64,000 nt of DNA from positions 1 through 64,000 of IMG/VR virus record IMGVR_UViG_3300027668_000008. The stretch is one strand, 5' to 3'. This document shows positions 1-64,000 of this stretch, in pieces. Under the pieces are notes generated by a model. That model was not told where the DNA came from. It made no database searches and saw only the letters and a list, made by a program, of their open reading frames with translations. Every line of letters begins with the position of its first letter. Within the stretch, counting starts at the first letter, position 1. Made by a program: the position numbers and the translations under genes.

Positions 1-294
1 ATAGTATACATTGTACATTATAAGTAACATATTGAATTATATACAATACTATATAAACACAGTATGATATATGCAATACTATATAATCATATTGTACTCG
101 AAAGAGTGCATACTGTAGTAGTGACTACGTCTACTATAGTACAGGTTTAATACGTTACTAGTGTAGACATATCCATCACACGTTATATAACCCTAGAAGA
201 CTATAAGTTTATTTACTAGTATACTAGTAGCGGAACTAAAGGGTTGAAAAGGTGTTGCCAAAACCTAAAAAAGTTGACCAGCGATTTGATTGCG

Positions 295-360
295 CCAGGG
301 TAAGGAATCACGGTGGGGCCAAAACGTAGCCCCCTGGGCCTGAAATATAATTCTTTTTTT
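295..360 (+). other. GC-rich stem-loop followed by a T-tract (terminator-like or structured element)
   Basis: GGGGC(315-319)/GCCCC(329-333) stem with a 9-nt loop; outer CCAG(295-298)/CTGG(334-337); TTCTTTTTTT follows at about 351-360. Confidence 0.4.
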
Positions 361-454
361 ATTATTCTGAGTTTACTCTAATACTAGTATAGCATATAGC
401 ATAGATTCAATATTAGGGGTCTACAGTGTACATACACTGCTAGTACTAGTACTA

Positions 455-727
455 CTATGCATAGGGACTACCTACTATATCAATAGCCCACTGATCCCAA
501 GGCTCTGTTGTTGTAGCCTTCAAACAGTTAGTCTCTGTAGTAAGACCTGGTGCTAGTACATCATTCTCTAGTATACTAGTAATAGTATTGACTTCACTCT
601 CATCATCACTGTCTACCCATAGCACACCATGTGCCCATTCCATCTTAGGAGCACAACTCTGCAGGTTATCAGTAAAGTAATCTTGTATAGTAGTAATACT
701 CGTTTGCTCTATGTTATCATATGACAT
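455..727 (-). CDS. Small acidic hypothetical protein (early gene)
   Basis: 90-aa ORF with AAAGGAG RBS, directly downstream of a TTGACA/TATAAT promoter at 761-788. Confidence 0.75.
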   Translation of the reverse strand: MSYDNIEQTSITTIQDYFTDNLQSCAPKMEWAHGVLWVDSDDESEVNTITSILENDVLAPGLTTETNCLKATTTEPWDQWAIDIVGSPYA

Positions 728-760
728 ATGTATGCTCCTTTAAAGTTAACTTATACTATA

Positions 761-788
761 ATTATAACACAACTAGACGTACTGTCAA
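761..788 (-). promoter_or_regulatory. Sigma70-type early promoter
   Basis: Minus strand TTGACA-N16-TATAAT with TG extension, then TATAAGTTAA leader and AAAGGAG RBS. Confidence 0.8.
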
Positions 789-797
789 CCGGTTATT

Positions 798-953
798 TTA
801 TAATAAGTCGATTTCTAATTCAGATAAACACACAACTACGGCTTGACTAGGTGATGTTGTTACGTTATAACTAATGCAGGCATTACTGGCTTGATCGAAT
901 GTAGAGAAAAAGAGTGTAGTTTGTGTTGCGAAGTCGACGATTGCGTACTGCAT
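798..953 (-). CDS. 51-aa hypothetical protein (MQYAIVDFATQ...), not in the ORF track
   Basis: ATG at 953 with AGGAG RBS, TAA at 798-800; lies between two promoters. Confidence 0.6.
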   Translation of the reverse strand: MQYAIVDFATQTTLFFSTFDQASNACISYNVTTSPSQAVVVCLSELEIDLL

Positions 954-991
954 AGAGTATCTCCTGTTTGTTTAACTTAACTTATACTACT

Positions 992-1019
992 ATTATAGCA
1001 TATCTAGCCGGCTTGTCAA
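992..1019 (-). promoter_or_regulatory. Sigma70-type early promoter
   Basis: TTGACA-N16-TATAAT with TGC extension, then TATAAGTTAA leader and AGGAG. Confidence 0.8.
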
Positions 1020-1117
1020 CCTAAATAAATACATTTGTACACATTATTATGTGGATATTCAGTCATAGTTGTACGTTACTATTGGTTCAATAGTCCAGAA
1101 CTCCAGTTTACATATAC

Positions 1118-1187
1118 ATTATAACAGGTTTTCACCATGTTGTCAACCTAATTAAACGGTTGACAAACTGAATAAACAGTGTATAAT
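1118..1187. promoter_or_regulatory. Back-to-back divergent sigma70 promoters
   Basis: Minus: TTGACA(1141-1146)-N17-TATAAT(1118-1123). Plus: TTGACA(1160-1165)-N16-TATAAT(1182-1187), facing the first radical SAM gene. Confidence 0.75.
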
Positions 1188-1218
1188 ATAATATTAACCT
1201 CCTTATGAACAGGTAGTA

Positions 1219-2523
1219 ATGACGAAACCCAATAAGAAAAGCCCTACACACTGTATGTTACCATGGATTCATTCGCATACTAGTGCTAATGGAACCTTCA
1301 AACCATGTTGTAATGCCATGGGCAGTGATCAACCACTGTGGACCAGTGATGCAAATGATGAAAGCACGTGGTATAAACAGGATCCTAACGCTACTAATGT
1401 AGCAAGAGCCGGCGATAGTATGAGTATAAGACGTAACAACATGACATTAAGTGAGTGGTTCACTAGTGCTTACATGGATAAACTACGCAATGACCTTGCT
1501 AATGGTGTACAAAACCCTATGTGTGGAAGGTGTTGGAGAGATGAAACTCGTAGTGGTACTAGTATAAGACAAAGATATAACAGTAAGTATGAACATCATA
1601 CCACTGTTGAACCCTCAATCTCATACCTAGACCTCAAGTTAACCAACCAATGTAACCTCAAGTGTAGGATGTGTGGCCCAAGTGACAGTAATTTAATAGC
1701 ACAAGACATAGTAGAACTAGAATCCCGGGGGTTGACAGTGCCCGTTAACTATGCTAATGCCTTCGGCCCTAGGAGAAGAAGCCATGCAGATACCAATTAC
1801 ATCGGAGGTTTGCCGGCAAGTACACTAGAAGACATTGAACATCTACTACCACAGTTAACACAACTTAAAGTAACCGGTGGTGAACCAACGCTACAACCAG
1901 AAGTACTACGCTTGTTCGATAGATGTATAGACAACAAGTATGCAGAAAACATTGAACTACACGTTACTACCAATGCTACCAAGTTTACAACAAAGTTTCT
2001 TGAACGTATAGAGCAATTTAAGAACACAAGATTCAATATAAGCGTTGATGGTTATGGTACAACATACAATTACATACGCTATCCCTTTACATGGGACAAG
2101 TTTAATGCTCGTATACAGTTACTAGAAAGTAGATACACTAGTAGTACTACAATACATTGGGCCTATACTTGTGTACCACAGATGTTTAACATAGAGAACA
2201 TACATAAACTACAACAACGAGTAGGGTCAGAACATTTATATGTGAACAATGTGCTACACCCTGACGGTATATACAACAGTTTAGACATAGTACCTGAACA
2301 TATACTAGTATACGCACTAGAGAACATAGAGTATGTTGAAGGTCAAAGTGATATTTTAATTAATTATATTAAAACATTATTAAATGATTATAAGCCCGTG
2401 ACTAAGAGTAGACTAGCAGACATGGTAAAGAGTGTTACTAGTGTAGACATACTACGCAATCAGCACTACAGTGAGTGTTTAGACCCCTTAACAGTGAAGT
2501 TTATAACTGAATCAGCATTGTAG
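1219..2523 (+). CDS. Radical SAM enzyme with N-terminal twitch/SPASM-like domain (class A, #1)
   Basis: N-terminal CMLPW..PCC..CGRC; CNLKCRMC (CxxxCxxC); TGGEP; C-terminal DxxR. Confidence 0.9.
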   Translation: MTKPNKKSPTHCMLPWIHSHTSANGTFKPCCNAMGSDQPLWTSDANDESTWYKQDPNATNVARAGDSMSIRRNNMTLSEWFTSAYMDKLRNDLANGVQNPMCGRCWRDETRSGTSIRQRYNSKYEHHTTVEPSISYLDLKLTNQCNLKCRMCGPSDSNLIAQDIVELESRGLTVPVNYANAFGPRRRSHADTNYIGGLPASTLEDIEHLLPQLTQLKVTGGEPTLQPEVLRLFDRCIDNKYAENIELHVTTNATKFTTKFLERIEQFKNTRFNISVDGYGTTYNYIRYPFTWDKFNARIQLLESRYTSSTTIHWAYTCVPQMFNIENIHKLQQRVGSEHLYVNNVLHPDGIYNSLDIVPEHILVYALENIEYVEGQSDILINYIKTLLNDYKPVTKSRLADMVKSVTSVDILRNQHYSECLDPLTVKFITESAL

Positions 2524-2910
2524 ACGGTTGTAATGGACATACCTTGAGAAACGGAAGCGACAGAAAGGCATACCTCAGCGACTCGAACCGACCTATAAGA
2601 AAAATTCTACACCCTAGATTCACTAGCACTACTAGTGTAATTAAATGAATTTACTTGCTCTTTGGTTGTTTCTCTAGTATAATGAGTACTATAAGCAGTG
2701 CTAAATAGTAGTGCGTATACTAGTTCTATAGTGTGTGCTTTCCCCATGCAAACTTTAACTACTATACAACTGTATACTATAATGTGAATTAAATCATTTA
2801 TTATTTTTAGTTCTCTACTAGTGTAAAACAAACCTGTACTAGTGTAGAACAGAGTAAATAACAATACTATTAGAGTAACAATGCTAACTATCAATTACAA
2901 GAGAACATAG

Positions 2911-4509
2911 ATGTCAAAACTGGACAACCCATACGATAAAACACAATTTACTACTAATCCACTAGAACCTTTAAGTGTACTATCATTAAAAGAACGCAAA
3001 GCAAACAAATGGTTTGATGCTGAAGGCAACACTATGTTTCAATATGAACGTGTTAAACGTTTAGAATTGGAATTCAATAATACTTGTTTCTTATACTGTG
3101 GAGGTTGTGGACGTACATTTAATCCAGAACTAGAGAAAGCAGGTAAGAAACTAATCATGCTTAAAGACGTTAAAAAGTTCTTCCCACCCGAATTTTGTGC
3201 TCAACTGCATTATTTTTTAAGTTGCGGTAACTATGGTGATCCAACAGCACATCCAGAGACACTAGACATACTACGTTGGTTTAGAACAAATGGAACAAAG
3301 AACGTAAGCATAAGTTCAAACGGAGCAAGTCGTAGTCCTGAATGGTGGGCTGAACTGGCTGGCATCATCAATGGAGAAGGTGGAAGCCGTGATGATATTA
3401 AAAACTATTACGGCGGTAGAGTTACCTTTAGCATTGACGGACTAGCAGACACCAACCATTTATACCGTGTGGGTGCAAAATGGGATAGGATAGTGGAAAA
3501 TGTTACTGCGTTTATTAATGCAGGAGGCAGAGCTAGATGGCAATGGATTATGATGAACCATAATGAACACCAATTAGAAGAAGCAAAAGCATGGGCTAAA
3601 GAAATAGGCTTTAGTGAGTTTATAGAAAAGGTTAGTTTTAGATATAACCCCATACGTTTAAGCAAACGTGAAGCAGAGAAACTAGCAGAAGACCAAGAGT
3701 TTGAAATGCTTAAAGACCGTAGTTTAAAGCAGGAGGAACTGCGAAAAGACGTTAGTATGAAATTTGAGCTTACCGACGCTAATGCGGCACTGAGTGCCCG
3801 AGCCGCCAAGCAAGGTGGCACCGAATTGAGCCCAGTTAATGTAAGTGTTAATCCAGAGAATCAACATCCTTATAGAGAAAAGATTAAAGGCATACACGAA
3901 CGTACAAGCAAGACTGCTAAAAAGTTTTGGAGCACTAAACAAAACATTATATGTCAAAACATAGGTGATCCAAGGATATATGTTGATGCAACAGGTAAAG
4001 TATGGCCCTGCAATTGGTTAGGTGGAATAGAGTTTTATGAAAATAAGGACAAGCATTGGCCTCTACCAAGTTATAAGAAGTATGGTATAGATGATCAATG
4101 GAACAGTTTATATAACTTTGCAGACGACGATAATCCAGTTAGAAGCATACTAGAACATCCTTTTTATGAGTATTTGTTAGAAGAAGATTGGAAACATAGT
4201 AGTGAAATGCAACCTGCTAAATGTAAACAAATGTGTCATACAGAGCTAGGTGATGGTATATTTGAAAGTATGAGACGTAATGAACAGAATTTAAAAACTG
4301 GTGAGTATAAAGACATCAGCGAAATACATGATACAGGTATTACTAAAGATGGTGGTCAAGTTGTTATGGCTCCAGAAGGTCAAAAGACTGGACGCTTTAA
4401 ACATCAAGGCGGAACAGGTATTGGTCCTGGCAGTAACAAGGCTGTAGAAGGATTAGATCAAAGCATACTAGATATTGAAACAATAGATGAAGACACCAAC
4501 GAATCATAA
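2911..4509 (+). CDS. Radical SAM enzyme with C-terminal SPASM/twitch domain (class B, #2), with an insertion and a Gly-rich tail
   Basis: CFLYCGGC; GNYGDP in place of GGEP; C-terminal C..VWPC..CKQMC. Confidence 0.9.
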   Translation: MSKLDNPYDKTQFTTNPLEPLSVLSLKERKANKWFDAEGNTMFQYERVKRLELEFNNTCFLYCGGCGRTFNPELEKAGKKLIMLKDVKKFFPPEFCAQLHYFLSCGNYGDPTAHPETLDILRWFRTNGTKNVSISSNGASRSPEWWAELAGIINGEGGSRDDIKNYYGGRVTFSIDGLADTNHLYRVGAKWDRIVENVTAFINAGGRARWQWIMMNHNEHQLEEAKAWAKEIGFSEFIEKVSFRYNPIRLSKREAEKLAEDQEFEMLKDRSLKQEELRKDVSMKFELTDANAALSARAAKQGGTELSPVNVSVNPENQHPYREKIKGIHERTSKTAKKFWSTKQNIICQNIGDPRIYVDATGKVWPCNWLGGIEFYENKDKHWPLPSYKKYGIDDQWNSLYNFADDDNPVRSILEHPFYEYLLEEDWKHSSEMQPAKCKQMCHTELGDGIFESMRRNEQNLKTGEYKDISEIHDTGITKDGGQVVMAPEGQKTGRFKHQGGTGIGPGSNKAVEGLDQSILDIETIDEDTNES

Positions 4510-5797
4510 ACAATTAAAAGGCTTTTGTGTACTGCCTTTTATTCATTTAAGCACACGCACTGATGGTAGTATGCAGATATGCTGTCATGCTAACAGTAGT
4601 AGTACGGAAGATAATAGAAAACCCGGCGTTAATCGTAAAGATGATGGTAGTTTAGTTAATCTAAAGCAGGATAGAGCTGAAGACTATTGGAATACAGAGT
4701 TTATGCGTACTATACGCACAGATATGTTGGCAAATAAGATGCCAAGAGCTTGTTTAACTTGTTATAAAGAAGAAGGATTAGGCTATCGCAGTAAACGTGT
4801 ATGGGAAAACGAAGAGTGGGAAAGGCGTATTGATGTGCCTGCATTATTAAAAGGTGTTGACAATAGTGGAGCAATGAGTTATGGTATACACTATGTTGAT
4901 ATGAAGTTAGGTAATAAATGTGACCTTGCTTGTGTTATGTGCAACCCTGCTGATAGTACACAATGGATACCTGACTATAATAAATTAATTAGCAGTGCTA
5001 GTGATGAATTAAATAAAGAAGTTTATTGGAATAAATCAGAAGCAGGTGGATATAATTGGTGGAAAAATAATAAAACATATTGGACTGACATATATGAGCA
5101 GTTGCATAACCTAAGACATATTTATATTATTGGTGGTGAGCCAACTATTAATAAAGAATTTAAACAGTTCTTACAGTATTGCGTAGATAATAATTATGCA
5201 AAAGGTATTGAATTAAGATTTAATACTAATGGACAAACAATAGATCCTGAATTAAAACAATTATACACAAAATTTAAACATTGTTTAATTCATTTAAGCA
5301 TGGACGGTATATACGAACGTTATGAATATATTCGTTATCCTGGTACATGGGCTAAAGAATTAGAAGTATTAAAGTATTGGGACAATATGCCTGACAACGT
5401 AACAGTTGACATCGACTGTACAGTTAGTGCATTAAACGTTAGCCATATACCAGACTTTGTACGTTGGAAGATGGATCAAGGCTTTAAAAAATTAAATAAA
5501 ACAAGATTCGGTGGCACTATAGGAATGCATTTACTATGGACACCTAACTTCTTAGGCATTAATAATTTAAATGATGAAATAAAAGCCAAAGCAAGTAACG
5601 ATATAGCACAACTACGCATGGAACTTGGCACAACAGTTACAAATAGATATAAAAAATTTGATGCACTATTAAATGCACTAGATAAACCAGCAACAAATAT
5701 AACAGTCTTAGTTGAGTACTTGGACAAAATGGATAAGATAAGAGGAACTTCATGGCAGGATACATTTCCAGAACTAATCAGTTTGCGAAAGAGCTAA
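4487..5797 (+). CDS. Radical SAM enzyme, N-terminal twitch (class A, #3)
   Basis: FCVLPF..ICC..CLTC; CDLACVMC; IGGEP; DKIR. Confidence 0.9.
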   Translation: MKTPTNHKQLKGFCVLPFIHLSTRTDGSMQICCHANSSSTEDNRKPGVNRKDDGSLVNLKQDRAEDYWNTEFMRTIRTDMLANKMPRACLTCYKEEGLGYRSKRVWENEEWERRIDVPALLKGVDNSGAMSYGIHYVDMKLGNKCDLACVMCNPADSTQWIPDYNKLISSASDELNKEVYWNKSEAGGYNWWKNNKTYWTDIYEQLHNLRHIYIIGGEPTINKEFKQFLQYCVDNNYAKGIELRFNTNGQTIDPELKQLYTKFKHCLIHLSMDGIYERYEYIRYPGTWAKELEVLKYWDNMPDNVTVDIDCTVSALNVSHIPDFVRWKMDQGFKKLNKTRFGGTIGMHLLWTPNFLGINNLNDEIKAKASNDIAQLRMELGTTVTNRYKKFDALLNALDKPATNITVLVEYLDKMDKIRGTSWQDTFPELISLRKS

Positions 5798-6726
5798 TAG
5801 AAAAAGAATTAATTAGCCACAAAAAGCACAACGCAATATACGATTACTTTTTTCAAACAACATTAAGGGACGCACCGTGGTATGATTGGTTAGACCAACC
5901 CGGATACTTTGAAGTTGCGGATGAATATAAAGAACGTATGACTGAATGGATTGTTGATAATGATTTTAATACTGTACATGGATTAGATAACTTTAAGCAT
6001 CGCGATTTAATTAATGGAACTACACAAGCATTTGATGAAGCATATTATAGATACAGTGGCAGACGTTTAAGAATATTGCGTGGCGAGTATGCGTATCACA
6101 AACGTGTTGTGTCTGATTATGTTTATTTAGACGAAGTATATTCAGAAGATTTAAGCATGAGCCAATTAGATGGTGATAACCCAATAAAAGAAAACGATTG
6201 GGTAATAATTAGTTTCCCATTTTGTGGAACAGGCGGAACTCCATTAGGATATCATGCAATATTAAATGATTGTTTGTTAAAAAAGGTTCCTGTATTAATA
6301 GATTGTGCTTGGTATGGAACTTGTATGGATCAACATATTGATTTAACACACCCTGCTATCAGTGAAGTAAGTTTTAGTTTAACTAAAAGCACAGGTACAG
6401 GCAACATTAGAAGTGGTGTGCGTTACAGTAATTACGAAGATAACTTACCAATTAGACAACAAAACAATTATAATCATTTAGTATTGGGAGCGGCACAAGT
6501 AGGTATTCATGTAATGAAACATATACCTAGTGACTGGCAAGTAAAGAATTACAGAGATTTTCAAATACAACTATGTCGTAAGTTAAACATTATGCCTAGT
6601 CCATGTATGCATATCGCAATAGCAGATGGTGAAGAAGATTGGCACAAGGACTTCTTAATGGACCAACGACATTACAAAGTTGGCATTAGACAGGCACTTA
6701 AGGCAATGAAGAAGGAACAACTTTAA
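5752..6726 (+). CDS. PLP-dependent fold-type-I enzyme (aminotransferase-like)
   Basis: NGTTQAF phosphate loop, LIDCAW (PLP-binding Asp), FSLTK (Schiff-base Lys). Confidence 0.7.
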   Translation: MAGYISRTNQFAKELIEKELISHKKHNAIYDYFFQTTLRDAPWYDWLDQPGYFEVADEYKERMTEWIVDNDFNTVHGLDNFKHRDLINGTTQAFDEAYYRYSGRRLRILRGEYAYHKRVVSDYVYLDEVYSEDLSMSQLDGDNPIKENDWVIISFPFCGTGGTPLGYHAILNDCLLKKVPVLIDCAWYGTCMDQHIDLTHPAISEVSFSLTKSTGTGNIRSGVRYSNYEDNLPIRQQNNYNHLVLGAAQVGIHVMKHIPSDWQVKNYRDFQIQLCRKLNIMPSPCMHIAIADGEEDWHKDFLMDQRHYKVGIRQALKAMKKEQL

Positions 6727-6986
6727 TGAGTATGATTTCTCCATGTATCAGCATATGTAGATGGGATCCAGTAACCAGTAACTGTTACGGATGTGGTCGT
6801 ACTGTTGCAGAGAAAATGATATGGAAAGACCAGGATACCACAGACGAGTGGAAAGAAAACAATTTAAAAGAGTGCATGGAAAGATTATCAGGGTGGCAAT
6901 TAGAAAGTTTCAAGGAATCATATCAGCATAAGATTAAATACGGTATATCCTTGTTTAAAAAAGAAATGAAGAAGAAACAACTTTAA
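6726..6986 (+). CDS. DUF1289-like small putative Fe-S protein
   Basis: SPCISIC..CYGCGRT..E..W signature. Confidence 0.8.
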   Translation: MSMISPCISICRWDPVTSNCYGCGRTVAEKMIWKDQDTTDEWKENNLKECMERLSGWQLESFKESYQHKIKYGISLFKKEMKKKQL

Positions 6987-7702
6987 TGAGTAACACACCT
7001 AATCCTGTAATTCGAATTATTGGCGATAGTTTTTTTACTAAAACTAAACGTAATTGGCTAGACCGTGCTATAGATCCAACACAGTTTACAATACATAACA
7101 GTGCTAAAGGTGGTACTGGCTTTTGGAGACAGTTAGATCAAGTAAAAGATTTAAAGAACCAAGACTATTATAATAATATTAAATATTGTATAGTAGGGTG
7201 GAGTCATCCATTTAGAATGTATGCTCCAGAGTATATGAGAGACTGGCGTATGAACGATCCAGCACTTTGTGATGAGGAGTTCTTTGGAGTCAAACACGAT
7301 CCTGGACTTAAAGCAAAGCAAGGTACAGTTTCTAATATGATTAAGTATGATTTAATAAATGAAGGTAGAGAATGTACTAAAGCATACGACTTATTACAGT
7401 ATGTTGATGCAGTATTATATCCTAGTATGCCACATATTAAATTCATTAACTTCTTTTGCTTTGACTTTGATTATATAGATGTAACATTAAATGACTTTAA
7501 CTTTAAAAACGCTGTTACAATACATCCAACATTATTTGATATTTGTACTGCTGATGAAAAGGATCCTGATAAAAAGGTAACTCCTATGGACGTTAATAAT
7601 CATTTAAATCATATACAACATAAAGGCATGGCATTAATGTTGGCAAATATAATACGTGATACAGAACAATTCAAACGAGTGAATATTAATAAATGGCTTT
7701 AG
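6986..7702 (+). CDS. SGNH/GDSL hydrolase-like protein
   Basis: IIGDSF block I, AKGG block II, C-terminal DVNNH. Confidence 0.6.
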   Translation: MSNTPNPVIRIIGDSFFTKTKRNWLDRAIDPTQFTIHNSAKGGTGFWRQLDQVKDLKNQDYYNNIKYCIVGWSHPFRMYAPEYMRDWRMNDPALCDEEFFGVKHDPGLKAKQGTVSNMIKYDLINEGRECTKAYDLLQYVDAVLYPSMPHIKFINFFCFDFDYIDVTLNDFNFKNAVTIHPTLFDICTADEKDPDKKVTPMDVNNHLNHIQHKGMALMLANIIRDTEQFKRVNINKWL

Positions 7703-8766
7703 ACATAGATAAAATTAACTACATGATGATAGAGTTTACATCGGCTTGTAATGCCAGATGTCCTGCTTGTGCAAGAACACAGCACTTTGTTAACAGTGGA
7801 ATAACTCCTCATGGTAGTAGACAAATAACAATGGACCATATGAAGAATCTTTTTGGTATCAAATGGCCCAATTTAAGAAAACTTAATATTGATGGCAACT
7901 ATGGTGACAGTATGTATCACCCACACAGTTTAGAATTATTGGAATACATCGCTGACACACAAGATGCATCTAAGATTAAGTTATACATTGATTCCAATGG
8001 AGGCTACAAGAAGCCTGAGTTTTGGACAAAGTTGGGCGACTTAATGAAACGTTTTCATCCTACAAGTTGTATTACATTCGGCATCGATGGAATAGATCCA
8101 GAAATGCATGCCAGGTACAGAGTAAGAGTAGACTTAAACAAAGTATTTGAAAATGCTAAAGCGTTTATCGATAATGGTGGCAACGCTGAATGGAAATGGA
8201 TTGGCTTTGATTATAATGATCACCAATTGGAAGATGCTAAACGTATGAGTAAAGAAATGGGGTTCAGTGCGTTTATATATAAAAATACTAGAGTAAGACA
8301 TAGTATTATACGTGAAGCAATGGGTCTACAAGACTTAGACAAGGGTGTTAGTGCTACGAGTAAGAATGTTAACAGTACAATTAGTCAAGAGATAGTTGCA
8401 CAAGCAAAGAAAGAAATTAAAAGTGTTAAAGACTTTGCTAACGATAGTACAATACATTGTAGGTTCCGTAGGGAAAAGAACTATGGATTTCAAGTAGAAC
8501 ACAGTGGCAGAATATATCAATGCTGTCATTTACCTGGGTACTATAATTACCAACAACCTGGCACTGAGATTTATAAAGAATATGAATATTATACAAATAA
8601 ATACAACACTAACTGGAACAGTTTAGACGAACACGGAATAATGGATATATTAAATCACCAATACTTCCAGCACGACTTAACAGACAGTTTTAATAACAGA
8701 ACAGATGCAACTGAAAACCCTAGAATAAACAGATGTATTTCAAAATGCGGATCAATTGATGCTTAA
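7693..8766 (+). CDS. Radical SAM enzyme, C-terminal SPASM (class B, #4)
   Basis: CNARCPAC; GNYGDS; C..YQCC..CISKC. Confidence 0.9.
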   Translation: MALDIDKINYMMIEFTSACNARCPACARTQHFVNSGITPHGSRQITMDHMKNLFGIKWPNLRKLNIDGNYGDSMYHPHSLELLEYIADTQDASKIKLYIDSNGGYKKPEFWTKLGDLMKRFHPTSCITFGIDGIDPEMHARYRVRVDLNKVFENAKAFIDNGGNAEWKWIGFDYNDHQLEDAKRMSKEMGFSAFIYKNTRVRHSIIREAMGLQDLDKGVSATSKNVNSTISQEIVAQAKKEIKSVKDFANDSTIHCRFRREKNYGFQVEHSGRIYQCCHLPGYYNYQQPGTEIYKEYEYYTNKYNTNWNSLDEHGIMDILNHQYFQHDLTDSFNNRTDATENPRINRCISKCGSIDA

Positions 8767-10021
8767 AGATAAGAAAAACTTCTGCCCGGCTCCCTTTGTA
8801 CATGGATACATTAATGCAAACAATAGAGCTCATAAACTATGTTGCATGAGTGATATTGTGGGCAGGTTTGATGGAACAAAGCCTTTGCAAGACACTTTCC
8901 AAGAGTTTTGGAATGGAGAGGTGATGCAAGACACAAGAAAGTCTTTTATGCAAGGAGAGTTTCCCAAGGCTTGTTGGTATTGTAAGGAACACGAAGAAAA
9001 AGACAACATCGCTGAAAGTCAAAGAATACAATTACTCGAACGTTATGAAAATAAACTAGACTTTGAAGAACTTGAGTTAGATATTGTAAACGGCAACAAA
9101 CATAACAAGCCATTAGATATTGATTTACGTCCTGGTAAACTATGCAATCTAAAATGCAGAAGTTGTAATACTGTTTGGAGTGATAAGATTGAAAAAGAAG
9201 TTTTAGCAAATCCAGAGATACAAGGCAAAGAATGGTATTGGGATACCATTACACAAAACAAAAAGTCAATGGATATTGTTAACAGCATCGACTGGGAAAG
9301 TGATGACTTTGATATCGTGAGTAATTTTGATTTAGATAATGTTAAATGGTTAAAAATGTCTGGCGGAGAGACACTAGTAGATAAACGTGTTATTAGAATG
9401 TTACAACGTGTGGCAGATACAGGTTATGCAAAAGGTATAAACTTACACCTGCTTACTAACGGTACAGTTAATCCTATTAAGTTAAGACCTGTGCTAGAAC
9501 AGTTTAAGGTGTTAACCATCAATACAAGTTTTGACGCAAGTGGATCGCTAAATGAATACTTAAGAACAAATTCTAACTACGACAAGTGTATCACAAACTT
9601 TAAAGACATATTTAAAATAAAGAATTTACAATGGCAAGGCATTAATGCAGTTATGCAAGTTACTAATGCTTTCAATATTGACGAATGGTATAGTGAATTA
9701 TATGAAATAGGCAAAGAAGCAGGCGGGGATAAGTTTAAAGGAATTAACTTACTGCCGTTAGTTGATCCTATGTATTTGTGTGTTGGTTGGTTAGATGAAG
9801 ATCATAAACAAATTATTCAAAGCAAGTTAGACATATTACTTAAACGTTATGCTAACAATAACGATATTGAAAAGAAATTAAAAGTTTTAAAAACAGAATT
9901 AAACCAAAAATTAGATGTAGAGTACGAAAAGGCAAGGTATGTAAGACATACAAAAGCATTAGATAAAATTAGGAATACAAATGTGTTAGATTTTGTACCA
10001 CAACTAGAGAGGTATATGTAA
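8756..10021 (+). CDS. Radical SAM enzyme, N-terminal twitch (class A, #5)
   Basis: FCPAPF..LCC..CWYC; CNLKCRSC; SGGET; DKIR. Confidence 0.9.
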   Translation: MMLKDKKNFCPAPFVHGYINANNRAHKLCCMSDIVGRFDGTKPLQDTFQEFWNGEVMQDTRKSFMQGEFPKACWYCKEHEEKDNIAESQRIQLLERYENKLDFEELELDIVNGNKHNKPLDIDLRPGKLCNLKCRSCNTVWSDKIEKEVLANPEIQGKEWYWDTITQNKKSMDIVNSIDWESDDFDIVSNFDLDNVKWLKMSGGETLVDKRVIRMLQRVADTGYAKGINLHLLTNGTVNPIKLRPVLEQFKVLTINTSFDASGSLNEYLRTNSNYDKCITNFKDIFKIKNLQWQGINAVMQVTNAFNIDEWYSELYEIGKEAGGDKFKGINLLPLVDPMYLCVGWLDEDHKQIIQSKLDILLKRYANNNDIEKKLKVLKTELNQKLDVEYEKARYVRHTKALDKIRNTNVLDFVPQLERYM

Positions 10022-10761
10022 TGGAATGGCTTGATATAATAAACAACAGGCACACAACGTTTGCTTGGGAAGAAGATAAGATACCAACAGAGGAAGAACT
10101 TGTGGACGTTCTGCAGGAGGTATTCGCACATATACCATCTAAAAATTTACAGTTTCCTTATCAAGTAAGACTTTTAAGGAATAATGATCCTGCGATAAGC
10201 AAAGAAATAATGACTATTTGTAAACGAAACGAACACAAAACAGATGAAGAAGATCTAGGAAATCCTCAAGTACTTGCTCCGTGGCTTATAGGATTTTGTT
10301 CTAGATATGTAGCAGACTTAGAGTCGAGATACGAATCAGACTCAACAAGAGGCCTAGACACGTTTGAACTTCCGGAAGTAGGCACTAGAGAAAGAAAAGC
10401 AAAAATACAAAATCGTGCTGGTAGTGAACGAGGACAAATGCAAACAGAAAATATTGAAATAGGTATTATGTCTACTTATATTATGTTAGCAATGGCTAAT
10501 AGAGGAATACAAACTGGTATGTGTCAAAACATACAAAGAGATTACACTAGAGCGGAAGAGATATTCGATATCGATAGTGATGTTAAAAACCTAGACTTTA
10601 GATTTATAATGGGAGTTGGGTATGGAAAAGATGCTAGTATAAAGCACGAGTACTTCGATCCTAGAATAGATAAAACAAAACTAATTCCGTTTAAGCCAGT
10701 TAATGTAGAAAAAGTATACCCTCGTCCTGTGTTCGACGATGTAATTAAGGTGGTAAAATAA
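10021..10761 (+). CDS. Nitroreductase-family flavoprotein
   Basis: I.NRHTTFAW (FMN-binding N-terminus), PSKNLQFPY, G..TGMC. Confidence 0.7.
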   Translation: MEWLDIINNRHTTFAWEEDKIPTEEELVDVLQEVFAHIPSKNLQFPYQVRLLRNNDPAISKEIMTICKRNEHKTDEEDLGNPQVLAPWLIGFCSRYVADLESRYESDSTRGLDTFELPEVGTRERKAKIQNRAGSERGQMQTENIEIGIMSTYIMLAMANRGIQTGMCQNIQRDYTRAEEIFDIDSDVKNLDFRFIMGVGYGKDASIKHEYFDPRIDKTKLIPFKPVNVEKVYPRPVFDDVIKVVK

Positions 10762-11918
10762 TGAAAAATACAATTTGTTCAGCACCTTGGCAAGCAACAT
10801 ACTATAAAGAAAGTATGGGCAAATACAAAATGTGTTGTAGTTTTAAAAAATGGACTAAAGCAGAAAGTCCTGAAGATTATTACAACTCGCCAATGGTAGA
10901 ATCTGTTAGGGAGAAAATGCTTAACGGAGAATGGCATGAAGGTTGTACACTTTGTCACAAATTAGAAAACGCGGGTCTTGAAAGTGATAGAGAAACATTT
11001 AATAAACATTTAGAAGTTGACAAATTAGATACAAGTAAGTTTGAACTTAAATGGTTAGATTATAGACCAGGAAACTTATGTAACTTAAAATGTAGAATGT
11101 GTCATTCTAGTAACAGTAGTTTAATCGATAAAGAAACAAAAAAACATCCTGAATTGAAAAAATTTATGGAGACAATACCTGAATACGAATCGGAATTATT
11201 ACCAAGTATTTGCAATGATGAAACCTTTAGAGATTTAGAAGTATTAAAAATATTAGGCGGTGAACCAACTATTGATCCACAAGTACAAAAATTACTAGAG
11301 TGGACAATTAGTAATGGATACGCAAAGAATATTAATTTGCGTTACACAACAAATGCAACAAACATAAATGAAAATTGGATTAAAGCAGTTAAACAATTTA
11401 AAACAACAAAGATTCAATTAAGTTTAGATGGCACAGGCAAAACATACGACTATATTAGAACAGGCGCCAATTGGCATAAAATTAAAGAAAATATTATGTT
11501 AATGCCTAAAAAGATTAATAACATTAGAAACATTGGTTCTAATATTGTGTTTAGTGTCTATGACTGTTTTACTATTGATCAGTGGTATCCAGAGTTGTTA
11601 GAAATAAAAGAAACTATGCAACGAGAATATGGTATAGACATTAACTTTAATATTATTGATTGTACTTGGCCCACTTATCAAATGGTATCTAATTTACCTG
11701 AGGAATACAAACAAATTGTAGTAGACAAAATCGATAGTATGCCAATGGATAAAGTTTTAAAAGCAGTTAGACATCACACTACTAAAAAAGCAAAAGGCAT
11801 ACCAGAAAAAGAAGTTGCTATGTTCTTTGAACATAACGATATGCTAGATAGAATTAGAAAAACAAATATCAATGATATAAGCGAACACTATGAAACACTT
11901 CGACAGAACACATTATAA
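10761..11918 (+). CDS. Radical SAM enzyme, N-terminal twitch (class A, #6)
   Basis: ICSAPW..MCC..CTLC; CNLKCRMC; LGGEP; DRIR. Confidence 0.9.
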   Translation: MKNTICSAPWQATYYKESMGKYKMCCSFKKWTKAESPEDYYNSPMVESVREKMLNGEWHEGCTLCHKLENAGLESDRETFNKHLEVDKLDTSKFELKWLDYRPGNLCNLKCRMCHSSNSSLIDKETKKHPELKKFMETIPEYESELLPSICNDETFRDLEVLKILGGEPTIDPQVQKLLEWTISNGYAKNINLRYTTNATNINENWIKAVKQFKTTKIQLSLDGTGKTYDYIRTGANWHKIKENIMLMPKKINNIRNIGSNIVFSVYDCFTIDQWYPELLEIKETMQREYGIDINFNIIDCTWPTYQMVSNLPEEYKQIVVDKIDSMPMDKVLKAVRHHTTKKAKGIPEKEVAMFFEHNDMLDRIRKTNINDISEHYETLRQNTL

Positions 11919-13401
11919 AGATCCAGAACATTACGAACAGAGTATAAAAGATAAAGGTTGTTCAGGCTTTTGTCCTATACCCTGGGTTAGTCTAGGAGTT
12001 AATAACAACGGTGACTATCGTATGTGTGTTCAAGCCGCGGCTAATAGAAAAAATAACATCAGAGGACAATGTAAAGGCCCTGACGGTGTTACTATGCGTA
12101 TCGAAGACACTAGCATTGCCGATAGTCGTAACAGCGAAGTAATGAAAGAAACAAGACGTGATATGATTGCAGGCAAGAGAAGTGATCATTGCGTTCGTTG
12201 TAACAGAGAAGATGATGCTGGTAGTAACAGCCGACGTTGGCTTGACTTAAAGAAGTATTGGCAAGAGTTTGACATCGACGATGCAATAGAGAATACAGCC
12301 AAAGATGGTAGCATAGACACAGAGGAATATCCATTATTAGACTTAGACTTACGTTTAGATAACACTTGTAACTTGAAGTGTCGTATGTGTGGGCCTACTG
12401 AGAGTCATCAATGGTACACTGAATGGATGAAGACAACAGGATACAAAAAGTTTAAAGCGTATGACCACACTGTTAATTTAGAAATGCAAGGTAGCCGAGC
12501 TAAAATAGTTGGTAAGAGTCCATATGGCTGGAGCGACAGAATCGATGTTGCAGAGATACTTCAGAAAGATGCACCTCACTTAAAACAAATATATATGAGT
12601 GGAGGCGAACCTTTAATCATTAATCAACAGTACGAAGTATTACAACAGTATATCGATAATGGTACTGCAAAAGACTTAGAGATCGATTACAATACAAACT
12701 TTACAAGTATTCCACAACGTGCATTAGATCAATGGAAACACTTTAGACAGGTTAACATTGGTGGAAGTGTAGACGGTATCGATAAAGTAAACGACTACGT
12801 TAGGTATCCAAGTAAGTGGACACAGATAAAAGAGAACATAACAAAATTAGATACCCAAACAGAAGATAATGTAACGTGTTGGTTAACATACACCTGGCAA
12901 ATATTAAATGTGTTAAGTGTTACAGACATTATAGAGTATTGTTTAGAGCAAGACTTTGTTAAGTTTAATCGATATAGTCAAAGTGCTTTCTTTACATATC
13001 ACCCTGTGCATAATCCTGCATATTATTGTGTAACTAGTCTGCCAGACCCTGCAAAAGAGTATGTAACAAAGTATATAACTGATTGGATGAATGGTTGGTT
13101 TAAAGAATGGTGTGATAGTAAGCCTAGAGACTATAAAATGTCTAACAGTAATTATGAAATGAGAAACCATGGTAAGATTACAAGAGATTGGGACAATGGC
13201 CCTGATGCTTTATATGAAATCACTTGCAAACAATTGAATAGTATGTTACAATTTATGAATGCACGAAGTACAGTAGAGGAACTACCTGAAATGTGGAGAC
13301 GTACACGCATTTTAGATGAAAGTAGAGGAGAAAACTTTGAAGAAGTTTATCCTGAACTTGCAGTTCATATTAAAAAACACTTAGGCATTAGTAATGATTA
13401 A
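11890..13401 (+). CDS. Radical SAM enzyme, N-terminal twitch (class A, #7)
   Basis: FCPIPW..MC..CVRC; CNLKCRMC; SGGEP; DESR. Confidence 0.9.
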   Translation: MKHFDRTHYKDPEHYEQSIKDKGCSGFCPIPWVSLGVNNNGDYRMCVQAAANRKNNIRGQCKGPDGVTMRIEDTSIADSRNSEVMKETRRDMIAGKRSDHCVRCNREDDAGSNSRRWLDLKKYWQEFDIDDAIENTAKDGSIDTEEYPLLDLDLRLDNTCNLKCRMCGPTESHQWYTEWMKTTGYKKFKAYDHTVNLEMQGSRAKIVGKSPYGWSDRIDVAEILQKDAPHLKQIYMSGGEPLIINQQYEVLQQYIDNGTAKDLEIDYNTNFTSIPQRALDQWKHFRQVNIGGSVDGIDKVNDYVRYPSKWTQIKENITKLDTQTEDNVTCWLTYTWQILNVLSVTDIIEYCLEQDFVKFNRYSQSAFFTYHPVHNPAYYCVTSLPDPAKEYVTKYITDWMNGWFKEWCDSKPRDYKMSNSNYEMRNHGKITRDWDNGPDALYEITCKQLNSMLQFMNARSTVEELPEMWRRTRILDESRGENFEEVYPELAVHIKKHLGISND

Positions 13402-14488
13402 ATTACAAGATTTAGAATCAATACAATTAGAAATTACAAGTAATTGTAATGCCATGTGTTTAGATTGTGCTAGAAACATTGATGGAGTAAAACTTAATCC
13501 ATATGTAGAGTTTGGTAAAGCAGGAAACATGAGCTTTGAATTATTTAAAAGTATACTTAACAAAAAGACATTACCTAACTTTAAGAAGTTAGAACTAGAT
13601 GGTAACTTTGGTGATAGTTTAATACACCCACAGAGTTACGAGTTTATGGAATACTATTGTAATGAGTTTCCAGGAACTAATATCGAGATTAATTCTAATG
13701 GATCTTATAATGACACAGACTGGTGGTATAAGTTAGGAAAGTTATTATCCACACATCTTAATAGGAGACCGGAGCATATTAAGTTTGGTATAGATGGAGT
13801 AGACTTTGAAACACACGGAATATATAGACGTAACTTAGATTACAATAAAATTATAGATAACGCAACAGCATTTATGGCAGGTGGAGGTGTTGCTACATGG
13901 AAGTTTTTAGAGTTCGACCATAATACACATCAAGTTGAACAAGCAAGACAACTAGCAAAAGAATTAGGATTTCAAAGATTTTATTTGAAAGCAACAAGGA
14001 ATAAAACAAGAGTAATTGAAGAAACTTTAGATAATAAATCTTATAAGGTAACTGGACAAGCAACAAAGAAAAAAGAACATATTGAAATAGATTCAATGGA
14101 TAAGGCTACAAGAAATGTTTTAGAAACTCATATAAAAAGTATTGTAAGTGATACTGAAAACTTTTATGATACAAGTACAGTCCGTTGTCCATGGCAAAGA
14201 CGTAAGATGATACAAATAGACTACGATGGTAGAATATATCAATGTTGTCATATTGGTGGAAAATATGGTAGAACAAAGAACTTTAAACATAAAGAGTATC
14301 AATATTACATTGACAAATATGGCATCGATTGGAATAACTTAAATATACATACAATACAAGAAGTTTTTGATCATCCATACTGGAAAGACCTCGACGAAAG
14401 TTTTAACAACAGTATACATGATAAATCAAATCCAAGAATTAAAAGATGCGTTGAAAAATGTTCAGCGGAATTATGGAGTAATGCATGA
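13394..14488 (+). CDS. Radical SAM enzyme, C-terminal SPASM (class B, #8)
   Basis: CNAMCLDC; GNFGDS; CPW..YQCC..CVEKC. Confidence 0.9.
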   Translation: MIKLQDLESIQLEITSNCNAMCLDCARNIDGVKLNPYVEFGKAGNMSFELFKSILNKKTLPNFKKLELDGNFGDSLIHPQSYEFMEYYCNEFPGTNIEINSNGSYNDTDWWYKLGKLLSTHLNRRPEHIKFGIDGVDFETHGIYRRNLDYNKIIDNATAFMAGGGVATWKFLEFDHNTHQVEQARQLAKELGFQRFYLKATRNKTRVIEETLDNKSYKVTGQATKKKEHIEIDSMDKATRNVLETHIKSIVSDTENFYDTSTVRCPWQRRKMIQIDYDGRIYQCCHIGGKYGRTKNFKHKEYQYYIDKYGIDWNNLNIHTIQEVFDHPYWKDLDESFNNSIHDKSNPRIKRCVEKCSAELWSNA

Positions 14489-15813
14489 GTAAAACATTTT
14501 GTCCAATACCTTGGAACTTTCAGGCTATTAGAAATAATGGCGACATTCGTATTTGCTGTCAAGCAAACGTAACAAAGAATCAAGGTGTAGTTAGACATAA
14601 AGACGGCACTCCGTATAATGCAGGTAAGCATAGTATGAAGCAGGCTCGTAATGCAGACTTAATGAAAGCAGTTCGAAAGAATATGCTTGAAGGTAAGTGG
14701 AGCGACGAATGTACTCGTTGTAAGCAAGAAGAAGACGTAGGACTTAACAGTAGACGTCAATACGAATTGCAAACATGGAAAGAATTTGATATACGACAAG
14801 CACAAGTGTTGACATCAGAAGATGGAACTATTGATACTAGCAATTCTCCTGTTGTTTATTATGATTTACGGTTTGGTAACTTATGCAATCTACAATGTAG
14901 AATGTGTGGACCAACAGATAGTCATAGTTGGTATGAACAGTGGACAGACTATCATAAAGAAGATGGCTTCCAAGACACACATGGTTATGTTAAACTTGAA
15001 CGTAATGCAAAAGGTAGGCTAGACACTGATGATTATAGTTGGCATGGCTCTACTAGTTTTTGGAATAACATTGAAAAGAATTTAGATAATATTCGACACG
15101 TTTATATGGCAGGCGGCGAACCTATGATGATCGAAAGACATTACGAGTTCCTAGAGAAGTGTGTAAAGAAAGGTGTTGCTAAGAATATATTAATTGAATA
15201 CAATACTAACATGACAGCATTGCCTGATAGAGTATTAGAGTATTGGAAACATTTTAAAGAAGTAAGAGTTGGTGCTAGTATAGATGGTATGGGCAAAGTA
15301 CTAGAGTATCAACGTTATCCAATTAAATGGGAACAAGCAAAGAAGAATTTAGATAAGTTAGATAAGTTCTGCCAAGAGAACAGCAACGTAATGGCATGGA
15401 TCGCTTATACAGTAACAGTAAACAATATATGGCACTTGCCGGAGTTTATGTTATGGAAAGTTAATGCTAGTGGGTGGAAGAAGATTAATAGTACATTAAA
15501 GAGACCTGTTATAACTCACCATGTTGCACATGGACCCAGACGTGCTAACATTAGGTTACTTCCTGAGGATATGAAAGACGAATTAGAATTATTTTATACA
15601 GGTTGGAAGAAGATTTTCGAAGGAGAGTTTACTGATTTACAGACAGAAAAGGCTTGCAAAATACTAGATAGTGTGTTACAATATTGTAAATCAGAAGATT
15701 ACTCTGATGCATTACCTGAGTTTAAGAAGTTTACAAAGTATTTAGACATATCAAGAAACCAAAGTATACTCGATGTTGCTCCTAGATACAAACGATTGTT
15801 CGACAATGATTAA
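14485..15813 (+). CDS. Radical SAM enzyme, N-terminal twitch (class A, #9)
   Basis: FCPIPW..ICC..CTRC; CNLQCRMC; AGGEP; DISR. Confidence 0.9.
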   Translation: MSKTFCPIPWNFQAIRNNGDIRICCQANVTKNQGVVRHKDGTPYNAGKHSMKQARNADLMKAVRKNMLEGKWSDECTRCKQEEDVGLNSRRQYELQTWKEFDIRQAQVLTSEDGTIDTSNSPVVYYDLRFGNLCNLQCRMCGPTDSHSWYEQWTDYHKEDGFQDTHGYVKLERNAKGRLDTDDYSWHGSTSFWNNIEKNLDNIRHVYMAGGEPMMIERHYEFLEKCVKKGVAKNILIEYNTNMTALPDRVLEYWKHFKEVRVGASIDGMGKVLEYQRYPIKWEQAKKNLDKLDKFCQENSNVMAWIAYTVTVNNIWHLPEFMLWKVNASGWKKINSTLKRPVITHHVAHGPRRANIRLLPEDMKDELELFYTGWKKIFEGEFTDLQTEKACKILDSVLQYCKSEDYSDALPEFKKFTKYLDISRNQSILDVAPRYKRLFDND

Positions 15814-16525
15814 AGAAGGATACGAAGGACTTAACAATTCAGTATATTTGGAAGGTGGGTTTAGAATACAAATAGAATCCAGCACAAGATGTAACTGCTT
15901 ATGTCCTGGTTGCTCTAGAACAAAGACTAAAGCAAAGTATGATGCAGGTGAGAGTGAACTTATGTATCCTATTATGGATATGAGTTTAGATAATTTTAAA
16001 CTGTTAGTTCGTCCTGAGAATAATATTAAACGTATAACATATAGTCTTACATTAGGAGATCCTATATACAGTGGATCGTTTTTAGAACAAGTGCATTACT
16101 TAAATACTTTAGATAAACGTCCTTGGATTAATTTACATACTAACGGCAGTGGTCGTTCTAAAGATTGGTGGAGTAAACTAGGTAAACTACTACGAGGTAG
16201 AGATAGAGTTGAGTTTACTATTGATGGACTAGAAGATACAAATAAGATTTATAGAATTAACTCAAAGTGGAATACAGTTATAGATGGCTTTAAGGCTTTA
16301 AAGACGAGTATAAATGAAATAGATAGTGATGCTGAAGTAGATGTAAGACATCTTATATTCGAACACAACTATCACCAAACACTAGATGTTTGTAAACTCG
16401 CACAAGACTTAAAGGCAAACACGTTGCGTATATTTGTTGGAGATGGCAGAACACCAGAACATATGAGATTAAAGAGTAAACAGTGGAACGACATTAAAGG
16501 AGAGATAGATGCCTATTTACCCTAA
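15806..16525 (+). CDS. Radical SAM core only (class B, #10; SPASM domain in the next ORF)
   Basis: CNCLCPGC; TLGDP; FTIDG. Likely ATG at 15806, overlapping the previous stop (the track starts at 15773). Confidence 0.85.
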   Translation: MIKEGYEGLNNSVYLEGGFRIQIESSTRCNCLCPGCSRTKTKAKYDAGESELMYPIMDMSLDNFKLLVRPENNIKRITYSLTLGDPIYSGSFLEQVHYLNTLDKRPWINLHTNGSGRSKDWWSKLGKLLRGRDRVEFTIDGLEDTNKIYRINSKWNTVIDGFKALKTSINEIDSDAEVDVRHLIFEHNYHQTLDVCKLAQDLKANTLRIFVGDGRTPEHMRLKSKQWNDIKGEIDAYLP

Positions 16526-16859
16526 ATGTAAATACAGAGATGACCAGCCACCTATCCTAAGAGTAGATGGATATGTTGGACCTTGTTGTCACTTCGGCGG
16601 CGAGTCTCCGTGGTTCGACTTAAAAAATTTACTTGGAGATAAAATAGAACAACTGCATATCTCAAACGGCACAATGGATGAAATTAATCGTAGTGAAGCA
16701 AGTTACATGATAGAACAAAGTTTTACAGATGCTCCAATGGATAGTTGTAAACAAATGTGTGGCAAACCGTTCTTACAAACAAGTAAGGAAGGCGGCTTCT
16801 CTACAGCAAACGACAGAGTAATGATTAAAAACTTAATAAAAAGTAGATTAGATGACTGA
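16509..16859 (+). CDS. Stand-alone SPASM/twitch Fe-S domain protein
   Basis: CKY..RVDGYVGPCCHF..CKQMC matches the C-termini of the class B enzymes; AAGGAG RBS upstream. Confidence 0.8.
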   Translation: MPIYPKCKYRDDQPPILRVDGYVGPCCHFGGESPWFDLKNLLGDKIEQLHISNGTMDEINRSEASYMIEQSFTDAPMDSCKQMCGKPFLQTSKEGGFSTANDRVMIKNLIKSRLDD

Positions 16860-17958
16860 TTTAAAAACAAGTGAATATGACTTTAGTGCTATACCCTTTG
16901 ACGATTTAGTTAGTGTTGGGCAACGTACTTTACTTCATAGAGATATTTTTACAGTTAGTTGGCTACTAGGAAGATTTTGTAACTACAAATGTTCTTATTG
17001 TTGGCCCTATGCTCGTAGTGATAGAAAAGACCATAGACCTACGGAACTATGTCTATCAACTATTGACGAAATTAAGAGACAGGCAAGAGACAATGGCTTT
17101 AATAGTTTTCATTTTAGTTTAAGTGGAGGCGAGCCAACTTTTCATCCTGGTTACTTAGATATTTTAAAACATTTAAGTGACGATGCTCACAATACAAACT
17201 ACACAAGTGTACACATGACTAGTAATTGTAGTCGTAACATGAAGTGGTTTGAAACGTATGTCGATTACGCAAGTAAGTTTCACCGTGCTAGTATTACTTG
17301 TAGTCTACACGTTGAACACGTCGACACACCTGAGAAAATGCAGGACCTTGCAAACAAACTTATACTATGTCAAGAACATGATGTACAAGTAACTATTAAT
17401 ATGGTTATGGTTCCAGAAGTATTTGACAAGTATTATGAGAATGCATTGTTCTTTCATAATCAGAACATTAACGTAACTTTAAAGCCTATGAGTGATCCAA
17501 CTGCAAGTAGAGTCGTTGATGGTTATACAGAGGAAATGAAGCAAAAACTGTATAATGATATGCCACAACGTGCATATACTGAGATTAAAAATAAATACGT
17601 TAGTAGACCAAAGCCCAATTGGAAGCCTTTACCAGAAATGAAATTGGACAATGGAACAGTACCTCAGCATTTTCAAGTAGAGTTTGAAGATAATAAAGGC
17701 AAGAAATGGTACATGGATCAAGCAGAACGCTTTAATGCGTTTAATTTTAATAAATTTACTGGTTGGCAATGCAATGCAGGGTTCCAAGGAATTATAATAA
17801 GAGAACCAGACGGCTCAATTAAGAGAAGTTATAGTTGCAGTGACAGTCCACTAGGAAATATCGAAACAGGGTTTAAGTTATTTAATAAACCGATGCCTTG
17901 TATTTCAAACTCGTGTGTATCTAGTGCAGACAGTAAGATTCCAAAAAGGAAAGAATGA
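16852..17958 (+). CDS. Radical SAM enzyme with C-terminal Cys cluster (third type, #11)
   Basis: CNYKCSYC; SGGEP; WQCNAG..SYSC..C..SCVS. Confidence 0.9.
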   Translation: MTDLKTSEYDFSAIPFDDLVSVGQRTLLHRDIFTVSWLLGRFCNYKCSYCWPYARSDRKDHRPTELCLSTIDEIKRQARDNGFNSFHFSLSGGEPTFHPGYLDILKHLSDDAHNTNYTSVHMTSNCSRNMKWFETYVDYASKFHRASITCSLHVEHVDTPEKMQDLANKLILCQEHDVQVTINMVMVPEVFDKYYENALFFHNQNINVTLKPMSDPTASRVVDGYTEEMKQKLYNDMPQRAYTEIKNKYVSRPKPNWKPLPEMKLDNGTVPQHFQVEFEDNKGKKWYMDQAERFNAFNFNKFTGWQCNAGFQGIIIREPDGSIKRSYSCSDSPLGNIETGFKLFNKPMPCISNSCVSSADSKIPKRKE

Positions 17959-18134
17959 GTAACAACGACGACAAACGAAAACAAAGAGATCCGAAAGGAA
18001 TATTCGCGGGAATGGACGACGAATCGTTTAGTAAGTTAACTAAAACTTACGGAACAAATCCATCAAGTAAACGCCCGATCAATCAACAGAGTAAAAAACA
18101 TGACAGACAAAACAAAAGAAGAAATAATAGTTGA
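17955..18134 (+). CDS. 59-aa basic hydrophilic peptide (MSNNDDKRKQ...), not in the ORF track
   Basis: ATG overlaps the stop of rSAM #11 (ATGA); open to TGA at 18132-18134. Confidence 0.45.
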   Translation: MSNNDDKRKQRDPKGIFAGMDDESFSKLTKTYGTNPSSKRPINQQSKKHDRQNKRRNNS

Positions 18135-18468
18135 GATTAAAAAAGTTGTAGAAGAATATGTACAACCTAATGTAGCACAACATGGTGGAACTGTTACACT
18201 CGAAGACTTTGATATGGAAACTGGACAAGCAACAATGCTAATGAGCGGAAGTTGTTCAGGCTGTGCAAGTAGTATGATGACACTTAAAATGGGTGTTGAG
18301 AATATGCTTAAACATTACATACAAGAAGTTAAAAGTGTAGTCGGTGTAGATGATCCCGCTTTCAATAATCCTTATTATACCAATGCAGAATTTTATGATG
18401 ATTGGCGTGAGGAAGACTTTTTCGAACAAGGTGAGACACAGGTGTTAAATGATCCAATCAAAAATTAA
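18100..18468 (+). CDS. nfuA: NifU/NfuA C-terminal-domain Fe-S carrier
   Basis: V.P.VAQHGG.V....; GSCSGCASS (CxxC); TLK.GVE..L. Confidence 0.85.
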   Translation: MTDKTKEEIIVEIKKVVEEYVQPNVAQHGGTVTLEDFDMETGQATMLMSGSCSGCASSMMTLKMGVENMLKHYIQEVKSVVGVDDPAFNNPYYTNAEFYDDWREEDFFEQGETQVLNDPIKN

Positions 18469-18850
18469 GACTTGGGCAGACGACTTATCCATGTTAGAAG
18501 GACACGAAAGATTATCTTATCTTGTTGACCTTGCTCGACGAGCAACAACCCTCCCTAGTGAATTGCGAACTGATGAAAGATTAGTCCCAGGATGTATTAG
18601 TAAGATTTGGGTCGAAGTAGGACTGAAAGAAGATGGTATAAACATTTATTACGACAGTGATGCTTTAATCCCTAAAGGAATAACAACAATAGTTTGTGAT
18701 ATCTTTACAGGTAGCAATAAAGAAGAAGCACTCAGTATGAAAATGGAAGACCTAGAACCTCTGGGCTTCACACAATTAGTTACACCACAGAGACGTAATG
18801 GTCTCTACAATCTAATCGGAGTAATACAAAGCAAGATAGAAAGACTATAA
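18449..18850 (+). CDS. sufE: SufE-family sulfur acceptor
   Basis: VPGCISKIW with the conserved Cys; DSDALIPKG; TPQRRNGL. Confidence 0.85.
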   Translation: MIQSKIKTWADDLSMLEGHERLSYLVDLARRATTLPSELRTDERLVPGCISKIWVEVGLKEDGINIYYDSDALIPKGITTIVCDIFTGSNKEEALSMKMEDLEPLGFTQLVTPQRRNGLYNLIGVIQSKIERL

Positions 18851-18853
18851 ATT

Positions 18854-18949
18854 ATGATCACGCACTATAGTAGAGATGAAAATAGAGATAGTACCAAGAC
18901 AGAAACTTGCGACAATACGCTATTCAAAGCAACACCCAACACTCACTAA
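18854..18949 (+). CDS. 31-aa peptide (MITHYSRDENRDSTKTETCDNTLFKATPNTH), not in the ORF track
   Basis: Exactly fills the gap from the sufE stop to the next ATG (TAATG overlap). Confidence 0.35.
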   Translation: MITHYSRDENRDSTKTETCDNTLFKATPNTH

Positions 18950-19503
18950 TGTTTCAAATTAAAGAATTAACACCAGAGATGGATTTAAGCCTAAGTAACT
19001 TCTGTAAGAAGTGTGAAGGACTTGGGTATATGAACAATACATTCTCAGCAATGAAATACGAATGGCTACGCCAACAAGGCGGTATATGGCATTGTGTTTC
19101 TCATGGTGGATTAGAAGCAGGGTATGGAGACATATTAAGTTTGGCAGGATGCCACCCATTGCCTGAAGTAAACGAAAACGCCTGGAGAGTTATGTTTAGA
19201 GGCGTACAGATTCCTGGTAACTATGGACTAGGGTTAAGCAAGTATCATATGAATGCTTTAACTTGGAGATACATATTACCTAAACAAATAGAATTTATAG
19301 GTGAAGACAAAGACATCTATATTACTACTAACATGAACAATGATGCTAGTGGGAAAATGAATAAGACACACAGATTGTTCCAACGTTTAAAAGTGTTGGG
19401 TATGGTAGAACATCATAATGATATGGAGTTATACTTTACAAGACAAAGTGTGTGGAAACTAAACAAAGAGAAGTACATGGAGGTACGAGCTAATGTGGTT
19501 TAA
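18949..19503 (+). CDS. GNAT-like (acyltransferase-fold) protein
   Basis: beta-strand pattern LSLAGCHP..WRVMFRGVQ..GLSK; likely ATG at 18949. Confidence 0.4.
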   Translation: MFQIKELTPEMDLSLSNFCKKCEGLGYMNNTFSAMKYEWLRQQGGIWHCVSHGGLEAGYGDILSLAGCHPLPEVNENAWRVMFRGVQIPGNYGLGLSKYHMNALTWRYILPKQIEFIGEDKDIYITTNMNNDASGKMNKTHRLFQRLKVLGMVEHHNDMELYFTRQSVWKLNKEKYMEVRANVV

Positions 19504-19795
19504 TTGGAATCATCTAAGAGAAGCAGAAAAACATGGTGGCAATAAAGGTACAAATGGGATAGTGTTATATTTTAAACACGCCAGAGTAAGTTTAATTGAA
19601 GCATGGAGTTTGTTTGTATTATGTATAGCAAGTATCCTACACGCAATCTGTCCACCCTTATTCGACTTTAAGTTATTAGAATTAAGATTAAAATATGACG
19701 AGAAGTTATACGACTTTGTCCCTACGCATAAAGCGTGGGATAGTTTAAGAACAAAGATCAACAAAGAAAACAACAAACAAAAAACAAAGGAATAA
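19493..19795 (+). CDS. Small hypothetical membrane-associated protein (DUF6356-like)
   Basis: HL.E....Y..H motif; hydrophobic segment ending ILHAICPP. Confidence 0.45.
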   Translation: MWFNWNHLREAEKHGGNKGTNGIVLYFKHARVSLIEAWSLFVLCIASILHAICPPLFDFKLLELRLKYDEKLYDFVPTHKAWDSLRTKINKENNKQKTKE

Positions 19796-20005
19796 ATGAC
19801 AACAATAACAGGAAAAGTAAAATGGTTCGATGGCGTTAAAGGCTACGGATTTATTGAAAGAGACGACAAAGAAAAGGATGTATTTGTACATTCTTCAGCA
19901 GTAAGAAGTTCAGGAATGGACGGACTAAATGAAGGCGATACATTATCGTTTGAGGTTGAAGAAGGTCAACGAGGATCATCGGCAGTAAACCTACAAAAAG
20001 CATAA
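19796..20005 (+). CDS. cspA: Cold-shock protein (CSD)
   Basis: [20 protein letters not shown]. Confidence 0.95.
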
Positions 20006-20017
20006 AAAGAGTGACGA

Positions 20018-20728
20018 ATGGAAATCAACAAGTTACAAGATATTATCAACGAGGGTACGACTATATGTTCTAGCGGAACAACAGGCAAACCTAAACCTAT
20101 AGAACAAACAGTTGCTAAACTAAAAGCAGGTGACGAAGCCGCTATAGACAGTCAGCGACTTACAAGCAAGTCTAAAGTTTATACAGTGTGTAAGACTACA
20201 CACGCCGGCGGACTACTTGCACAAAGTTTACCAGCAATTCGTTTAGGAGCCGAAGTTGTATTTGATGACTTTAATCCATATCGTTGGGTTAAAGAAGTAC
20301 ACAAGTACACGCATACACACATCATACCTGCACATGGCGAAGCAATTATGAAAACAAAGGGCTTTAAGGACATGGACTTATCCAATGTTTGGATAACTTG
20401 TGGCAGTGACATTGTTCCATGGCATCTTATTAAGGCGTTTGTTAACAGAGGTGCAACGTTTATGTGTAACTGGGGAATGACAGAAGTAGGTCCTTGTGCA
20501 ATCAATACAGTATTTGGAAGTTTAGGCAAGATAGAAGAATATGAAAGCAAAGTGGATCTAAAGGGATCAATGCCTGTACTAGGTGATAGATTCTACTGTG
20601 ATTACCAAATAAGTGAATGGAACGAGTTATCTGTTAAAGGCAATATCTGTGTGTATGATGATTGGTTTAAAACAGGTGACTTAGTCGAACAACATAAGAA
20701 CGTATTATTTTATAATGGCAGAAAATAA
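20018..20728 (+). CDS. Truncated ANL-superfamily adenylating enzyme (AMP-binding core)
   Basis: SSGTTGKPK (A3), WGMTEVG (A5), FKTGDL (A7), ends at GRK (A8). Confidence 0.75.
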   Translation: MEINKLQDIINEGTTICSSGTTGKPKPIEQTVAKLKAGDEAAIDSQRLTSKSKVYTVCKTTHAGGLLAQSLPAIRLGAEVVFDDFNPYRWVKEVHKYTHTHIIPAHGEAIMKTKGFKDMDLSNVWITCGSDIVPWHLIKAFVNRGATFMCNWGMTEVGPCAINTVFGSLGKIEEYESKVDLKGSMPVLGDRFYCDYQISEWNELSVKGNICVYDDWFKTGDLVEQHKNVLFYNGRK

Positions 20729-21434
20729 CCTAATTGTAATAAGTGCTCCAATGGGAGCAAAAGGACATCAAATTGGCAGACTATTGGCTAGTTGCGATAA
20801 TGTTGAATGGTATAATCATAGTGCTAATGGCACAGAACCATGGAAGCCTTATAGGGAAAATCATCTCCATGGTACTGATAACAATTTTACTATATATCAT
20901 TGGAATAGACGCTTTAATGGCTCTAAAGGACATGGTTTAGACGAATATACTGTTCCCCCTGTACTTGATATGGCGAACAGACAAACACAGCGTACGGGCA
21001 AATATGAGCCCATAAACGACTGGAAACAACGTGTGTCTCCCTCTAATTTAATGTATGCATTACATGGACCTTTGGATAAAACTAAAGAGTTTTTTGGTCC
21101 TGCTAAACACATTGTAGTTATACCTAAAGATATGTCTAGACTACTTGCAAGGTTCTGTCAAACAAGTGCCAAGTATTATGTTGATCCAGAGAATCCAGAT
21201 AAAACATTCTTTGATTTATATGAGGGAAATTATATGAATATGCTTGAACATTTAGAACGTGTAGTAGACAACTACAGTCGTAATGTTACAGAAGAGGATG
21301 TCATAATAACAGACCCGGATAAGTTTTTTGTTGAAGAAAACTTCCAAAAGGTCTGTGATAAGTTTAATTTAACTTTTAATGATGATAACTTTGATAAAGT
21401 TATTAAGTTTATTCGAAACCCATGGTTGCTATAA
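20715..21434 (+). CDS. Hypothetical protein, P-loop/sulfotransferase-like N-terminus
   Basis: VISAPMGAKGHQIGRLL resembles the PAPS-binding loop. Confidence 0.4.
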   Translation: MAENNLIVISAPMGAKGHQIGRLLASCDNVEWYNHSANGTEPWKPYRENHLHGTDNNFTIYHWNRRFNGSKGHGLDEYTVPPVLDMANRQTQRTGKYEPINDWKQRVSPSNLMYALHGPLDKTKEFFGPAKHIVVIPKDMSRLLARFCQTSAKYYVDPENPDKTFFDLYEGNYMNMLEHLERVVDNYSRNVTEEDVIITDPDKFFVEENFQKVCDKFNLTFNDDNFDKVIKFIRNPWLL

Positions 21435-22146
21435 ACGTATCTAGTTTCTGATTACTAACCATCATAGAATAACCATCTTCGTTTTTAAGTTCTAACTTTT
21501 TAGAATCCAATGTTAACGGAACACCTTCGACCATTCTAATATACTTTTTAATTATACTATCGTCTGTGTCGACATTAAAGACATTCTTCCAATAGCCTTC
21601 ATTACATACATTCATAGTTAATTTGTTTTCATGAATAAACATTAGATTGTGTCTATTCTCATGGGCCATTGCTTTAATCATTGTTTCTTTGTTAGTGTAT
21701 CCTTCTTTGTATCTAGGATACGGAATATCAAACCCACCTGCCCCAAACCAACCTTCCTCGCACTTTTCATCTGATCTATAAACAATAACAAACTTACTGT
21801 TTGGGAACATCTTATAGATTTTAGGTAAGTCGATACTAAATTGATGACACTTGATAATTTTGTATCCGTCGTTGGTAGTGATCCATGCTCTTTCAATCTC
21901 TTCGAATATCTCTTTCTTAGATAAGCGATCCAATGCATCGAAACTATCACCGAATGGAAAACCTGGACCAAAATAACTACCACGATGTGGGATAATATCG
22001 GGATCGTTGTAGTGTGCGTACTGTCTATCTTCAGCATAGTCTCCGGTATCGAATAGATACTTTTTACTTTGTGCCATTATGTGTGCAACTGCACTCCATT
22101 TACTACCAGGTGCACCTGTAAAAAATACTAGTTTACTTTCGTCCAT
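21409..22146 (-). CDS. P-loop/sulfotransferase-like protein (paralog 1)
   Basis: FFTGAPGSKWS; H.G.YFGP; IIKCH; clear paralog of 23064-23933. Confidence 0.5.
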   Translation of the reverse strand: MDESKLVFFTGAPGSKWSAVAHIMAQSKKYLFDTGDYAEDRQYAHYNDPDIIPHRGSYFGPGFPFGDSFDALDRLSKKEIFEEIERAWITTNDGYKIIKCHQFSIDLPKIYKMFPNSKFVIVYRSDEKCEEGWFGAGGFDIPYPRYKEGYTNKETMIKAMAHENRHNLMFIHENKLTMNVCNEGYWKNVFNVDTDDSIIKKYIRMVEGVPLTLDSKKLELKNEDGYSMMVSNQKLDTFIATMGFE

Positions 22147-22562
22147 TATAAGTCCTCTAAATCTTGTAAGTGTGTATCTAATGCTTTAGTGGCGAATTGC
22201 AATTCAACTGCATATAATAATATTGCTAATCCAAATATAACTAAACTACTTGTAAACAATAAACTGAATATAGAAAATGACTTAATAAAAGCAAAGTACA
22301 TAGCAAATAAGTTGCATATAAATGCAAATGCCGCCAATGTTGATGTTGCCCTATTAAGTCCTAAACGTTTTCGTAGTACAGTTATTTGTTTTAAGTATCT
22401 ATTTGTTGCTTTATCCTTTTTACTTAACTTCTTAGACATTAGTTCGTCGTGTATCTTACGAATTAATGTAGCCAAAGATGTATAACGGTTACCAAAAGAT
22501 ATCATCATTAAGGGTATTGCCGGAAATAAAGCGGCAGGTAATAGTAGTACTGAGTCCATCAT
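22146..22562 (-). CDS. DUF2721-like membrane protein
   Basis: PAIPL.MISFGNRY..LA..IR..H; R.LKQI..LRKR; three hydrophobic segments; likely start 22562. Confidence 0.7.
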   Translation of the reverse strand: MMDSVLLLPAALFPAIPLMMISFGNRYTSLATLIRKIHDELMSKKLSKKDKATNRYLKQITVLRKRLGLNRATSTLAAFAFICNLFAMYFAFIKSFSIFSLLFTSSLVIFGLAILLYAVELQFATKALDTHLQDLEDL

Positions 22563-22645
22563 GTTCCTTATAATATTTGTGTTACGACAAGAACTATGAT
22601 AACAGAAAAAATAAACAACCAACCCTTTTCAGGTAGTTCTTTCAT

Positions 22646-23062
22646 TTACTTGATCTCATAATAATTGCCTGTTTTTTCTTGCTCAGGATTCTTTCCTTGA
22701 TAATCCAACACTGCGGCTTTGATGGCATCTTCTGCCAACACACTACAGTGAATCTTTACTGGAGGCAATGCAAGTTCGGTAGCAAGTTCAGTATTTGTAA
22801 TCTTACCTGCTTGTCCTAACGACATTCCTTTTACCATTGTAGTTAATAAACTACTGCTGGCAATAGCACTACCGCATCCATATGTTTTAAATTTAGCATC
22901 TTCTATGATGCCATTCTTATCAACTTTAATTTGCAAACGCATTACATCACCACAAGCAGGTGCTCCCACCATTCCTGTTCCAATGCTTCCGTCTGTGTCA
23001 TCGAACCTACCTACATTACGAGGGTTTTCGTAATGGTCCATCACCTTATCTGAATATGCCAT
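22646..23062 (-). CDS. iscU: Fe-S scaffold IscU
   Basis: MAYSDKVMDHYENPRNVG; APACGD; GCGSAIASS; LPPVKIHCS. Confidence 0.97.
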   Translation of the reverse strand: MAYSDKVMDHYENPRNVGRFDDTDGSIGTGMVGAPACGDVMRLQIKVDKNGIIEDAKFKTYGCGSAIASSSLLTTMVKGMSLGQAGKITNTELATELALPPVKIHCSVLAEDAIKAAVLDYQGKNPEQEKTGNYYEIK

Positions 23063-23063
23063 G

Positions 23064-23933
23064 TTATTTTCGTCCGTATTTGTTAATTACTTTTACGGTA
23101 GAATCTATTAAGTTTTGATTAATAATATGATCGGTATACTCTACATCTGGATTGTATACCATTGTCATGGTTGCTTTAGTACGATCGTCTAACATATGTT
23201 TCGTATAAGCATCTCTACCTTCTGAAGTATCCAAATCCCAATCACCATCACCTAATTGCTCTGCTAGTGTTTGAATCTTTGGATCTCTATCCCATACATC
23301 TGTGTAACTTACCTGGCCAGGGTCTAAACCTAAGTCAGTATGCAAGTCAGCGAGTGACTTGTATCGTTTAAATTTTGCTCCGGTCTCTGCCGCAAACTTT
23401 ATTGAACACGCATTTTCTATTTTGATTTGTTGTAACATACGTTCATTTGTTTCATACCAATCGTAGTGCGGGTATTCAATGTCAAACCCTCCTACAACTT
23501 GCCACCATCTTAAACATAGTTCGTCAGGTAGATAGTATGCAATAATCTTTGCCTTAGGAAAGCATTTCTTTAAATGGTCAAGTCCGTATGCAAACCAATG
23601 ACTTTTTACAATCTTGATTCCGGTTTCCCAATCACTAAATGCTTTCTTAAATTCTAATAATAATTCTTCTTTTGTCCATGCTTCTAAATTGTCAAACGTT
23701 TTACCAAACTCATGACACGGGCCAAAGTATACACCACGATGCCAACCAATGCCTGCTTTCTTACCATCTTCATATGATGCAGTACGTTCGTATGTACGGT
23801 CATCTGTTTGGTCTGAAAGGTTAATGTCTGGATGACTTGTAATCGATTGGATACTTGCACTCCATCTTGTACCAGGAGCACCTGTAATGATTATAAGGTC
23901 TTCACCTTGGTAATTATCTATTCCATTCTGCAT
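23064..23933 (-). CDS. P-loop/sulfotransferase-like protein (paralog 2)
   Basis: IITGAPGTRWS; HRGVYFGP; IVKSH; W..VGGFDI.YP.Y shared with 21409-22146. Confidence 0.5.
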   Translation of the reverse strand: MQNGIDNYQGEDLIIITGAPGTRWSASIQSITSHPDINLSDQTDDRTYERTASYEDGKKAGIGWHRGVYFGPCHEFGKTFDNLEAWTKEELLLEFKKAFSDWETGIKIVKSHWFAYGLDHLKKCFPKAKIIAYYLPDELCLRWWQVVGGFDIEYPHYDWYETNERMLQQIKIENACSIKFAAETGAKFKRYKSLADLHTDLGLDPGQVSYTDVWDRDPKIQTLAEQLGDGDWDLDTSEGRDAYTKHMLDDRTKATMTMVYNPDVEYTDHIINQNLIDSTVKVINKYGRK

Positions 23934-24441
23934 AAATTCTTCTCTTATTCGGTTCTGGTATCTCTGTACCTAGTTCAACTAATTCAAAACCGTAGTCTCT
24001 ACAAAACGTTTCATGCCATTGTTCGCTCCAATGAAAGAACGGTACTTTATGTGTATTTGGCTTGCCATGGTCACTTCGACCAGGATTGCAACGCCAAAAA
24101 ATCTTACAACTTGGTTTCATGTGGGTAAGAAGTTTTTCAATTTGATTACGAATCTTTTTGTCGTCTCCAAAGTTAATACTTCCTAAACAAAATGCTACAT
24201 CGAATAACTTATCCGATTCAAACTCTTCTAAAGTTACAACTTGATCTGCTTTTGTATTAGCAGGGTCAATGGCTACTAAATTTTTAATGGAACCTTTAAA
24301 CGGATTGAATCCACAGCCTACGTCTAATACCCAATCTCTTTTACGACATTTGTGTACTAAATCATATCCCGACAATGCATACTTATCAAATTCTTCTGTC
24401 CATTCTGTAGAGAAATATTTGTTGAGTTCTTCCTGGTTCAT
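23914..24441 (-). CDS. Class I SAM-dependent methyltransferase
   Basis: VLDVGCG; FDVAFCLGS. Confidence 0.8.
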   Translation of the reverse strand: MNQEELNKYFSTEWTEEFDKYALSGYDLVHKCRKRDWVLDVGCGFNPFKGSIKNLVAIDPANTKADQVVTLEEFESDKLFDVAFCLGSINFGDDKKIRNQIEKLLTHMKPSCKIFWRCNPGRSDHGKPNTHKVPFFHWSEQWHETFCRDYGFELVELGTEIPEPNKRRIYAEWNR

Positions 24442-24442
24442 C

Positions 24443-25111
24443 TTAAGTATTTATTTCATTTATCAAAGGAAATATGTTAGCAATAACTTTCGCACAAGCG
24501 ATAGCGACTTCCATGTGTTCCTTTTGTGTTCCGTTAGCACTACGCAATTCAATGTAGTGAACCCACGAACGTAAACTACCGTTCATATATAATGTTGTCT
24601 TTGTAAGTCCTTCGGGTAATACCTTACGAGCTTGTTCTTTAGCAATGCCTTTTTCAATAGCATTCTCATATGCAACCTTTGAAACTTCTGCAACGTGCTT
24701 TTGTTGTGAGTCCCACCAATGTTGTAAATCTCTGTCATCAGTAGCAATACTGTTTTGTCTATTCTTTGTGTCTTGTAAACGTGCTTCACTGTACTCAAAG
24801 ATATCTCCTTGTGCTTTAGGATCAGCATAACGTTGACTAAATTCTTGGAATGAAAAACTACGGTGCCTTACAATTTGATGTGCAATATCCCTAGTTGTTT
24901 TGATTTCTAAACAAGCACTAACCATTTCTAATGGTGACCAATGCTTATGTTTAATCAAATACTTGATAAGTTTCTCATTTGTTTCTTTATTCATTTGTCC
25001 TGCAGGATTACTTACCCTGGCACAAAAGGCAATGAGGTCTTGTACACTGTCTAATTCTGTGTACTCTTTTACAGGATTACTGTAACTTATCATCTTAACT
25101 TCGGCTGTCAT
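24443..25111 (-). CDS. thyX: Flavin-dependent thymidylate synthase
   Basis: RHRSFSFQEFSQRY; H.SPLE; KEQAR..LP; LR.....Q.EH. Confidence 0.97.
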   Translation of the reverse strand: MTAEVKMISYSNPVKEYTELDSVQDLIAFCARVSNPAGQMNKETNEKLIKYLIKHKHWSPLEMVSACLEIKTTRDIAHQIVRHRSFSFQEFSQRYADPKAQGDIFEYSEARLQDTKNRQNSIATDDRDLQHWWDSQQKHVAEVSKVAYENAIEKGIAKEQARKVLPEGLTKTTLYMNGSLRSWVHYIELRSANGTQKEHMEVAIACAKVIANIFPLINEINT

Positions 25112-25429
25112 TTATAATTCTCCAAGAGTTTGATTTGTTGCTTCGGCTATTATATCCGCGGCTTTAGATGTGTCAATATGCCAGTCGACATACTTAATTT
25201 TATCTTCGATGGTGGCTATCTTGTCGTCTAGTGCTTGTTCCATAGCTCTATAATCAACACCGTGCTTTGACACGATGTCTTTTATATATAAATCTATGAC
25301 TTGCCCATTCTTAAGATGAATGACCATTCGTTGAACGTACTGGATAGGAATATCCTGATACTCAACTCCCTCGAACAAATCTTCCCAATGGTTTATAATT
25401 TGAGATAACCATATAGTTGATGTGGTCAA
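25112..25429 (-). CDS. Hypothetical protein
   Basis: 105-aa ORF packed in the operon. Confidence 0.6.
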   Translation of the reverse strand: MTTSTIWLSQIINHWEDLFEGVEYQDIPIQYVQRMVIHLKNGQVIDLYIKDIVSKHGVDYRAMEQALDDKIATIEDKIKYVDWHIDTSKAADIIAEATNQTLGEL

Positions 25430-25441
25430 AGTGACCTCTCC

Positions 25442-26029
25442 TTATGCTACGGGTGTTGGCGCTTTTGTTGGACGCCCTCTTCCACGTTTCGGTAATGGCT
25501 TTAACTCTTCTGCTTCTTTTAACAAACGAGTTGCTTCTTTTTGCATTGTAGCCGCTTGTGCTCTTAAACTATCTGCAATTTGATCATCAGATAATGGAGT
25601 ACTGCCGCCCGCTGATGGTGGTGCCGATGGATTGTTTACACTCATCTCTGGCATTCTTACATCACGGTTAGTAGGATTTGGAGTTTGTGGTTCGTCGGTT
25701 CCTACAACTGCATTTAGTTCTGATAGTTGTACTCTCGACTTATCGTTTGGTGTTAAAAATACTTCTACAGTTGGAACCTTAACCATTAAGTTTCCTACAT
25801 TAAGAGTATTAAGTAAACCATCTCCGATTACAGTTTTAAATCTGTACACTGCATCAGAAAATGCTGGTGCATTTTGTCCGTCACGTGATTTTAAACATTC
25901 GTTGATTGCATTACGAGGAATTTCTGGTAAAGAATCGATGTATGTAACTAGACAGTTTTCTTTTTCACCAGGAACTGTTCTAAATATTACTGCGACCTTA
26001 CGGTCCTTGTGTATACCAATATGTTTCAT
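25442..26029 (-). CDS. Hypothetical protein with C-terminal coiled coil and AT-hook
   Basis: Ends PKRGRGRPTK; Pro-rich linker. Confidence 0.6.
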   Translation of the reverse strand: MKHIGIHKDRKVAVIFRTVPGEKENCLVTYIDSLPEIPRNAINECLKSRDGQNAPAFSDAVYRFKTVIGDGLLNTLNVGNLMVKVPTVEVFLTPNDKSRVQLSELNAVVGTDEPQTPNPTNRDVRMPEMSVNNPSAPPSAGGSTPLSDDQIADSLRAQAATMQKEATRLLKEAEELKPLPKRGRGRPTKAPTPVA

Positions 26030-26047
26030 TGATTGCTCCTTTTATGA

Positions 26048-26416
26048 TTAAGATACTGCAGATTGATTATTGCTAATCGGGTCTGTCATTGTATCAGTTG
26101 AACTTGGTGTTGCTTCTGTCGGTGCTTCAACATCTACTGCGGGTGCAGTGTCTGGTGTTGCGGCTGGATCACCTGCTTTAGGTATTGCTCCAGTACTAAC
26201 TAGGAAGTTAACTAGGTTTGTGTATGTTGAACCTACTTGTGCCATTTCATTGGCTTCAAAGGCTCCACGTTTAGAACAAATTTGAATAATTTGAACCATC
26301 TTCTTTAAGTCTCCAACACTTAATCCAATTGGTGCTGTCGCATCTACTGGAGTTGTTGACTCAGGTGTTTTAACAGTTGGTACCTTAATACCAGTTGTTT
26401 TATCTTTTTTTGACAT
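26048..26416 (-). CDS. Hypothetical protein with Pro/Thr/Ala-rich tails
   Basis: Core helix L...VQIIQICSKRGAFEANEM; GGAG RBS. Confidence 0.65.
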   Translation of the reverse strand: MSKKDKTTGIKVPTVKTPESTTPVDATAPIGLSVGDLKKMVQIIQICSKRGAFEANEMAQVGSTYTNLVNFLVSTGAIPKAGDPAATPDTAPAVDVEAPTEATPSSTDTMTDPISNNQSAVS

Positions 26417-26432
26417 ATTTCTCTCCGTTATG

Positions 26433-26440
26433 TATAAATA
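26433..26440 (+). promoter_or_regulatory. T4-type late promoter motif TATAAATA
   Basis: Exact TATAAATA 43 nt upstream of the only plus-strand gene in this region. Confidence 0.4.
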
Positions 26441-26482
26441 GTTATATACTACTATTATTATTTATCTTCACAGGAAAAGCCC

Positions 26483-27007
26483 ATGAAATTTTTTATTACT
26501 CTTTTTATTATTCTTATGCCCTTTACTAGTGTAAATGCCGAAGAATACAGTCTTACTACTCCGCCTAAAACTATGGTATACAATTTAGCACAGGCAACAT
26601 ATTATTACAATGTGTCTGGAGGGTGTACATACCTATATACTTTACAGTATAAACACTCTTCTATTGCAACCTTTCTTAATCCAAGCGATAATATTGTAGC
26701 ATTAATGAAAGAACAATCTGCAGAAGTCAATACTTGGATGAAACTTAACCAAATAATGGAAGGTATGCTTATTAAAGAGTTTCAACAAACTTACGATAGT
26801 TTACAATCTTATAAGTTTCAACAATTCCAAGAACTAAATGATTTTTTTGCTAGTAACATTATGTCACTGCATCCTGAAGAATATATAACAAGAATTCTCG
26901 GAGCAACTAATTATTGTATTATGAATAGGAAACCTATTCTTGACTTTATTAATAAAGCAGTTAAGTCTACGCCACCGGAAGTTGATAAGCCAAAGAAAAG
27001 AATGTAG
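26483..27007 (+). CDS. Secreted/periplasmic hypothetical protein
   Basis: Signal peptide MKFFITLFIILMPFTSVNA; AGGA RBS. Confidence 0.65.
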   Translation: MKFFITLFIILMPFTSVNAEEYSLTTPPKTMVYNLAQATYYYNVSGGCTYLYTLQYKHSSIATFLNPSDNIVALMKEQSAEVNTWMKLNQIMEGMLIKEFQQTYDSLQSYKFQQFQELNDFFASNIMSLHPEEYITRILGATNYCIMNRKPILDFINKAVKSTPPEVDKPKKRM

Positions 27008-27323
27008 ATTCCTCTGGTACTTCAAAACCAATTGTAACTTCTACATCATACTTGCTTGTATTCCAATCATTGTGTAAGTTTTCAATTTCATCATCGACAT
27101 CGAATTCTTCCCAGGCATCTTTACTAGTAGACTTGCCATAATCTGATACAGTATACCTGCCATCTAGATTATTAAATATCCAATGTTTGATGTTATCAAC
27201 GATATCGTTATGGGTCTTACCTAATCCCATATAATTAAACTTGTGGATTATTTGAGTAAAGTGTTCTGGCATCATACTTACTTCACGTTGATTAAGAACG
27301 TTTAAAGGATTAATGTCTCTCAT
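26967..27323 (-). CDS. Hypothetical protein
   Basis: 118-aa ORF; ATG overlaps the upstream stop. Confidence 0.65.
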   Translation of the reverse strand: MRDINPLNVLNQREVSMMPEHFTQIIHKFNYMGLGKTHNDIVDNIKHWIFNNLDGRYTVSDYGKSTSKDAWEEFDVDDEIENLHNDWNTSKYDVEVTIGFEVPEESTFFSLAYQLPVA

Positions 27324-27496
27324 TATGCCATTGCTCTACGAGAATCAGACAAATTTAATGTCGTCTTTTGTGCCATTACTTTTGGAAAACATTTCTTACA
27401 AAATTGTACAGGTATAATACCTAACTTACCAATCAATGTAGTTGGCTTGTTATGTGTGAATACTTTTGCACAAACTGAACATTTAGGTTTCTTCAC
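27323..27496 (-). CDS. 57-aa zinc-finger-like protein, not in the ORF track
   Basis: GTG start overlapping the vWA stop; CSVC...CKKC; its TAA overlaps the next ATG. Confidence 0.6.
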   Translation of the reverse strand: MKKPKCSVCAKVFTHNKPTTLIGKLGIIPVQFCKKCFPKVMAQKTTLNLSDSRRAMA

Positions 27497-28803
27497 TATG
27501 CCGCCTTTCTGGTTTTCTTTGGTTCTTCGTTATAATATGCATGAGTTCCAAATGGAGGAACAATGCTTTCATTACCGTGTATAATGAATACTGTGTCACA
27601 ATACAATTCGTCACCCCAACTTCCAAATGGGTAACCATCTGTAAACATAATTAGTTTCTTAGGATCAATACCGTGTTCTTTCATGTATTCCCAATTACAA
27701 TCGAAGTCTGTACCTCCGCCTCCAACTGGTTGGTAATCAATTAGTTCGTCTCCGTTATGCGGATCAAAATCTGCTTCAGCATACACAGAAGTATCAAAGC
27801 ACCATAACTTAATGCTATAATCTTCGTAAGCATCCATAATACCTTTTACTTCACTTAAGAAGTCTTTTGTCATGCTATTACTAATACTACCTGACATATC
27901 AAGTGCAATACAAACATCAATCTTTTCATCGTTGTTCATACCTGGTAGTATTGCATCCATGTGCCATGAACGTCTGTTAATTTTTTGGAAAGTAAAGTCA
28001 CTTTTAATAGTGCTTTCAATTTGTTGTTGTAACAATGTACGCCAATCCATTTTAGGTTGTGTCCAAGACTCTATAAGTCGTTTAACACCTGCAGGAACAT
28101 TACTAGCACCCGAACTCTGTGCCGCACCCATTACAGCCGCTTTCATCTCTTCTTTAATCTGACGCTTCTCTTCGTCTGACAATGAAGGACGTACACTTTT
28201 GCCGCCTTTAGAATCTCCATTACCTTCAGAAGCATCATTGGCTTTTTTGCCTTTACCATCTTCTTCAAGGTGGTCATCTAATACTTTTTGTAAAAGGTCT
28301 TCAATATCAATTTTGTCTGCGTTTTCATATAAGTCATCATACACTTCTTCAAATGACCAATCATAATATTTTCTATCATGTATCATTTCAACAAGTTTAA
28401 TAGGTTCACCAACTGAGTTTTTAACAAGGTCGCCATTAACACAATAGTCAGCGGCAATGTTTGACAAGTTTTTATCACGTCCATGGAACCTTCCCATGTG
28501 GTCATAAACAACGTGCAACACTTCGTGTCCAAATAAGAACATAGTCTCGCCAACAGTTAGTGCATCTATAAATCTTGTATTGTAATAAAAACGTCTACCG
28601 TCTGTTGCCGCCGTAGGCAACCAATCGTCACCATTTACAAGTTCAAGCCTTGTAGCAAGTGTTCCAAAGAATGGATGTTTAATAAGCAAACTAACACGAG
28701 CTTGTACTAATTTCTCTCTAACTTCTAAATCTAATTTAGGATCAGTTTCAAAGCCTGTTTCACAAACAAACTTACCACTGCTTTTATTAGTTTGAAACGA
28801 CAT
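27496..28803 (-). CDS. Metallopeptidase-like (HExxH) plus vWA domain protein (DUF2201-like)
   Basis: TAATDG..FYYN; HEVLH; DMSGS MIDAS; GGGGTDF; FTDG. Confidence 0.85.
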   Translation of the reverse strand: MSFQTNKSSGKFVCETGFETDPKLDLEVREKLVQARVSLLIKHPFFGTLATRLELVNGDDWLPTAATDGRRFYYNTRFIDALTVGETMFLFGHEVLHVVYDHMGRFHGRDKNLSNIAADYCVNGDLVKNSVGEPIKLVEMIHDRKYYDWSFEEVYDDLYENADKIDIEDLLQKVLDDHLEEDGKGKKANDASEGNGDSKGGKSVRPSLSDEEKRQIKEEMKAAVMGAAQSSGASNVPAGVKRLIESWTQPKMDWRTLLQQQIESTIKSDFTFQKINRRSWHMDAILPGMNNDEKIDVCIALDMSGSISNSMTKDFLSEVKGIMDAYEDYSIKLWCFDTSVYAEADFDPHNGDELIDYQPVGGGGTDFDCNWEYMKEHGIDPKKLIMFTDGYPFGSWGDELYCDTVFIIHGNESIVPPFGTHAYYNEEPKKTRKAA

Positions 28804-28834
28804 ATATTACTCCTTTTGTTTAACTTATACTATT

Positions 28835-28862
28835 ATAATAACATCTTTACAGTATTTGTCAA
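28835..28862 (-). promoter_or_regulatory. Sigma70-type early promoter
   Basis: TTGACA-N16-TATTAT with TG extension, TATAAGTTAA leader, AAGGAG. Confidence 0.8.
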
Positions 28863-28866
28863 TACC

Positions 28867-29208
28867 TTAATGCAAGGTTTTCTTAAATATTTGTCCTATT
28901 AATTGGGGGAATTCGTCTTCTATTTCCATACGAACTGCTTCTTCAATACCCGAATCTGCTATTGCAAGGATCTGCTTCATAGTGAATGCCTTTGTCTCTT
29001 TGTTCTTAGGCATTACTACTGTTTTTAATTGTCCGTTTGGACTAATGACAAGCATCCAGTCATCATCTTCAACAGTGTGAAGTAATTTTTTTATTTCTTT
29101 TTCGGTCATATAATTACTTATCTTTAAGTTTTTAGGGAATAAAGGTGGCCGAGTCTTAGTTCTCTGATGATCGGACTCTGGTTTAATACAACGTAAACTA
29201 GTATTCAC
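28867..29208 (-). CDS. Hypothetical protein (start uncertain, possibly 29109)
   Basis: ORF track; acidic small protein. Confidence 0.45.
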   Translation of the reverse strand: MNTSLRCIKPESDHQRTKTRPPLFPKNLKISNYMTEKEIKKLLHTVEDDDWMLVISPNGQLKTVVMPKNKETKAFTMKQILAIADSGIEEAVRMEIEDEFPQLIGQIFKKTLH

Positions 29209-29238
29209 TATTCATAACCACCTTATTCTTTTAAAAGC

Positions 29239-29262
29239 GAAAGGGGTTTTTACACCCCTTTC
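29239..29262 (-). terminator. Intrinsic terminator after the AAA+ gene
   Basis: GAAAGGGGT/ACCCCTTTC 9-bp stem, 6-nt loop, T-rich tail on the minus strand. Confidence 0.7.
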
Positions 29263-29282
29263 TAAATTACCTAGCAGGAGAA

Positions 29283-30398
29283 CTAGGCGTTATGACTGGC
29301 TTTGATATACTTACCAAACCTGTCATAAAACTCTTTGTAATTCTTTAAATACTTAGGTCGTAATGGTATCTTGTAAGTAACCAATGCCGCCCTTGCACCA
29401 AGTACAACCATTTCAGTTTCAAAGTTATCCATCATAAACCTAAAGAAGTTATCTGCAAGTTTGTGGAATTTCTCAATACCTTTTGTACCTTCTTTTTCGT
29501 ATGCTTCACGTAATTCGTAACACATAGAAACAGTAAGTGAATACCTACCTGAGATTTCAACACTTGAATCCAGTGTCTTAACCTTGCCTGCAAGTACATC
29601 ACTTGGGTTAGGAAGTTTGCCACTGTTCTTTAAAGTAGCCATAAACTTAACACCAACGCCTTCACCAACTGCACCTGAAACTAGGTTTGCTAATGTTTCT
29701 TCGTCCATGTCATCATCGTCAATTAAGTCACTAACGAATGTCCAAGAACGAGGAGTTGCAAATGAACGACTTGAGCTACGTGGATCAAAGTCAAACAAGT
29801 CCTGCTTGTGAACTGTTATGTGACCAATAACATCTGAATGTATGTTATTATTGATTGCCCAGTTTAACCAAGACTCATAATCAACACGCATTTCTAAGTG
29901 AACGAACCTGTTTGCCAACGGTGCTGGCATCCTGTAAGTAACACCTTTATCAGTCTCCCTGTTACCTGCGGCAACAATAACTACGTTACTTGGAAGTTGA
30001 TATTTACCAACACGGTTATTAAGAACTAATTGGTAAGCCGCCGCCTGTGTACTTTGCGGAGCAGAGTTAAGTTCGTCTAAGAACAATACAACTGTATCAT
30101 ATTGTTTAGCCAACTCAGGACTTGGAAGGTCAACCGGTGGTGCCCAATCCATAACGCCTAATTCTTTATTGTAAAACGGAATACCTTTAATATCAGTTGG
30201 CTCCATTAGTGCCATACGCAAGTCAATTAGCAATGCGTTTCCAATATCACCAGAATCAACAATGCCTTGCATCAGTTCTGATTTACCAATTCCCATAGGT
30301 CCCCAAAGGAACACAGGTCGCTTTTTAGCGAATGCTTTGAGTATAGCCTTGTTAGCGGCAATACTTGTTACGGTCCTATTTTCTGTTAATTGTGACAT
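29283..30398 (-). CDS. MoxR-like AAA+ ATPase
   Basis: GPMGIGKS Walker A; LFLDE Walker B; AAGN; NRFVH. Confidence 0.9.
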   Translation of the reverse strand: MSQLTENRTVTSIAANKAILKAFAKKRPVFLWGPMGIGKSELMQGIVDSGDIGNALLIDLRMALMEPTDIKGIPFYNKELGVMDWAPPVDLPSPELAKQYDTVVLFLDELNSAPQSTQAAAYQLVLNNRVGKYQLPSNVVIVAAGNRETDKGVTYRMPAPLANRFVHLEMRVDYESWLNWAINNNIHSDVIGHITVHKQDLFDFDPRSSSRSFATPRSWTFVSDLIDDDDMDEETLANLVSGAVGEGVGVKFMATLKNSGKLPNPSDVLAGKVKTLDSSVEISGRYSLTVSMCYELREAYEKEGTKGIEKFHKLADNFFRFMMDNFETEMVVLGARAALVTYKIPLRPKYLKNYKEFYDRFGKYIKASHNA

Positions 30399-30437
30399 AT
30401 TATCTCCTTAATTTGTCGTTTTTTTAGTTTATACTTT

Positions 30438-30465
30438 ATAATAACATCTTTTGTCTTGTTGTCAA
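30438..30465 (-). promoter_or_regulatory. Sigma70-type early promoter
   Basis: TTGACA-N16-TATTAT with TG extension. Confidence 0.8.
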
Positions 30466-30470
30466 CCTTT

Positions 30471-30812
30471 TTAGGCAACATTTTGAAATCCTAAACTTGC
30501 AACAACAGATTTATTACCGCTTTCATCTATGACAATATCTCCAACACTAATTGAATGCATTGGTTTAAATCTTTCTATTTGTTCTTCAGGGCCTATATTA
30601 CCAACTTCAAATACATCTTCTAAATCGTTAGCATTAATATTTGCAACGTGTTCAAAGTAACCATCTTTAAATGCTTGACTGGCTGGAACATTAATATCTT
30701 CTGCAAGAATCATATCCATTTTAGCCTTCTGCTTTGGAACTGAATTATGTCCATGTTCATTGATCATATCAACATCAGCATCTGACAATCTAATTTGAAA
30801 AACTTTATACAT
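30471..30812 (-). CDS. Small phage early protein
   Basis: AAGGAG RBS; MHSISVGDIV motif. Confidence 0.7.
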   Translation of the reverse strand: MYKVFQIRLSDADVDMINEHGHNSVPKQKAKMDMILAEDINVPASQAFKDGYFEHVANINANDLEDVFEVGNIGPEEQIERFKPMHSISVGDIVIDESGNKSVVASLGFQNVA

Positions 30813-30844
30813 ATATTCAACTCCTTTGTTTAACTTATATAACT

Positions 30845-30872
30845 ATTATAACACAAACAGTTAATGTGTCAA
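30845..30872 (-). promoter_or_regulatory. Sigma70-type early promoter
   Basis: TTGACA-N16-TATAAT with TG extension, TATAAGTTAA leader. Confidence 0.8.
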
Positions 30873-30879
30873 TACCTAA

Positions 30880-31083
30880 TTACAGGTATTTTGACATTTT
30901 TTCTTGCCATACTTCATAAAGTCCATCTTCAACGTTATCAGCATCAGAAGAACCAGCAAGTAAATCTTCATGGTGTTTCATTTTGTTAGTAAATTCATCA
31001 AACGATTCACAGTTTGTAATTTCTTTATTTGCAATGTCGTAAAACTTATCTACGTTATCAAATATATAACTACTCATTCCCAT
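30880..31083 (-). CDS. Small acidic early protein
   Basis: AAGGAG RBS; has its own promoter. Confidence 0.7.
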   Translation of the reverse strand: MGMSSYIFDNVDKFYDIANKEITNCESFDEFTNKMKHHEDLLAGSSDADNVEDGLYEVWQEKMSKYL

Positions 31084-31117
31084 TTTTATCTCCTTTGTTT
31101 AATTTAACTTATACTTT

Positions 31118-31145
31118 ATAATAACATCTATTGCCAATGTGTCAA
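31118..31145 (-). promoter_or_regulatory. Sigma70-type early promoter
   Basis: TTGACA-N16-TATTAT with TG extension, TATAAGTTAA leader. Confidence 0.8.
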
Positions 31146-31259
31146 CCTTTTATTAATCGTGTGTTATATGAAGTATTTGAGCCCTTAAACACCCGTTAAA
31201 TGGTAGTTTAATCGCTTATATAAGGGTCGTATACGGGATCTGCGGGTTTATGTGTAAAC

Positions 31260-31685
31260 TTATAGGGGTTTGTTGGCTTCTAGATACAAATCTAAGTCGC
31301 CATCGTATAAAGACAGCATAGTTGCTACTTCTTCACCGAATAGTTCAATTTTAGGGAAATTGTTGGATAAGGATCCAACTAGGAAATATGGACATTCAAT
31401 TACTTTATCCATATACAATACATTCTTAAAGTTCTGTATTGGTCGTTTAAGTTTTAAAGTGGTGTACTCGATATTGCAGTTAGCAACAAAGAATGCTCTG
31501 CCATTATTGGTTAGCCTTAGCCCACCATCTTCTCTAAAGTTTGCCCAAATCTTTGGATACAATTTATCTAGAGGTTCGTCTATACCAACTGCTTCTTTAA
31601 GCAGTATTTCGGTTAGCCTTCGTTTGTTGATTCCGGATATATGCATACGCCTGCGTTCATTAAAACTACTGTAAATTTGTCGCAC
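31260..31685 (-). CDS. Hypothetical protein
   Basis: ORF track; contains GGLRLT..G. Confidence 0.6.
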   Translation of the reverse strand: MRQIYSSFNERRRMHISGINKRRLTEILLKEAVGIDEPLDKLYPKIWANFREDGGLRLTNNGRAFFVANCNIEYTTLKLKRPIQNFKNVLYMDKVIECPYFLVGSLSNNFPKIELFGEEVATMLSLYDGDLDLYLEANKPL

Positions 31686-31915
31686 TTGAATAGTACGTTA
31701 AGTTTTTTCGCTAGGTTGATTGCATGGCCCGGGTTTGAAAATGAAACTTTCTTATACTTTGGAGATGCGTATCCAATCATCGCATTAAAACTCTTTAAGT
31801 TGATTGGTTTTTGGTCATAAAATACTGCCCAAACACCTTCACTCGCAAGGATCTGATCCGTTTTATAGTCTTTGTCGACTTTTTCAATAAGAATTACTGG
31901 CTTTGGTCTACTCAC
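31613..31915 (-). CDS. Hypothetical protein
   Basis: MSRPKP...KYKKVSFSNPGHAINLAKKLN; GGAG RBS. Confidence 0.7.
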   Translation of the reverse strand: MSRPKPVILIEKVDKDYKTDQILASEGVWAVFYDQKPINLKSFNAMIGYASPKYKKVSFSNPGHAINLAKKLNVLFKCDKFTVVLMNAGVCIYPESTNEG

Positions 31916-31978
31916 TTATATTCTCCGATATATTTAATTACAAATATATTTATCCAAAGAACATATTAAATGCTACTA

Positions 31979-32227
31979 TTATGAGTTAAAAACTCCACCG
32001 TCCATTTCGCCTGTAGTGGGTGCTACATCTTGCTCCAGTAGTGTTATTACTTTGTTTTGTAAAGATATTACTTTATCTTGTAGTTCTACAATGTCATTTA
32101 CTATTAGGCTGGCTTGTGTTGTATCGATTGATACTTGATCTTTATGCATATCTCTACTGCTAGAAACTAGATGTGCAAATTCTGATAGTTGTATACTCAT
32201 TTGGGATCTTCCTGGTTCATACGCCAT
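31979..32227 (-). CDS. Hypothetical coiled-coil protein
   Basis: ORF track. Confidence 0.6.
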   Translation of the reverse strand: MAYEPGRSQMSIQLSEFAHLVSSSRDMHKDQVSIDTTQASLIVNDIVELQDKVISLQNKVITLLEQDVAPTTGEMDGGVFNS

Positions 32228-32275
32228 AACATAAACACCGGTAAGGCATAGGATAGTAATAAGATTAATACTAGA

Positions 32276-32800
32276 CTAATCATCTTCCCTACTTTTTTTC
32301 CGTAGTGTTGTTAGCATATCTTCTTTTATTTTAAATGGGCCAATAAACTCGTATTTGTCTAAGGTTACAAGTTTTGGACAAAAACTTCTTGTCCAACCAT
32401 TCTCGTACCTAACAACATAGTAACCTGCACAATGCATACTTTGACTTTTTTCATTTTTAGAATATAATGGAAGTTTCTTTCTAACATCATATACTTCATT
32501 GAACGGTTGACTTGCACTAGGATACCCATGTACATCGGCAACGTGTTTTTCGTCTGTATTTCGTGTTACTTCGCCTTGTGGTGACTGAACAGTTACATTT
32601 ATAACGTTAGTATCAATGTTAATACCAAAGTCCACAGTTAAACTAGACTTATCTACTTGTCTAACAATACCGTCTTTGTAACTAACTTCATATTGGTCAC
32701 TAGTATCATTACCTACTTGTCTAAGTGTTCCACACTTTTGACCATCTGCTTCGATGATCCAAAATTTCTTTTCAATTATTGTTTTTAAATTATAACTCAT
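32276..32800 (-). CDS. Hypothetical protein
   Basis: ORF track; C-terminal CAGYY..W..SFCPK..L..Y...GPFK. Confidence 0.7.
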   Translation of the reverse strand: MSYNLKTIIEKKFWIIEADGQKCGTLRQVGNDTSDQYEVSYKDGIVRQVDKSSLTVDFGINIDTNVINVTVQSPQGEVTRNTDEKHVADVHGYPSASQPFNEVYDVRKKLPLYSKNEKSQSMHCAGYYVVRYENGWTRSFCPKLVTLDKYEFIGPFKIKEDMLTTLRKKSREDD

Positions 32801-33786
32801 TTATATCCTGCCTGTAAAAATTCTGCATACTTTTGAGCATTGTCGGCTAACTTCTGTAAATCATATTTGCCACAGAACTTTAAGAACTTTGCACCTACCA
32901 TCGGGTGTTCTTTTATTGCCACAGTTTCATCGATGTGCGTATCTACAACATCTTTAACATCTTGAGGTTGCTCAGTTAAGTCTATCAAATGTACATTGCG
33001 AGTGTAATCATCTAATACACGATGCTCTACACCATGATGATCTACCCATCGTTGTAACATCATGTTGTTCCAATTAAAGCCTTTGTTCTTACGATCCTCA
33101 AATGCTTCAAGTAAGCCTACTTTGTTCTTAGTGCCTTTCTTACGAACACCGGGGAACGCACTAAACACATTATCACTTGTATCGCCTCGCATACATTTTT
33201 CAAACAATAACCATTCGGGATCAGGTATTGCTTTAGGTAACTTTGTTTTCTTATCAACTACATACTTACCCTTGTCATCAAAGATGCCTTTTAATGTATG
33301 TAATTCTTGTGTAATACCGTTATACTGTGTTACCTTATCAGTTATTAACTGTATAAAATCTGTGTCACTACTAACAATACAATGCTCATCTTCCGGGTGC
33401 TTGTATACCCAACGTGCAATTATATCGTCTGCTTCTGCAATCTTACATTGTAATACACTACAGTTAGTCTTATCTTTTAAGAATGTTGTAAGGTCGTCAA
33501 AGGCTTGCCAAAATAACTGATCTTCTTCTTGTTCTGCTTCTGTTAGAGCCTGACGTGCTACTGCACGATTCTTTTTATAAGGCTCATAGAAGTCTTTACG
33601 CCAACTGCGTCCTTCTAAACAAAATACAACATGATCTGCACCTTGCTTCTGATATGCTTTTAATACCGCATTAAGAGTAATGTGCATTGCCAGTCCTAAT
33701 TTCTCTTCTGCTGACGTACCTCGATATGCTACGTGACGAGCTCTAAAGAAAGTATTTGCAGTGTCTACTAATAGATATTTTGTCAT
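32797..33786 (-). CDS. rnh: T4 RNase H-like 5'-3' exonuclease (FEN1/PIN fold)
   Basis: LLVDTAN; EADD; IVSSDTDF.QL; GDTSDNV; likely ATG at 33786. Confidence 0.9.
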   Translation of the reverse strand: MTKYLLVDTANTFFRARHVAYRGTSAEEKLGLAMHITLNAVLKAYQKQGADHVVFCLEGRSWRKDFYEPYKKNRAVARQALTEAEQEEDQLFWQAFDDLTTFLKDKTNCSVLQCKIAEADDIIARWVYKHPEDEHCIVSSDTDFIQLITDKVTQYNGITQELHTLKGIFDDKGKYVVDKKTKLPKAIPDPEWLLFEKCMRGDTSDNVFSAFPGVRKKGTKNKVGLLEAFEDRKNKGFNWNNMMLQRWVDHHGVEHRVLDDYTRNVHLIDLTEQPQDVKDVVDTHIDETVAIKEHPMVGAKFLKFCGKYDLQKLADNAQKYAEFLQAGYK

Positions 33787-33787
33787 G

Positions 33788-33964
33788 TTAGTCCTTATTG
33801 ATAATATTTGGTGTAATAGCATCTACGACATTCACAGTCGTCGATACAACTGCTTTAGCAGTGTAGATAGTCGTACTAGCAACTGTGTCAACAACTGCAA
33901 CAGTTGTGCTACAAGCAGATAGTAACGATATGAATGTAATTAATAATATTACTTTTTTGTACAT
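33788..33964 (-). CDS. 58-aa lipoprotein, not in the ORF track
   Basis: MYKKVILLITFISLLSAC: lipobox LSAC. Confidence 0.65.
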   Translation of the reverse strand: MYKKVILLITFISLLSACSTTVAVVDTVASTTIYTAKAVVSTTVNVVDAITPNIINKD

Positions 33965-33967
33965 ACT

Positions 33968-34813
33968 TTATATTGTAAACAATTTTGTTGTATCTGTCAA
34001 GTATAAAAGTACCTTTTGACCAAAGTTTCTGTGTCCATGCTTGTCAAATTGATTAACTTTTAGTATACTAGCCGTTCCATTTTCTTTAATTTTTGAAAAA
34101 TGCATTCGGTTTGTATTCTTAGTAGTAGATTTAAGTGTTTCATTTCTAGTTAGTGCATAATCTATAACTGCAACTGCGTCATTATCTTTTAAATTTGCAA
34201 ACATTATGTTAGTTAATGGGAATTTTACCCAATCATCTTCTGCAGAATTCTTATCACCAAGTATTGCTGTCTTTAGTCTGTCTATTTCAACAGACATAAT
34301 CACAAATCTGTTATTATAGTCAGCCATTTCCTCTACAAACTCAGAGAATTTTTTTATTTTTGCCACTGCATTAGCATTATCATTGGACTTGCTAAGGTTT
34401 AGTTTATCTAAACTAGACTTAATCTTTGATGCGTGTCCTTTGTATACATTATTTAAATGCTTTTCAAGTTCGTGTTGCTCTTGTGGATTATAAGATAATA
34501 AATCTATCTTACCTTTTGAAGTAGGTAAGTTGATAATAAAGTAATTGATTTGGTCTTCGTCGTCTACATCTTTATAATTGTTTATAGTTTCAATGGCGGC
34601 ATCAATAGTTCCTCCTACACTGAAATCATGGTCAACTACATAGTAGACATAACCGTCAATCTTGTTTGCTATCTCATCTACCCAAGAGTTATACATTGCA
34701 TTAGGATCTATGCTAAACTTCTTTTTGGCCCAGCGATCATCTGCATAAAATTCTTTTGCCTTTGCAACTGGTAAGTTCCAGTTGTCTCCGATTACATATA
34801 TTCTGTTATTCAT
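33968..34813 (-). CDS. Hypothetical protein, degenerate SGNH-like fold
   Basis: YVIGDNW at the block I position, lacking the catalytic Ser. Confidence 0.5.
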   Translation of the reverse strand: MNNRIYVIGDNWNLPVAKAKEFYADDRWAKKKFSIDPNAMYNSWVDEIANKIDGYVYYVVDHDFSVGGTIDAAIETINNYKDVDDEDQINYFIINLPTSKGKIDLLSYNPQEQHELEKHLNNVYKGHASKIKSSLDKLNLSKSNDNANAVAKIKKFSEFVEEMADYNNRFVIMSVEIDRLKTAILGDKNSAEDDWVKFPLTNIMFANLKDNDAVAVIDYALTRNETLKSTTKNTNRMHFSKIKENGTASILKVNQFDKHGHRNFGQKVLLYLTDTTKLFTI

Positions 34814-35520
34814 AATAATTTTAAGAAACTCCGTTGTAAGGTTTTGTATGCTTCTTTATCAAAGTAACCCCGTCTATGAGGTTGGTGTTGTTTGGAAAGT
34901 ATTTCAACTATACTTTCATTAAGGAAGGTTACGTTGTTAGGTAAGTTTAAATCTAAACTTTCCAAATGTGTAGTTCGATAAACTATCACTTTGTGTGTAA
35001 TATTACTTATCCTCTGAATAAACATTTCTAAGTACTCAATCTTCTTAGCAACATCAACAGTCTTACGTTTCTCACACATCATTTGGTATGTGCTTAACTC
35101 TGCTGGAGTAAGTTCGCCTAAGTTATCAGTACCATTTAGTAGTAAATGCTTACCCACAAACGTAGAGTAATCAGTATCAACACCAAACAACGATTTAAAC
35201 TGTTCTTCATTCTCTGAATGAAATGTGTATAAATCCGGTATACCTATGAAAGCCGTTATTTGATCATTATGACCTGCTATTTCACTTTCATATCTTTCTA
35301 AGTTATCTAACATTACTTCTAGTGTTAGATTATGTCTGCCTACAGTAATTGGTCTTGCTTTGTACATATCTGCCAAGTTTGTAATAAAACTACCAGGCTT
35401 GTTATCCGGGTGCTCTATATCTCTAGCACCAAAATACTTTGGATCATCTTGTGATATTGTATATAGGTTGCCAGTACAACAACCACTTGAGTAACCATCA
35501 CCTATATTATAAAATATCAT
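34810..35520 (-). CDS. Hypothetical protein, degenerate SGNH-like fold
   Basis: YNIGDGYS. Confidence 0.5.
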   Translation of the reverse strand: MIFYNIGDGYSSGCCTGNLYTISQDDPKYFGARDIEHPDNKPGSFITNLADMYKARPITVGRHNLTLEVMLDNLERYESEIAGHNDQITAFIGIPDLYTFHSENEEQFKSLFGVDTDYSTFVGKHLLLNGTDNLGELTPAELSTYQMMCEKRKTVDVAKKIEYLEMFIQRISNITHKVIVYRTTHLESLDLNLPNNVTFLNESIVEILSKQHQPHRRGYFDKEAYKTLQRSFLKLL

Positions 35521-35874
35521 TTACTTTAATTTCCCGCCAATTTCCCAACCTAGGACTATTCCGTAGTTCTCTTCACCAGTAGACTTTAACTTCTCATATG
35601 CTGGAGAGATGAACCATGTACCTACTTTGTATCTTATCATCGGAACAACATCTGCATATTCGTATCCTGAAACTAATCCTACTTCCAATGAATGAAATTC
35701 ATCAAAGCGGAACTCTTTTCCAACGTATGCACTTACCTTATATTCTGAATTATAAAATATGCCTGCAATATTATCATCTACAGTACACCTTGCGTGTGGG
35801 TGTAGGGCGTTATAACTGCCTTCTAAACCAACGTGCATAGACAGTGCCATAAACACCGATAAGCAAGTTCCCAC
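35521..35874 (-). CDS. Small beta-rich, probably outer-membrane protein
   Basis: Signal-like N-terminus; alternating aromatic/Gly strands. Confidence 0.45.
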   Translation of the reverse strand: MGTCLSVFMALSMHVGLEGSYNALHPHARCTVDDNIAGIFYNSEYKVSAYVGKEFRFDEFHSLEVGLVSGYEYADVVPMIRYKVGTWFISPAYEKLKSTGEENYGIVLGWEIGGKLK

Positions 35875-36251
35875 TATTTGATTTCTTTACGTCCGTCACC
35901 GATATCGGTGGTTTTAATAAAACTAGTTCTACCCCGTTCGTCCATATTCTCATATTCGCTTAATGCAACGTTCTTGCATACTGCGTTGAACCATTGGTCT
36001 ACTACTGTTTCATCTTCAACACCTTGGAAGCCTTTAGCTCTTAACTCTGCTACAAAGAATTCATTCCAATCTAATTCAAATGCACCTTGTACAGGATTAT
36101 CAGCATCGATGTCTAAGCCAATAACTTCAATAAACGGTTGTTTATTTTTAGTCGCTTCTGCTTTTGCTTTTGCACTATCTTGTGGAGTCTGTGCTTTAAT
36201 TGTTTCTTTCAGTTTTTCTTTCTTACCAAACATTTTTTTTAGTATGTCCAT
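35874..36251 (-). CDS. Hypothetical protein
   Basis: FELDWN..FV..L...G..G..DE..VDQWF. Confidence 0.7.
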   Translation of the reverse strand: MDILKKMFGKKEKLKETIKAQTPQDSAKAKAEATKNKQPFIEVIGLDIDADNPVQGAFELDWNEFFVAELRAKGFQGVEDETVVDQWFNAVCKNVALSEYENMDERGRTSFIKTTDIGDGRKEIK

Positions 36252-36252
36252 A

Positions 36253-36468
36253 TTACTCCTTACTTTCTTTTGTGGCTGTTGATTGTAATTCTTGTACCAT
36301 CTTCATGAAGTTATTCATCATGTCGTTGTGTTTGTCGATTCCAGCCGGTATACAAATTGCCGTACTATCATTTTTTAGAACGTGTTCTAGTGCCGCATTA
36401 CAAACGTCTGCACTTGGGTATGTTATATTTAATTGCATAACAGTCGATAGTAGTATGTATTTAAGCAT
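36253..36468 (-). CDS. Small hypothetical protein
   Basis: ORF track; two Cys. Confidence 0.5.
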   Translation of the reverse strand: MLKYILLSTVMQLNITYPSADVCNAALEHVLKNDSTAICIPAGIDKHNDMMNNFMKMVQELQSTATKESKE

Positions 36469-36477
36469 TTTATATCC

Positions 36478-37383
36478 TTATGTTCCTATTGCATTTCCAA
36501 ACAAGTAAACGTGTACTCTTGCCGCTACATTGTAGCCACGTTTAAATGCCTTTTCAGCCACTGCACCTGCAGTAGTTGTTTGTTCTTCTTCCCTTGCACC
36601 TGTGGGCATAACCCAAATGGGCCAATCAACACCAGCGTCTTTAAACTTTGCTATTGCTTGTTCCATTTCTTCCCACTCTCTTTCTTTGTGTCCAACTACA
36701 AATTTAAGTTGTCCTTTACTAGAAAGTTCTCTATACTGCTTAACTATTTCTGGCTTAATAGCCTTCTCAGGTTTCTCACCTGATACTGTAAATAGTTTAG
36801 GACTACAAGAAAAGAATATTTCTATATCAATTCTGTTTACCCATTCAACAAACTCGGGTAGTAATTTTTGCGTACCATTTGTTTCAAATGTCATACTAGC
36901 AGGCAAGTTACCTTGTCTTTCAAGTTCTTCATATATACCAATTGTCGCCCGTTGTCCAGTAACCATCAAAGGTTCGCCACCTGTAATACATAAGTGCTGT
37001 CTTTGTTGTGTAACAGGATGTAGGAACAACCCTTCCGGATTGCTCTCATTTTTCATAACGTTAATAATCTTTTGTGCTAACACTGTGGGAGTTTCTTCTC
37101 CCATTAGTTTTTTAAACTTCTTTGCCCAGGTGTAACTACTGTCACAACCTTTATCCCAAACAGGTAAATCTTCTACACGTGATACACTATCAACATCAAA
37201 GTCTTCAAACGGTAATTCGTAAGTGTCAGGTTTTGTAGGATCTATTTGTCCAAATCCATTACACTGTAAGTTACACATGAAGAAACGTATCCAAGCAGTA
37301 GGAACACCTGTGTAATTCCCTTCGCCTTGTATACTATGAAATATCTCCGAATAGTAATACTTCTTTTCTTGTGTTACTGCCAT
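36478..37383 (-). CDS. queE: 7-carboxy-7-deazaguanine synthase (radical SAM)
   Basis: YSEIFHSIQGEG..G.P..WIRF..CNLQC...CDS; ITGGEP; ETNG; R.HV.LFG. Confidence 0.92.
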   Translation of the reverse strand: MAVTQEKKYYYSEIFHSIQGEGNYTGVPTAWIRFFMCNLQCNGFGQIDPTKPDTYELPFEDFDVDSVSRVEDLPVWDKGCDSSYTWAKKFKKLMGEETPTVLAQKIINVMKNESNPEGLFLHPVTQQRQHLCITGGEPLMVTGQRATIGIYEELERQGNLPASMTFETNGTQKLLPEFVEWVNRIDIEIFFSCSPKLFTVSGEKPEKAIKPEIVKQYRELSSKGQLKFVVGHKEREWEEMEQAIAKFKDAGVDWPIWVMPTGAREEEQTTTAGAVAEKAFKRGYNVAARVHVYLFGNAIGT

Positions 37384-37388
37384 TGTTT

Positions 37389-37838
37389 TTAACCTTTGTA
37401 AATTGCACTATTGGCACCATGCTCGGCACATTCAACTTTTACACAATAACATCTATTGTTTGTTGCTTCACGGATAAGTTTATCTGCAAAGTTAAAGGCG
37501 TGTTCGGCAAACTTCTCTGCACCAACACCGTCCATTACTACAATCTCTGCCAAGTCAAGTTCTTGTAGTTCCATAAACTTGTCCATGTGTGGATCGTCTT
37601 TGTCGATTGCTGTCTTGTGATCAAAGTTATCTTCTAACCATTTCTTCAAAGGTTTAAGTCCCCCAAAGTCTACTGCCCAGTTCTTTTTATCAAGTTCGCT
37701 ACAGCCAAAAGTAAATGTAAATGCTAAACTGTAACCATGTAGTAAATGACAATGGCTATGGTCTGCGTTAGGTTGTCTAAATACTGCCGACAATCCAATG
37801 TTATGTCCGTAATGCTTTGTGCTAAAATATTGTCCCAT
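37389..37838 (-). CDS. queD: 6-carboxytetrahydropterin synthase
   Basis: HCHLLHGY; DFGGLK; FDHK; terminal E..ANSA.Y. Confidence 0.88.
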   Translation of the reverse strand: MGQYFSTKHYGHNIGLSAVFRQPNADHSHCHLLHGYSLAFTFTFGCSELDKKNWAVDFGGLKPLKKWLEDNFDHKTAIDKDDPHMDKFMELQELDLAEIVVMDGVGAEKFAEHAFNFADKLIREATNNRCYCVKVECAEHGANSAIYKG

Positions 37839-37864
37839 GTATTAATACTCCTTAATTTATATAT

Positions 37865-37893
37865 ATTATACTACTATTTAGGTTCGTTGTCAA
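37865..37893 (-). promoter_or_regulatory. Sigma70-type promoter of queD-queE
   Basis: TTGACA-N17-TATAAT; AAGGAG RBS. Confidence 0.7.
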
Positions 37894-37900
37894 GGTAATT

Positions 37901-38884
37901 CTAATAATTCCAAACAGAACCAACATATCCTTTACCAGTAGTATCGCCAAATTCGTTATCTAATTCAACACCGTTATATGATATAGTAGTAATAATAGTA
38001 TCACCATTAGGCATTTCAGTTGCACTAATGTCAATCTTACTAACATCAAGTTGCTTACCTTCGGTTTTAACATAGACATCGTGGAATGTGCCTTTTTCAA
38101 TACTCATGAAGAAGAATACATAGTTGTTGCCATTTTCATCTGCATGAGCATCTAAATCCATATAATCAACTTTAATCTCTTTACCATTACGTTCTAATAG
38201 TTTATCTAAGGATTCGTTTTCAACGAGTGTCTCGATCCATTCGGTTCCCCAACTCTTGTCACTGTCTACTTCGTCAATTTCTATATGAACACCATTAGTA
38301 TCAACACCATTTGAATGTTCAATATCGTCTTTCTCATGCCATGCCATATGACATTCATGTTCTGGATCCCACATAAAGTCTGCTTCTTGTGGCATATCAT
38401 TATGCTTACGAAACTCTTCTGGATCATTTGCATAGTCTTCTAGTGTATTGAGATTCGGATTAAATGCATTGTCTTTTTTGTTTTTGTCCCAGTTATTCCA
38501 GAACTCAAATTGTTCTTTAGTTAACTTTGCATAAACACTTTCGCCACCGTAGCCATGTAACCTGATACGATAATGCCTTACTGGCTTCTTAATAACTTCA
38601 ATTAGTTCTTCGTGTGCTTCTTCAGTTGTTTGTACATCTGTAACATTGGCAACTTTAAAACTACGCCAACCTTTTGCATTAATATCATATACACCAATAT
38701 TCTCTAACTGTTTGGCACTTGGTTCTTTCTTTTCTTTAGTACCTTTTGGCATTGCTTCTTCGGGGATAAGTTTAGGATCAGTTGTGCAAGTCATAATGCG
38801 TTGATCACCATTTAGTTTAGTAAAGGTTACTATACTTTCACCTGTCCTAAGACGTTCCATTAATGTTTCTTTAGTATAACTCAT
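37901..38884 (-). CDS. Protein with N-terminal WYL-like/SH3 domain fused to an acidic unknown domain
   Basis: VTFTKLNG..R.MTCT...VYD....WRSF. Confidence 0.55.
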   Translation of the reverse strand: MSYTKETLMERLRTGESIVTFTKLNGDQRIMTCTTDPKLIPEEAMPKGTKEKKEPSAKQLENIGVYDINAKGWRSFKVANVTDVQTTEEAHEELIEVIKKPVRHYRIRLHGYGGESVYAKLTKEQFEFWNNWDKNKKDNAFNPNLNTLEDYANDPEEFRKHNDMPQEADFMWDPEHECHMAWHEKDDIEHSNGVDTNGVHIEIDEVDSDKSWGTEWIETLVENESLDKLLERNGKEIKVDYMDLDAHADENGNNYVFFFMSIEKGTFHDVYVKTEGKQLDVSKIDISATEMPNGDTIITTISYNGVELDNEFGDTTGKGYVGSVWNY

Positions 38885-39159
38885 TAACCTTCTCCAACAT
38901 TATTATCATTGTCCGCTTCGAGAATAGCAACTTGTGTACTTTCCCAATAGTTAATTACATCTGTGAACCCACATTGCATAACAGAATGTTTGTCAAGTTC
39001 TTCTTCAGTATATACTGCAAGTTCATCAATTTGTTCTTGTGTAAGATTAACAACGTCGTCAACATTATAGTATTCTTCTACACGTTCTTTAACACGTTCG
39101 AATATATCATTCATAATATTATCTTCGTGCTTGTGTATTCTGTCCCATTCGAATGCCAT
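38884..39159 (-). CDS. Small acidic hypothetical protein
   Basis: ORF track. Confidence 0.6.
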   Translation of the reverse strand: MAFEWDRIHKHEDNIMNDIFERVKERVEEYYNVDDVVNLTQEQIDELAVYTEEELDKHSVMQCGFTDVINYWESTQVAILEADNDNNVGEG

Positions 39160-39171
39160 TTTATTTCTCCT

Positions 39172-39660
39172 CTATTCCCATGGATAAACTAGCCAAACAT
39201 CTTCTTCGGCTTTATTAACTTCGTGTGCTTGATACCTAACGGAACCAAAGTCACTTGAATTATTTTCGGTTAGTACTGCAAATCTTACATTACTATCCCA
39301 TACTTTTTGTACTTCACCGACATCAACGGCTTTAGCCCAATCTTCACAAATCCAATTGAATGTTGCACCACTGTCATTGATATCATCGATAATCAATATC
39401 TTCTTACCTGCAAAAGCGTCTAGAGGCATCCAGGTATTACTTTCTGTTTTAATAAAAAGACCGTCCCTGTCACGCAACCTTACATCTAATGTGTACATAG
39501 GAATACCAGTTCTATTACTCATCATAATAGCAGGTGTTAATCCACCCCTGGTTAATCCTACAATGTATTCTGGTCTCCAGTCATCATTGTACATCTGTGT
39601 AATGATAGATGTAACCATCTTCTCTACATCATGCCAATCATATATATGTTTCTTTATCAT
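39172..39660 (-). CDS. Type I phosphoribosyltransferase (purine PRT/Gpt-like)
   Basis: VGLTRGG; ILIIDDINDSGAT PRPP-binding motif; W.VYPWE. Confidence 0.88.
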   Translation of the reverse strand: MIKKHIYDWHDVEKMVTSIITQMYNDDWRPEYIVGLTRGGLTPAIMMSNRTGIPMYTLDVRLRDRDGLFIKTESNTWMPLDAFAGKKILIIDDINDSGATFNWICEDWAKAVDVGEVQKVWDSNVRFAVLTENNSSDFGSVRYQAHEVNKAEEDVWLVYPWE

Positions 39661-39669
39661 CTTTGCCCC

Positions 39670-40170
39670 TTAAATGTTATCTTCGCCTAAATACGTTTTG
39701 TGATCTGTCCAAACATACTTTACTGTTTTAGTTTTAAAATCTCCAAACATTTGATCAACTTTCTTTGGGTGAATAAAACCCCAGTCCTTACTTTTCTTAC
39801 CTGGAATAAAAATAGTCCAAGGTGTAATACCTGGCTCTAGTTCTACTCTGTGCATACTATCTGCCGTTGCTTTAATAAGAGATCCAGGACCTCTCCATTC
39901 TCTTGTTGATCCTACAACTGCTCCAGTCTCAGGTACTATAACTGGTACCCATTCGTGATAGCCACCTTTAAGAATAAATGTAGTATAACCCCATGGATGG
40001 TCATGTAAATGATCAGGATCACTTTTTACAAACTTGTGTAAAAATATGTTAAAAGGAAAGTTCTTTCTATCCTTAAGGAACAAGTAATACCTTTCTAAAT
40101 ACGGTTCACCTGTTTGCCTATCATTTATAATTCTATATCTTCCTAACCATGTCATTAACTTCTTAAACAT
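39670..40170 (-). CDS. Cupin-fold protein
   Basis: LHDHPW...ILKGGY.E; HRVEL. Confidence 0.7.
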   Translation of the reverse strand: MFKKLMTWLGRYRIINDRQTGEPYLERYYLFLKDRKNFPFNIFLHKFVKSDPDHLHDHPWGYTTFILKGGYHEWVPVIVPETGAVVGSTREWRGPGSLIKATADSMHRVELEPGITPWTIFIPGKKSKDWGFIHPKKVDQMFGDFKTKTVKYVWTDHKTYLGEDNI

Positions 40171-40179
40171 TACTATCCC

Positions 40180-40752
40180 TTACTGCTTGTTCATCAAATC
40201 ATATGGAGTACTAATTACTCCAATTCTAGTTAGATTTGTATCTACTACTAGCATTTGTCCACTGTCTGCTTTGAAGCCTGGAAAAACACTGTTCATTACT
40301 TTGAAATGTGTAAAGACGAACAAGTTTCCTTTACCATCCCAACTCTTTATTAAATCTCTAATCTTATCAAACTCTTTTGTTTGTGAATCAAACAACTTAT
40401 TCTTTTTAAATTCTATTCCGGCATACTCGGCAGTTTGCCAACATCTACAAATAGGACTTGACCATGCCTTCTCAATTTTAATATTATGTTCTCTTAAGAA
40501 TACACCAATTGCTTTTGATTGTTTAATACCTTCTGACATTAAGTTTCTTTGGTTACCACATACCTTACTACTCTTGTCTTCGTTAATACCTTTTACTTTA
40601 GGTGCGTAGGCGTGTCTTACAAATACAATCATTCCACCTTTTTGCATTGATTCAATTGTTTCTGCTCTATTAAACTCGTTACTAAACCCCCAAGCATGAC
40701 TTGAAAGTGTCAATGTTGCAATTACTGTTGCTATTAATATTTTTTTAAACAT
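40180..40752 (-). CDS. Histidine phosphatase superfamily protein with signal peptide
   Basis: FVRHA; SSP..RC.QTA; FTH; N-terminal signal peptide. Confidence 0.8.
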   Translation of the reverse strand: MFKKILIATVIATLTLSSHAWGFSNEFNRAETIESMQKGGMIVFVRHAYAPKVKGINEDKSSKVCGNQRNLMSEGIKQSKAIGVFLREHNIKIEKAWSSPICRCWQTAEYAGIEFKKNKLFDSQTKEFDKIRDLIKSWDGKGNLFVFTHFKVMNSVFPGFKADSGQMLVVDTNLTRIGVISTPYDLMNKQ

Positions 40753-40754
40753 AA

Positions 40755-41051
40755 CTATCTATTTGCCCACCTTTCTTCCTGTTCTTTTCTTTCGATCAAT
40801 TTTAAATGTGCTGGTCTCATGCCATGTTTCTCTGTCATGTTAACAACTATCATTCCTTTTAACTCCATTAAAAGAGCATCATGTGGGTGCATAGGTTCAA
40901 TTTCATTACCTTCGTCCCAACTGTAAACTTGCCATTCAGGATCATATACTTCGTCTATAGGATCTAACTTACTACTAAACAATCCGTTTCTAAATGATAG
41001 TCTTAATTCTTCTAACGTTTGATCATTTGGCTTTTTAAAACTTGTATGCAA
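40755..41051 (-). CDS. Hypothetical protein
   Basis: ORF track. Confidence 0.55.
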   Translation of the reverse strand: MHTSFKKPNDQTLEELRLSFRNGLFSSKLDPIDEVYDPEWQVYSWDEGNEIEPMHPHDALLMELKGMIVVNMTEKHGMRPAHLKLIERKEQEERWANR

Positions 41052-43965
41052 TTTGTACTCCTAAGTTTGTGTCAGCAAATCCACCTGTTCTTTGTTCAAC
41101 ATATGCTTTGAAGTCTACTGTATCTATATTATACTTGTAATATGCAGTAAAGTCAAGGTTTCTTTCGTCTGTTTTCATATTAACTTTAGTTTCTGTATTG
41201 TTTACGTTACCATCCATATCTCTACTAGTAGGTACATTATACGTCATACTAGCAGTTTCAATAGTAACTGGCTGACTTACACTTGCACCCCAACCATTCT
41301 TTTCAACACCAGCACTCCATGTACTACTGTAAATATCGCCTGCTTTACTTAACATACTCCATTCATTACTGTAAGAATTTTTAGTGTAACCTAAACCAAA
41401 CTGTCCAAATACCTTAACATCATTATAAGATGCATTGTAATTGAAGTTGGCATAAGTTGTGTATGCATTATCTAAATTACCAAACACACCTGATTGACTG
41501 TTTCCTAAAAACGAATTTGCTTCGTTAAAGAATCCAGGTTGTATTGTCCACTGATGATCTGGATTATCATTTAATGCAATGTGCGGTAATGCCAAGTGTT
41601 GGTCATAATTACTATACCCTGCATACATATTTGTTGCCGCCAATGTGTGTGTAAATTTATTTGCTCTTGTATCTACTTTATATGAAGTACTCATGTCTAC
41701 ATAAAAATCTCTTTCATAACTATCTAATACCATTACACTAGCAAGTTCTGACATAGCACCACTGCTACCTGAAACATATCCTGACAGTGAACTTACACTA
41801 CCATTTGTTCTACCAGTGGTAGGAATACCTGTTACTCCAACTGGTTGTGTTGCTTTATCTAAATCTAACAATCCTTGTCCGTGTGTGTTTACATTATAGT
41901 TTGCAATAGTTTTATCAGCAGTTTCTGTAAGAAGTCTTACAAGGTTCTTGCCTTTCATGTGAGGCCACATTTGATTAACAATAGCAACTGCACCTGTTAC
42001 TACCGGAGCCGCCATACTAGTACCTGACATATGTACATACCCTGTACCATTATTATCTGTACTGTACACACTCGTACCCGGTGCAAGTATATAGTAATCA
42101 CTTATACTTGCGGCATCTGTACAAGCATCATTAACATAAGTTGTACATACCGTGCCTGCTTTGTTACTAAATCCTGATATCTGATTGTTAGCAATATCCC
42201 AACTACCTACTACAAGCATTTGCCCATCTAGTATTAAGTTACCATTGCTATCAGTTGCAGTAGCCATTTGGTTCATACCTGGACTATATTCATACCCTTG
42301 GTTACCTGCGGCTTTAACTAATACCATGTCATCACCTAATGCAGTTTTCCAACCTGTTGCTTCGTCTTTTGCACCATTGTAACCATTTACACCATAATAC
42401 CAATGTGTACTATGCCATTGTCCGTTACCATCTAATGTAAGACTTCTTTTAAATCCGTTATCTAATCTAACTTCGGCACTAACATTAATTGCTATTGCTC
42501 CGTTATCCTTGCCCCACTGTGCGGCTTTTTTGGCCCTGTAAAAACTATATGCAGTATTGTCTGTTACTTTTGCAATCATCATAGTAACATCTGGTGCTAC
42601 ACCAATTATTCCGTTACCATCAAGTTCTGCACCTGTAATACCTGCAACGTGTGTACCGTGTCCGTTACTGTCCGAAACATCTGTACTATTGTCTAAGAAG
42701 TTTTTAGTAAGTCCAATGTTACCATCTAAGTCTGTGTGGTTTACGTTAGCACCACTGTCTGCAATAACTACAATACTTCCTTTACCTGTCCAACCTCTGC
42801 TCCATGCCGCATCTGCATTAATAGTAGACAGCACGTTATCGTTAACAAAGTCTGCAAGTCCAAAGAACTCGTCTGTTCTATATAAGTTATTATCTTTAAT
42901 AGCACCAGGAGTTACTGTACCCAAGTCGCTATGTGTATATACAACATTTGCATATGAAACTGATGTGTTGTTTTCTTCTTCAACAACTTCTTCTTCAACA
43001 ACTTCTTCTTCTACAGGAGCATCACCATTCTTAATGTACTCGTAAGTTATAACAGGACTTGCTGGAACAATGTGCGTAGAAGTTTCAACAACTGTAATAG
43101 CCTTAACACTATTGTCACTATACGTTATGTTGTATGTTACATTCCACGTCTTAATTAGGTTTTCGTTCATGTTTGTTTGAACTCTATACTTGTCGCAAGT
43201 TCCTGTATGAGTTGTGCCATCTTGTAATATTTGATTAGTGCAATCTACTGTAGCATTAAATGATTTACTAACATCACCTGCTACTGTTGACTCTACTACT
43301 TGGCTTTGTAATTCTTTTGCAACTTGTTCTCTAGAAACTTCAGTTACTTCAACTACTGGTTCCTCTACAATAGGCTCTTCTACAATAGGCTCTTCTACAA
43401 TAGGCTCTTCTACAATAGGCTCTTCAACTACTGGTTCTTCTACGACAGGGGCAATAATATCTTTAACATCTTCAACTTCAATCTCACCTGTACCAACCTT
43501 TTCAAAGTCAATCTTATCTTCATTTTGTGCAAAGGCTTTTACATCTAAATATGCACCAGTTTCATCATCAAATGTTCCGCTATCAGCAACACCTTTCCAA
43601 AAGGTTTCTTTACCATCATAATAAACTTTCTTGTAACCTTTAAGTTTATTCCATGCTTGGTCAAGTGGAGTTGCAACACCATCGATTTCAACTGTATAAT
43701 TTTTTAATACGGATTCATCAATACTATTATTGTTCATCCATTCAAATACTTCTACTGCCTCCTGGGCAGTTACTTTACCATCTTCGGTAACAGTTTGTAT
43801 TACTGCAAGATTTCCTATACTATTGGAAATTAATGAATTAAAAGAAACAGTTCCAATATTAGTTGGAGTTGGTGCAGTGATACTAATACTTCCACCTCCA
43901 CCACCGCCACAAGCGGTAAGAGCCAACATACTAACCATTCCTAACACTGCTGTCTTTTTATTCAT
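41035..43965 (-). CDS. Subtilisin-like S8 serine protease lipoprotein with acidic repeats and a beta-rich C-terminal domain
   Basis: Lipobox LTAC plus Gly run; catalytic triad ADSG / HGTHVAG / GTSMAAP; oxyanion AAGN; terminal F residue; RBS-supported ATG at 43965. Confidence 0.9.
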   Translation of the reverse strand: MNKKTAVLGMVSMLALTACGGGGGGSISITAPTPTNIGTVSFNSLISNSIGNLAVIQTVTEDGKVTAQEAVEVFEWMNNNSIDESVLKNYTVEIDGVATPLDQAWNKLKGYKKVYYDGKETFWKGVADSGTFDDETGAYLDVKAFAQNEDKIDFEKVGTGEIEVEDVKDIIAPVVEEPVVEEPIVEEPIVEEPIVEEPIVEEPVVEVTEVSREQVAKELQSQVVESTVAGDVSKSFNATVDCTNQILQDGTTHTGTCDKYRVQTNMNENLIKTWNVTYNITYSDNSVKAITVVETSTHIVPASPVITYEYIKNGDAPVEEEVVEEEVVEEENNTSVSYANVVYTHSDLGTVTPGAIKDNNLYRTDEFFGLADFVNDNVLSTINADAAWSRGWTGKGSIVVIADSGANVNHTDLDGNIGLTKNFLDNSTDVSDSNGHGTHVAGITGAELDGNGIIGVAPDVTMMIAKVTDNTAYSFYRAKKAAQWGKDNGAIAINVSAEVRLDNGFKRSLTLDGNGQWHSTHWYYGVNGYNGAKDEATGWKTALGDDMVLVKAAGNQGYEYSPGMNQMATATDSNGNLILDGQMLVVGSWDIANNQISGFSNKAGTVCTTYVNDACTDAASISDYYILAPGTSVYSTDNNGTGYVHMSGTSMAAPVVTGAVAIVNQMWPHMKGKNLVRLLTETADKTIANYNVNTHGQGLLDLDKATQPVGVTGIPTTGRTNGSVSSLSGYVSGSSGAMSELASVMVLDSYERDFYVDMSTSYKVDTRANKFTHTLAATNMYAGYSNYDQHLALPHIALNDNPDHQWTIQPGFFNEANSFLGNSQSGVFGNLDNAYTTYANFNYNASYNDVKVFGQFGLGYTKNSYSNEWSMLSKAGDIYSSTWSAGVEKNGWGASVSQPVTIETASMTYNVPTSRDMDGNVNNTETKVNMKTDERNLDFTAYYKYNIDTVDFKAYVEQRTGGFADTNLGVQIAYKF
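43350..43450 (-). repeat. 15-bp tandem repeat encoding (EEP[IV]V)n inside the subtilase
   Basis: TCTTCTACAATAGGC-type units, about 6 copies; a related EEEVV repeat lies near 42975-43010. Confidence 0.9.
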
Positions 43966-44060
43966 TAACTTACTCCTAAACCAATTAAGAAAAATATAAA
44001 CCAAACTAGGAAAAGTGCTATTGCACTCTTCCATATAAACGATATTAAATCGTTTAACAT
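43965..44060 (-). CDS. 31-aa single-pass membrane peptide, not in the ORF track
   Basis: MLNDLISFIWKSAIALFLVWFIFFLIGLGVS; TAATG coupling at both ends. Confidence 0.55.
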   Translation of the reverse strand: MLNDLISFIWKSAIALFLVWFIFFLIGLGVS

Positions 44061-44317
44061 TAAGCCGCCTCTAACATTGACATTGGAACAGTATAAGTTG
44101 TACCAATAGCACTGTGCGTCTTAACTAAACATTTCTTTTGATTAATTTTAGTAATTGTACCAAGTGTTTTCTTAGTCTTCTGTACAATATAAACGTCCAT
44201 ACCAACTGACAGACTTGCTTTTGCATTAAGTACTTTAACTTCGTTAATAAAACTAGTAAGAGCATTAAGTTCTGTTAAAGACATAGACATTACTTCTTTT
44301 TTAATTACTGTATTCAT
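44060..44317 (-). CDS. Small basic SH3-like hypothetical protein
   Basis: AGGAG RBS before ATG 44317; VGM.V....GTITKINQKKC.V. Confidence 0.65.
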   Translation of the reverse strand: MNTVIKKEVMSMSLTELNALTSFINEVKVLNAKASLSVGMDVYIVQKTKKTLGTITKINQKKCLVKTHSAIGTTYTVPMSMLEAA

Positions 44318-44511
44318 TAAGCATCTCCTTTGATTAAAATAACTGCACCAGTGGCTAACATTGCCAGTCCAACTGCCGCGATTTGTAACATTTCTGTAAT
44401 AGAGTTTCCGGGACCACATTTTCCATCACAATCACCGCCTGATCCTGCCATTGCTATAATACCTAAAACAATTAGTATATACGCGGTTGTTTGCATTACT
44501 TTATTAAACAT
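44317..44511 (-). CDS. Small two-TM membrane protein
   Basis: Two hydrophobic segments flanking a GDCDGKC loop. Confidence 0.65.
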   Translation of the reverse strand: MFNKVMQTTAYILIVLGIIAMAGSGGDCDGKCGPGNSITEMLQIAAVGLAMLATGAVILIKGDA

Positions 44512-44545
44512 ATTTGCTACTCCTTATTAATTAACTTATATTACT

Positions 44546-44573
44546 ATAATAGCACATCTAGCCTATCTGTCAA
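44546..44573 (-). promoter_or_regulatory. Sigma70-type early promoter
   Basis: TTGACA-N16-TATTAT with TGC extension, TATAAGTTAA leader. Confidence 0.8.
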
Positions 44574-44628
44574 CCTAATAACGCATTAAAAAACCCAATG
44601 AAAACAAGGCTCTTTAATCTTTTTTTTA

Positions 44629-44856
44629 TTATTTTTGCCTAAAAAGTGCTTGTATATCCTTCTTAGACATACCATATGCTTGTTCACCGGGTTCTAACAC
44701 ATCAATTACTGTGTCGCCTCTTGCTTCTATTGTTTGGTCAAGACGATTGATTGCATCTTGCTTACTAATAGCTCGTACATAATCAACGTTGAAAGTCTTT
44801 AATTTAGTGTCGGGGCGAGATCTTACCATAAAACTTGTCATTAAACTTGTTAACAT
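44629..44856 (-). CDS. Small hypothetical protein
   Basis: Own promoter TTGACA-N16-TATAAT at 44886-44913. Confidence 0.6.
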   Translation of the reverse strand: MLTSLMTSFMVRSRPDTKLKTFNVDYVRAISKQDAINRLDQTIEARGDTVIDVLEPGEQAYGMSKKDIQALFRQK

Positions 44857-44925
44857 ATGGTTCCTTTTTCTTGTTTTAATATTATATTATACAGGATTTT
44901 GCTAATCTGTCAACCTTTGGCCCAT

Positions 44926-44951
44926 AAAAAAAGCCACCCGAAGGTGGCTTT
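44926..44951 (-). terminator. Intrinsic terminator after yhhQ
   Basis: AAAGCCACC-CGAA-GGTGGCTTT hairpin followed by a T7 run on the minus strand. Confidence 0.85.
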
Positions 44952-44980
44952 AGTTCCAAGTTATCCGATAACTGTTTAGG

Positions 44981-45589
44981 TTATTTTAACTTGTATTTCT
45001 TTTGTAGATGCTTGAGTAACAGACCATATGCTGGTAAGAATATGATTAAGCCTACTGCAATTTTAATTACAACTTGTGAACCTGCAATCTCAATCCAATT
45101 TGCCGCCATATATTCATCAGCACCGTTGTTAAATGCAACTGCAAAGAATGTGTAAGTATCGATGATGTTTGCCGCCACAGTTGATACCGCAGGTGCCAAC
45201 CACCAATTGTTCTTAAATCCTTCTCTGATGTATTGGAATACATATACATCAAGTAATGTACCTACTGCGTATGCAGTAGCACTTGCAAAGCCAATTCTTA
45301 ATGCAACAGATCCTGGTGCACCTTCGGCTAGTACAACTGCTATAGATCCAATAATTGCTAACGGATATGCCGCCGCAATAGTTTGCCTTGCAATGCTTTT
45401 GCCTAGTAACCTAACAGTTAAGTCTGTTGCAATTACTACTAATGGGAACGTGAATGCCGCCCATGTTAATTTTACTCCAAATATCTCTACTGGAATACCG
45501 ACCAATGCATTTGATACTGTAATCACAATAACGTGTAGTGCTACAAGTTTCATCAACATAGTTTTGTCTACGTTCTTAAAGTTAAACAT
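44981..45589 (-). CDS. yhhQ: Queuosine-precursor transporter (YhhQ/VUT family)
   Basis: VSNAL..P....TW.AFTFP...ATDLTVR..G...AR; RIG.ASA.AY..G.LLDV.VF; DTY.FF..AF. Confidence 0.88.
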   Translation of the reverse strand: MFNFKNVDKTMLMKLVALHVIVITVSNALVGIPVEIFGVKLTWAAFTFPLVVIATDLTVRLLGKSIARQTIAAAYPLAIIGSIAVVLAEGAPGSVALRIGFASATAYAVGTLLDVYVFQYIREGFKNNWWLAPAVSTVAANIIDTYTFFAVAFNNGADEYMAANWIEIAGSQVVIKIAVGLIIFLPAYGLLLKHLQKKYKLK

Positions 45590-45630
45590 AAGTTTCCTCC
45601 GTGGTGTATGTTATGTTATAATTAATCATA

Positions 45631-46119
45631 TTATTTGTATTCGAAATTCTGCGTGGTTGTATTAATTTCGATCAACCTTGCACCATTCTTAATATGAAAG
45701 TGTGTTGCCATTGGTGTCAATGGTGATAAAGTTACTACACGTTTAATGTGTGGTAACTCTTTTGAAATGTATTCTTTTAGTTTAAGAATAATTTCCCTTC
45801 CTGCACCTCGTTTACGAGACCATACAGTGTAGGCTATTGCTATTGTTGGGTTACTTTCTAAACTAGCCGTCTTACTCATTAGTTCCAATTCTTTTTCAGT
45901 AGTTGGTACTTCATTTGTATAGGCTATGCAAATAATTCCTTCAATAGTATCTTCGTACTTCAATCCATAAATTTTACGTCCGTAACTTGTTCTAAACTCT
46001 AAGTCTAGGTTAGGACGTACAGGATCTTCTGTTACGTCAATTTCGTGTAGCTCAACTAGTTCGGCACCTTTAACCCACCTGAAGAAGTTGTCTATTTGTC
46101 CTTTGTAATCTTTTAACAT
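45631..46119 (-). CDS. GNAT-like protein
   Basis: AYTVWSRKRGAGR; VTLSP. Confidence 0.5.
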   Translation of the reverse strand: MLKDYKGQIDNFFRWVKGAELVELHEIDVTEDPVRPNLDLEFRTSYGRKIYGLKYEDTIEGIICIAYTNEVPTTEKELELMSKTASLESNPTIAIAYTVWSRKRGAGREIILKLKEYISKELPHIKRVVTLSPLTPMATHFHIKNGARLIEINTTTQNFEYK

Positions 46120-46355
46120 TATACTAGTTCTTCTAATATGCCTAGTAATTCGGCAATTATGAATAAGATACCTGCCACCAAAAGATTACCGTAGAGGAGT
46201 GATCCTCCGGCGCCTATTCTTAAAAACGATTTGACCAAACTGACATAAAAATGGCCCATGCTTGGATCCTTTGGGGCAGGTGTTATCCCTTTGGGGGATT
46301 TTGGTTGTTCCGTAACTGGAACATAAACTCTCTCTGGTATTGGCATAGATGGCAT
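46119..46355 (-). CDS. Small membrane protein
   Basis: H.YVSLVKS.LRI..hydrophobic..AE.LG..EE. Confidence 0.6.
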   Translation of the reverse strand: MPSMPIPERVYVPVTEQPKSPKGITPAPKDPSMGHFYVSLVKSFLRIGAGGSLLYGNLLVAGILFIIAELLGILEELV

Positions 46356-46673
46356 CTATCCTCCGAAATAATGTTGAAATAGTCCTGCGACTAATAATGT
46401 TGTTAATGTTGCGTTTAGCATAGTAAGGGCTCTGTCATGCCAAAGCATACCTACCCAAAACCATCCTACTGTTCCTATTAAACTAAACCATAAGTCTATA
46501 AGAGGTATTGTACCTACACTTCTAGCCGCAACGGCAGTTAGTATAAAAAAACTTGCCGCCCACTTAATGTACCACGACAAGTCTCCTTTAGGTGTAATCT
46601 TTTTGAAGACTCTAGAGCTATTAAGTTTTGCTATTTTATCGTCAAGTTTTTCTTTAATCGGTTCTATTGTCAT
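46356..46673 (-). CDS. Three-TM small membrane protein
   Basis: W..VGMLWHDRAL..LN; paralog of 58219-58455. Confidence 0.65.
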   Translation of the reverse strand: MTIEPIKEKLDDKIAKLNSSRVFKKITPKGDLSWYIKWAASFFILTAVAARSVGTIPLIDLWFSLIGTVGWFWVGMLWHDRALTMLNATLTTLLVAGLFQHYFGG

Positions 46674-46934
46674 TCTCTTTATCCGTTGTGTCCATAAACT
46701 TAAATAGGATTAAGTATAGAACTATAACAGTAACTACCATACCTAGGAAGAACAAACCTATCCCGTCACTAAATGTCATTATCGTTTAGTACGTTTGCTT
46801 AATTTGTCCTTAACTTTATACTTAGGACTGTTGGTTTGTTTCTTCATATGAAGTTGTAACCACTCGTAGTCTTTCTTTTCTAAGAGTGTTCCATCATCAC
46901 ATATATGGTATACTATTGGTTTAGAACTAGTCAT
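46654..46934 (-). CDS. Two coupled mini-ORFs (46779-46934, 51 aa; 46654-46779, 41-aa membrane peptide), not in the ORF track
   Basis: TAATG overlaps link them to each other and to the flanking genes. Confidence 0.45.
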
Positions 46935-47130
46935 TAAATTCAGACCTCACGATATGTTTTCTTAATGCTCTAACCAGTTCTTCAATTTTATCTATTACGG
47001 ATATTAAACTTTTATCTGTAATAAATGCTTTACTACTTTTTAACTTGTCGTATTCTTTTAAAGTTAATGTTACAGTACTTTGTTCGTTTTCGAACGTTGC
47101 ATCATTATCTCTATCATCTACACTTGTCAT
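46927..47130 (-). CDS. Small coiled-coil protein
   Basis: ORF track. Confidence 0.6.
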   Translation of the reverse strand: MTSVDDRDNDATFENEQSTVTLTLKEYDKLKSSKAFITDKSLISVIDKIEELVRALRKHIVRSEFND

Positions 47131-47136
47131 AAAGTC

Positions 47137-47823
47137 CTATCTAGGAGCAAACTCCTGTTGTAGTTTAATGTTATCGAAGAACTCTTGCTTTGTACCAGCG
47201 TCATTTGTAAATGCACCTTTAAGTACTGTAGTTTGTGTTAAACTACTGTGTGCCATAATGCCACGATTCTCACAACAACCATGTGTTGCTTGAATGTAAA
47301 CACCCACGTCTTCACTTCCAGTTGCATTCATAATTTCTCTAGCGATATTATTACAAAGTTCTTCTTGCAGTGTGCCACGTCTTGCACACCACTGAGCTAT
47401 ACGAGTGTATTTGCTCAACCCAATCAATTTCTCTGCCGCAAGTATTCCTATGTATGCGACACCAGTTACTGGTTGGTGGTGATGAGAACAGACACTTTTA
47501 AGTTCACTACGAACCACCAAAATACCTGTGTATGCATCTGCCATCTCTTGTGGAAATGCAGTTGCATTAGGCTTTGGAAAATAGCGTCCACTCATCAATT
47601 CGTTAATATACATTTTAGCAAGACGTCTACCAGTGTCGTTACTGTTAGGATCATTTTCTCTATCAATAAGCAAACTATCTAGTACACTACTGAACTTAGG
47701 TGTAAGTTCTTCGATTAGTTTCTCAGTATCACCATCTTCAAGATACTTGCTAATGTTATCTCCAGCCCAATAACGTCCTTTATCAGCCTGGATTCTTTTT
47801 TTAATTTCTTCACTTATACTCAT
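47137..47823 (-). CDS. folE: GTP cyclohydrolase I
   Basis: T..RLAKMY; SVCSHHHQP; GLSKY.RI; QE.L; HGC...RG. Confidence 0.95.
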   Translation of the reverse strand: MSISEEIKKRIQADKGRYWAGDNISKYLEDGDTEKLIEELTPKFSSVLDSLLIDRENDPNSNDTGRRLAKMYINELMSGRYFPKPNATAFPQEMADAYTGILVVRSELKSVCSHHHQPVTGVAYIGILAAEKLIGLSKYTRIAQWCARRGTLQEELCNNIAREIMNATGSEDVGVYIQATHGCCENRGIMAHSSLTQTTVLKGAFTNDAGTKQEFFDNIKLQQEFAPR

Positions 47824-47892
47824 TTAATTCCCCTAGTTATACACGGCGAGTCGTGTTTATTATTATAGTATACTACATTATTATAGTATAAG

Positions 47893-48096
47893 TCAACCAA
47901 AATATTTGTTCAACATTTCAAGTCTGTCGTCAGCGGTAGCCATTTTATCTAATTCTTTTTGAACAGTTTCGATAATATCACTATGTTCACCGATGCCTAC
48001 CACAGATTGCATATATACTTCAATATTGGCTTTATGCAAATCTACTTCTGCTTCGGCGTGTTTCTTAGCCGCATTAATTATTATTTGTTTCAACAT
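47893..48096 (-). CDS. Small hypothetical protein
   Basis: H.ANIEVY....VGIGEHSDI. Confidence 0.65.
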   Translation of the reverse strand: MLKQIIINAAKKHAEAEVDLHKANIEVYMQSVVGIGEHSDIIETVQKELDKMATADDRLEMLNKYFG

Positions 48097-48448
48097 AACT
48101 TCCTTTCCTGTAATTGCCCTTCTCAGGTATAACGTGTCTTACGCCACCCCTTGGGTCTTCCATATCGCCTTTACGTCTTGGGATTAAATGTACATGAGGG
48201 TATTCAATAGTTTGTCCTGCTTCTGCTCCAACATTTTGTCCAATGTTATAAGCATCACAGTAACCATCTTTTACCCAACCATATCCCCAATTATAAGCGG
48301 CTTTATAGCATTTTTCTAAAGATGACCATTCGAGTAATTTAGGAACAAATAAGATATGTCCTTCTGTTACAGGGTAAGCATCTCTAAAGACTGTAAAATC
48401 TCGTGTATCAATTATTACGTCTGTCCATGGAATATCTTTAAATTCCAT
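48074..48448 (-). CDS. HIT-family nucleotide hydrolase
   Basis: DAYPVTEGH.LFVPK; GQT..YPHVHLIPRR.GD; likely ATG at 48448. Confidence 0.88.
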   Translation of the reverse strand: MEFKDIPWTDVIIDTRDFTVFRDAYPVTEGHILFVPKLLEWSSLEKCYKAAYNWGYGWVKDGYCDAYNIGQNVGAEAGQTIEYPHVHLIPRRKGDMEDPRGGVRHVIPEKGNYRKGSYVETNNN

Positions 48449-49532
48449 CGACACTAGCCTTGATAGCCTGATACAATTTGGTACCATCAAAGAAGTCTTT
48501 AAGTCGTTCTTTTAGTAAGTTGTTTGTTTCAACATACTTGTCATAGTTCTCAATCATATCAATAATCTTGTCTACGACTTCAGTAGGACTCTTTTCAAAA
48601 CCTTTTAAATTAACTGTTAAAGCACTTGCATATTTGAATTCATCTGGATACATTTCAAAGTAACTTAATCTATTAGGTACTAATGGTAATGTATCAACTA
48701 AACTACCTTCGTAAGCACTGATACCTAATGTTTCTTGCAAGTTAGCACTAAACACAATCTTTGCTTTACCGAGTAGTTCGTGGTATTCGTCTTTGCTTAA
48801 CTGCTTATCCTGACATACAATAAATTCATAGTCTGGTAATAGTTCTTTTAGTTTAGCAAAGATCTCTGGATTCTTCTCAGGTGCTACTCTGTGCGGAAAC
48901 AATATAATGTTTTCTTTTTTAGCACCAGCAAACGGTTGCAGTGTATCTGTTAGATACTCCATGGGCCAACCAACAATCTGCATCTTACCTACTTCTAAAT
49001 TCTGATCAATATCCTTTGTATCAGTTAAGAAACTTTGTGCAAACAAGTCTACATGGAATCGTGTAGCAAAGTAATTATGGTCATAACATTCGAACATACT
49101 TGCTTCTGCGTAACGTACCCAAGGTTTAGCACCAATCAATCTTCCTAAGAAGTCTGCTGGATCATAACTACCGGCGTGCCACATACCACCAATTTTAATA
49201 TTGATACCTAGTAGTTCTGCCATATACTTTAACTGTATTACTGTAGGGTTCCATGCATCAGTGTACAAGAAGTAATCGCCGTCTTTAACTTTACCACTTG
49301 CAACTAGTTCAGCAATTTGCAACATCTGTTGACTTTTGTAACTGTTAGTTCCTGCAAAGTTTAAAAATGCACCAGGTGTAGTAGTCTGTGGAACATCTCC
49401 ACCACTAATAACTTCTACGTTATAATCCTCTGTACCAAAGTACTCAGACATTTGTTTAGGTAAATGTTTCTTCCACTGAGCCGTGTAACGTGTTTCGACT
49501 GGCTCTAAGTCTACTATATATACTGTTTTCAT
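48438..49532 (-). CDS. GT-B fold glycosyltransferase (GT4-like)
   Basis: FPHR.APEK; QETLGISAYEG (E-x7-E); VPNRLSY.EM; likely ATG at 49532. Confidence 0.8.
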   Translation of the reverse strand: MKTVYIVDLEPVETRYTAQWKKHLPKQMSEYFGTEDYNVEVISGGDVPQTTTPGAFLNFAGTNSYKSQQMLQIAELVASGKVKDGDYFLYTDAWNPTVIQLKYMAELLGINIKIGGMWHAGSYDPADFLGRLIGAKPWVRYAEASMFECYDHNYFATRFHVDLFAQSFLTDTKDIDQNLEVGKMQIVGWPMEYLTDTLQPFAGAKKENIILFPHRVAPEKNPEIFAKLKELLPDYEFIVCQDKQLSKDEYHELLGKAKIVFSANLQETLGISAYEGSLVDTLPLVPNRLSYFEMYPDEFKYASALTVNLKGFEKSPTEVVDKIIDMIENYDKYVETNNLLKERLKDFFDGTKLYQAIKASVDGI

Positions 49533-49539
49533 TTTTATC

Positions 49540-49920
49540 CTATTCATGTTCTCCACCAGGATCATTTGGATCTAGTGGAACTTTTTGAGCAATACCATTC
49601 TTATCACGGAATATAATAGAACCTCTACCTCTACCGTAAGAATGATATCCATTTTTAAATTTAAACGCATTTGGAATTTTTTCTGCTACTCTAAATGTGG
49701 CAACGGTAACAACTACTGCTCCTACAAATAATGCGTGTCCGATTGCACTATACATAAAAACCCATATGTTGTTGACAATAATGATTGCAAATACAGTTGA
49801 CCACATAAATGCGAGTATTTGCATCACCATATGTCTAACTTGTAAATCGGGAATAGCTCTTAATGGATTCTTGTTATGATCCATAATAGTATTCCACGAT
49901 TCAAAGATAAATTCTCTCAT
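49540..49920 (-). CDS. Two-TM membrane hypothetical protein
   Basis: NPL..IPD..VRHM.MQILA.MW. Confidence 0.6.
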   Translation of the reverse strand: MREFIFESWNTIMDHNKNPLRAIPDLQVRHMVMQILAFMWSTVFAIIIVNNIWVFMYSAIGHALFVGAVVVTVATFRVAEKIPNAFKFKNGYHSYGRGRGSIIFRDKNGIAQKVPLDPNDPGGEHE

Positions 49921-50138
49921 TACTTCCGGATTACCCTCCCTTGAGATCTCATAGCCTTGCCATCTCTAATCCATTGATTATAAGGACGGCGCTTGTTAGC
50001 AATGCTTTTCTGCATATGCCCCCATGGGCTGTTGTTTCGACCAAGGTCTGCTTCGTTAAACGGATATCCGTTATCGACGCAAAACCGCTTATATTGATCC
50101 AGTCGATCAAATAGTTGCTCCGTGTTGCTGAGCTTCAT
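49920..50138 (-). CDS. Small hypothetical protein
   Basis: FCVDNGYPFNEADL. Confidence 0.6.
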   Translation of the reverse strand: MKLSNTEQLFDRLDQYKRFCVDNGYPFNEADLGRNNSPWGHMQKSIANKRRPYNQWIRDGKAMRSQGRVIRK

Positions 50139-50143
50139 TTTTC

Positions 50144-50605
50144 TTAATTCCTTGTATACTCATATTTCGCTAAAGATCCGTTTTCCCCGTCCTCACTTAC
50201 TTCAATTTCTACAGTACGTTCAGGGTAACGGGATTGTATCATGCCAAATAAATCATCAGACATCATTTCACAAGATTTGTAATCTAACTCTAATGTTTTT
50301 TCTGCATATAATTTTTCAAGCCAACGTTTGAATTGAATAAATTCAATATCTCTGTCGTCGTGGAATACTTCTATTGCCACTTTAAAATGAAAAATATGTC
50401 TATGAGGATAGCCTAAAAAACTAACATCATATTCATCTCCTGTTGCTAGTTTAGGATCATCTAATGCGGCAGGGTATTTGTGTATACCTTCCTTCTTAAA
50501 TGTAACCCAGATCATTTTACTAGCGGATTCAATTTGCTTTTTTTGTGCGTCTTGTATAGCCGCCGCTCTCATGTCGCTAATCATATCGTCTATGTATCTT
50601 CCCAT
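50144..50605 (-). CDS. QueD-paralog T-fold protein, DpdL-like (predicted CDG decarboxylase)
   Basis: LGYPHRHIF (LxxxHRHxF); DRDIEF; SCEM; VSEDGENG; lacks the QueD catalytic Cys motif; promoter TTGACA-N17-TATAAT at 50625-50653. Confidence 0.65.
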   Translation of the reverse strand: MGRYIDDMISDMRAAAIQDAQKKQIESASKMIWVTFKKEGIHKYPAALDDPKLATGDEYDVSFLGYPHRHIFHFKVAIEVFHDDRDIEFIQFKRWLEKLYAEKTLELDYKSCEMMSDDLFGMIQSRYPERTVEIEVSEDGENGSLAKYEYTRN

Positions 50606-50649
50606 TGTTGTTACTTTCTATATTATTATAGTATAGTTGTTTTCGAATG

Positions 50650-50823
50650 TCAAGACTTACTTTTAGCAATTTGCTCTTTAATGTGTAATTTTTTTAGTTT
50701 TAAAGCAATCAAATCTTCTTTGCCTCTCCAACCTCGGTCGCCTTCACGGAGTTTTTCTGCGTCCGCTACTTGTTTTTTAAGTGCCTTATGTTCTTTGCGT
50801 AGTTCATCAGTTGTTGCTATCAT
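50650..50823 (-). CDS. 57-aa DUF465/YdcH-like coiled-coil protein, not in the ORF track
   Basis: L.KEH..L...V....LKLKKL.IKEQI; AGGAGG RBS. Confidence 0.6.
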   Translation of the reverse strand: MIATTDELRKEHKALKKQVADAEKLREGDRGWRGKEDLIALKLKKLHIKEQIAKSKS

Positions 50824-50840
50824 ATTATACCCTCCTAAGG

Positions 50841-51386
50841 TTATTCAATAAATGTGTCGCCAACGTACTTGTCCCAATCTGAAAATGTTTTACGATTAAT
50901 AACATCTTCCATAGGAACACACCATACACCAGGATTTGTGGCATTAAAGTCTGTGTCATCAAACTTTATAGTTGTATTATGGTTCCATTGTTGCCAATAG
51001 CCAAGTTTTAGACTTTGCATAGGAATGAAGCGTCTATCTTCAACCCAACCCATTTCTAAAATATCTTTACCATATTCCATTAGATCAAAATCTAATGTAA
51101 CCCATAAGTCTGCTTTAAGCAATCCTGAGATGTAATTATTCCAATCAGTCCAGTCACCGTTTGTTACTGGTTTAAATGTTGTGCCTGTGCCTAAATAGAT
51201 GTGTTTAATATCATGATTGGTTGCGTGTTCAATAGTTCTATTTAAGTCTTGTATACCGCATACAAACAATGTCTTTTCACCGTACATAGGAGTCTTTTCA
51301 ACTTCTTTGTTCATAAAGAACTTTGCTTTATCAGTTGTAACTTCGCCACCTTTTAGTGTAGCATACGTTCGCATCATTTGTTTCAT
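50841..51386 (-). CDS. Hypothetical protein in the deazaguanine cluster
   Basis: EVEKTPMYGEKTLFV; HIYLG; IKFDDTDF.ATNPGVWC. Confidence 0.65.
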   Translation of the reverse strand: MKQMMRTYATLKGGEVTTDKAKFFMNKEVEKTPMYGEKTLFVCGIQDLNRTIEHATNHDIKHIYLGTGTTFKPVTNGDWTDWNNYISGLLKADLWVTLDFDLMEYGKDILEMGWVEDRRFIPMQSLKLGYWQQWNHNTTIKFDDTDFNATNPGVWCVPMEDVINRKTFSDWDKYVGDTFIE

Positions 51387-52373
51387 CTATTTACTCTCTG
51401 TTTCGTCAACTATACGTTGAGCTCTGGTTTTTTCATACAGTTTGTACATATGCTTATTCCAAGTAATGTAGCCTCTACTGTATCCTTCTGGACGATTGTT
51501 GCCGTCAACAAATGCTTGTTCCCATTCCATATCTCTATCATAACTTTTTGTCCAAAAGCCATCTATGTTTAAGATACCTGTACTAATTAAGGAAACTGCA
51601 TCTCCCATACTACTATGAAAGTTTGGGTTTCTAGGACTTGGAAAGTCCATACTTGCATTTTTCCATAACAAGTTACCAAATGTAGTAGTAATTCCTTTTT
51701 TCTCTGCCGCTAGTATAATCAATGCATTCTCATTAATTATATCGCCATCAAATACAAGTGTGCTATCATCTTTCAAATCTATCACTACATCATACTTGCC
51801 GTTAGGTTCTGATATTAATCTATCTTCCCAAAACTTTCTATTATGAGAACCTAGCACATCAACATCATCTGCTAAACGTAATACTTTTAATTTTGTGTAA
51901 ACAACTGTTGCTAAAAAGCCACTGCCTATAATTAAAATACGTTGTCGTTGTCCTTTAAACTTTGCCATACCTGACATATAGTTTAACTTGTCTAAGTTAC
52001 TTGTAACTATATTAATACCACAAGCCACAGGCTCTATAATGTATTTAGGATCAGCATCTGGCACAACTACATATTCGTTATGTCTAACGTTGTAATAATC
52101 TGCATATGCAGGTTCACCTCTAGTAGCAACAATGTCGCCTACCTTAGTGTCTGTAATCTCTTTACCAATTTTTGTAACTTGACCTAGTCCTTCATGTCCT
52201 TGCATATTTAAAGGCAATGGACCAAAGTTACCATTCATCATATCAATGTCACTACGACAAATGCCAGTCATTAAAGCCATAACTTCAATTTCTTCATTTC
52301 CTACATTAGGTTTGTTCCATTCGATTTCTTCGAACTTTCCATTGCCTGTTGTTTGTAATAGTTTTACTAGCAT
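51387..52373 (-). CDS. Medium-chain (Zn-dependent) alcohol/polyol dehydrogenase-like protein
   Basis: GICRSD; GHEGLG.V..IG; VGDIV; IEPVAC; IIGSG. Confidence 0.82.
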   Translation of the reverse strand: MLVKLLQTTGNGKFEEIEWNKPNVGNEEIEVMALMTGICRSDIDMMNGNFGPLPLNMQGHEGLGQVTKIGKEITDTKVGDIVATRGEPAYADYYNVRHNEYVVVPDADPKYIIEPVACGINIVTSNLDKLNYMSGMAKFKGQRQRILIIGSGFLATVVYTKLKVLRLADDVDVLGSHNRKFWEDRLISEPNGKYDVVIDLKDDSTLVFDGDIINENALIILAAEKKGITTTFGNLLWKNASMDFPSPRNPNFHSSMGDAVSLISTGILNIDGFWTKSYDRDMEWEQAFVDGNNRPEGYSRGYITWNKHMYKLYEKTRAQRIVDETESK

Positions 52374-53242
52374 AGTTCTTCCATTTGTTTATGTATCCAC
52401 ATATCCTTTGTAAATTGATCTTCCCAATATTCATTATTATGCAGGTTTTCTAGTCCAATGTCAATCATTCTTTTGTATGCTTCTTCAGGACATAAGCCTA
52501 ATTCTACACGTTCTATATGACCAAGTATTTCAAAGTTAATCCCGACATCATCGTATAAGTCTGTTTTCCAATTAGCGAGTAAGTTGTATTGACAAAACTT
52601 TGTCTTATATCCCATACCTGCTTCATCATCTACATCATATACTCCATCGGGATCAACTGTGCCATAATCTGTATCAAGTAATCCTTTAAGATCCCAATTA
52701 GTTCTTGCTATTTTATCTGATGGAAGAGTATTAGCATAACTAGGATTGAATACTTGATAAAGGCTTAACAAGTGTGGAAGTAAATCTCTACTTACTCCGC
52801 CATATGCTAATTCTTTTGTTGTAAACCAACTACCCGGATTAGGTACTCTGTTTTTGTTTTGCCAATGAATGTCAACTACACGACTTGTTCTTGCCATATT
52901 AATAAGTTCATCTATGTTGTGTCTAAACTGATTATTCTTTACCATAGATATTCTACACTCTGGAAAGTCATAGTGCAAATCTGACCATGCTTTCGAAGTA
53001 GATAATCCAGGCTTTTCAATAAACATTAAATGACACCAGGGAGCGATAAACCTTGCAAGTTCTTCGTGGGTTTCATTTGGCGTACAGATATGTACAGTGT
53101 CGTACATATCAATTGGTACATCTTGAATAGTCTTAAAATCAGCAGGTCTATTTGGGTCAACTGTTACAACATCGATACCCATTTCTGTTAGTACCTTCAT
53201 GTATAGTTGCCCAATACCCATACCTACTATAAGACTTTTCAT
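52367..53242 (-). CDS. Gfo/Idh/MocA-family NAD(P) oxidoreductase
   Basis: IVGMGIG; ICTPN.TH; FIEKP; GGV.RDL.PH. Confidence 0.85.
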   Translation of the reverse strand: MKSLIVGMGIGQLYMKVLTEMGIDVVTVDPNRPADFKTIQDVPIDMYDTVHICTPNETHEELARFIAPWCHLMFIEKPGLSTSKAWSDLHYDFPECRISMVKNNQFRHNIDELINMARTSRVVDIHWQNKNRVPNPGSWFTTKELAYGGVSRDLLPHLLSLYQVFNPSYANTLPSDKIARTNWDLKGLLDTDYGTVDPDGVYDVDDEAGMGYKTKFCQYNLLANWKTDLYDDVGINFEILGHIERVELGLCPEEAYKRMIDIGLENLHNNEYWEDQFTKDMWIHKQMEELC

Positions 53243-54706
53243 TTATACCTCAAACAAACTGTTAAATTGTGCAGAACTGTTAATAGTTTTCTTACCAACT
53301 GCTCCACGTGTTCCAACGACCTTCATCCATAGTTTAGTGTGTTCATCTACTAATGCAAGTGCTTGGTCTTTGTTATCAAGTTCAAATATTCTAGCAATAA
53401 CATCTTTAACTTCTTGTTTATCGAATGTATCGTTAACAAGCATATTAGGATAGTTACCACCGTCATACTGTCTATTTGCTTCTTGTACACTATTAATGTG
53501 TGTATATACATTATGGTTCATCATAAGTGCATATGCAAACGAATCCCAACTAGTTTTAGTCGATACACCCATTCTATTAACATCTGTTGGACTGTAAATA
53601 CAAACGTCATTTACTTTTAGTCCTTGTGTAATAGGAGTAGGCATCCAGTTCATTCCTTGTTTATTAAAGAAGTCTGTTGCTAAATCATCGTAGGGTCTAG
53701 TGTCAGTACTATATGCTTTGTCATCTGGTGCCGGCGACATCATATAACTCCACTTTTCATCTTGTACTGTTCTATGTCCTGTATAGACTTGACCATTTGC
53801 AGTACATAAGAACGGACTTGCACAATCAAATGTTACTGTGAAGTTCTCATTATGGTTCTTACGAATACCACGTTGTATTGCAGTTAGTACTAGTGCCCAT
53901 TCAAGTTTACTAGTTCCTAAGAAGTGCATAACATCTTGTTTACCTTTTTCAAGTAAACCGTCAAACCTTAGTTCAATTACACGTTTCAATGCTAGATGCA
54001 AGTCGCACATATTCTGTCCGCCCATTGCCCAACCGTTAAAATGTGTATCTGGGTACAATCGGTGATCACTGTACTTCTTCATTTGCTGATACCAATCATC
54101 GGCTTGTGCAAAGTTTTCACCTTGTAGTACATTTAAGAACTTACAGTTACCATTACGGTTTTTAATAAAGTATTCGTTATTAAATTGTGTGCCTTCAACT
54201 GCTTCTTGATATGAACTAATTTTACTTTTTTCTGCACCTTCAGGACTACGTCCTACCCATGCCGGAATATCTAAAATCATTCCATAGTCCATGAACTTGT
54301 CCATCCACTTTAGAACACCATCACGTTTCTTTTGTGCTTGAGCACAACCGCTATTTGCTCTCCAGTCACCTTCCCACTTGCCTTTACCAATTTGGAAACC
54401 ACCTGAGTCTCCTAGTAACCAACTGTGTTCTCGGTTCCTGTCTCTGTACATATCTTCACGATACATATCCTTTTCCAAGTCTAGACTGGCATGACCAGCC
54501 GAGTGCAATGACCATTTGTATTTCCATAGACCTTCTGGTGCCAACCAGTTCATACTTTCAACACCGTGTGGAAGAAAACTAGGAACACGATTATAATCAA
54601 TATATTCGTGCCTACGTTGTCTGCCTACAAAGAGTGCGTAGAATGTACTTAATGCTGGCAGAAATACTGCGTAGTCATTTTGTGCATCTGTAAGGTTAGT
54701 CTTCAT
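53243..54706 (-). CDS. dpdA: Guanine transglycosylase (TGT fold), DpdA-like
   Basis: LGDSGGFQ; MILDIP; LNVLQG; AMGG; HFLG; TFDCAS; no CxCxxC Zn site as in tRNA TGTs. Confidence 0.72.
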   Translation of the reverse strand: MKTNLTDAQNDYAVFLPALSTFYALFVGRQRRHEYIDYNRVPSFLPHGVESMNWLAPEGLWKYKWSLHSAGHASLDLEKDMYREDMYRDRNREHSWLLGDSGGFQIGKGKWEGDWRANSGCAQAQKKRDGVLKWMDKFMDYGMILDIPAWVGRSPEGAEKSKISSYQEAVEGTQFNNEYFIKNRNGNCKFLNVLQGENFAQADDWYQQMKKYSDHRLYPDTHFNGWAMGGQNMCDLHLALKRVIELRFDGLLEKGKQDVMHFLGTSKLEWALVLTAIQRGIRKNHNENFTVTFDCASPFLCTANGQVYTGHRTVQDEKWSYMMSPAPDDKAYSTDTRPYDDLATDFFNKQGMNWMPTPITQGLKVNDVCIYSPTDVNRMGVSTKTSWDSFAYALMMNHNVYTHINSVQEANRQYDGGNYPNMLVNDTFDKQEVKDVIARIFELDNKDQALALVDEHTKLWMKVVGTRGAVGKKTINSSAQFNSLFEV

Positions 54707-54717
54707 TGACTTCCCCT

Positions 54718-55449
54718 TTATTTAGATTGTGCTGGAAGGATATAATCGTATTGAATCTGTCCAGAATCAACTGAAATCATACTAGCACCCTCATCAGAGA
54801 ATCGCATAGTAATTTCACCTGGGAGGCTCAAAATACTAATTACTTGGTTAATGGGCCACTGCCAACCGTGCTTCAACGAACCAGTAATATCTGGTTGGAA
54901 TACAAAGTTACCTGCGTGTGTGCTATGGTCACCAAAGTAAAACTTTAAGTTGCCATCTTCTGTTCTAGCGATGAAAGTTGTTTCTTCACTATGCACTTGT
55001 GCCTGCATTTTTAAACGTTGTACTGCCGCCATACTTGGCTTAATTTCAACGTCCCACTTAACACCCTTAAACTTTACAGTTTTAAGTTTGTCGTTAATTA
55101 CTTCACTTGTCATAAAGCGATAGTCGTTCTTAAAGTCGCCCCTAACATTTTCAAAGTATAACCCAACTGGAACATCTGTTCCGTTGCGTTCTTGTTTGCT
55201 AATTGTAATCTTAGCATCTGCTTTATACTCTTGAATACCAAGTAGTATTGCTAATTTACTTAAATTAGGCATACCGAACGTACCCATAAACTCTGCGTAC
55301 GGCGATTTAAATTTGGCTTGTACGATAACACTTCTGTCATCTGCAAGTCCTTCTAGTGTTGTTGCAACATCACTACCTTCAATTTTTACCAAGTCAATAA
55401 AGCCTAGGCTGTGTGTATGCTGAACAATATCGTTTAGATAGTCTTTCAT
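54718..55449 (-). CDS. Probable DNA sliding clamp (gp45-like)
   Basis: Size about 243 aa, two-domain beta/alpha pattern, directly downstream of the polymerase; GGAG RBS before ATG 55449. Confidence 0.55.
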   Translation of the reverse strand: MKDYLNDIVQHTHSLGFIDLVKIEGSDVATTLEGLADDRSVIVQAKFKSPYAEFMGTFGMPNLSKLAILLGIQEYKADAKITISKQERNGTDVPVGLYFENVRGDFKNDYRFMTSEVINDKLKTVKFKGVKWDVEIKPSMAAVQRLKMQAQVHSEETTFIARTEDGNLKFYFGDHSTHAGNFVFQPDITGSLKHGWQWPINQVISILSLPGEITMRFSDEGASMISVDSGQIQYDYILPAQSK

Positions 55450-55514
55450 AGATTTATTCTCCATCAGTTAATAATACAATTATATGTGTATTTAGGTTCA
55501 AAGTCAAGTTCTTT

Positions 55515-58172
55515 TTATTCAAAACTAAACAAATCATTAAATTTAGTGTTAGTATTGGAATCTAGCGTCAAGTCCCACCCCAATACGTCTAATAGGTTGT
55601 TAATCTTACTGTCAATTACAGTGCTTTCCATTGCACTATCATCAAACGGTAATTCTTTAAACCATTGTGGCAAATGCGGTTCATCAACTGGATAAGCCAC
55701 ACTAGTGTATCCTAGTGGATTTGCCTTCATTTTACAAACAATAACTTTGTGACCGTCTTTGATCTCGGTACTATATCTGTCACTGTTCATCTTTCGCAAT
55801 CTATTCCAGTTCATACTAGCTCTGACGTGTCCTGGCATATTTGCTCTTCCTTGCCGCTGTTCAAGTGCTTGGAATTTTGTCATGTTATTTGCACGTCTTG
55901 GGCTACCTTTTTCCCAACCTTGCTTTTGCATGAATTCTTCTTTAAACAACTTTACTTTCTCAAGTGCAGTATCTCTATCATCGCCAGTTAACACTCCTGT
56001 TAAGATGTTACTAAGAAAGTCTTGTACAATCTTAGGTGTATCTGACCGTTTAAGGTCAAGTCCCATTGCTTTAATCTTTCCCGGACTGTCTTTATCTGTG
56101 CGATATCCTTCGTTGTCGTATATAAGTAATGCATAACGTTTCTTTGTAATAAACAAACCTTTGGTTGCACATACTTCTCTACCACCAACAATAATCTCTC
56201 CATTTTCCCTAGGTGCATTAAAAGCCTTCTTCATAAAGCCTGGAAAACTTTCGTTAACTTTGTCGCTAATAGAATCATATAAAGCAGTACAAGTATCTTT
56301 GTTCCACTCTAATTCACCTTTCTCAACACGTTCTTTAAGAACGGGCCATGCACTAAAGTATGCAGAGTCTGTGTCACCATATATAATAGTTTCACCTCTA
56401 TGATCATACACGCCTGTTAAACATTCATTAACATATGCGTCCATGTGTTTTGCAATACTTCTGCCACACAATGTAGTACTTTGTCCAATACGTTTATCAA
56501 AGAATCTACAACCTGGATTAAGAATCGCACCATATAAACTGTTCAAGTTAATCTTTTTAACTAACTGTCGTTTATCCCAAAACTGTTTCTCTTCCGGAGT
56601 TGTTGCACTTGCTTTTACTTTTTGTATATCTTGTCGTTCTCTGTACCAACGTGCTAATAGTCCAGGTACAACACCTTCTATTTGCGAATTAAATATAGTA
56701 CCATTTGCACTTAACATCCAAGGTTTTTTACTTAAAAATATAAGTTTATAGATCTCTTTACCAGACATTATATCATGCGAACCGTTTTCCCATTCAAGTA
56801 CAATTTCTTTTTCGATGTCTTGTGACATAACTAGTTCATATTCGATACTACCAAACATACCTTCCCAAGAATCTGCAAAACTCTTCTTGTCAGCCATGCT
56901 ATCTTTAACGTGTCGGTCTGTGTAGTCCGGACGCAACTGTCCTACAATAGTTTCATTTCCCATGTTAAGAGCACGAATAGCCGAAGGATACAAACTGTTA
57001 ATATCAATACTACCAATCCAATCATGCAATCCTTTTTGTGGGTATGCCACATACGCACCAGCCGCCTGTGTGTTACCAAGTTCATCTCTACTCTTACGAC
57101 TTGGAACAACTAACCCACGTTCGTGTGCTTCGTTAATAATTGCTTGTTCTGTAACTGCGACAGCACCCATTGTTGTTTGTAACAACACTGTATTACTGTG
57201 TGCTAGTTCACTACTCAACTCCATAAATTTTAATTTCTTATCTAGTTTATCTAGTAGTGCAGTATCCTGTCTCGAATATTCAATAAACGTTTCAAAGTCA
57301 TTGTTATATAATTGATCCAGTGTGCCTGTGTATTGAACTTTGCGTTCATCTAATTCATATTCACCAATAGCATCTAAACTGTAACTATGCATTTCGTGGT
57401 ATGTATACTTACGATACAGTTGCATATAGTCCATGTGTACACGACCAATAGTATCAAACGTTAGTGTTTCACTACCAAATCGTTCAAACGTTCTCGACTT
57501 GGGTAATGCACCCCATAAACAAAAACGTCTTGTATCATCTTTACTCAGTACACGTTTAACTCTGTTTACCAAATACGGAATATCATAACCTTCACTGTTC
57601 CAACCAGATAAAATATCTGCATCATCAATAAGTGTTAAGAATGTATCTAGTAATTGCGACTCTTGTTCAAAGAAGAAACAGTTTTCATACTTTGCACAAA
57701 CCTTATCGCTTTCTTCCTTACTCATTCCTTTAGGCGGAATTGCAAGTGTTATAAGTTGATCAGTCCATTGTAAGTACAAACTAATTGCAGTTACAGGATT
57801 AAACGGATCCTCAGGCGGAGAGAAACCTCGTTCCTTATCGAAGTCAGTCTCAATATCAAAGAAACAAGTGTGCAACTTAGGTGCTTCTTGTCCTAGATAG
57901 TTTTCTTCTAAAATACGGAATACAGGATTAAAGTCGCTTTCATAAAGTCGCTTTTGTCCTACTAGTTTTATTTCTCTACGGAAATCTTTTATCGAACGGC
58001 ACTGGATTCTACTAACAGTGTTGCCGTGGATACTTTTATGTTTACCTTTCGGATCATCATAATAGAATACATATTTTGCGGGATAATCTTTATACACACG
58101 TTTACCGTGCTTATTTCGTTCGACTATTTGTATTAAGTCCTTGTCTCTATCAAAGAGTGCATCAACGTACAT
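55515..58172 (-). CDS. Family B DNA polymerase (T4 gp43-like)
   Basis: FFDIETD, WNSEGYD, YSRQD (3'-5' exonuclease); DINSLYPS, KINLNSLYG, YGDTDS (polymerase). Confidence 0.97.
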   Translation of the reverse strand: MYVDALFDRDKDLIQIVERNKHGKRVYKDYPAKYVFYYDDPKGKHKSIHGNTVSRIQCRSIKDFRREIKLVGQKRLYESDFNPVFRILEENYLGQEAPKLHTCFFDIETDFDKERGFSPPEDPFNPVTAISLYLQWTDQLITLAIPPKGMSKEESDKVCAKYENCFFFEQESQLLDTFLTLIDDADILSGWNSEGYDIPYLVNRVKRVLSKDDTRRFCLWGALPKSRTFERFGSETLTFDTIGRVHMDYMQLYRKYTYHEMHSYSLDAIGEYELDERKVQYTGTLDQLYNNDFETFIEYSRQDTALLDKLDKKLKFMELSSELAHSNTVLLQTTMGAVAVTEQAIINEAHERGLVVPSRKSRDELGNTQAAGAYVAYPQKGLHDWIGSIDINSLYPSAIRALNMGNETIVGQLRPDYTDRHVKDSMADKKSFADSWEGMFGSIEYELVMSQDIEKEIVLEWENGSHDIMSGKEIYKLIFLSKKPWMLSANGTIFNSQIEGVVPGLLARWYRERQDIQKVKASATTPEEKQFWDKRQLVKKINLNSLYGAILNPGCRFFDKRIGQSTTLCGRSIAKHMDAYVNECLTGVYDHRGETIIYGDTDSAYFSAWPVLKERVEKGELEWNKDTCTALYDSISDKVNESFPGFMKKAFNAPRENGEIIVGGREVCATKGLFITKKRYALLIYDNEGYRTDKDSPGKIKAMGLDLKRSDTPKIVQDFLSNILTGVLTGDDRDTALEKVKLFKEEFMQKQGWEKGSPRRANNMTKFQALEQRQGRANMPGHVRASMNWNRLRKMNSDRYSTEIKDGHKVIVCKMKANPLGYTSVAYPVDEPHLPQWFKELPFDDSAMESTVIDSKINNLLDVLGWDLTLDSNTNTKFNDLFSFE

Positions 58173-58218
58173 ATATTTTTCCTTTGTTGCTTATAGCCAA
58201 CTAACTGTGATTCATGCT

Positions 58219-58455
58219 CTACTGAGCGATTAAACTTTGTATAATTCCAATTATGTATATTAAAGTAAGTCCTGCGTTTAATACAATCAAACTCTTTTCT
58301 TTCCATAATACACCTACCACTACCCAGATAGCATTTGCCAAACAAAATGCATAACTGTAGTACGGATACATATTGAAACTTGCCATAGTAGCCGCGATTA
58401 GTAATATTGCAGTGCCAGTCCATGCGAGTCCTTGATATGGTTTTACTTTTTCCAT
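58219..58455 (-). CDS. Three-TM small membrane protein
   Basis: W..VGVLWKEKSLIVLN; paralog of 46356-46673. Confidence 0.65.
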   Translation of the reverse strand: MEKVKPYQGLAWTGTAILLIAATMASFNMYPYYSYAFCLANAIWVVVGVLWKEKSLIVLNAGLTLIYIIGIIQSLIAQ

Positions 58456-58643
58456 TCCATTAACTCCATCTCTACTGCATCTGCTCCTTTATTATAATGT
58501 CTTTCCACTAATTTTACAACCTTTTTAAATGTATCTGTTACTGTTTCTTTTGTTACTTTATTGCCTTTAGTAATAAGGAGGTTATAAGTAAGCAGTTCTG
58601 TGTCTTGCTCATCTGCTTTATCGTAACCTCCTATACTACTCAT
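58443..58643 (-). CDS. Small hypothetical protein
   Basis: ORF track. Confidence 0.55.
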   Translation of the reverse strand: MSSIGGYDKADEQDTELLTYNLLITKGNKVTKETVTDTFKKVVKLVERHYNKGADAVEMELMEWKK

Positions 58644-59194
58644 TATACTTTTGCTGTTTCCTTAAGAAAGGCAATAGCATTCTCTGGTGTTGTCTGTTCA
58701 TATGGATCGCTATCAGAACCGACGTTATTGATGCCGGGTTCTTCCCACCATTGTTCAATAACTCCATTATTGATAACTGCCATAAAACGCCACGAACGAT
58801 TGCCGAAGCCTACGTGAGTTTTATTAATAAGCATACCTAAACATTTAGTAAGGTCACCATTTCCGTCAGGAATAACTTTAACGTGCTTAATGTCTAATAC
58901 TTCTTTCCAAGCATTCATAACAAACGAATCGTTTACTGAACTAACATAAACATCATCGATGCCTAAGTTACGAAACTCTTCCATATTATCTTCAAACCCT
59001 GGTAGTTGTGTGCTTGTACACGTTGGTGTAAATGCCCCTGGTAAACTAAACAATACAACACGTTTATCTTTAAAGTAATCATGTGTTGTTTCTGTATGCC
59101 ATTTACCGTCTGCAAAACTGCAACCTTTTTCAAGTACAGTGTCGCCTGTTCTGACATTAAATTTTAATAGCGGGATTATTACGCCTGGTTTCAT
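58643..59194 (-). CDS. Peroxiredoxin (Prx5/redoxin type)
   Basis: LPGAFTPTCT; SVNDSFVMNAW; DGNG; RSWR. Confidence 0.92.
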   Translation of the reverse strand: MKPGVIIPLLKFNVRTGDTVLEKGCSFADGKWHTETTHDYFKDKRVVLFSLPGAFTPTCTSTQLPGFEDNMEEFRNLGIDDVYVSSVNDSFVMNAWKEVLDIKHVKVIPDGNGDLTKCLGMLINKTHVGFGNRSWRFMAVINNGVIEQWWEEPGINNVGSDSDPYEQTTPENAIAFLKETAKV

Positions 59195-59226
59195 ATATTA
59201 TTCCTGTTGTTTATTGCTAGTTGTTT

Positions 59227-59508
59227 CTACCACCATTGTGCCGCAACACCGTAACCAAATACGTTTACGAGACCAAAGTAAAATGTTAGTAGTGTTACCC
59301 AAGCCGCACCTCTGCGATAACTTGCATAACATTGTGTTATTGATCCGACAAAGAAGCCTGGATAAACAATAAGCATATTTGGATCTTTAGCATTGATAGC
59401 CAAAGTCAAACTTGCACCTACTGTAAATACAAAACTTATTAATTCAAGTCCAAAAGCAGTTGTATCACTTTTGTATGAATTTACCCAAAACGACCTAATC
59501 TTCTCCAT
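59227..59508 (-). CDS. Three-TM small membrane protein
   Basis: Three hydrophobic segments, YP.FFVG. Confidence 0.6.
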   Translation of the reverse strand: MEKIRSFWVNSYKSDTTAFGLELISFVFTVGASLTLAINAKDPNMLIVYPGFFVGSITQCYASYRRGAAWVTLLTFYFGLVNVFGYGVAAQWW

Positions 59509-59786
59509 TAATAAGAACTTATAGTGCCGATTTTACCTACAGTTGCAAGGATATTCTCCAGGCTACCATAATCTTCTGCGTTCTCGTCAAAGTTGCCTTT
59601 ATGGGCAGTTTTTATTGCTTTTTTTAATACTGCTGGTTTAATTTGCATTTCTTCTGCAATCGCTTTAACAGTATCGGATAGACCTTCGTTCAAGTCTTCG
59701 ACTTCTTGCATCACACTGATGCCTTCATTGATAACTTGAGTAAGTTTTGCTTTTTCTTCTGGATTAAATACTTTATCTGCACTCAT
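59508..59786 (-). CDS. Phage DsbA/GapR-like dsDNA-binding protein
   Basis: Helical; E..DL.EGL.DTVK..AEE..IKP..LKKAI; promoter TTGACA-N17-TATTAT at 59833-59861. Confidence 0.6.
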   Translation of the reverse strand: MSADKVFNPEEKAKLTQVINEGISVMQEVEDLNEGLSDTVKAIAEEMQIKPAVLKKAIKTAHKGNFDENAEDYGSLENILATVGKIGTISSY

Positions 59787-59887
59787 ACATCTGACTCCTT
59801 TTAAAAGTTAATATAGTTTATATATTGTTACTATAATACAACAAAGATGACGACTTGTCAACCTTTATTGCAACTTATTTTAGGATA

Positions 59888-60952
59888 TTATGAAAGTTTA
59901 GGATTGAACTGGAATAGCATTTCTTGTGGCTTTCCAGTAGTTATGATAGCAGGGTTCTTCTTGGCTGTGCTTACTTTATTAAAGTCTTCACCAGTACTCA
60001 TAACTCCTACGGAATTATCTGCCATGCTAATGCCCACCAATACTTGCCAAGCACCACCCATGTCTGAGTCTTTGTACCATTCGAAGTTGGCTCTAATATA
60101 TGCTTTTCTAACCTCATTAGGATCTGCTTGGGGTTTAGAAAAGATGTTTATAATTTCGGTTGCGTGACCTTGGAAGATCTCGCTGAATAATTCTTGTCCA
60201 AGTGCTTTACGTTCACTTGCTTCAGGATTTGCATTGTTAACAATACTTACAAAGTTTTCAACGTTTAAACTTGCTTGTCCTTCTAAGTATTCATTAATAG
60301 GACCTGCTAACCATTCGTAACTTGTACAAATGCCAAGCATTTTATCTCTGCTAGGTAATGCACCAGTTTCTCCAAAACGTCCACCGCCTGAACCTTTTTT
60401 CTCGCCAATAGCCGCTTTAACTTCAACGGGTGTATTGCCTACTGTAACATCTCCCTTACCTTTAATACCAATATCACTACTTAGAATAGCCAATGCGTGT
60501 TCCATTGGACCTTTCATAAGTTGACCAACACCGAAGCTCTTCATGTGTAAAAATACTTCTTTGTTAACGGCACTATCATAACATAACTTGTCAATAGTGT
60601 ATGTACCTGGGGTAATTAATACTTTAGGATTAATAACTTTGTTACTTGCTAAATTCTCTGTGAACTTCATTTTCTCTGCAAATGACAATGGTGCTTTAGA
60701 TATTTCTCCAGCAATCTTCATTACTTGCGTATCGTTGTATTCACCTTTGAGTATGGATGGTAGTACTGATGTGAATCTATCTAACACTTGGTTCTTGTTT
60801 AAAACAGTGTAAATTTTGTCAAGCACTTGCTCTGCTGTTTTACGAGCATCTTCGTCTTGTGTGTCAGGGTCAATAGCATTTATACTCTTCAAAATCTCTG
60901 CTTTAGCAGTATTTAAATCTGTATATTCTATTAAAAAATCTTTGGCTCGCAT
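59888..60952 (-). CDS. Putative PD-(D/E)xK nuclease-fold protein
   Basis: GPME...GKGDVTVGNTPVEVKA (E...D-x8-ExK). Confidence 0.5.
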   Translation of the reverse strand: MRAKDFLIEYTDLNTAKAEILKSINAIDPDTQDEDARKTAEQVLDKIYTVLNKNQVLDRFTSVLPSILKGEYNDTQVMKIAGEISKAPLSFAEKMKFTENLASNKVINPKVLITPGTYTIDKLCYDSAVNKEVFLHMKSFGVGQLMKGPMEHALAILSSDIGIKGKGDVTVGNTPVEVKAAIGEKKGSGGGRFGETGALPSRDKMLGICTSYEWLAGPINEYLEGQASLNVENFVSIVNNANPEASERKALGQELFSEIFQGHATEIINIFSKPQADPNEVRKAYIRANFEWYKDSDMGGAWQVLVGISMADNSVGVMSTGEDFNKVSTAKKNPAIITTGKPQEMLFQFNPKLS

Positions 60953-60988
60953 TGTTTATTCCTATTGTATAAAGTATTTATCACTTTA

Positions 60989-61276
60989 TTAGTTTGTATG
61001 TATCTCAACGATTAGGTCATTAACACCTTTAATAATCCTGTGATATACTTCCTTGGGTATAAAATGGGTCTCGCCCATTACTAAAACTTTAGGAATACTG
61101 TTATCCATTTGTAGTTGCCAACCATCACTGCTGATAACTTTAATAGTACGGTCTTCGTTATCTCGATGCCATACTAAGTCGTCTTCCCAGATTGTCTCTG
61201 GAAATGTCCTAATTTTTCTATTGTTTGAAATTGTTTTCTCTACGAAAGGAAAAACATTACCACCAAGTTCCGCCAC
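60989..61276 (-). CDS. Small cupin-like protein
   Basis: LVWHRD..DR; W.LQMD; IPK..YHR.IKG. Confidence 0.6.
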   Translation of the reverse strand: MAELGGNVFPFVEKTISNNRKIRTFPETIWEDDLVWHRDNEDRTIKVISSDGWQLQMDNSIPKVLVMGETHFIPKEVYHRIIKGVNDLIVEIHTN

Positions 61277-61832
61277 CAGATAATCCTAAACTTTTTGCAT
61301 AACGTGGTAAACGACAACTCCAGTATCCTGCTTTAGTTTTATCATTCTTGTTTTCGCAATCATGTCTGTCTTTAAATGCTTTTTTAGCCTTAGGGTCTTT
61401 TAGTTTAACTGCAAGATTACCGCCGCCACCTGCCGCACCGAATGATACTTTAATTGTGTTACCTTTTTTGTTCTTTGTGTATACATAGAACTTTTTACTA
61501 CCACCACGTTTGGGTTTATTTAAATCTACTTTTTTACCTTGATACTCTGCTTCGTGGACATTCATGTTGTCTTCACTAATAATCATATCTAAAGGAACTC
61601 TGCCATGTTCTTTTAAGTTAACCCATTCACCCAGTTGTGTGTCACGAAGAATCTCTTCATCAAACCAATGTAAGTCGTTTAACTTACCTTCTGTGTAAAG
61701 AGACCTTGCTTCTTTAAACATATTAAAGTACTCATCACTACCTAAACGAAAGACGCTTTCGTGCAGTGGAGTATTAGATTTTAGGTGATATTGTACACCT
61801 TCGGAAATGGGTAATAATTCTGTATATTTCAT
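61257..61832 (-). CDS. Phage protein, DUF6321-like
   Basis: KKFYVY....KVSFG..RH.C....K.KAGYWSC. Confidence 0.6.
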   Translation of the reverse strand: MKYTELLPISEGVQYHLKSNTPLHESVFRLGSDEYFNMFKEARSLYTEGKLNDLHWFDEEILRDTQLGEWVNLKEHGRVPLDMIISEDNMNVHEAEYQGKKVDLNKPKRGGSKKFYVYTKNKKGNTIKVSFGAAGGGGNLAVKLKDPKAKKAFKDRHDCENKNDKTKAGYWSCRLPRYAKSLGLSGGGTWW

Positions 61833-61840
61833 ATTAGTAT

Positions 61841-62551
61841 TTAGTTCAAGACTTTGTTAAAGTAGTTTGCTAGAGCCTTGTGTCCTTGCTGATTAGGGTG
61901 TTGCGTGTTATCAAATAGTTTACTAGTCATACTAAAGTCTGTTCTTTCGAAGTGTGCTTTACGCCAGTTACTGTCTACATTTTTATCTAGCCATGCTTGT
62001 CCAAACGTATTAGGTTCTTGTAAATATCCTAATTCATATACTGGACAGTCGTACATAAAGTATCTTTGCTTTTCTTCGAAGTACAATACATTAATTAAAC
62101 TGTGTGGCAAGAATGTTTCTTGTTTTCTCCAAAATTCTGTATCTTCAAATACAGGTATAAAGTGTACTGGGCAATCCCATACTTGAGCCACTATACATTC
62201 AATTGCATGAAAGTTATATAACGAATAGTCCATAACATTCTTTACAGTTACATTGTCATCAAACACTCTCTTTTGTGCATCTGCATACCACGGGTCTGGG
62301 TGTTGTGATATACAAAGTTCACTATTAACACTGATGTTTATAGTCATTCTGTTAATACTAGTAAATGCAATTATAACTGCTTCAACATCTTCGTCTGGAT
62401 AATCAAGACTTGCTTCACTTACTTGATCTGTTATTTGTCTGTTACTGGCACCAGCTCGTGCAAAGTTTTTACAGTCCTTGTCTAGTAATTCGGGCCACGG
62501 TGTGTGGTCTTGCCACTTTGCAGTCCAACTGTCACCAAACGTGAATATCAT
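61841..62551 (-). CDS. SGNH/GDSL hydrolase-like protein
   Basis: FGDSWT; ARAGASN; DNTQHPNQQGH. Confidence 0.7.
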   Translation of the reverse strand: MIFTFGDSWTAKWQDHTPWPELLDKDCKNFARAGASNRQITDQVSEASLDYPDEDVEAVIIAFTSINRMTINISVNSELCISQHPDPWYADAQKRVFDDNVTVKNVMDYSLYNFHAIECIVAQVWDCPVHFIPVFEDTEFWRKQETFLPHSLINVLYFEEKQRYFMYDCPVYELGYLQEPNTFGQAWLDKNVDSNWRKAHFERTDFSMTSKLFDNTQHPNQQGHKALANYFNKVLN

Positions 62552-63267
62552 GTTACATACTCTGTAAAGATACTTAACCCTGTTTTTTCTTCCATACCGT
62601 TTTCTAAAAAATTACTAGCACAATGTAGTCTAGCACAATCAAATATAATAGCATCACCTGGTACCCAAGGGCATTCTGATTCAATACTAAAACCTTCTAA
62701 CCATTCTTGTTTCATATGTCCTGTATCTGTATTAGGTATTCTATTGTCTTGATGTAAGTTATGTACTCCGGAGTATTCAAATATAGGCTCATTGCCTTTC
62801 TCATACATTTGTGCTGAATCTTTATTCTTAAAACACTTTACTGGTCTATCGAAATACATTTGATCAAATATGTAAAATTTTGCGTCATCTAACATAGGAA
62901 GTTGGTATGTTGTGTATACTTTTTCTAAAGGCAATACAATACATTTACCCGGAATAATAGCATGATCTTTAGGAACATCATTATGGAGTATGTGTGGTTT
63001 CCTTACTGTAAAGTAATTACCACCGAATGGTTTAATTTTTGCATCTAGTACACTTTCAACACGTTTCATTATGTTTTGATAATGATGATCACTTTTATGA
63101 GGTAACTTACTAACAACAGGACCTGTGTTCTTAAACACCTTCTCATGGTCCGGTCTATCTTTATGTATGTTTAGTAAGTGTATTTGTTCAACTTCGGATA
63201 AGAAGTTTTTAATTGTGATTGTCGGTGAAGTGTTGTCTATTATTTGCTGTTGTCGTTCGTTGAGCAT
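62548..63267 (-). CDS. 2OG-Fe(II) oxygenase-like protein
   Basis: LHNDV (HxD); GDAIIFD..RLHC. Confidence 0.55.
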   Translation of the reverse strand: MLNERQQQIIDNTSPTITIKNFLSEVEQIHLLNIHKDRPDHEKVFKNTGPVVSKLPHKSDHHYQNIMKRVESVLDAKIKPFGGNYFTVRKPHILHNDVPKDHAIIPGKCIVLPLEKVYTTYQLPMLDDAKFYIFDQMYFDRPVKCFKNKDSAQMYEKGNEPIFEYSGVHNLHQDNRIPNTDTGHMKQEWLEGFSIESECPWVPGDAIIFDCARLHCASNFLENGMEEKTGLSIFTEYVT

Positions 63268-63407
63268 TGTTTACATCTACACTGTTTGCAGACTTCAATT
63301 TGTCTGTATTCTGCTGGTTGTTCGCTAGGGTAGTCTTTTTCTTCTCGCCATAACGGACTTCCACAATGGCTGTGGTGTCCACAATTTTGACAAGAATTAG
63401 AAGTCAT
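63240..63407 (-). CDS. 55-aa Cys/His-rich miniprotein, not in the ORF track
   Basis: CQNCGHHSHCG...CKQCRCKQC. Confidence 0.6.
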   Translation of the reverse strand: MTSNSCQNCGHHSHCGSPLWREEKDYPSEQPAEYRQIEVCKQCRCKQCSTNDNSK

Positions 63408-63413
63408 TGTAAC

Positions 63414-64000
63414 TTATAATCCTGATAGGTATTTAATTCTATCTAACTCTACACTCTCGTTTACATCAGCGGCTAGTTTTTGCTTGTCGCCTTCGAGTTC
63501 TTTAGCAAGAGCAGGATCGGCTTTGTATTTGTCCGAACCAGATATAAATCTTTGGTATGCTATACTGTTTACTTTTTTATCAGCAAGTGTTACTAACATT
63601 TGTTCCATTTCTTTAACTCCAATTGAGTCACCTGTGTATTCTGACACTGGTCCTTCTGTTTCAGCAACACTATGGTCACCTTTTTTATTCATCATACCAA
63701 ATACTAGGTTTGTTACTTTAATCATACCTGCTTTAGTACCCATCATGCCAAGTAACTTTGCTTGGTTTTGTGGATTAATCTTATCAAATACTTGTGTAAT
63801 AGCACTTGCACTATACAAGTCTACACTCATTTGTCCGTCTGCGAACTTAACAGGCATATTTTGCTTGTCTGCAACAATCTTTCTCAATGTATCTAATGCT
63901 ACATTACTATGTGTTGCTTGTTCATCTGGACTTGCTATTTCTGTAATTTTGTTTTGTGCATAATAGTCAATTATTTCTTGTGCAGTGTCAAACGATTCTT
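63414..64000 (-). CDS. C-terminal part of a larger protein running off the window edge
   Basis: Frame stays open from 63887 to 64000; ends ELDRIKYLSGL. Confidence 0.7.
   Translation of the reverse strand, partial: ESFDTAQEIIDYYAQNKITEIASPDEQATHSNVALDTLRKIVADKQNMPVKFADGQMSVDLYSASAITQVFDKINPQNQAKLLGMMGTKAGMIKVTNLVFGMMNKKGDHSVAETEGPVSEYTGDSIGVKEMEQMLVTLADKKVNSIAYQRFISGSDKYKADPALAKELEGDKQKLAADVNESVELDRIKYLSGL

What the first reader, a model, noticed from the sequence alone, without database searches (positions are those of the whole stretch)
18100..23062. The phage carries its own Fe-S supply kit next to the rSAM array
Seen: NfuA/NifU-C (18100) and SufE (18449) directly follow the last rSAM, IscU (22646, intact ligands and LPPVK) lies in the convergent operon, a DUF1289-like protein sits in the array, and a peroxiredoxin is at 58643. 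Established: these are the scaffold, carrier and sulfur-transfer parts of ISC/SUF, and each SPASM enzyme needs 2-3 clusters. Inference: cluster supply limits this pathway, so the array is likely expressed and important. Mixing ISC and SUF components in one viral locus is unusual.
Basis: partly seen in the sequence, partly recalled or inferred. Interest (0 to 1): 0.7.

Follow-up and report, generated by a model that had tools for sequence, protein, structure and literature searches.

The report
Jumbo phage carries partial Fe-S kit
A 307-kb marine phage carries real but incomplete iron-sulfur cluster assembly genes (Nfu, SufE, IscU and others) next to its 15-gene radical-SAM array; similar phage gene sets are already published, and related phages often have the array or the Fe-S genes without the other.

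Summary
Nfu (18100-18468), SufE (18449-18850), IscU (22646-23062, ligands and LPPVK intact), DUF1289 (6726-6986) and a peroxiredoxin (58643-59194) all pass family models. The record is a circular ~306.5-kb T4-like marine phage. Its radical-SAM array runs across the record ends (15 genes, plus a 16th elsewhere).

Three corrections:
- "NfuA" is a single-domain Nfu.
- Most array enzymes are N-terminal-twitch radical SAMs (two clusters each), not SPASM.
- A second module (A-type carrier, DUF59/SufT-like, 2Fe-2S ferredoxin) lies at 104.7-105.8 kb beside the 16th radical SAM. A glutaredoxin is also present.

No cysteine desulfurase, HscB or SufBD was found, so the phage depends on host enzymes.

Nfu-SufE directly follows the last array gene in three lineages and is under purifying selection. 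IscU is a separate unit, absent from a sister lineage.

Across phages the link is optional. Only 6 of 43 array-bearing contigs hold any of five Fe-S assembly families tested, and a 93%-complete 330-kb relative with 16 radical SAMs has none. Half of the large Nfu-bearing contigs carry arrays, but most IscU-bearing contigs do not.

Similar gene sets are published (PMC5332604, PMC8940887).

The parts
1219..17958 (+). Window part of the radical-SAM array. Eleven CX3CX2C ORFs start at 1219, 2911, 4487, 7693, 8756, 10761, 11890, 13394, 14485, 15773 and 16852. The array continues across the record ends to 290528-305052.
   Evidence: PF04055 matches. The CX3CX2C motif is in all eleven. Seven of ten tested pass NF033640 N_Twi_rSAM. 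Invariant Cys in alignment A1 are C6, C24, C76, C79 plus C134/C138/C141, which fits two clusters per enzyme. Contig L158 bridges the end and start of the record.
6726..6986 (+). DUF1289 small Cys-rich protein inside the array
   Evidence: PF06945, 41.6-42 bits against a cut-off of 27
17955..18134 (+). Small basic ORF (59 aa) between the last radical SAM and Nfu. Its start overlaps the radical-SAM stop (ATGA). Whether it is a real gene is uncertain.
   Evidence: A 54-aa ORF sits at the same position in L318. The sequence is poorly conserved: 39% identity to L095, dN/dS 0.23.
18100..18468 (+). Single-domain Nfu (NifU C-terminal type) Fe-S carrier with a CXXC motif and an acidic C-terminal tail of about 40 aa
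   Evidence: PF01106 78.1 bits. Aligns to the mouse and human NFU1 C-domain structures 1veh and 2m5o. dN/dS 0.17-0.20. A metatranscriptome contig spans 17635-18431.
18449..18850 (+). SufE-family sulfur acceptor. Overlaps the Nfu 3' end by 20 nt.
   Evidence: PF02657 95.5 bits. The Cys aligns with E. coli SufE. dN/dS 0.11-0.12. Homologues at 62% identity or more lie mostly on metagenome contigs of up to 310 kb; those inspected are phage-like. The next hit is at 29%.
18907..21434 (+). Conserved downstream genes of the same strand block: unknown protein (weak GNAT-like lead), DUF6356-like protein, cold-shock protein (19796-20005), AMP-binding fragment (20018-20728), and a sulfotransferase-like protein (20715-21434)
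   Evidence: Synteny is kept in L095 and L318. Homologues also sit beside a DUF59-Nfu-A-type-carrier group in L120.
21409..22622 (-). Last two genes of the minus-strand block: an unknown 245-aa protein and DUF2721. Their 3' end overlaps the plus-strand block by 26 nt.
   Evidence: DUF2721 was not found in L095.
22646..23062 (-). IscU scaffold, with intact Cys/Asp/His ligands and the LPPVK motif
   Evidence: TIGR01999 211.2 bits against 192.4; phrog_8429 136.7 bits; residues read from the translation. Present in L095 at 68% identity but absent from the syntenic stretch of L318. RNA contigs cover 22881-23063.
23064..25111 (-). Genes upstream of IscU on the minus strand: a sulfotransferase-like 289-aa protein, an unknown 175-aa protein, and ThyX (24443-25111)
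   Evidence: PF02511 149 bits for ThyX. The sulfotransferase assignment is an Atlas lead only.
58643..59194 (-). Peroxiredoxin (Redoxin/AhpC-TSA family), 36 kb from the Fe-S genes
   Evidence: It is 67 genes from the nearest radical SAM. Nfu-Prx are adjacent gene pairs in other phage contigs (L112, L115 and L116 inspected), and C48C1 has IscU with a Prx 7 kb away.

Best explanation
The phage carries auxiliary genes that add Fe-S cluster building and delivery capacity to the host's own ISC/SUF machinery during infection. It does not encode a self-sufficient pathway.

The most likely sequence of steps is as follows.
1. A host cysteine desulfurase (SufS/CsdA type, possibly IscS) makes persulfide sulfur. 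This is inferred; no desulfurase was found in the phage genome.
2. The phage SufE takes the sulfur on its conserved Cys and stimulates the desulfurase. This is inferred from family membership and the conserved Cys.
3. Clusters are built on the phage IscU, using host HscA/HscB through the intact LPPVK motif. This is inferred.
4. The single-domain Nfu, and the A-type carrier, DUF59 protein and ferredoxin encoded at 104.7-105.8 kb, deliver [4Fe-4S] clusters to apo-proteins. The main phage-encoded clients are the 16 radical-SAM enzymes, most needing two clusters each.

Established knowledge supports step 4: Nfu-type carriers (E. coli NfuA, human NFU1) serve radical-SAM enzymes such as lipoyl synthase and MiaB.

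Nfu-SufE is the part tied to the array by gene order and by conserved synteny. IscU is a separate, lineage-specific addition set among nucleotide-metabolism genes. It probably serves Fe-S demand more generally.
For: - Family membership and catalytic residues.
- Tight packing of rSAM11, the small ORF, Nfu and SufE with overlapping stop and start codons and no terminator-like site between them.
- The same order in L095 (80-83% identity) and L318 (66-71%).
- Nfu sits inside the array in L121/L122, and beside DUF59 within about 5-7 kb of array-type radical SAMs in L152/L155.
- Purifying selection on Nfu and SufE.
- A second module (A-type carrier, DUF59, ferredoxin) lies three genes from the lone SPASM radical SAM.
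- Non-random gene-order proximity, P about 0.003-0.005.
- Of 18 Nfu-bearing contigs of 40 kb or more, 9 carry 4-18 radical SAMs.
- RNA contigs at 99-100% identity cover the Nfu, SufE and IscU genes, while 20.6-22.0 kb and the array interior are nearly empty. That pattern argues against plain DNA carry-over.
- No PF00266, HscB or SufBD match in a genome shown to be circular.
- Docking of phage SufE on E. coli SufS got weak support. The score was 0.59, the best of 3 controls was 0.00, runs agreed in 100% of contacts, and partner pLDDT was 84. The mark was reached by 51 of 78 solved complexes and 2 of 108 mismatched pairs. Scores of 0.60 or under were seen in only 5 of those 78 solved complexes and in all 4 mismatches that passed. 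The pass may also reflect memory of solved SufS-SufE complexes.
- Published precedent: PMC5332604, section 14.
Against: - Most array-bearing relatives lack all five Fe-S assembly families tested (37 of 43). These include a 93%-complete 330-kb genome with 16 radical SAMs. The array therefore works on the host supply alone.
- Radical-SAM count does not correlate with Fe-S gene presence.
- IscU, Nfu and SufE also occur in phage contigs with no radical SAM. Examples are near-complete 43-50 kb phages with Nfu, 29 of 40 IscU contigs, and C48C1.
- In the RNA runs the array interior is almost uncovered while the Fe-S region is covered, so co-expression is not shown. The runs were chosen with the Fe-S stretch as query, which biases this comparison.
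- The host is unknown. If it lacks a SufS/CsdA-type desulfurase, the SufE partner is unclear.
- Most contigs used are fragments (2-39% complete), so absences are weak evidence taken one at a time.
Confidence: 0.6

Rival explanations
1. These are general Fe-S homeostasis genes. They keep host and phage Fe-S proteins as a whole supplied under iron scarcity or oxidative stress in surface seawater. Examples of such clients are nucleotide-metabolism, replication and repair enzymes. On this view there is no specific tie to the array, and the position next to it reflects mosaic gene insertion at the boundary where the two strand blocks meet.
For: - Fe-S genes and arrays occur largely independently across phages.
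- IscU lies among ThyX and other nucleotide-metabolism genes here, and beside DnaB in C48C1.
- A sister lineage that keeps the flanking genes has no IscU in the syntenic stretch and carries SHMT nearby.
- The glutaredoxin and peroxiredoxin are far from any radical SAM.
- Adjacent Nfu-Prx pairs in other phages point to a link with oxidative stress.
- Published interpretations favour stress and iron limitation (PMC8940887).
Against: - Both multi-gene Fe-S modules of this genome abut radical-SAM genes.
- The array-Nfu-SufE order persists to 66-71% amino-acid identity.
- Nfu is found inside or beside arrays in other lineages.
- Half of the large Nfu contigs carry arrays, although this sample is biased toward relatives of this phage.
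Confidence: 0.27
2. Nfu and SufE are a repair or sulfur-donor module for radical-SAM chemistry that consumes sulfur. The auxiliary cluster of some array enzymes would be sacrificed as a sulfur source, as in LipA, BioB and MiaB. SufE and Nfu would then rebuild it each turnover, rather than raising overall cluster supply.
For: - Established knowledge: E. coli NfuA regenerates the sacrificial auxiliary cluster of LipA.
- Nfu-SufE lies directly at the end of the array.
- The N-twitch enzymes have one auxiliary cluster site.
- The neighbourhood carries sulfur-related leads, namely sulfotransferase-like proteins.
Against: - There is no evidence that any array enzyme inserts sulfur. None matches the LipA, BioB or MiaB models.
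- Most arrays in relatives lack Nfu and SufE.
- The sulfotransferase assignments are leads only.
Confidence: 0.1
3. The genes are recently captured host genes with no role for the phage: passenger DNA or an assembly chimera.
For: IscU is 78-81% identical to marine gammaproteobacterial IscU.
Against: - Independent contigs from other samples carry the same locus at 99.9% identity.
- Synteny is conserved at 66-83% amino-acid identity with dN/dS of 0.1-0.2.
- SufE homologues at 62% identity or more form their own group on metagenome contigs of up to 310 kb, and the next hit is at 29%.
- RNA contigs match the region.
- No host isc or suf operon neighbours are present.
Confidence: 0.03

Closest known systems
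T4-like marine environmental viral genomes with Fe-S assembly genes plus many radical SAMs (Nishimura et al. 2017, PMC5332604; for example TARA_ERS488813_N000010, 183 kb, with an A-type carrier, 12 radical SAMs, cas4, grx and paaD)
   Same: Both are T4-like marine phages. Both combine an A-type carrier or IscU with a dozen or more radical-SAM genes, a glutaredoxin and a PaaD/DUF59-type protein. The same inference was drawn there: viral assembly proteins serve virally encoded Fe-S proteins. The patchy distribution among close relatives is also shared.
   Different: This genome is larger (about 306.5 kb). It adds Nfu and SufE, which that paper does not report, and a 2Fe-2S ferredoxin. Nfu-SufE sits directly at the 3' end of the array. 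I did not compare the sequences directly, because that genome is not among the loci fetched.
Virome-level Fe-S auxiliary genes: sufE without sufS, and nifU (Jurgensen et al. 2021, PMC8940887); sufA and iscU in photic-zone viromes (cited in PMC5332604)
   Same: Viral sufE occurs without a desulfurase, and NifU-type genes are viral.
   Different: Those reports give gene counts in viromes, without genome context. Here the genes are placed in one circular genome and in conserved synteny with a radical-SAM array.
Bacterial ISC system (iscRSUA-hscBA-fdx) and SUF system (sufABCDSE)
   Same: The IscU passes the TIGR01999 cut-off with all ligands and LPPVK. The SufE has the acceptor Cys. An A-type carrier and a 2Fe-2S ferredoxin are also present.
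   Different: IscS/SufS, HscB and SufBD were not found. The genes are scattered in three places on both strands. The SufE scores far below the SufE and CsdE equivalog cut-offs. This is a set of accessory parts, not either system.
E. coli NfuA / human NFU1 (late-acting [4Fe-4S] carriers serving radical-SAM clients)
   Same: The Nfu domain has the CXXC motif. It aligns to the NFU1 C-domain structures. It is positioned next to radical-SAM client genes.
   Different: It lacks the N-terminal A-type domain of NfuA and the N-domain of NFU1. It has an acidic C-terminal tail of about 40 aa, in which Pfam and NCBIfam matched nothing. It fails the TIGR03341 cut-off.
Phage C48C1 (Kyanoviridae, 156 kb, OQ984149.1)
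   Same: Its IscU is 80% identical, and a peroxiredoxin lies 7 kb away. Nucleotide-sugar enzymes are nearby.
   Different: It has only one radical SAM in the whole genome, far from IscU. No Nfu or SufE was found in GenBank phage records, including this one.

Membership tests
IscU scaffold (TIGR01999 / PF01592) | Score at or above the curated equivalog cut-off | tested here: met
   TIGR01999 211.2 bits against 192.4; PF01592 176.5 bits against 22
IscU scaffold (TIGR01999 / PF01592) | Three Cys ligands, the conserved Asp and His, and the LPPVK HscA-binding motif | tested here: met
   C37, D39, C63, H105, C106 and LPPVK, read from the translation
Complete ISC system | Cysteine desulfurase IscS and co-chaperone HscB encoded together with IscU | tested here: not met
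   No PF00266 or PF07743 match in the circular genome
SufE family (PF02657) | Pfam gathering score and the conserved persulfide-acceptor Cys | tested here: met
   95.5 bits against 27. The Cys in VPGCISKIW aligns with GCQSQVW of E. coli SufE structure 1mzg.
SufE or CsdE proper (NF006792, TIGR03391) | Equivalog cut-off | tested here: not met
   60.4 bits against 160, and 43.5 against 136.4. It is a divergent group; the next homologue outside it is at 29% identity.
SufE family (PF02657) | Works with a SufS/CsdA-type desulfurase | tested here: inconclusive
   No desulfurase was found in the phage. Predicted docking on E. coli SufS got weak support: 0.59 against a best control of 0.00, with runs agreeing in 100% of contacts and partner pLDDT 84. 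The pass may come from memory of solved complexes. The host is unknown.
Complete SUF system | SufB/SufD scaffold and SufS present | tested here: not met
   No PF01458 or PF00266 match
NfuA (TIGR03341 / NF008392) | Two-domain architecture (N-terminal A-type domain plus C-terminal Nfu domain) and the equivalog cut-off | tested here: not met
   51.1 bits against 269. Only model positions 106-181 of 190 are matched, and the protein is 122 aa.
Nfu / NifU C-terminal domain (PF01106) | Gathering score and the CXXC cluster-binding motif | tested here: met
   78.1 bits against 27. CSGC is present. It aligns to the NFU1 C-domain.
N-terminal twitch radical SAM (NF033640), the array enzymes | Subfamily cut-off, CX3CX2C motif and N-terminal Cys cluster | tested here: met
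   Seven of ten tested score 241-367 bits against 170. C6, C24, C76, C79 and C134/C138/C141 are invariant in eight paralogues. Three others score below the cut-off.
Phage Fe-S auxiliary metabolic genes (phrog_8429; PMC5332604) | A phage-encoded Fe-S assembly protein in a bona fide phage genome | tested here: met
   IscU matches phrog_8429 at 136.7 bits. The genome has a T4-type polymerase, tail-fibre and protease PHROG families, and it is circular. PHROGs v4 has no family for the SufE and only unnamed families for the Nfu.
   Of 43 array contigs, 6 carry any of the five families tested. Of 18 large Nfu contigs, 9 carry arrays. Of 40 IscU contigs, 4 have three or more radical SAMs. Copy number does not correlate. 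The samples are fragments and are not phylogenetically independent.

The most novel reading that the evidence does not exclude
The Nfu-SufE pair, with its conserved small-ORF spacer and the acidic tail on Nfu, may be a dedicated maturation or regeneration module that co-evolved with the N-terminal-twitch radical-SAM array. The array itself would be part of an ~80-kb strand block. That block also holds UDP-sugar dehydrogenases, a carbamoyltransferase, sulfotransferase-like proteins and a RuBisCO-like protein, and would make an unknown, heavily tailored glycan or nucleotide-sugar product. On this reading the phage brings both a novel radical-SAM pathway and its own cofactor-loading machinery.
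Probability: 0.2. Interest if true: 0.65.

Novelty: new member of a known kind. Interest (0 to 1): 0.36.

Why it matters
The finding gives a concrete, circular genome in which to test whether viral Fe-S genes serve the virus's own Fe-S enzymes or the host in general. That question has been open since Fe-S genes were first counted in viromes.

The conserved order (array, then Nfu, then SufE) points to a specific experimental pair: phage Nfu and an N-twitch radical SAM. The comparative data here also correct an over-reading. Arrays of 5-25 radical SAMs are widespread in this phage group, and most have no phage Fe-S genes on the same contig. A phage-borne cluster supply is therefore an optional boost, not a requirement.

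The concept itself is already published, so the advance is incremental.

Tried and rejected
- A profile of eight N-twitch paralogues could not be used to scan viral contigs, because it had no conserved stretch. A single paralogue was used instead.
- An IscU tree of 164 sequences was too poorly resolved to say anything. It had 128 columns and 69 of 150 forks were open. It could not show whether the window and L095 IscU genes (68% identical, against 82% for the neighbouring gene) were acquired separately, or which bacterium was the donor.
- The promoter and terminator scan found no more sites than shuffled sequence and no clear signal between the array and Nfu. It only shows that no obvious terminator is there.
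- The first tblastn pass on loci of plus or minus 10 kb suggested that the 72%-identity SufE contigs lack radical SAMs. Whole-contig searches found 2-3 radical SAMs elsewhere in three of four of them. Another 71% lineage (L318) has the full array-Nfu-SufE order. The plus or minus 10 kb count therefore understates the linkage.
- I considered that the record might be incomplete, since CheckV gives 87%, and that a desulfurase might have been missed. An independent contig joins the end to the start, and the ends share a 160-bp repeat at 97.5% identity, so the record is effectively whole.
- One Pfam call failed on a wrong glutaredoxin frame. The glutaredoxin rests alone.
- The peroxiredoxin as part of a local kit is rejected for this genome on position. 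It stays plausible as a functional associate, because Nfu-Prx pairs occur in other phages.

Full report
**What the sequence is.** The window is the first 64 kb of a 306,714-bp IMG/VR virus record. It has a T4-type family-B polymerase (phrog_262, 645 bits), tail-fibre, protease, exonuclease and HNH families, and about 35% G+C. Its nearest cultured relatives by polymerase are jumbo phages: Phosso, Atu_ph07, Vibrio 2.275.O and the 350-kb E. coli phages, at 41-49% identity. An independent contig from another sample (L158, 99.9% identical) runs from 293,631 through the end of the record into positions 1-7,503. The first and last 160 bp of the record are 97.5% identical. The record is therefore a circular or circularly permuted genome of about 306.5 kb. 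Absences within it are meaningful despite CheckV's 87% completeness estimate.

**Checking the observation.**
- Nfu lies at 18100-18468 (PF01106, 78 bits). Its CXXC motif reads CSGC, and it aligns to the mouse and human NFU1 C-domain structures.
- SufE lies at 18449-18850 (PF02657, 95.5 bits). Its Cys aligns with the persulfide-acceptor motif of E. coli SufE.
- IscU lies at 22646-23062 on the minus strand. It passes even the NCBIfam equivalog cut-off (211 against 192 bits). C37, D39, C63, H105, C106 and LPPVK can be read directly from the translation.
- DUF1289 lies at 6726-6986, inside the array.
- The peroxiredoxin lies at 58643-59194.

Three points need correcting.
- The Nfu is a 122-aa single-domain protein. 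It is not NfuA: TIGR03341 scores 51 bits against a cut-off of 269, and there is no A-type N-domain.
- Seven of ten array enzymes tested belong to NCBIfam NF033640, the "twitch domain-containing radical SAM" family. Eight paralogues share invariant C6, C24, C76, C79 plus the CX3CX2C motif. That fits one auxiliary cluster and so two clusters per enzyme, rather than the 2-3 of SPASM enzymes.
- SPASM matches are weak and confined to a few ORFs.

**The array and the full Fe-S gene set.** The genome has 16 ORFs with CX3CX2C. Eleven lie at 1219-17958 and four at 290,528-305,052. Because the genome is circular these form one array of about 34 kb. It lies at the 3' end of a plus-strand block of about 79 kb that starts near 249 kb. 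One more radical SAM lies at 106,743-107,756.

It holds an A-type carrier (104,766-105,191), a DUF59 SufT/PaaD-like protein (105,136-105,609) and a 2Fe-2S ferredoxin (105,555-105,842). This module lies three genes from the lone SPASM radical SAM. A glutaredoxin lies near 152.7 kb. No cysteine desulfurase (PF00266), HscB or SufBD was found. The phage therefore carries carriers, a scaffold, a sulfur acceptor and an electron carrier. It must take sulfur mobilisation and chaperones from the host.

**Local anatomy.**
- The stop codon of the last array gene overlaps the start of a 59-aa basic ORF (ATGA).
- That small ORF overlaps the Nfu start by 35 nt.
- Nfu and SufE overlap by 20 nt.
- No terminator-like site lies between these genes.
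- The plus-strand block goes on through five conserved genes: an unknown protein, a DUF6356-like protein, a cold-shock protein, an AMP-binding fragment and a sulfotransferase-like protein.
- At 21,409-21,434 it meets the 3' end of the large minus-strand block.
- IscU is the third gene from the end of that block. It lies downstream of ThyX and two unknown genes.
- IscU is thus in a different transcription unit, in a nucleotide-metabolism setting.

A permutation of the three Fe-S modules over the 400 ORFs puts them as close to radical-SAM genes as observed with P of about 0.003-0.005. The glutaredoxin and peroxiredoxin are 81 and 67 genes away, so they show no positional link.

**Relatives.**
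- The array-Nfu-SufE order, and the genes that follow it, are kept in L095/G042. There Nfu is 80% and SufE 83% identical, and IscU is present at 68%.
- The order is also kept in L318 and similar ENA contigs, where Nfu is 66% and SufE 71% identical.
- L318 has no IscU in the syntenic stretch. An SHMT gene sits between the homologues of the two genes upstream. IscU therefore looks like a lineage-specific addition.
- In L121/L122, Nfu (70% identical) sits inside an array.
- In L152/L155, Nfu and DUF59 sit within about 5-7 kb of array-type radical SAMs.
- In L120, DUF59, Nfu and an A-type carrier sit near homologues of the unknown downstream genes.
- dN/dS is 0.17-0.20 for Nfu and 0.11-0.12 for SufE. 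dS is near saturation, so these values are rough.
- SufE homologues at 62% identity or more lie mostly on metagenome contigs of up to 310 kb; those inspected are phage-like. The next hit is at 29%.
- IscU is 78-81% identical to IscU of marine Gammaproteobacteria such as HTCC2080, Luminiphilus, Porticoccus and Motiliproteus. This hints at the host group. The IscU tree is too unresolved to go further.

*Forward direction.* I took 43 viral contigs of 30 kb or more that carry a homologue of one array enzyme at 61-100% identity. All hold 5-25 PF04055 genes, with a median of 13. Few carry Fe-S assembly genes:

| Family | Contigs with it (of 43) |
|---|---|
| Nfu | 2 |
| SufE | 2 |
| IscU | 4 |
| A-type carrier | 3 |
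| DUF59 | 0 |
| Any of the five | 6 |

The only near-complete member (G055, 330 kb, 93% complete, 16 radical SAMs) has none of them. Contigs with Fe-S genes do not have more radical SAMs: the medians are 11.5 and 13, Mann-Whitney p = 0.25.

*Reverse direction.*
- Of 18 Nfu-bearing contigs of 40 kb or more, 9 carry 4-18 radical SAMs and 9 carry none. The nine without include two near-complete phages of 43-50 kb.
- Of 40 IscU-bearing contigs, 29 have no radical SAM and 4 have three or more.
- The complete Kyanoviridae phage C48C1 has an 80%-identical IscU beside DnaB, and a single distant radical SAM.

*Caveats.* Most contigs are fragments, and the sets are biased toward relatives of this phage.

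*Conclusion.* The link is real for Nfu-SufE in this lineage and recurs elsewhere. It is optional in both directions.

**Expression.** In four marine metatranscriptome assemblies, contigs at 99-100% identity cover several parts of the region:
- the 3' end of the last radical SAM;
- the Nfu-SufE junction;
- the downstream genes;
- DUF2721;
- the 5' part of IscU.

One 797-nt contig spans 17,635-18,431, from the last radical SAM through the small ORF into Nfu. The stretch 20.6-22.0 kb has zero depth. The array interior (11.0-17.0 kb) yields only one or two short contigs per run. The unevenness argues for RNA rather than carried-over DNA. These are unstranded assemblies from runs picked with the Fe-S stretch as query, so they cannot rank expression. 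They show only that the Fe-S genes are probably transcribed in the sea. They do not show that the array is.

**Mechanism.** The best-supported reading is that the phage adds late-acting and sulfur-relay capacity to the host ISC/SUF machinery.
1. SufE receives persulfide from a host type-II desulfurase. Docking on E. coli SufS got only weak support: 0.59 against a best control of 0.00, with runs agreeing in 100% of contacts and partner pLDDT 84. The pass may reflect memory of solved complexes.
2. IscU scaffolds the cluster, with host HscAB.
3. Nfu, the A-type carrier and DUF59 deliver [4Fe-4S] clusters. The ferredoxin provides electrons.

It is established that Nfu-type carriers serve radical-SAM clients: NfuA with LipA and MiaB, NFU1 with lipoyl synthase. 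That makes Nfu at the end of an array sensible. What is shown here is family membership, intact residues, gene order, conservation, purifying selection and probable transcription. Every transfer step is inferred.

The main rival, with confidence 0.27, is that these are general Fe-S homeostasis or stress genes. The independent distributions, the setting of IscU and the Nfu-Prx pairs in other phages support it. A minor rival is regeneration of sacrificial auxiliary clusters. Passenger DNA is disfavoured by the conservation and selection data.

**Comparison with what is known.**
- Nishimura et al. 2017 (PMC5332604, section 14) described T4-like marine viral genomes with A-type carrier and/or IscU genes. 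One 183-kb genome there has an A-type carrier, 12 radical SAMs, cas4, grx and paaD. They drew the same inference, and noted that close relatives lack the genes.
- Jurgensen et al. 2021 (PMC8940887) reported viral sufE without sufS, and nifU, in oxygen-minimum-zone viromes.
- PHROGs lists a phage NifU-like family as an auxiliary metabolic gene, and the IscU here matches it.

Several things are new:
- the particular combination of Nfu, SufE, IscU, A-type carrier, DUF59, ferredoxin and glutaredoxin in one circular jumbo genome;
- the conserved placement of Nfu-SufE at the end of the array;
- the finding that SufE and Nfu are nearly absent from GenBank phage records: 2, 0 and 17 of 50,697 records for SufE, Nfu and IscU respectively.

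**Verdict.** This is a new member of a known kind, of moderate to low interest. It is a useful, testable example, and it comes with a clear negative result on obligatory coupling.

Noticed in passing
G000 288530-289666 (+), = L082:1816-2952, outside the window: A RuBisCO large-chain-like protein (PF00016, 122 bits) is encoded in the same plus-strand block as the radical-SAM array. RuBisCO-like proteins appear uncommon in phages (my recollection, not checked here).
   Followed up: no
G000 283237-300450 (+), outside the window: The array's strand block also holds two UDP-glucose/GDP-mannose dehydrogenase-family ORFs, a NodU/CmcH-type carbamoyltransferase, DUF6071 and a run of 235-290-aa ORFs. 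This suggests sugar or nucleotide-sugar tailoring rather than peptide (RiPP) modification.
   Followed up: partly
window 20715-21434 (+) and 23064-23933 (-): Two unknown proteins flanking the Fe-S genes look sulfotransferase-like by language-model features. For 20715-21434 there is also a predicted-structure match (TM 0.6). These are leads only.
   Followed up: partly
G000 104766-107756 (-), outside the window: A second compact Fe-S module (A-type carrier, DUF59/SufT-like protein, 2Fe-2S ferredoxin) lies three genes from a lone SPASM radical SAM.
   Followed up: yes
record ends: window 1-160 and G000 306555-306714: The two ends share a 160-bp repeat at 97.5% identity, and an independent contig (L158) bridges them. 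The record labelled linear and 87% complete is effectively a complete circular assembly.
   Followed up: yes
L318:14340-15479 (-) against window 22646-23062: A sister lineage has no IscU in the syntenic stretch and carries SHMT between the homologues of the two upstream genes, next to ThyX. This slot takes different inserted metabolic genes in different lineages.
   Followed up: partly
L112:6334-7166, L115:10061-10893, L116:10061-10891: In another phage lineage Nfu is followed about 90 nt later, on the same strand, by a peroxiredoxin that is 53% identical to the window's. One of these contigs (G084, 107 kb) has 10 radical SAMs 35 kb or more away.
   Followed up: partly
window 15773-16525 and 16509-16859 (+): A 250-aa radical-SAM core and a 116-aa Cys-rich ORF with a weak SPASM match are separate overlapping ORFs. 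The same two-ORF split is seen in L095. It may be a genuinely split enzyme or a conserved frameshift.
   Followed up: no
window 17955-18134 (+): A 59-aa, very basic ORF is wedged between the last radical SAM and Nfu. Its position is conserved (54 aa in L318) but its sequence is not (39% identity to L095). It could be a spacer, a small protein or an artefact.
   Followed up: partly
window 11000-16990 against 17200-23150: In the same marine metatranscriptome assemblies the array interior is nearly uncovered, while the Nfu-SufE to cold-shock region and the DUF2721-IscU region are covered. The cold-shock gene has the highest depth, though this may include cross-mapping from other organisms.
   Followed up: partly
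G000 259518-272054 (+), outside the window: A single 4178-aa ORF lies upstream of the array in the same strand block. It was not annotated here.
   Followed up: no
viral contigs G045, G046, G064, G069 (loci L166, L167, L203, L208): Some related phage contigs of 37-77 kb hold 20-25 radical-SAM genes, more than this genome, with none of the five Fe-S assembly families tested on the same contig.
   Followed up: partly

What the first reader, a model, noticed from the sequence alone, without database searches (positions are those of the whole stretch)
36478..54706. 7-deazaguanine DNA-modification pathway without QueC but with a DpdL-like QueD paralog
Seen: folE, queD, queE, yhhQ, a second T-fold protein with LxxxHRHxF, and a TGT-fold enzyme lacking the tRNA-TGT Zn site, placed directly after polymerase and clamp. 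No queC, queF or arcS is in the window. Established: FolE-QueD-QueE make CDG, DpdA enzymes swap 7-deazaguanines into DNA, and DpdL is the predicted CDG decarboxylase giving 7-deazaguanine. Inference: the genome carries dDG, dCDG or a derivative, inserted around replication.
Basis: partly seen in the sequence, partly recalled or inferred. Interest (0 to 1): 0.65.

Follow-up and report, generated by a model that had tools for sequence, protein, structure and literature searches.

The report
Phage 7-deazaguanine DNA-modification gene module
An uncultured jumbo phage carries, next to its DNA polymerase, genes to make a 7-deazaguanine base without the usual QueC step and to swap it into DNA; this pathway type was described in 2023, but here it comes with conserved extra enzymes, including a sugar transferase, whose role is unknown.

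Summary
On the minus strand of 36.5-58.2 kb lie PolB, a clamp-sized protein, a 487-aa TGT-fold enzyme, a DpdL-type QueD paralog (FLGYPHRHIFHF), FolE, YhhQ, QueD and a QueE-like radical SAM enzyme.

- **TGT-fold enzyme:** it has no Pfam, PHROG or NCBIfam hit. A high-confidence model matches only the TGT/DpdA superfamily. The three catalytic aspartates are kept. The CxCxxC zinc site is absent in all 62 aligned relatives.
- **Known precedent:** this is the QueC-independent DpdL pathway described for Cellulophaga phage phiST (dDG) and Acidovorax phage ACP17 in 2023.
35 related viral contigs, and in part PA5oct, ACP17 and Phosso, share a wider colinear module with a 181-aa unknown, a GT4-like glycosyltransferase, a purine phosphoribosyltransferase and a HIT protein. 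The final base may therefore be more than plain dDG.
- **QueC elsewhere:** a divergent QueC-like PP-loop gene lies about 111 kb into the genome, among tRNA genes. It is unlinked to the module and does not look like a pathway member.
- **Natural comparison:** Vibrio phage 2.275.O has the same backbone with QueC and QueF in place of DpdL.

Verdict: a new member of a known kind, of moderate interest.

The parts
55515..58172 (-). Family-B DNA polymerase; upstream anchor of the module
   Evidence: PF00136 E 8e-32 and PF03104 E 4e-20. 49% identical to Phosso PolB, 47% to PA5oct, 42% to Vibrio phage 2.275.O.
54718..55464 (-). Clamp-sized protein (248 aa) that always follows PolB; clamp identity not confirmed
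   Evidence: Only phrog_12062, unknown function. No Pfam hit. No PDB profile hit. Present in 33 of 35 related loci. Its Phosso homolog is labelled sliding clamp by the depositor; its PA5oct homolog is labelled structural protein.
53243..54706 (-). TGT-fold, DpdA-like transglycosylase without the zinc site (487 aa); proposed to exchange guanine in DNA for the 7-deazaguanine base
   Evidence: No Pfam, PHROG, NCBIfam or PDB sequence hit. AF2 pLDDT 92.4. Foldseek top hits are Z. mobilis TGT, E 6e-7. VIA-align: ArcTGT Z 18.8, QTRT2 17.8, bacterial TGT 17.1, DpdA 7ui4 16.2, Cap10 14.5, then generic TIM barrels at 11.8 or less. D100 (DSGGFQ), D146 (LDIP) and D294 (FDC) are invariant or nearly so. 0 of 62 relatives have CxCxxC.
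52367..53242 (-). GFO/IDH/MocA-like oxidoreductase (291 aa); accessory
   Evidence: Weak PF01408 and PF22725 matches, below cut-off. Present with the next gene in 12 of 16 long related loci.
51387..52373 (-). Zn-alcohol-dehydrogenase-like (MDR) oxidoreductase (328 aa); accessory
   Evidence: PF08240 E 4e-10. phrog_2640. Present in 12 of 16 long loci. Not homologous to ACP17 gp124 or PA5oct 0317.
50841..51386 (-). Conserved 181-aa protein of unknown function ('o181'), always between the transglycosylase and DpdL
   Evidence: No family hit. Present in 30 of 30 loci with at least 2.5 kb downstream. Homolog of ACP17 gp122, 28% identity, E 8e-10. AF2 pLDDT 91.6. No PDB match above noise, best Z 6.0. 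Weak resemblance to the QueE barrel: PDB QueE Z 5.4-5.8, Atlas QueE clusters TM 0.55. It lacks a cluster motif, having only two Cys.
50144..50605 (-). DpdL-type QueD paralog; proposed 7-carboxy-7-deazaguanine decarboxylase
   Evidence: Motif FLGYPHRHIFHF. phrog_17812 E 4e-34. 57.5% identical to ACP17 DpdL, 34.5% to phiST DpdL. Alignment with QueD shows Leu in place of the QueD Cys. Family definition in PMC10516641.
48438..49565 (-). GT4-like glycosyltransferase; the true start is probably the ATG at residue 12 (49532)
   Evidence: PF00534 weak, 20.7 bits. Atlas clusters named viral glycosyltransferase family 1, score 1.00. EX7E pair E278/E286 invariant. Adjacent to DpdL in PA5oct, ACP17, Phosso and BUCT-ZZ01; within 4 kb in X1, BUDD and BCSR5. 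Present in 16 of 16 long related loci.
48074..48490 (-). HIT-family nucleotide hydrolase/transferase; the true start is probably the ATG at residue 15 (48448)
   Evidence: PF01230 E 4e-10. Profile versus PDB: Fhit/Hint-type proteins, best E 8e-12. YPHVHLIPRR is conserved. Present in 12 of 16 long loci.
47137..47823 (-). FolE, GTP cyclohydrolase I; first step from GTP
   Evidence: PF01227 E 3e-37. NCBIfam FolE models E 1e-38, below their cut-offs. Present in 16 of 16 long loci.
44981..45589 (-). YhhQ/Vut_1 membrane transporter (queuosine-precursor transporter family)
   Evidence: PF02592 E 2e-25. 40.5% identical to the YhhQ in the 7-deazaguanine cluster of Vibrio phage 2.275.O. Found near the module only in the closest relatives.
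39670..40170 (-). Cupin-type protein (166 aa); accessory
   Evidence: phrog_4786 E 2e-33. Sits next to the PRTase in 7 related loci.
39172..39660 (-). Purine (Gpt-like) phosphoribosyltransferase
   Evidence: PF00156 E 4e-12. Profile versus PDB: purine PRTase 1vdm E 3e-19, E. coli XGPRT E 1e-9. Present in 10 of 16 long loci.
37389..37838 (-). QueD, 6-carboxytetrahydropterin synthase
   Evidence: PF01242 E 1e-14. phrog_2389 E 7e-41. Only PTPS match in the whole genome. Keeps the Cys of CxxxHG.
36478..37383 (-). QueE-like radical SAM enzyme (301 aa, divergent); proposed 7-carboxy-7-deazaguanine synthase
   Evidence: phrog_2076 E 2e-54. EIFHSIQGEG and C37-x3-C41 followed by C80 in GCDSSY, that is a 38-residue insert in the cluster loop. 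NCBIfam QueE models hit only residues 9-42. 42.5% identical to the 2.275.O homolog, 36% to PA5oct QueE.

Best explanation
This is a phage module for replacing guanine in the phage's own DNA with a 7-deazaguanine made without QueC.

- **Base synthesis.** FolE, QueD and the QueE-like radical SAM enzyme turn GTP into 7-carboxy-7-deazaguanine (CDG). This is established chemistry for these families, assigned here by homology. The DpdL-type QueD paralog then converts CDG to 7-deazaguanine. This step is a literature prediction and has never been shown biochemically.
- **Insertion.** The 487-aa DpdA-like transglycosylase lacks the zinc site and is encoded directly after the polymerase and a clamp-sized protein. 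It is proposed to exchange guanine in newly made phage DNA for this base by the double-displacement mechanism of TGT/DpdA, using D294 as nucleophile and D100 as acid/base (inferred).
- **Accessory genes (all inferred).** The Gpt-like PRTase most simply recycles the released guanine to GMP, and so back to the GTP precursor. YhhQ imports precursor bases. The GT4-like transferase, the HIT protein, the 181-aa protein and the two oxidoreductases either decorate the inserted base further or supply a donor for that.
- **Likely benefit.** Resistance to restriction enzymes that read G.
For: - **Gene identities:**
- **DpdL homology and motif:**. Family definition, and dDG at 100% in phiST, which has FolE, QueD, QueE, DpdL and DpdA3 but no QueC: PMC10516641.
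- **Transglycosylase:** TGT/DpdA fold, standing well above generic TIM barrels. The viral library ranks phage TGT/DpdA-like proteins, including nt-1 (E 6e-10) and phiST (E 1e-3). Three aspartates are conserved; these are invariant in TGT and DpdA according to PMC10164549. hhalign to the ACP17 DpdA gives 96.5%, E 1e-9.
- **Colinear module in 35 related viral contigs:** among the 16 loci with at least 9.5 kb downstream, o181, DpdL, GT and FolE occur in 16, QueE in 12, and the QueC-like gene in 0.
- **Same order in PA5oct**. [quoted passage not shown]
- **Natural swap:** Vibrio phage 2.275.O has the homologous PolB, clamp-sized gene, transglycosylase, YhhQ, FolE and QueE backbone, but with QueC, QueF and an amidotransferase-like gene in place of o181, DpdL and GT.
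- **Nothing else for the branch in the genome:** no QueF, no Pfam TGT and no second PTPS in the 307-kb record.
- **tRNA target unlikely:** the eight phage tRNAs have no GUN anticodon.
Against: - No chemistry is available for this phage.
- DpdL activity has never been shown. Expression of phiST and ACP17 dpdL with their dpdA in E. coli gave no dDG (PMC10516641).
- The QueE-like protein is divergent and falls far below the NCBIfam QueE cut-offs.
- The transglycosylase lacks the structural zinc site, which is conserved in tRNA TGTs and bacterial DpdA.
- The conserved purine PRTase and HIT protein fit a nucleotide-level route at least as well as a salvage role.
- A QueC-family ORF exists elsewhere in the genome.
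- The record is only 87% complete.
Confidence: 0.7

Rival explanations
1. Pre-replicative route. The 7-deazaguanine base (or CDG) is attached to PRPP by the Gpt-like PRTase, as in toyocamycin and tubercidin biosynthesis. It is then processed to the deoxynucleoside triphosphate and incorporated by the phage PolB. The TGT-fold enzyme would only clean up residual G or act on another substrate.
For: A purine PRTase (1vdm E 3e-19, XGPRT E 1e-9) and a Fhit/Hint-like HIT nucleotide enzyme are conserved inside the module. A MazG-family pyrophosphatase exists in the genome. PRTases acting on 7-deazapurine bases are known from actinomycete nucleoside pathways (my own knowledge, not checked here).
Against: The PRTase is present in only 10 of 16 long related loci. 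It was not found in the ACP17 or Phosso clusters examined. The transglycosylase is present in all loci and is fixed next to PolB. Every phage with a 7-deazaguanine in its DNA encodes a DpdA-type enzyme according to PMC10516641. No dedicated kinase or dGTPase was seen in the module.
Confidence: 0.15
2. The QueC-like PP-loop protein at genome position 110987-111574 completes a classical branch. CDG would then be converted to preQ0 or the amide (ADG), and that base, not 7-deazaguanine, would be inserted.
For: PF06508 scores 41.8 bits, above the 22-bit cut-off. The protein has an SGGADS PP-loop and a QueC-type C-terminal four-Cys motif. A profile of the family hits B. subtilis QueC 3bl5 at E 4e-4. 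Campylobacter phages use a QueC variant for dADG (PMC10516641).
Against: Only the C-terminal 63 Pfam positions match. The best PDB hit is the CBASS protein Cap9, not QueC. There is no homolog in 50,697 phage records, so PA5oct, ACP17 and Phosso lack it. It is absent within 10 kb of the module in all 35 relatives. It lies among tRNA genes with a methyltransferase, an oxygenase-like gene and a radical SAM gene. In other phages the family sits in radical-SAM and aminotransferase clusters without FolE, QueD or QueE. It does not match the true QueC of phage 2.275.O at E 0.01. No QueF was found.
Confidence: 0.08
3. The transglycosylase modifies tRNA (host or phage) rather than DNA, so the module is a translation-tuning auxiliary pathway.
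For: The fold is shared with tRNA TGTs; ArcTGT and bacterial TGT score slightly higher than DpdA. YhhQ belongs to the queuosine-precursor transporter family (my own knowledge of the family; Pfam hit).
Against: It occupies a fixed position in the replication module. The phage tRNAs have no GUN anticodon. The zinc subdomain of tRNA TGTs is lost. It is remotely homologous to the DpdA of ACP17, which is itself about 34-36% identical to the nt-1/KVP40 transglycosylase-like proteins. PA5oct DNA is restriction-resistant. Small phages carry the enzyme alone, a pattern I recall being reported for phage DpdA but did not check here.
Confidence: 0.04

Closest known systems
Cellulophaga phage phiST 7-deazaguanine (dDG) system: FolE, QueD, QueE, DpdL, DpdA3 (Cui et al. 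2023, PMC10516641)
   Same: FolE, QueD, QueE and a DpdL with LxxxHRHxF, no QueC in the cluster, a remote TGT-like enzyme, and a position beside the polymerase genes.
   Different: - The phiST enzyme is 259 aa. Its similarity to the window's 487-aa family is barely detectable (hhalign 52%, Foldseek E 1e-3).
- phiST has a MazG-like gene.
- phiST has no glycosyltransferase, PRTase, HIT or o181 homolog.
- DpdL identity is only 34.5%.
Acidovorax phage ACP17 cluster: QueD, FolE, gp122, gp123 (DpdA), gp124, gp125 (DpdL), QueE
   Same: DpdL 57.5% identical. GT homolog (gp124) 40% identical and adjacent to DpdL. An o181 homolog (gp122) sits before the transglycosylase. The cluster is next to the polymerase.
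   Different: The ACP17 transglycosylase is about 34-36% identical to the transglycosylase-like proteins of Vibrio phages nt-1, KVP40 and VH7D, which I recall being classed as DpdA2. It is only a remote homolog of the window's enzyme (BLASTP E 0.05; hhalign 96.5%). No PRTase, HIT or oxidoreductase homologs were found in its cluster.
Pseudomonas jumbo phage PA5oct (Wroclawvirus), EST35_0311-0323
   Same: The order is the same: PolB, clamp-sized gene, transglycosylase (34% identical), GT (45%), DpdL (56%), a weak PRTase-like gene, QueE (36%). Its DNA resists restriction enzymes that recognise G, and a 7-deaza-G modification is predicted for it (PMC12191111).
   Different: The PA5oct version is compact, with no o181, oxidoreductase, HIT or YhhQ hits in the locus. 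The identity of its base has not been published in the papers I could read.
Vibrio phage 2.275.O cluster (PolB, clamp-sized gene, transglycosylase, QueF, YhhQ, QueC, amidotransferase-like gene, FolE, QueE)
   Same: PolB, the clamp-sized gene, the transglycosylase, YhhQ, FolE and QueE are homologous and in the same order.
   Different: It uses the classical QueC and QueF branch, so preQ0/preQ1 type is expected. It has no DpdL, GT or o181.
Bacterial Dpd system, DpdA (PDB 7ui4) with DpdB and DpdC
   Same: TIM-barrel transglycosylase fold (Z 16.2) and the three active-site aspartates.
   Different: Bacterial DpdA keeps the CXCX2CX22H zinc site, needs DpdB and inserts preQ0. The window's enzyme has no such motif, and no DpdB or DpdC homolog was noted.

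Membership tests
DpdL (proposed CDG decarboxylase, QueD paralog) | Signature LxxxHRHxF in place of the QueD motif CxxxHGH | tested here: met
   FLGYPHRHIFHF at residues 63-74. It is aligned in register with ACP17 YLGSPHRHLFKF and phiST FLSLNHRHLFGI. Leu replaces the QueD Cys. Definition in PMC10516641.
DpdL (proposed CDG decarboxylase, QueD paralog) | Sequence homology to the named DpdL proteins | tested here: met
   tblastn gives 57.5% identity to ACP17 (E 8e-39) and 34.5% to phiST CGPG_00067 (E 9e-9). Pfam PTPS itself does not detect the protein, so the T-fold assignment rests on this homology and on the alignment with QueD.
DpdL (proposed CDG decarboxylase, QueD paralog) | Genomic context: FolE, QueD, QueE and a DpdA-type enzyme, without QueC | tested here: met
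   All are present in the module. No QueC lies within the window or within 10 kb in 35 relatives. An unlinked divergent QueC-like ORF exists at 111 kb.
DpdL (proposed CDG decarboxylase, QueD paralog) | CDG decarboxylase activity | not testable with these tools
   Never shown for any member. The heterologous test failed in PMC10516641.
TGT/DpdA transglycosylase superfamily | TGT-type TIM-barrel fold | tested here: met
   AF2 pLDDT 92.4. The top five representative PDB matches are all TGT, QTRT2, DpdA or Cap10 (Z 14.5-18.8), against 11.8 or less for other barrels. Foldseek E 6e-7.
TGT/DpdA transglycosylase superfamily | Three invariant active-site aspartates (acid/base, base recognition, nucleophile) | tested here: met
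   D100 in DSGGFQ and D146 in LDIP align to the TGT DSGGYQ and FDEC motifs in the profile alignment. D294 in FDC is invariant in 62 sequences. Its equivalence to the nucleophile rests on motif resemblance, not on superposed coordinates. Their role is described in PMC10164549.
TGT/DpdA transglycosylase superfamily | Structural zinc site CxCxxC...H | tested here: not met
   0 of 62 family members have CxCxxC. Only H398 (55 of 62) and C369 (38 of 62) are partly conserved. The site is conserved in tRNA TGTs and bacterial DpdA.
Named phage DpdA subfamilies (DpdA1-DpdA4) | Detectable sequence membership in one subfamily | tested here: inconclusive
   No PHROG or Pfam TGT hit. hhalign gives 52% to phiST DpdA3 and 96.5% over the core only to the ACP17 enzyme. 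The Foldseek viral ranking puts nt-1 (E 6e-10) above phiST (E 1e-3). The subfamily tables of Cui et al. were not available. No tree was built.
Named phage DpdA subfamilies (DpdA1-DpdA4) | DNA, not tRNA, as substrate | not testable with these tools
   Supported only by context: replication-module position, the restriction resistance of PA5oct and the absence of GUN tRNAs.
QueE (7-carboxy-7-deazaguanine synthase) | Radical SAM cluster cysteines and the QueE N-terminal motif | tested here: inconclusive
   EIFHSIQGEG and C37-x3-C41 are present, but the third Cys (C80) follows a 38-residue insert. phrog_2076 E 2e-54. NCBIfam QueE equivalogs score 39 bits against cut-offs of 200-300.
QueC (preQ0 synthase), for the ORF at genome 110987-111574 | Full-length QueC profile match with PP-loop and C-terminal zinc cysteines | tested here: inconclusive
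   The PP-loop SGGADS and the motif SCE...C..C..C are present. The Pfam match covers only positions 146-208 of 210. PDB profile hits are Cap9 at 2e-4 and QueC at 4e-4. Its context is tRNA genes and unrelated enzymes.
GT4-type (GT-B, retaining) glycosyltransferase, for 48438-49565 | EX7E motif and a Glycos_transf_1 domain | tested here: inconclusive
   E278-x7-E286 is invariant in 15 sequences. PF00534 scores 20.7 bits against a cut-off of 26.4. Atlas neighbours are named viral glycosyltransferase family 1. No PDB sequence hit. No structure was predicted.

The most novel reading that the evidence does not exclude
In the DpdL modules that carry the adjacent GT4-like transferase (this clade, PA5oct, ACP17, Phosso, BUCT-ZZ01, X1/BUDD, BCSR5), the inserted 7-deazaguanine is further decorated, most likely with a sugar. 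The donor would be tailored by the HIT protein and the oxidoreductases. This would be a glycosylated purine analogue in DNA, a class of modification I do not know to have been reported. The enzyme that inserts it would be a zinc-less DpdA clade outside the subfamilies I could compare.
Probability: 0.25. Interest if true: 0.85.

Novelty: new member of a known kind. Interest (0 to 1): 0.5.

Why it matters
**What this instance adds.** The QueC-independent DpdL route to 7-deazaguanine DNA is known from one measured phage group (phiST). A second phage fully substituted with 7-deazaguanine, VP1, is reported in a preprint. The window shows that the route sits in a large clade of uncultured jumbo phages. 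There it is welded to the polymerase gene, and a DpdA-like enzyme is used that standard family models miss.

**What the comparison adds.**
- DpdL is usually paired with a GT4-like transferase.
- In this clade, and in ACP17, it is also paired with a 181-aa protein.
- The only reported functional test of DpdL expressed it with DpdA alone, and it failed.
- These partners are therefore concrete candidates for the missing components.
- Cultured phages with the same module (PA5oct, ACP17) make the question directly testable by mass spectrometry.

Tried and rejected
- **Single-sequence PDB searches** with the 487-aa protein and with DpdL gave no hit. The profile search with the 487-aa family gave only sub-threshold TGT rows (E about 1), used only to read motif register.
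- **The search for related loci with the 62-sequence alignment** failed for lack of conserved stretches. The single protein worked.
- **An ADH-like conserved partner in ACP17 and PA5oct** was considered and rejected. Their middle genes are homologs of the glycosyltransferase, not of the ADH-like protein.
- **A DpdA-DpdL fusion in Bakedbeans gp176** was considered and rejected. Its N-terminal part matches neither phiST DpdA3 nor the 487-aa family.
- **Complex prediction of the transglycosylase with o181** gave no verdict (score 0.00, mark 0.32). This is not evidence either way.
- **The fold of o181** has no PDB match above noise. The QueE-like resemblance is weak and is only a lead. The feature-based Atlas hits were below 0.9.
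- **The clamp** could not be confirmed by a profile search against PDB.
- **A hydroxymethyl-pyrimidine pathway as the target of the glycosyltransferase** is unlikely. No thymidylate-synthase-like gene is in the record.
- **Literature not held:** the supplementary tables of Cui et al. and the 2024 MMBR review. I could not see which DpdA subfamily those authors assign to PA5oct or ACP17.
- **Not done:** no read mapping, and no genetic code other than table 11 was needed.

Full report
**Setting.** The window is the first 64 kb of a 306,714-base IMG/VR virus record that is linear and estimated 87% complete. From about 21 kb onward the genes lie on the minus strand. The polymerase places the phage among jumbo phages related to Sinorhizobium phage Phosso, Agrobacterium phage Atu_ph07, Vibrio phage 2.275.O and the 121Q/Rak2-like coliphages, at 41-49% identity. 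No phage record matches at the DNA level.

Family searches confirm the following genes.
- QueE-like radical SAM protein, 36478-37383: phrog_2076 E 2e-54.
- QueD, 37389-37838: PF01242 E 1e-14 and phrog_2389 E 7e-41.
- YhhQ/Vut_1, 44981-45589.
- FolE, 47137-47823: PF01227 E 3e-37.
- PolB, 55515-58172.

The second QueD-like protein is the 153-aa ORF at 50144-50605. It carries FLGYPHRHIFHF.

The 'TGT-fold enzyme' is the 487-aa ORF at 53243-54706. It has no hit in Pfam, PHROGs, NCBIfam or PDB sequences. The Pfam TGT model finds nothing in the whole genome.

The 248-aa protein between it and PolB could not be confirmed as a clamp. I keep the label only as 'clamp-sized'.

**The 487-aa protein is a DpdA-like transglycosylase without the zinc site.**
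- An exhaustive HMMER search found 926 relatives.
- An alignment of 62 full-length relatives shows invariant D100-S-G-G (in DSGGFQ), D146 (LDIP), H261-x-L-G and D294 (FDC).
- The profile aligns these, below significance but in register, to the DSGGYQ, FDEC, QQG and GYAVGG motifs of Z. mobilis TGT.
- An AlphaFold2 model (pLDDT 92.4) gives TGT as the Foldseek top hit at E 6e-7.
- In a representative-wide structural search the first five rows are archaeosine TGT (Z 18.8), QTRT2 (17.8), bacterial TGT (17.1), the DNA preQ0 insertase DpdA 7ui4 (16.2) and Cap10 (14.5). There is then a gap to generic TIM barrels at 11.8 or less.
- The three aspartates correspond to those reported as invariant and catalytic in TGT and DpdA (PMC10164549).
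- None of the 62 sequences has the CxCxxC zinc motif. That motif is conserved in tRNA TGTs and bacterial DpdA.
- Against viral models, the nearest named proteins are phage TGT-like proteins, including Vibrio phage nt-1 (E 6e-10). The phiST enzyme is far weaker (E 1e-3).
- hhalign gives 96.5% (E 1e-9, catalytic core) to ACP17 gp123 and 52% to phiST DpdA3.
- ACP17 gp123 is itself 34-36% identical to the nt-1/KVP40/VH7D enzymes. I recall these being classed as DpdA2.

I could not assign the window's enzyme to a named subfamily. The published tables were not available.

**DpdL.** Cui et al. 2023 define DpdL as a QueD paralog with LxxxHRHxF. It is found in phages with FolE, QueD, QueE and a DpdA but no QueC, and it is proposed to decarboxylate CDG. 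phiST DNA has dG fully replaced by dDG. The window's protein is 57.5% identical to the ACP17 DpdL and 34.5% to the phiST DpdL. It aligns with them over its full length, with Leu in place of the QueD cysteine. Membership by sequence is therefore met. The activity has never been demonstrated for any member.

**Is QueC really missing?** No QueC, QueF or second PTPS lies in the window. Outside it, at 110987-111574, is a 195-aa PP-loop protein.
- It has SGGADS and a QueC-type C-terminal cysteine motif.
- It passes the Pfam QueC cut-off, but only over the last 63 model positions.
- Its family profile hits the CBASS protein Cap9 (2e-4) slightly better than QueC (4e-4).
- It has no homolog in 50,697 phage records.
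- It lies between phage tRNA genes, beside a methyltransferase, an oxygenase-like gene and a radical SAM gene.
- In other phage contigs the family sits among radical SAM, aminotransferase and SPASM genes without FolE, QueD or QueE.
- One partial relative genome has it at 82% identity. The others are too fragmentary to judge.

I consider it unlikely to belong to this pathway, with about 8% left for that rival.

Thirty-five IMG/VR contigs encode a 51-100% identical transglycosylase. Mapping the window's proteins onto them gives one colinear order:

PolB, clamp-sized gene, transglycosylase, [GFO-like, ADH-like], o181, DpdL, GT, [cupin], PRTase, HIT, FolE, QueE, (QueD).

| Gene | Present among the 16 loci with at least 9.5 kb downstream |
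|---|---|
| o181, DpdL, GT, FolE | 16 each |
| QueE | 12 |
| GFO-like and ADH-like pair | 12 |
| HIT | 12 |
| PRTase | 10 |
| Cupin | 4 |
| YhhQ | 3 |
| QueC-like | 0 |

- The window differs from compact relatives mainly by insertions, among them a 999-aa subtilase, membrane proteins and a WYL_2 protein.
- The PRTase is a purine, Gpt-like enzyme (1vdm E 3e-19; E. coli XGPRT E 1e-9).
- The HIT protein is Fhit/Hint-like, with the nucleophile histidine context YPHVHLIPRR.
- The GT has an invariant EX7E pair, and its Atlas neighbours are viral family-1 glycosyltransferases.
- o181 gives a confident model with no PDB match above noise. It weakly resembles the QueE barrel but has no cluster cysteines.

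**Cultured phages show the same couplings.**
- PA5oct has PolB, the clamp-sized gene, the transglycosylase (34%), GT (45%), DpdL (56%), a weak PRTase-like gene and QueE, in that order.
- ACP17 has QueD, FolE, an o181 homolog, its DpdA, GT, DpdL and QueE.
- Phosso has PolB, a clamp, a small gene, DpdL, GT, FolE and QueE, with the transglycosylase elsewhere.
- Across the phage collection, DpdL hits fall in about twelve lineages. The GT is adjacent to DpdL or within 4 kb in six of them: PA5oct group, ACP17, Phosso, BUCT-ZZ01, X1/BUDD and BCSR5. It was not found in phiST, RHph_I1_18 or Bakedbeans.
- The main text of Cui et al. never mentions a glycosyltransferase.

**A natural swap.** Vibrio phage 2.275.O has homologs of PolB, the clamp-sized gene, the transglycosylase, YhhQ (40.5%), FolE (54%) and QueE (42.5%), in the same order. 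Between them are QueF, QueC and an amidotransferase-like gene, with no DpdL, GT or o181. This ties the unannotated transglycosylase family to 7-deazaguanine pathways independently of DpdL. It also shows that DpdL and its partners occupy the place of the QueC/QueF branch. More distant members of the family occur alone in phage contigs of about 33 kb that carry integrases and no synthesis genes. This is what would be expected if those phages draw on a base made by the host.

**Mechanism.**
- Assigned by homology: GTP goes to CDG via FolE, QueD and the QueE-like enzyme.
- Predicted in the literature: CDG goes to 7-deazaguanine by DpdL.
- Inferred from fold, catalytic residues and context: the DpdA-like enzyme exchanges guanine in phage DNA at or just after replication.
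- Inferred only: the PRTase recycles the excised guanine into the GTP pool that feeds FolE, and the GT, HIT, o181 and oxidoreductase genes further modify the base or build a donor.

A tRNA target is unlikely. The eight phage tRNAs have no GUN anticodon. PA5oct DNA resists restriction enzymes that recognise G and is sensed by defence nucleases that target modified G (PMC12191111). A nucleotide-level route through the PRTase remains the main rival. No thymidylate-synthase-like gene exists that would give the GT a hydroxymethyl-pyrimidine target.

**Comparison and novelty.** The finding is the DpdL-type 7-deazaguanine DNA pathway of Cui et al. 2023. Full substitution by 7-deazaguanine has since been reported for a Vibrio phage, VP1 (bioRxiv 10.1101/2025.10.29.685425). 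This window is a new, uncultured jumbo-phage member of that kind. Two things are not described in the papers I could read:
- the zinc-less long DpdA-like clade fixed next to PolB;
- the conserved pairing of DpdL with the GT (in this clade and six cultured lineages) and with o181 (in this clade and ACP17).

These pairings make the GT and o181 candidates for the components missing from the failed reconstitution. They also raise the possibility of a decorated 7-deazaguanine.

**Limits.**
- No chemistry was available.
- The record is incomplete.
- No subfamily tree was built.
- The glycosyltransferase was not folded, because the structure jobs were exhausted.
- The complex prediction for the transglycosylase with o181 gave no verdict.

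Noticed in passing
window 1636-17448 (+), and genome 290924-304578 (+): The Pfam Radical_SAM model matches 13 places in the genome. Eight are large paralogous ORFs (357-506 aa) in a row at 1.6-17.5 kb. Four are at 291-305 kb, which would be adjacent if the genome is circularly permuted. This is a striking array of radical SAM enzymes of unknown role. Several are homologous to radical SAM genes that flank the QueC-like gene in a T4-like contig.
   Followed up: partly
genome 106743-112846 (outside the window; L002): A cluster lies between phage tRNA genes (Gln, Leu and Trp at 108.5-109.0 kb; Arg-TCT at 112.77 kb). It holds a radical SAM gene (337 aa), a SAM methyltransferase (181 aa), an Asp/Arg-hydroxylase-like gene (274 aa), the short QueC-like PP-loop protein (195 aa) and a 377-aa unknown. 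This may be a tRNA- or small-molecule-modifying set.
   Followed up: partly
L006-L008 (metagenomic T4-like contigs): The short QueC-like family (190-220 aa; invariant SCE...C..CWWC.E) recurs in a conserved block: radical SAM, QueC-like, a 323-aa gene, an aminotransferase and a radical SAM/SPASM gene. It lies near 2OG-oxygenase and carbamoyltransferase genes, with no FolE, QueD or QueE. This looks like an uncharacterised biosynthetic module.
   Followed up: partly
window 41035-44034 (-): A 999-aa subtilase (PF00082 E 1e-31) is inserted in the middle of the 7-deazaguanine module. It was found only in the closest relatives, so it is probably an unrelated insertion.
   Followed up: no
window 37901-38884 (-), 40180-40752 (-), 45631-46673 (-): Other genes are interleaved with the module: a WYL_2 protein (327 aa), a His_Phos_1 phosphatase with a hydrophobic N-terminus (190 aa), a weak MCD-like 162-aa protein, and the small membrane proteins DUF6552 and a 78-aa ORF. 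They are conserved only in close relatives.
   Followed up: no
L055:8212-9363 (Vibrio phage Bakedbeans gp176): Here the DpdL domain is the C-terminal third of a 383-aa protein. The N-terminal 260 residues match neither phiST DpdA3 nor the 487-aa transglycosylase family, so this is a DpdL fusion to an unknown domain.
   Followed up: partly
L059, L060 (ENA contigs of about 33 kb): A 443-aa member of the transglycosylase family (35% identical) sits in small phage contigs with integrases and podovirus-type head genes. There are no 7-deazaguanine synthesis genes within 10 kb.
   Followed up: no
window 48074-48490 and 48438-49565 (-): The longest-ORF starts of the HIT and GT genes are probably too far upstream. 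Relatives and the Atlas record begin at the ATG of residue 15 (HIT, about 48448) and of residue 12 (GT, about 49532).
   Followed up: yes
genome 97139-97342 (-): A MazG-family pyrophosphohydrolase (136-aa ORF, PF03819 33.6 bits) lies outside the window. phiST has a MazG-like gene beside its DpdL, but here it is unlinked.
   Followed up: no

Follow-up and report, generated by a model that had tools for sequence, protein, structure and literature searches.

A conserved phage 7-deazaguanine DNA module with a predicted glycosyltransferase

Does the gene cluster next to the DNA polymerase gene of a large uncultured marine phage only place a 7-deazaguanine in DNA, or would it also attach a sugar to that base? 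The window analyzed is a 64,000-nucleotide stretch (64 kb of a roughly 307-kb genome) of the IMG/VR record IMGVR_UViG_3300027668_000008. The original prediction described a dpdA-like gene followed by two sugar-type oxidoreductases, DpdL-like and GT-B glycosyltransferase (GT) genes, and folE, and read the cluster as a route to a sugar- or cyclitol-decorated 7-deazaguanine or, alternatively, as a redox route from 7-carboxy-7-deazaguanine (CDG) to a hydroxymethyl acceptor that is then glycosylated. The gene arrangement it described was confirmed in this study, whereas its interpretation was only partly supported. A sugar-decorated purine would be the first known in DNA, and no published description of such a system was found.

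Gene content of the locus

All genes listed in the original prediction lie on the minus strand in the order predicted (Table 1), with FolE just outside the interval 48074-54706 given there. The junctions of the first four genes are abutting, a 7-nt overlap, and abutting, as predicted. Co-transcription, also proposed, is plausible given the shared strand, the short gaps, and the single terminator-like site on that strand; however, a perfect sigma-70-like site sits between the oxidoreductase block and dpdL-GT.

Table 1. Features of the locus in transcription order; functions are assigned from sequence or predicted structure
Position	Strand	Size (aa)	Feature	Remark
55507-55479			Sigma-70-like site	11/12 match
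54718-55464	-	248	Homolog of a protein annotated as virion structural in PA5oct	Always immediately upstream of the DpdA-like gene
53243-54706	-	487	Divergent TGT/DpdA-like transglycosylase	Core; presumed to insert the 7-deazaguanine base into DNA
52367-53242	-	291	Gfo/Idh/MocA-family NAD(P) oxidoreductase	Accessory
51387-52373	-	328	Zn-dependent medium-chain dehydrogenase (MDR)	Accessory; always paired with the Gfo gene
50841-51386	-	181	Unknown protein (unk181)	Core
50650-50823	-	57	DUF465-like small coiled-coil protein	Variable
50653-50625			Sigma-70-like site	Perfect match
50144-50605	-	153	DpdL, QueD-like T-fold protein	Core; proposed in the literature to be a CDG decarboxylase
49920-50138	-	72	Small basic ORF (pI 10.3)	Variable
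49540-49920	-	126	Small hydrophobic, probably membrane, ORF	Variable
48438-49565	-	375	GT-B, GT4-like glycosyltransferase	Core; probable true start Met12 at 49532
48074-48490	-		HIT-family nucleotide hydrolase/transferase	Probable start Met at 48448
47893-48096	-	67	Conserved ORF (s67)	Travels with HIT
47137-47823	-		FolE (GTP cyclohydrolase I)	First step towards CDG
44981-45589	-		YhhQ/Vut_1-family transporter	Family of the preQ0/preQ1 importer
44951-44930	-		Terminator-like hairpin
39172-39660	-		Purine phosphoribosyltransferase (PRT)	In the conserved block of relatives
37389-37838	-		QueD (6-carboxytetrahydropterin synthase)
36478-37383	-		Divergent QueE-like radical SAM enzyme (CDG synthase)

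The DpdA-like protein gave no Pfam, NCBIfam or PDB sequence hit. Its assignment rests on six motifs collinear with those of E. coli TGT (DSGGFQ, (I/L)xD, xxQG, GxAxGG, xxxG(T/V) and FDC), on genomic context, and on weak profile-profile matches: hhalign returned E 5e-4 and probability 32% against a TGT profile, and probability 86% against the 424-aa DSGGLQ protein of Acidovorax phage ACP17. By profile methods, the link to TGT is statistically weak. The family comprises 1281 clusters at 50% identity. Because TGT is a tRNA enzyme, glycosylated queuosine exists in animal tRNA, and jumbo phages often carry tRNA genes, a tRNA rather than a DNA target, giving a queuosine-like and possibly glycosylated tRNA base, was considered. 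This reading is very unlikely: the window has no tRNA genes, the TGT zinc-binding CxCxxC...H segment is not conserved, all phage TGT homologs studied so far act on DNA (PMC10516641), and the DNA of the related Pseudomonas phage PA5oct resists restriction enzymes whose sites contain G (PMC12191111).

DpdL carries the sequence LGYPHRHIF, which fits the published signature LxxxHRHxF (PMC10516641), matches phrog_17812 (E 4e-34), and is 57.5% identical to ACP17 DpdL and 34.5% identical to CGPG_00067 of Cellulophaga phage phiST. Its decarboxylase activity has never been demonstrated (PMC10516641). Of the precursor enzymes, FolE (PF01227, GTP_cyclohydroI, 128 bits, E 2.6e-37) passed the Pfam threshold, and QueD matched PF01242 (E 1.4e-14) and is 46% identical to phiST QueD. 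QueE had no Pfam hit, but is 36% and 43% identical to the annotated QueE of PA5oct and of Vibrio phage 2.275.O, respectively, and shows an N-terminal IQGEG...CNLQC followed by a 38-residue spacing before CDSSYTW. No QueC, QueF, Gat or QueA was found in the window or in 2.55 Mb of 178 related loci, indicating that the pathway stops at CDG. The transporter (PF02592, E 2.3e-25) is 40% identical to its homolog in the deazaguanine cluster of Vibrio phage 2.275.O.

The GT was below the Pfam threshold for Glycos_transf_1, but its AlphaFold2 model (pLDDT 84) has a GT-B fold, with glycogen synthase, BshA and MshA as the top Foldseek PDB hits (E 4e-9 to 5e-8, TM about 0.6). The EX7E (E278-E286) and HRxxPEK motifs are invariant, and more than 8000 homologs were found. 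Among viral models, the top match was the ACP17 GT (TM 0.82-0.89). The Gfo/Idh/MocA protein was likewise below threshold (weak hits to PF01408 and PF22725); however, many homologs of about 50% identity carry PF01408, and the GxGxxG, EKP and GGxxxDxxxH motifs are invariant. Its best PDB sequence matches were DgpA, a glycoside 3-oxidase, and levoglucosan dehydrogenase (E about 0.008). The MDR protein passed the ADH_N threshold (40.3 bits) and shows the zinc-ligand motifs GICRSD, GHEG and IEPxAC and the Rossmann motif GSGFLA.

The unk181 protein had no family hit; its AlphaFold2 model (pLDDT 92) had no PDB fold match (best E 0.1). At least 7092 unannotated homologs exist, and it is homologous to ACP17 ASD50402 (probability 99.6%) and PA5oct gp364. 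The 248-aa protein had no Pfam hit and is 38% identical to PA5oct gp314, annotated "structural protein, ESI-MS/MS"; it is conserved upstream of the DpdA-like gene in related loci. HIT (PF01230, 40.6 bits) passed the Pfam threshold, matches Hint/Fhit-like PDB chains, has a PHVHLIP motif, and is conserved between the GT and FolE in most relatives; a HIT-s67 pair occurs in most loci, although s67 had no family hit. The purine PRT (PF00156; best PDB matches archaeal purine PRTs) lies between the GT and FolE in most relatives, and is annotated as xanthine-guanine PRT inside the module of cyanophage BUCT-ZZ01. The DUF465-like protein (PF04325, 22.9 bits) was just below the cutoff and is present only in some relatives. 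Neither of the other two small ORFs had a family hit; the basic one is present in a subset of relatives and the hydrophobic one in close relatives only.

Conservation of the core and its sugar genes

Synteny of the GT, the oxidoreductases and dpdA across phages, which had been proposed as a test of the interpretation, came out strongly positive. The arrangement recurs in well over a hundred related loci, far beyond chance, although the sampled loci are the best-scoring ones and include near-duplicates from different samples. In the 80 loci fetched by GT similarity, the order 248-aa protein, DpdA-like, unk181, DpdL, GT recurs wherever the contig reaches that far. In 57 complete GT-bearing IMG/VR loci, the DpdA-like protein, unk181 (56/57), DpdL (57/57) and the GT form a near-invariant core. 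In 51 of the 57, nucleotide-sugar or sugar-redox genes lie beside this core: SDR epimerase/dehydratase in 41, nucleotidyltransferase in 30, phosphomannomutase (PMM) in 12, UDP-sugar dehydrogenase in 9, Gfo-MDR in 8, and cupin in 7. In loci fetched by Gfo similarity, the Gfo-MDR pair lies within 1.5 kb downstream of the DpdA-like gene in 76/79, MDR immediately follows Gfo in at least 63/72, and the GT is downstream in 48/50.

These results favor a sugar-decorated 7-deazaguanine, but they correct the original prediction in that the GT, DpdL and unk181 are the core, the two oxidoreductases are an accessory cassette, and the sugar chemistry is variable between lineages. Since 49 of 57 GT-bearing modules lack Gfo-MDR, the oxidoreductases cannot be what creates the acceptor. 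This argues against the proposed reduction of CDG, or its DNA form, to a 7-hydroxymethyl-7-deazaguanine, an unlikely reading even though it would supply the hydroxyl group that 7-deazaguanine lacks and the MDR enzyme has intact catalytic zinc ligands typical of alcohol/aldehyde dehydrogenases. Reducing a carboxylate needs ATP-dependent activation, and no enzyme of the module was assigned to that step; moreover, the proposed decarboxylase DpdL is universal, and the nearest solved relatives of Gfo oxidize sugar hydroxyl groups. In two loci, the Gfo-MDR pair sits away from any DpdA, with a cupin (weak mannose-6-phosphate isomerase-type Pfam hits), a radical SAM protein and a 2OG oxygenase.

The GT is also adjacent to DpdL in unrelated phage groups. 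In ACP17, the order is FolE, unk181, a DSGGLQ protein, GT, DpdL and QueE; the GT is adjacent to DpdL in BUCT-ZZ01, Phosso and PA5oct as well. In the 16 cultured-phage records where both were found, the GT lies within 4 kb of DpdL. This linkage bears on the possibility that the module makes only plain 7-deazaguanine (dDG or dCDG) in DNA while the GT and sugar genes glycosylate something else, such as the adjacent virion protein, another phage protein or a host envelope molecule. In favor of it, a homolog of the 248-aa neighbor is annotated as a virion structural protein, the GT is acidic (pI 4.9), its nearest solved structures act on small molecules or glucans rather than DNA, and phiST has DpdL and plain dDG without any GT (PMC10516641). 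However, the 248-aa protein was not found in the 16-kb ACP17 locus examined, where the GT is sandwiched between the transglycosylase-like gene and DpdL, and the GT co-occurs with DpdL in 57/57 modules. This alternative is considered unlikely.

A proposed pathway to a glycosylated 7-deazaguanine

The best explanation, to which a probability of about 0.5 is assigned, is that the region is the core of a DNA hypermodification module. In this view, FolE, QueD and QueE make CDG from GTP; DpdL, probably together with unk181, converts CDG to the base that is used, most likely 7-deazaguanine as in phiST; the DpdA-like enzyme exchanges guanine in phage DNA for that base; and the GT adds a sugar from a nucleotide-sugar, either on the base already in DNA or on the free base before insertion. 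The Gfo/Idh/MocA and MDR pair of this phage would tailor the sugar by oxidizing and then reducing a secondary alcohol, giving a keto or epimerized sugar, whereas in most relatives a set of PMM, nucleotidyltransferase, SDR epimerase/dehydratase and UDP-sugar dehydrogenase would occupy that role. The purine PRT would recycle the released guanine. The product would protect DNA from restriction, with a sugar that differs between lineages. The analysis itself establishes the gene identities, the motifs, the predicted GT fold and the conserved linkage; every chemical step after CDG, the order of glycosylation and insertion, the presence of the sugar on DNA and the acceptor atom are inferred without chemical evidence. 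Because 7-deazaguanine has no hydroxyl group, a C-, N2- or O6-glycoside, or an unseen hydroxylation step, is required, and GT4 enzymes are typically retaining O-glycosyltransferases.

The sugar may instead be attached at the small-molecule level and not be retained in DNA, either as a transient handle or activating group on a CDG- or DG-derived intermediate, or in a free deazapurine glycoside with a role other than DNA modification. BshA and MshA glycosylate small molecules; a purine PRT, a HIT protein and a histidine phosphatase lie in the same conserved block; and deazapurine glycoside natural products exist (bioRxiv 10.64898/2026.04.15.718813). This is also unlikely, since a lytic phage has no evident use for a secreted metabolite, the module always contains the DNA-type transglycosylase homolog and sits in the replication gene block, and PA5oct DNA itself is modified at G (PMC12191111).

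The same parts occur in the cultured phages PA5oct, ACP17, Phosso and BUCT-ZZ01, and PA5oct and other Wroclawvirus phages are among the closest known systems. PA5oct carries homologs of PolB, the 248-aa protein, the DpdA-like protein (34% identity), the GT (45%), DpdL (56%) and QueE in the same order, and a contiguous trio of Gfo (29%), MDR (40%) and unk181 (43%); however, this trio lies 27 kb from the DpdA-GT-DpdL cluster, and PolB is split by a homing endonuclease. Besides resisting G-site restriction enzymes, PA5oct DNA is sensed by nucleases that target hypermodified DNA, and it is reported to carry a modified G that has not been identified (PMC12191111). The phiST system (DpdA3, DpdL, FolE, QueD, QueE; product dDG; Cui et al. 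2023, PMC10516641) shares the precursor genes, the absence of QueC, a DpdL with the same signature, and a TGT-superfamily enzyme that standard models do not detect. Its locus has no GT, unk181 homolog (probability 0.2%) or sugar genes, and its 259-aa DpdA3 is barely alignable with the 487-aa protein (probability 10%).

ACP17, a DpdL source in PMC10516641, and Synechococcus phage BUCT-ZZ01 are T4-like rather than PA5oct-like phages. They possess FolE, QueD and QueE and a GT of 40% and 22% identity, respectively, but their transglycosylase-like protein is of another subtype (DSGGLQ, about 420 aa) and they have no Gfo/MDR. In the published test, dpdL plus dpdA of ACP17, without the GT and unk181, gave no dDG in E. 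coli. In T4, where alpha- and beta-glucosyltransferases act on 5-hydroxymethylcytosine, and in other phages with glycosylated pyrimidines, a GT-B enzyme is likewise encoded next to base-modification genes, presumably for evasion of restriction and with sugar diversity between lineages. The acceptor there is a hydroxymethyl or hydroxyl pyrimidine; no pyrimidine hydroxymethylation genes were seen in the window, where ThyX was the only thymidylate-type enzyme found, and the T4 enzymes are not among the top viral fold matches of the GT described here, which is GT4-like with an EX7E motif.

A GT-B enzyme acting on a 7-deazaguanine-derived base has a precedent in HuiG of the huimycin/dapiramicin-type deazapurine glycosides of actinomycetes, which uses a UDP-sugar (bioRxiv 10.64898/2026.04.15.718813) and shows that such an acceptor is chemically feasible. 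Those compounds are secondary metabolites that start from preQ0 and need QueC and O-methylation; they involve no transglycosylase and are not in DNA. Sugar tailoring by Gfo/Idh/MocA enzymes also occurs in O-antigen synthesis, for example in the WbpA/WbpB/WbpE pathway (UDP-sugar 6-dehydrogenase, Gfo/Idh/MocA 3-oxidase, DegT aminotransferase). The putative partner in the present phage is a Zn-MDR dehydrogenase, not an aminotransferase; in one relative (L018), however, a Gfo/Idh/MocA enzyme is encoded about 3 kb upstream of a UDP-sugar dehydrogenase and a weak DegT-like aminotransferase hit in the same module.

Gene organization and transcription

The window has about 35% G+C, and its genes run on the minus strand from about 21.4 kb onward. 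The 291-aa Gfo gene is 100% identical to those on IMG/VR contigs of up to 306,714 bp, and the flanking ORFs recur there, indicating that the window is part of a jumbo-phage genome. Its nearest cultured relatives are the PA5oct-like Pseudomonas phages; PolB is 47% identical and many neighboring genes are shared. The PA5oct polymerase gene (PA5oct locus, 2605-7831) is split by a homing endonuclease, whereas PolB of the window is intact. A megablast search of the region against cultured phages found nothing. The gene order and the close junctions described in the original prediction are accurate: the junctions among the dpdA-like, Gfo, MDR and 181-aa genes are abutting, a 7-nt overlap and abutting.

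Features of the window, in transcription order for the minus-strand module, followed by other observations
Feature	Position	Strand	Remark
Family-B DNA polymerase (PolB)	55515-58172	-
248-aa protein	54718-55464	-
487-aa dpdA-like protein	53243-54706	-
291-aa Gfo/Idh/MocA-like protein	52367-53242	-
328-aa Zn-MDR dehydrogenase	51387-52373	-
Unknown 181-aa protein (unk181)	50841-51386	-
DUF465-like 57-aa protein	50650-50823	-
153-aa DpdL	50144-50605	-
Two small ORFs		-
375-aa glycosyltransferase (GT)	48438-49565	-
HIT protein	48074-48490	-
67-aa ORF		-
FolE	47137-47823	-
YhhQ-family membrane protein	44981-45589	-	preQ0/preQ1 transporter family; between DpdL and the GT in some relatives
Subtilase (Peptidase_S8), 999 aa	41035-44034	-	within the conserved deazaguanine block; weak, sub-threshold proline-rich (Extensin-like) match near the N-terminus; homologs at the same place in some relatives, for example locus L008
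Purine phosphoribosyltransferase (PRT)	39172-39660	-
QueD	37389-37838	-	CHLLHGY where the signature is CxxxHGH; the second zinc-ligand His is a Tyr
Divergent QueE	36478-37383	-	no Pfam hit; cluster-binding cysteines apparently CX3CX38C instead of CX3CX2C, with a long insertion before the CDSSYTW segment
Promoter-like site	55507-55479	-	upstream of the 248-aa gene
Promoter-like site	50653-50625	-	perfect 12/12 match just upstream of dpdL
Terminator-like hairpin	44951-44930	-	just downstream of the YhhQ-family gene
Perfect sigma-70-like promoter	44913-44886		follows the hairpin
Protein resembling the C-terminal domain of malonyl-CoA decarboxylase, and two DUF6552 paralogs	45631-46119, 46356-46673, 58219-58455	-	flank the module; conserved in close relatives
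ThyX, a DUF2201 metallopeptidase/VWA protein and a peroxiredoxin	24443-25111, 27496-28803, 58643-59194	-	same replication and metabolism arm
Match to an ADP-ribosyltransferase family	34810-35520	-	very weak, sub-threshold (E 0.0065, 16 bits); probably not meaningful
Radical-SAM gene array	1219-21434 and 22646-23062	+ and -, respectively	eight ORFs matching Pfam Radical_SAM and a ninth weak match at 2911-4509

The radical-SAM ORFs occur together with SufE, two NifU-type proteins, an AMP-binding enzyme and a SPASM domain; this is an unusually large array with its own Fe-S assembly genes for a phage. No QueC, QueF, Gat or QueA homolog is detectable in the window, which covers only part of the roughly 307-kb genome.

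No terminator-like hairpin was found on the minus strand between 55.5 kb and the hairpin downstream of the YhhQ-family gene. The strongest promoter-like sites lie upstream of the 248-aa gene and of dpdL, but the counts of such sites are no higher than in shuffled sequence, and this is only suggestive. The genes may form one read-through unit with an internal promoter that separates the DpdA-oxidoreductase-unk181 block from the DpdL-GT-HIT-FolE block.

Features of the encoded proteins

The dpdA-like protein gave no hit in Pfam, PHROGs, NCBIfam or the PDB, the last searched with a single sequence and with a family profile. It nevertheless carries six signature motifs of tRNA-guanine transglycosylase (TGT), namely DSGGFQ, (I/L)xD, xxQG, GxAxGG, xxxG(T/V) and FDC, in the same order and with similar spacing as E. 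coli TGT (positions 100, 144, 193, 225, 261 and 293 of the window protein against 89, 141, 185, 209, 242 and 263). These include the three catalytic or substrate-binding aspartates (DSGGFQ, ILD, and FDC with the nucleophile), and the residues are invariant in 33 family members. Profile-profile comparison by hhalign gave E 5e-4 and a probability of only 32% over 171 columns against a TGT profile, and a probability of 86% against the 424-aa DSGGLQ protein of the ACP17 deazaguanine cluster; global hhalign against TGT failed, and the comparison with phiST DpdA3 was not informative (probability 10%). The best tblastn hit of E. coli TGT in the whole window falls inside this ORF, with a weak E of 0.04. 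The zinc-binding CxCxxC...H segment of tRNA-guanine transglycosylases is not conserved; the corresponding segment has a single non-conserved Cys. A full HMMER scan of 1.84 billion representatives found 1281 clusters at 50% identity for this family, which standard models do not recognize, and did not run into the very large canonical TGT family. The protein is regarded as a TGT-superfamily enzyme of a distinct subfamily, inferred from motifs and context and not from statistics. It is encoded together with the 7-deazaguanine precursor genes FolE, QueD and QueE, with DpdL and with YhhQ, as expected for a phage DpdA.

The 153-aa protein carries LGYPHRHIF, which fits the published DpdL signature LxxxHRHxF that replaces the CxxxHGH of QueD (PMC10516641). 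It matches the two DpdL proteins used experimentally in that paper, those of ACP17 (57.5% identity, E 8e-39) and phiST (34.5%, E 9e-9). DpdL is a proposed CDG decarboxylase, an activity that has never been shown experimentally (PMC10516641), and here, as expected for DpdL, it occurs with FolE, QueD and QueE but without a QueC detectable in the window or in 178 related loci.

The GT scored only 20.7 bits against Pfam Glycos_transf_1 (cutoff 26.4), although one homolog, P0012, carries PF00534. Its AlphaFold2 model (pLDDT 84, pTM 0.85) shows a predicted two-Rossmann-domain GT-B fold: 81 PDB matches were found at E <= 0.001, and all 50 listed are GT-B enzymes. The best solved matches are retaining enzymes of the GT4/GT5 type, namely glycogen synthase, BshA and MshA. 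The EX7E motif (E278 and E286) and H225-R226...K231 are invariant; in GT4 enzymes the R/K pair binds the donor phosphate. Among predicted viral structures the best match is the ACP17 homolog (TM 0.82-0.89), whereas no T4-type DNA glucosyltransferase is among the 50 best. No hydroxymethyl-pyrimidine pathway was seen in the window; ThyX is the only thymidylate-type enzyme found there. The acidic pI of the GT (4.9) is weak evidence against DNA as the acceptor, but isoelectric point is not a discriminating proxy for DNA binding, since the DpdA-like protein is also not basic.

The Gfo-like protein has the motifs of Gfo/Idh/MocA oxidoreductases (G7-G9-G11, E76-K77-P78 and G148-G149...D153...H157, corresponding to GxGxxG, EKP and GGxxxDxxxH), which are invariant in 29 sequences. 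It scores 19.3 bits against PF01408 (cutoff 24), while many of the listed homologs of about 50% identity are recorded with PF01408. Its best, though weak, solved relatives are a glycoside 3-oxidase (DgpA) and levoglucosan dehydrogenase. The MDR protein has a GroES-like ADH_N domain (40.3 bits, cutoff 23.5), the Cys, His and Glu catalytic zinc ligands and a Rossmann motif (GICRSD, GHEG, IEPVAC and GSGFLA), with no structural-zinc four-Cys lobe and no Pfam hit for the C-terminal domain. The unk181 protein gave a very confident predicted model (pLDDT 92) but no family hit, no PDB profile hit (best E 0.08) and no fold match in the PDB, with only weak partial similarity to TIM-barrel enzymes. It has at least 7092 homologs, none annotated. 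It is not homologous to phiST CGPG_00066, to the 174-aa neighbor in BUCT-ZZ01 or to the "glycosylase" of Phosso.

Conserved linkage in related loci and cultured phages

The GT has more than 8000 homolog clusters and unk181 more than 7000, mostly in ocean metagenomes, and at least 587 IMG/VR stretches encode a relative of the GT. In the 80 best loci the order 248-aa protein, DpdA-like, unk181, DpdL, GT recurs wherever the contig reaches that far, usually followed by a purine PRT, HIT, the 67-aa ORF, FolE and QueE. Among 57 loci complete from PolB to the GT, DpdL is present in 57 and unk181 in 56. Variable genes, mostly sugar enzymes, occupy three slots. Between PolB and the 248-aa gene lie an SDR epimerase/dehydratase (41 loci), a cytidylyltransferase-like nucleotidyltransferase (30), a phosphomannomutase (12), a UDP-glucose/GDP-mannose dehydrogenase (9) and a cupin (7); between the DpdA-like gene and the GT lie the Gfo-MDR pair (8) or a class-III aminotransferase (4); and between the GT and FolE lies a 2OG-Fe(II) oxygenase (24). 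Altogether 51 of the 57 modules carry sugar-activating or sugar-tailoring genes: 43 have the nucleotide-sugar set only, 5 have Gfo-MDR only, 3 have both and 6 have neither. In 13 of the 57 loci (for example locus L073, 5054-5452), a short HhH-GPD (DNA glycosylase superfamily) protein is encoded beside the module, mostly between PolB and the 248-aa gene.

In loci fetched by the Gfo protein, the DpdA-like gene lies within 1.5 kb upstream in 76 of 79, the MDR gene follows directly in at least 63 of 72, and the GT is downstream in 48 of 50. The two exceptions place Gfo-MDR next to a cupin, a radical SAM protein and a 2OG oxygenase, with a methyltransferase gene on the opposite strand upstream, which fits a portable sugar-redox cassette. 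None of 178 related loci (2.55 Mb) has QueC, QueF, Gat, QueA or a canonical TGT. All these loci are the best-scoring ones, and several are the same phage from different samples, so the fractions describe a clade and are not independent events; shared ancestry would also confound a GT tree labeled by sugar-gene content. The synteny of GT, oxidoreductases and dpdA, which had been set as a test beforehand, is very strong.

The GT-DpdL pairing crosses phage lineages. PA5oct-like phages have PolB, the 248-aa protein, the DpdA-like protein, the GT and DpdL in order, then QueE, together with a contiguous Gfo, MDR and unk181 trio 27 kb away. ACP17, a T4-like phage, has QueD, then FolE, unk181, a DSGGLQ protein, the GT, DpdL and QueE. 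The T4-like cyanophage BUCT-ZZ01 has QueE, a PRT, QueD, FolE, a DSGGLQ protein, DpdL and the GT. The 469-kb Sinorhizobium phage Phosso has DpdL, the GT, FolE and QueE near its polymerase gene; the protein downstream of its DpdA-like gene is not a GT homolog. In Xanthomonas and Burkholderia phages the GT lies 1.5-2.8 kb from DpdL. By contrast, phiST, the one DpdL phage whose DNA has been analyzed and found to contain plain dDG, has neither the GT nor unk181 (PMC10516641). Vibrio phage 2.275.O has a DpdA-like homolog beside QueF, YhhQ, QueC, Gat and FolE; the protein downstream of it is not a GT homolog, and none of the ORFs within 9 kb of it matches the GT or DpdL. The GT therefore tracks DpdL and unk181, not a particular transglycosylase subtype.

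A possible route to a glycosylated 7-deazaguanine

PA5oct DNA resists restriction enzymes with G in their sites; a modified G was inferred but not identified (PMC12191111), and this is only indirect evidence for base exchange on DNA. Cui et al. could not obtain dDG from dpdL plus dpdA of phiST or ACP17 in E. coli, and they suggested that other enzymes may be needed (PMC10516641); the linked unk181 and GT were not included in that test. Glycosylation of a 7-deazaguanine-derived base by a glycosyltransferase has a precedent in huimycin biosynthesis (bioRxiv 10.64898/2026.04.15.718813). Literature searches for a glycosylated 7-deazaguanine in DNA, or for newer Dpd names, found nothing relevant, in a library that does not cover most subscription journals.

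The analysis itself establishes the presence of CDG synthesis genes and of DpdL, the absence of QueC within the sequence searched, intact catalytic motifs in a TGT-like enzyme, intact donor-site motifs in a GT4-like glycosyltransferase, and the conservation of these genes together with sugar-nucleotide genes. The chemistry is inferred throughout, including the decarboxylation of CDG, base exchange on DNA and DNA as the acceptor of the sugar. In the most likely mechanism, CDG is converted by DpdL, and perhaps unk181, to 7-deazaguanine or a close derivative; the TGT-like enzyme swaps it for guanine in DNA; and the GT adds a sugar. In this phage, Gfo and MDR would oxidize and then re-reduce a sugar hydroxyl group, either on the nucleotide-sugar donor or on the attached sugar, to give a lineage-specific sugar, and the purine PRT would salvage the released guanine. 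As acceptor atom, 7-deazaguanine offers C7/C8, N2 or O6, unless a hydroxylation step intervenes. Glycosylation may come before or after insertion. Eukaryotic TGT inserts the bulky base queuine, so insertion of a pre-glycosylated base is conceivable, and the acidic GT and its fold neighbors that act on small molecules lean slightly that way.

The interpretation offered in the original prediction, a sugar-decorated 7-deazaguanine, is thus partly supported: the linkage is very strong, but the chemistry is unproven. Its alternative, in which the oxidoreductases create a hydroxymethyl acceptor from CDG, is unlikely, since 49 of 57 GT-bearing modules lack those oxidoreductases. The module, which is very widespread, is assigned to the known DpdA-type 7-deazaguanine DNA modification systems, and differs from that of phiST in carrying the GT and unk181.

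In its broadest form, the hypothesis is that a very abundant group of marine, soil and clinical-host phages replaces guanine with a glycosylated 7-deazaguanine, which would be the first sugar-bearing purine in any DNA; this remains tentative, with a probability of about 0.4. The sugar would be diversified between lineages by swappable cassettes, much as O-antigens are, comprising nucleotide-sugar synthesis genes, the Gfo-MDR pair, aminotransferases, and in some loci a flavin halogenase-like enzyme or a 2OG oxygenase. In this reading unk181, with a predicted new fold, would be an essential pathway component, and the linkage might be a C- or N-glycoside on the deazapurine ring, unusual chemistry for a GT4-like enzyme. 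All eight 7-deazaguanine derivatives so far reported in phage DNA are small (PMC10516641). Glycosylated DNA bases other than pyrimidines are not known to have been described, and a glycosylated deazapurine would open a new class of DNA hypermodification. It would also explain the unidentified modified G of PA5oct, a therapeutic-candidate phage, and the failure of dpdL plus dpdA alone to give dDG in E. coli. Bulky, variable purine adducts matter for restriction and CRISPR evasion, for modification-sensing nucleases and for the sequencing of such phages, and the existence of cultured relatives on harmless hosts makes the prediction directly testable.

The module of some relatives carries an ORF of about 513 aa between MDR and unk181. 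In two of these loci (L020 and L021) it encodes a tryptophan-halogenase-family flavoenzyme, followed two genes later by a DUF6445 protein, and two others (L212 and L214) carry a 513-aa ORF at the same position. This raises the possibility of halogenation or hydroxylation of the electron-rich deazapurine ring.
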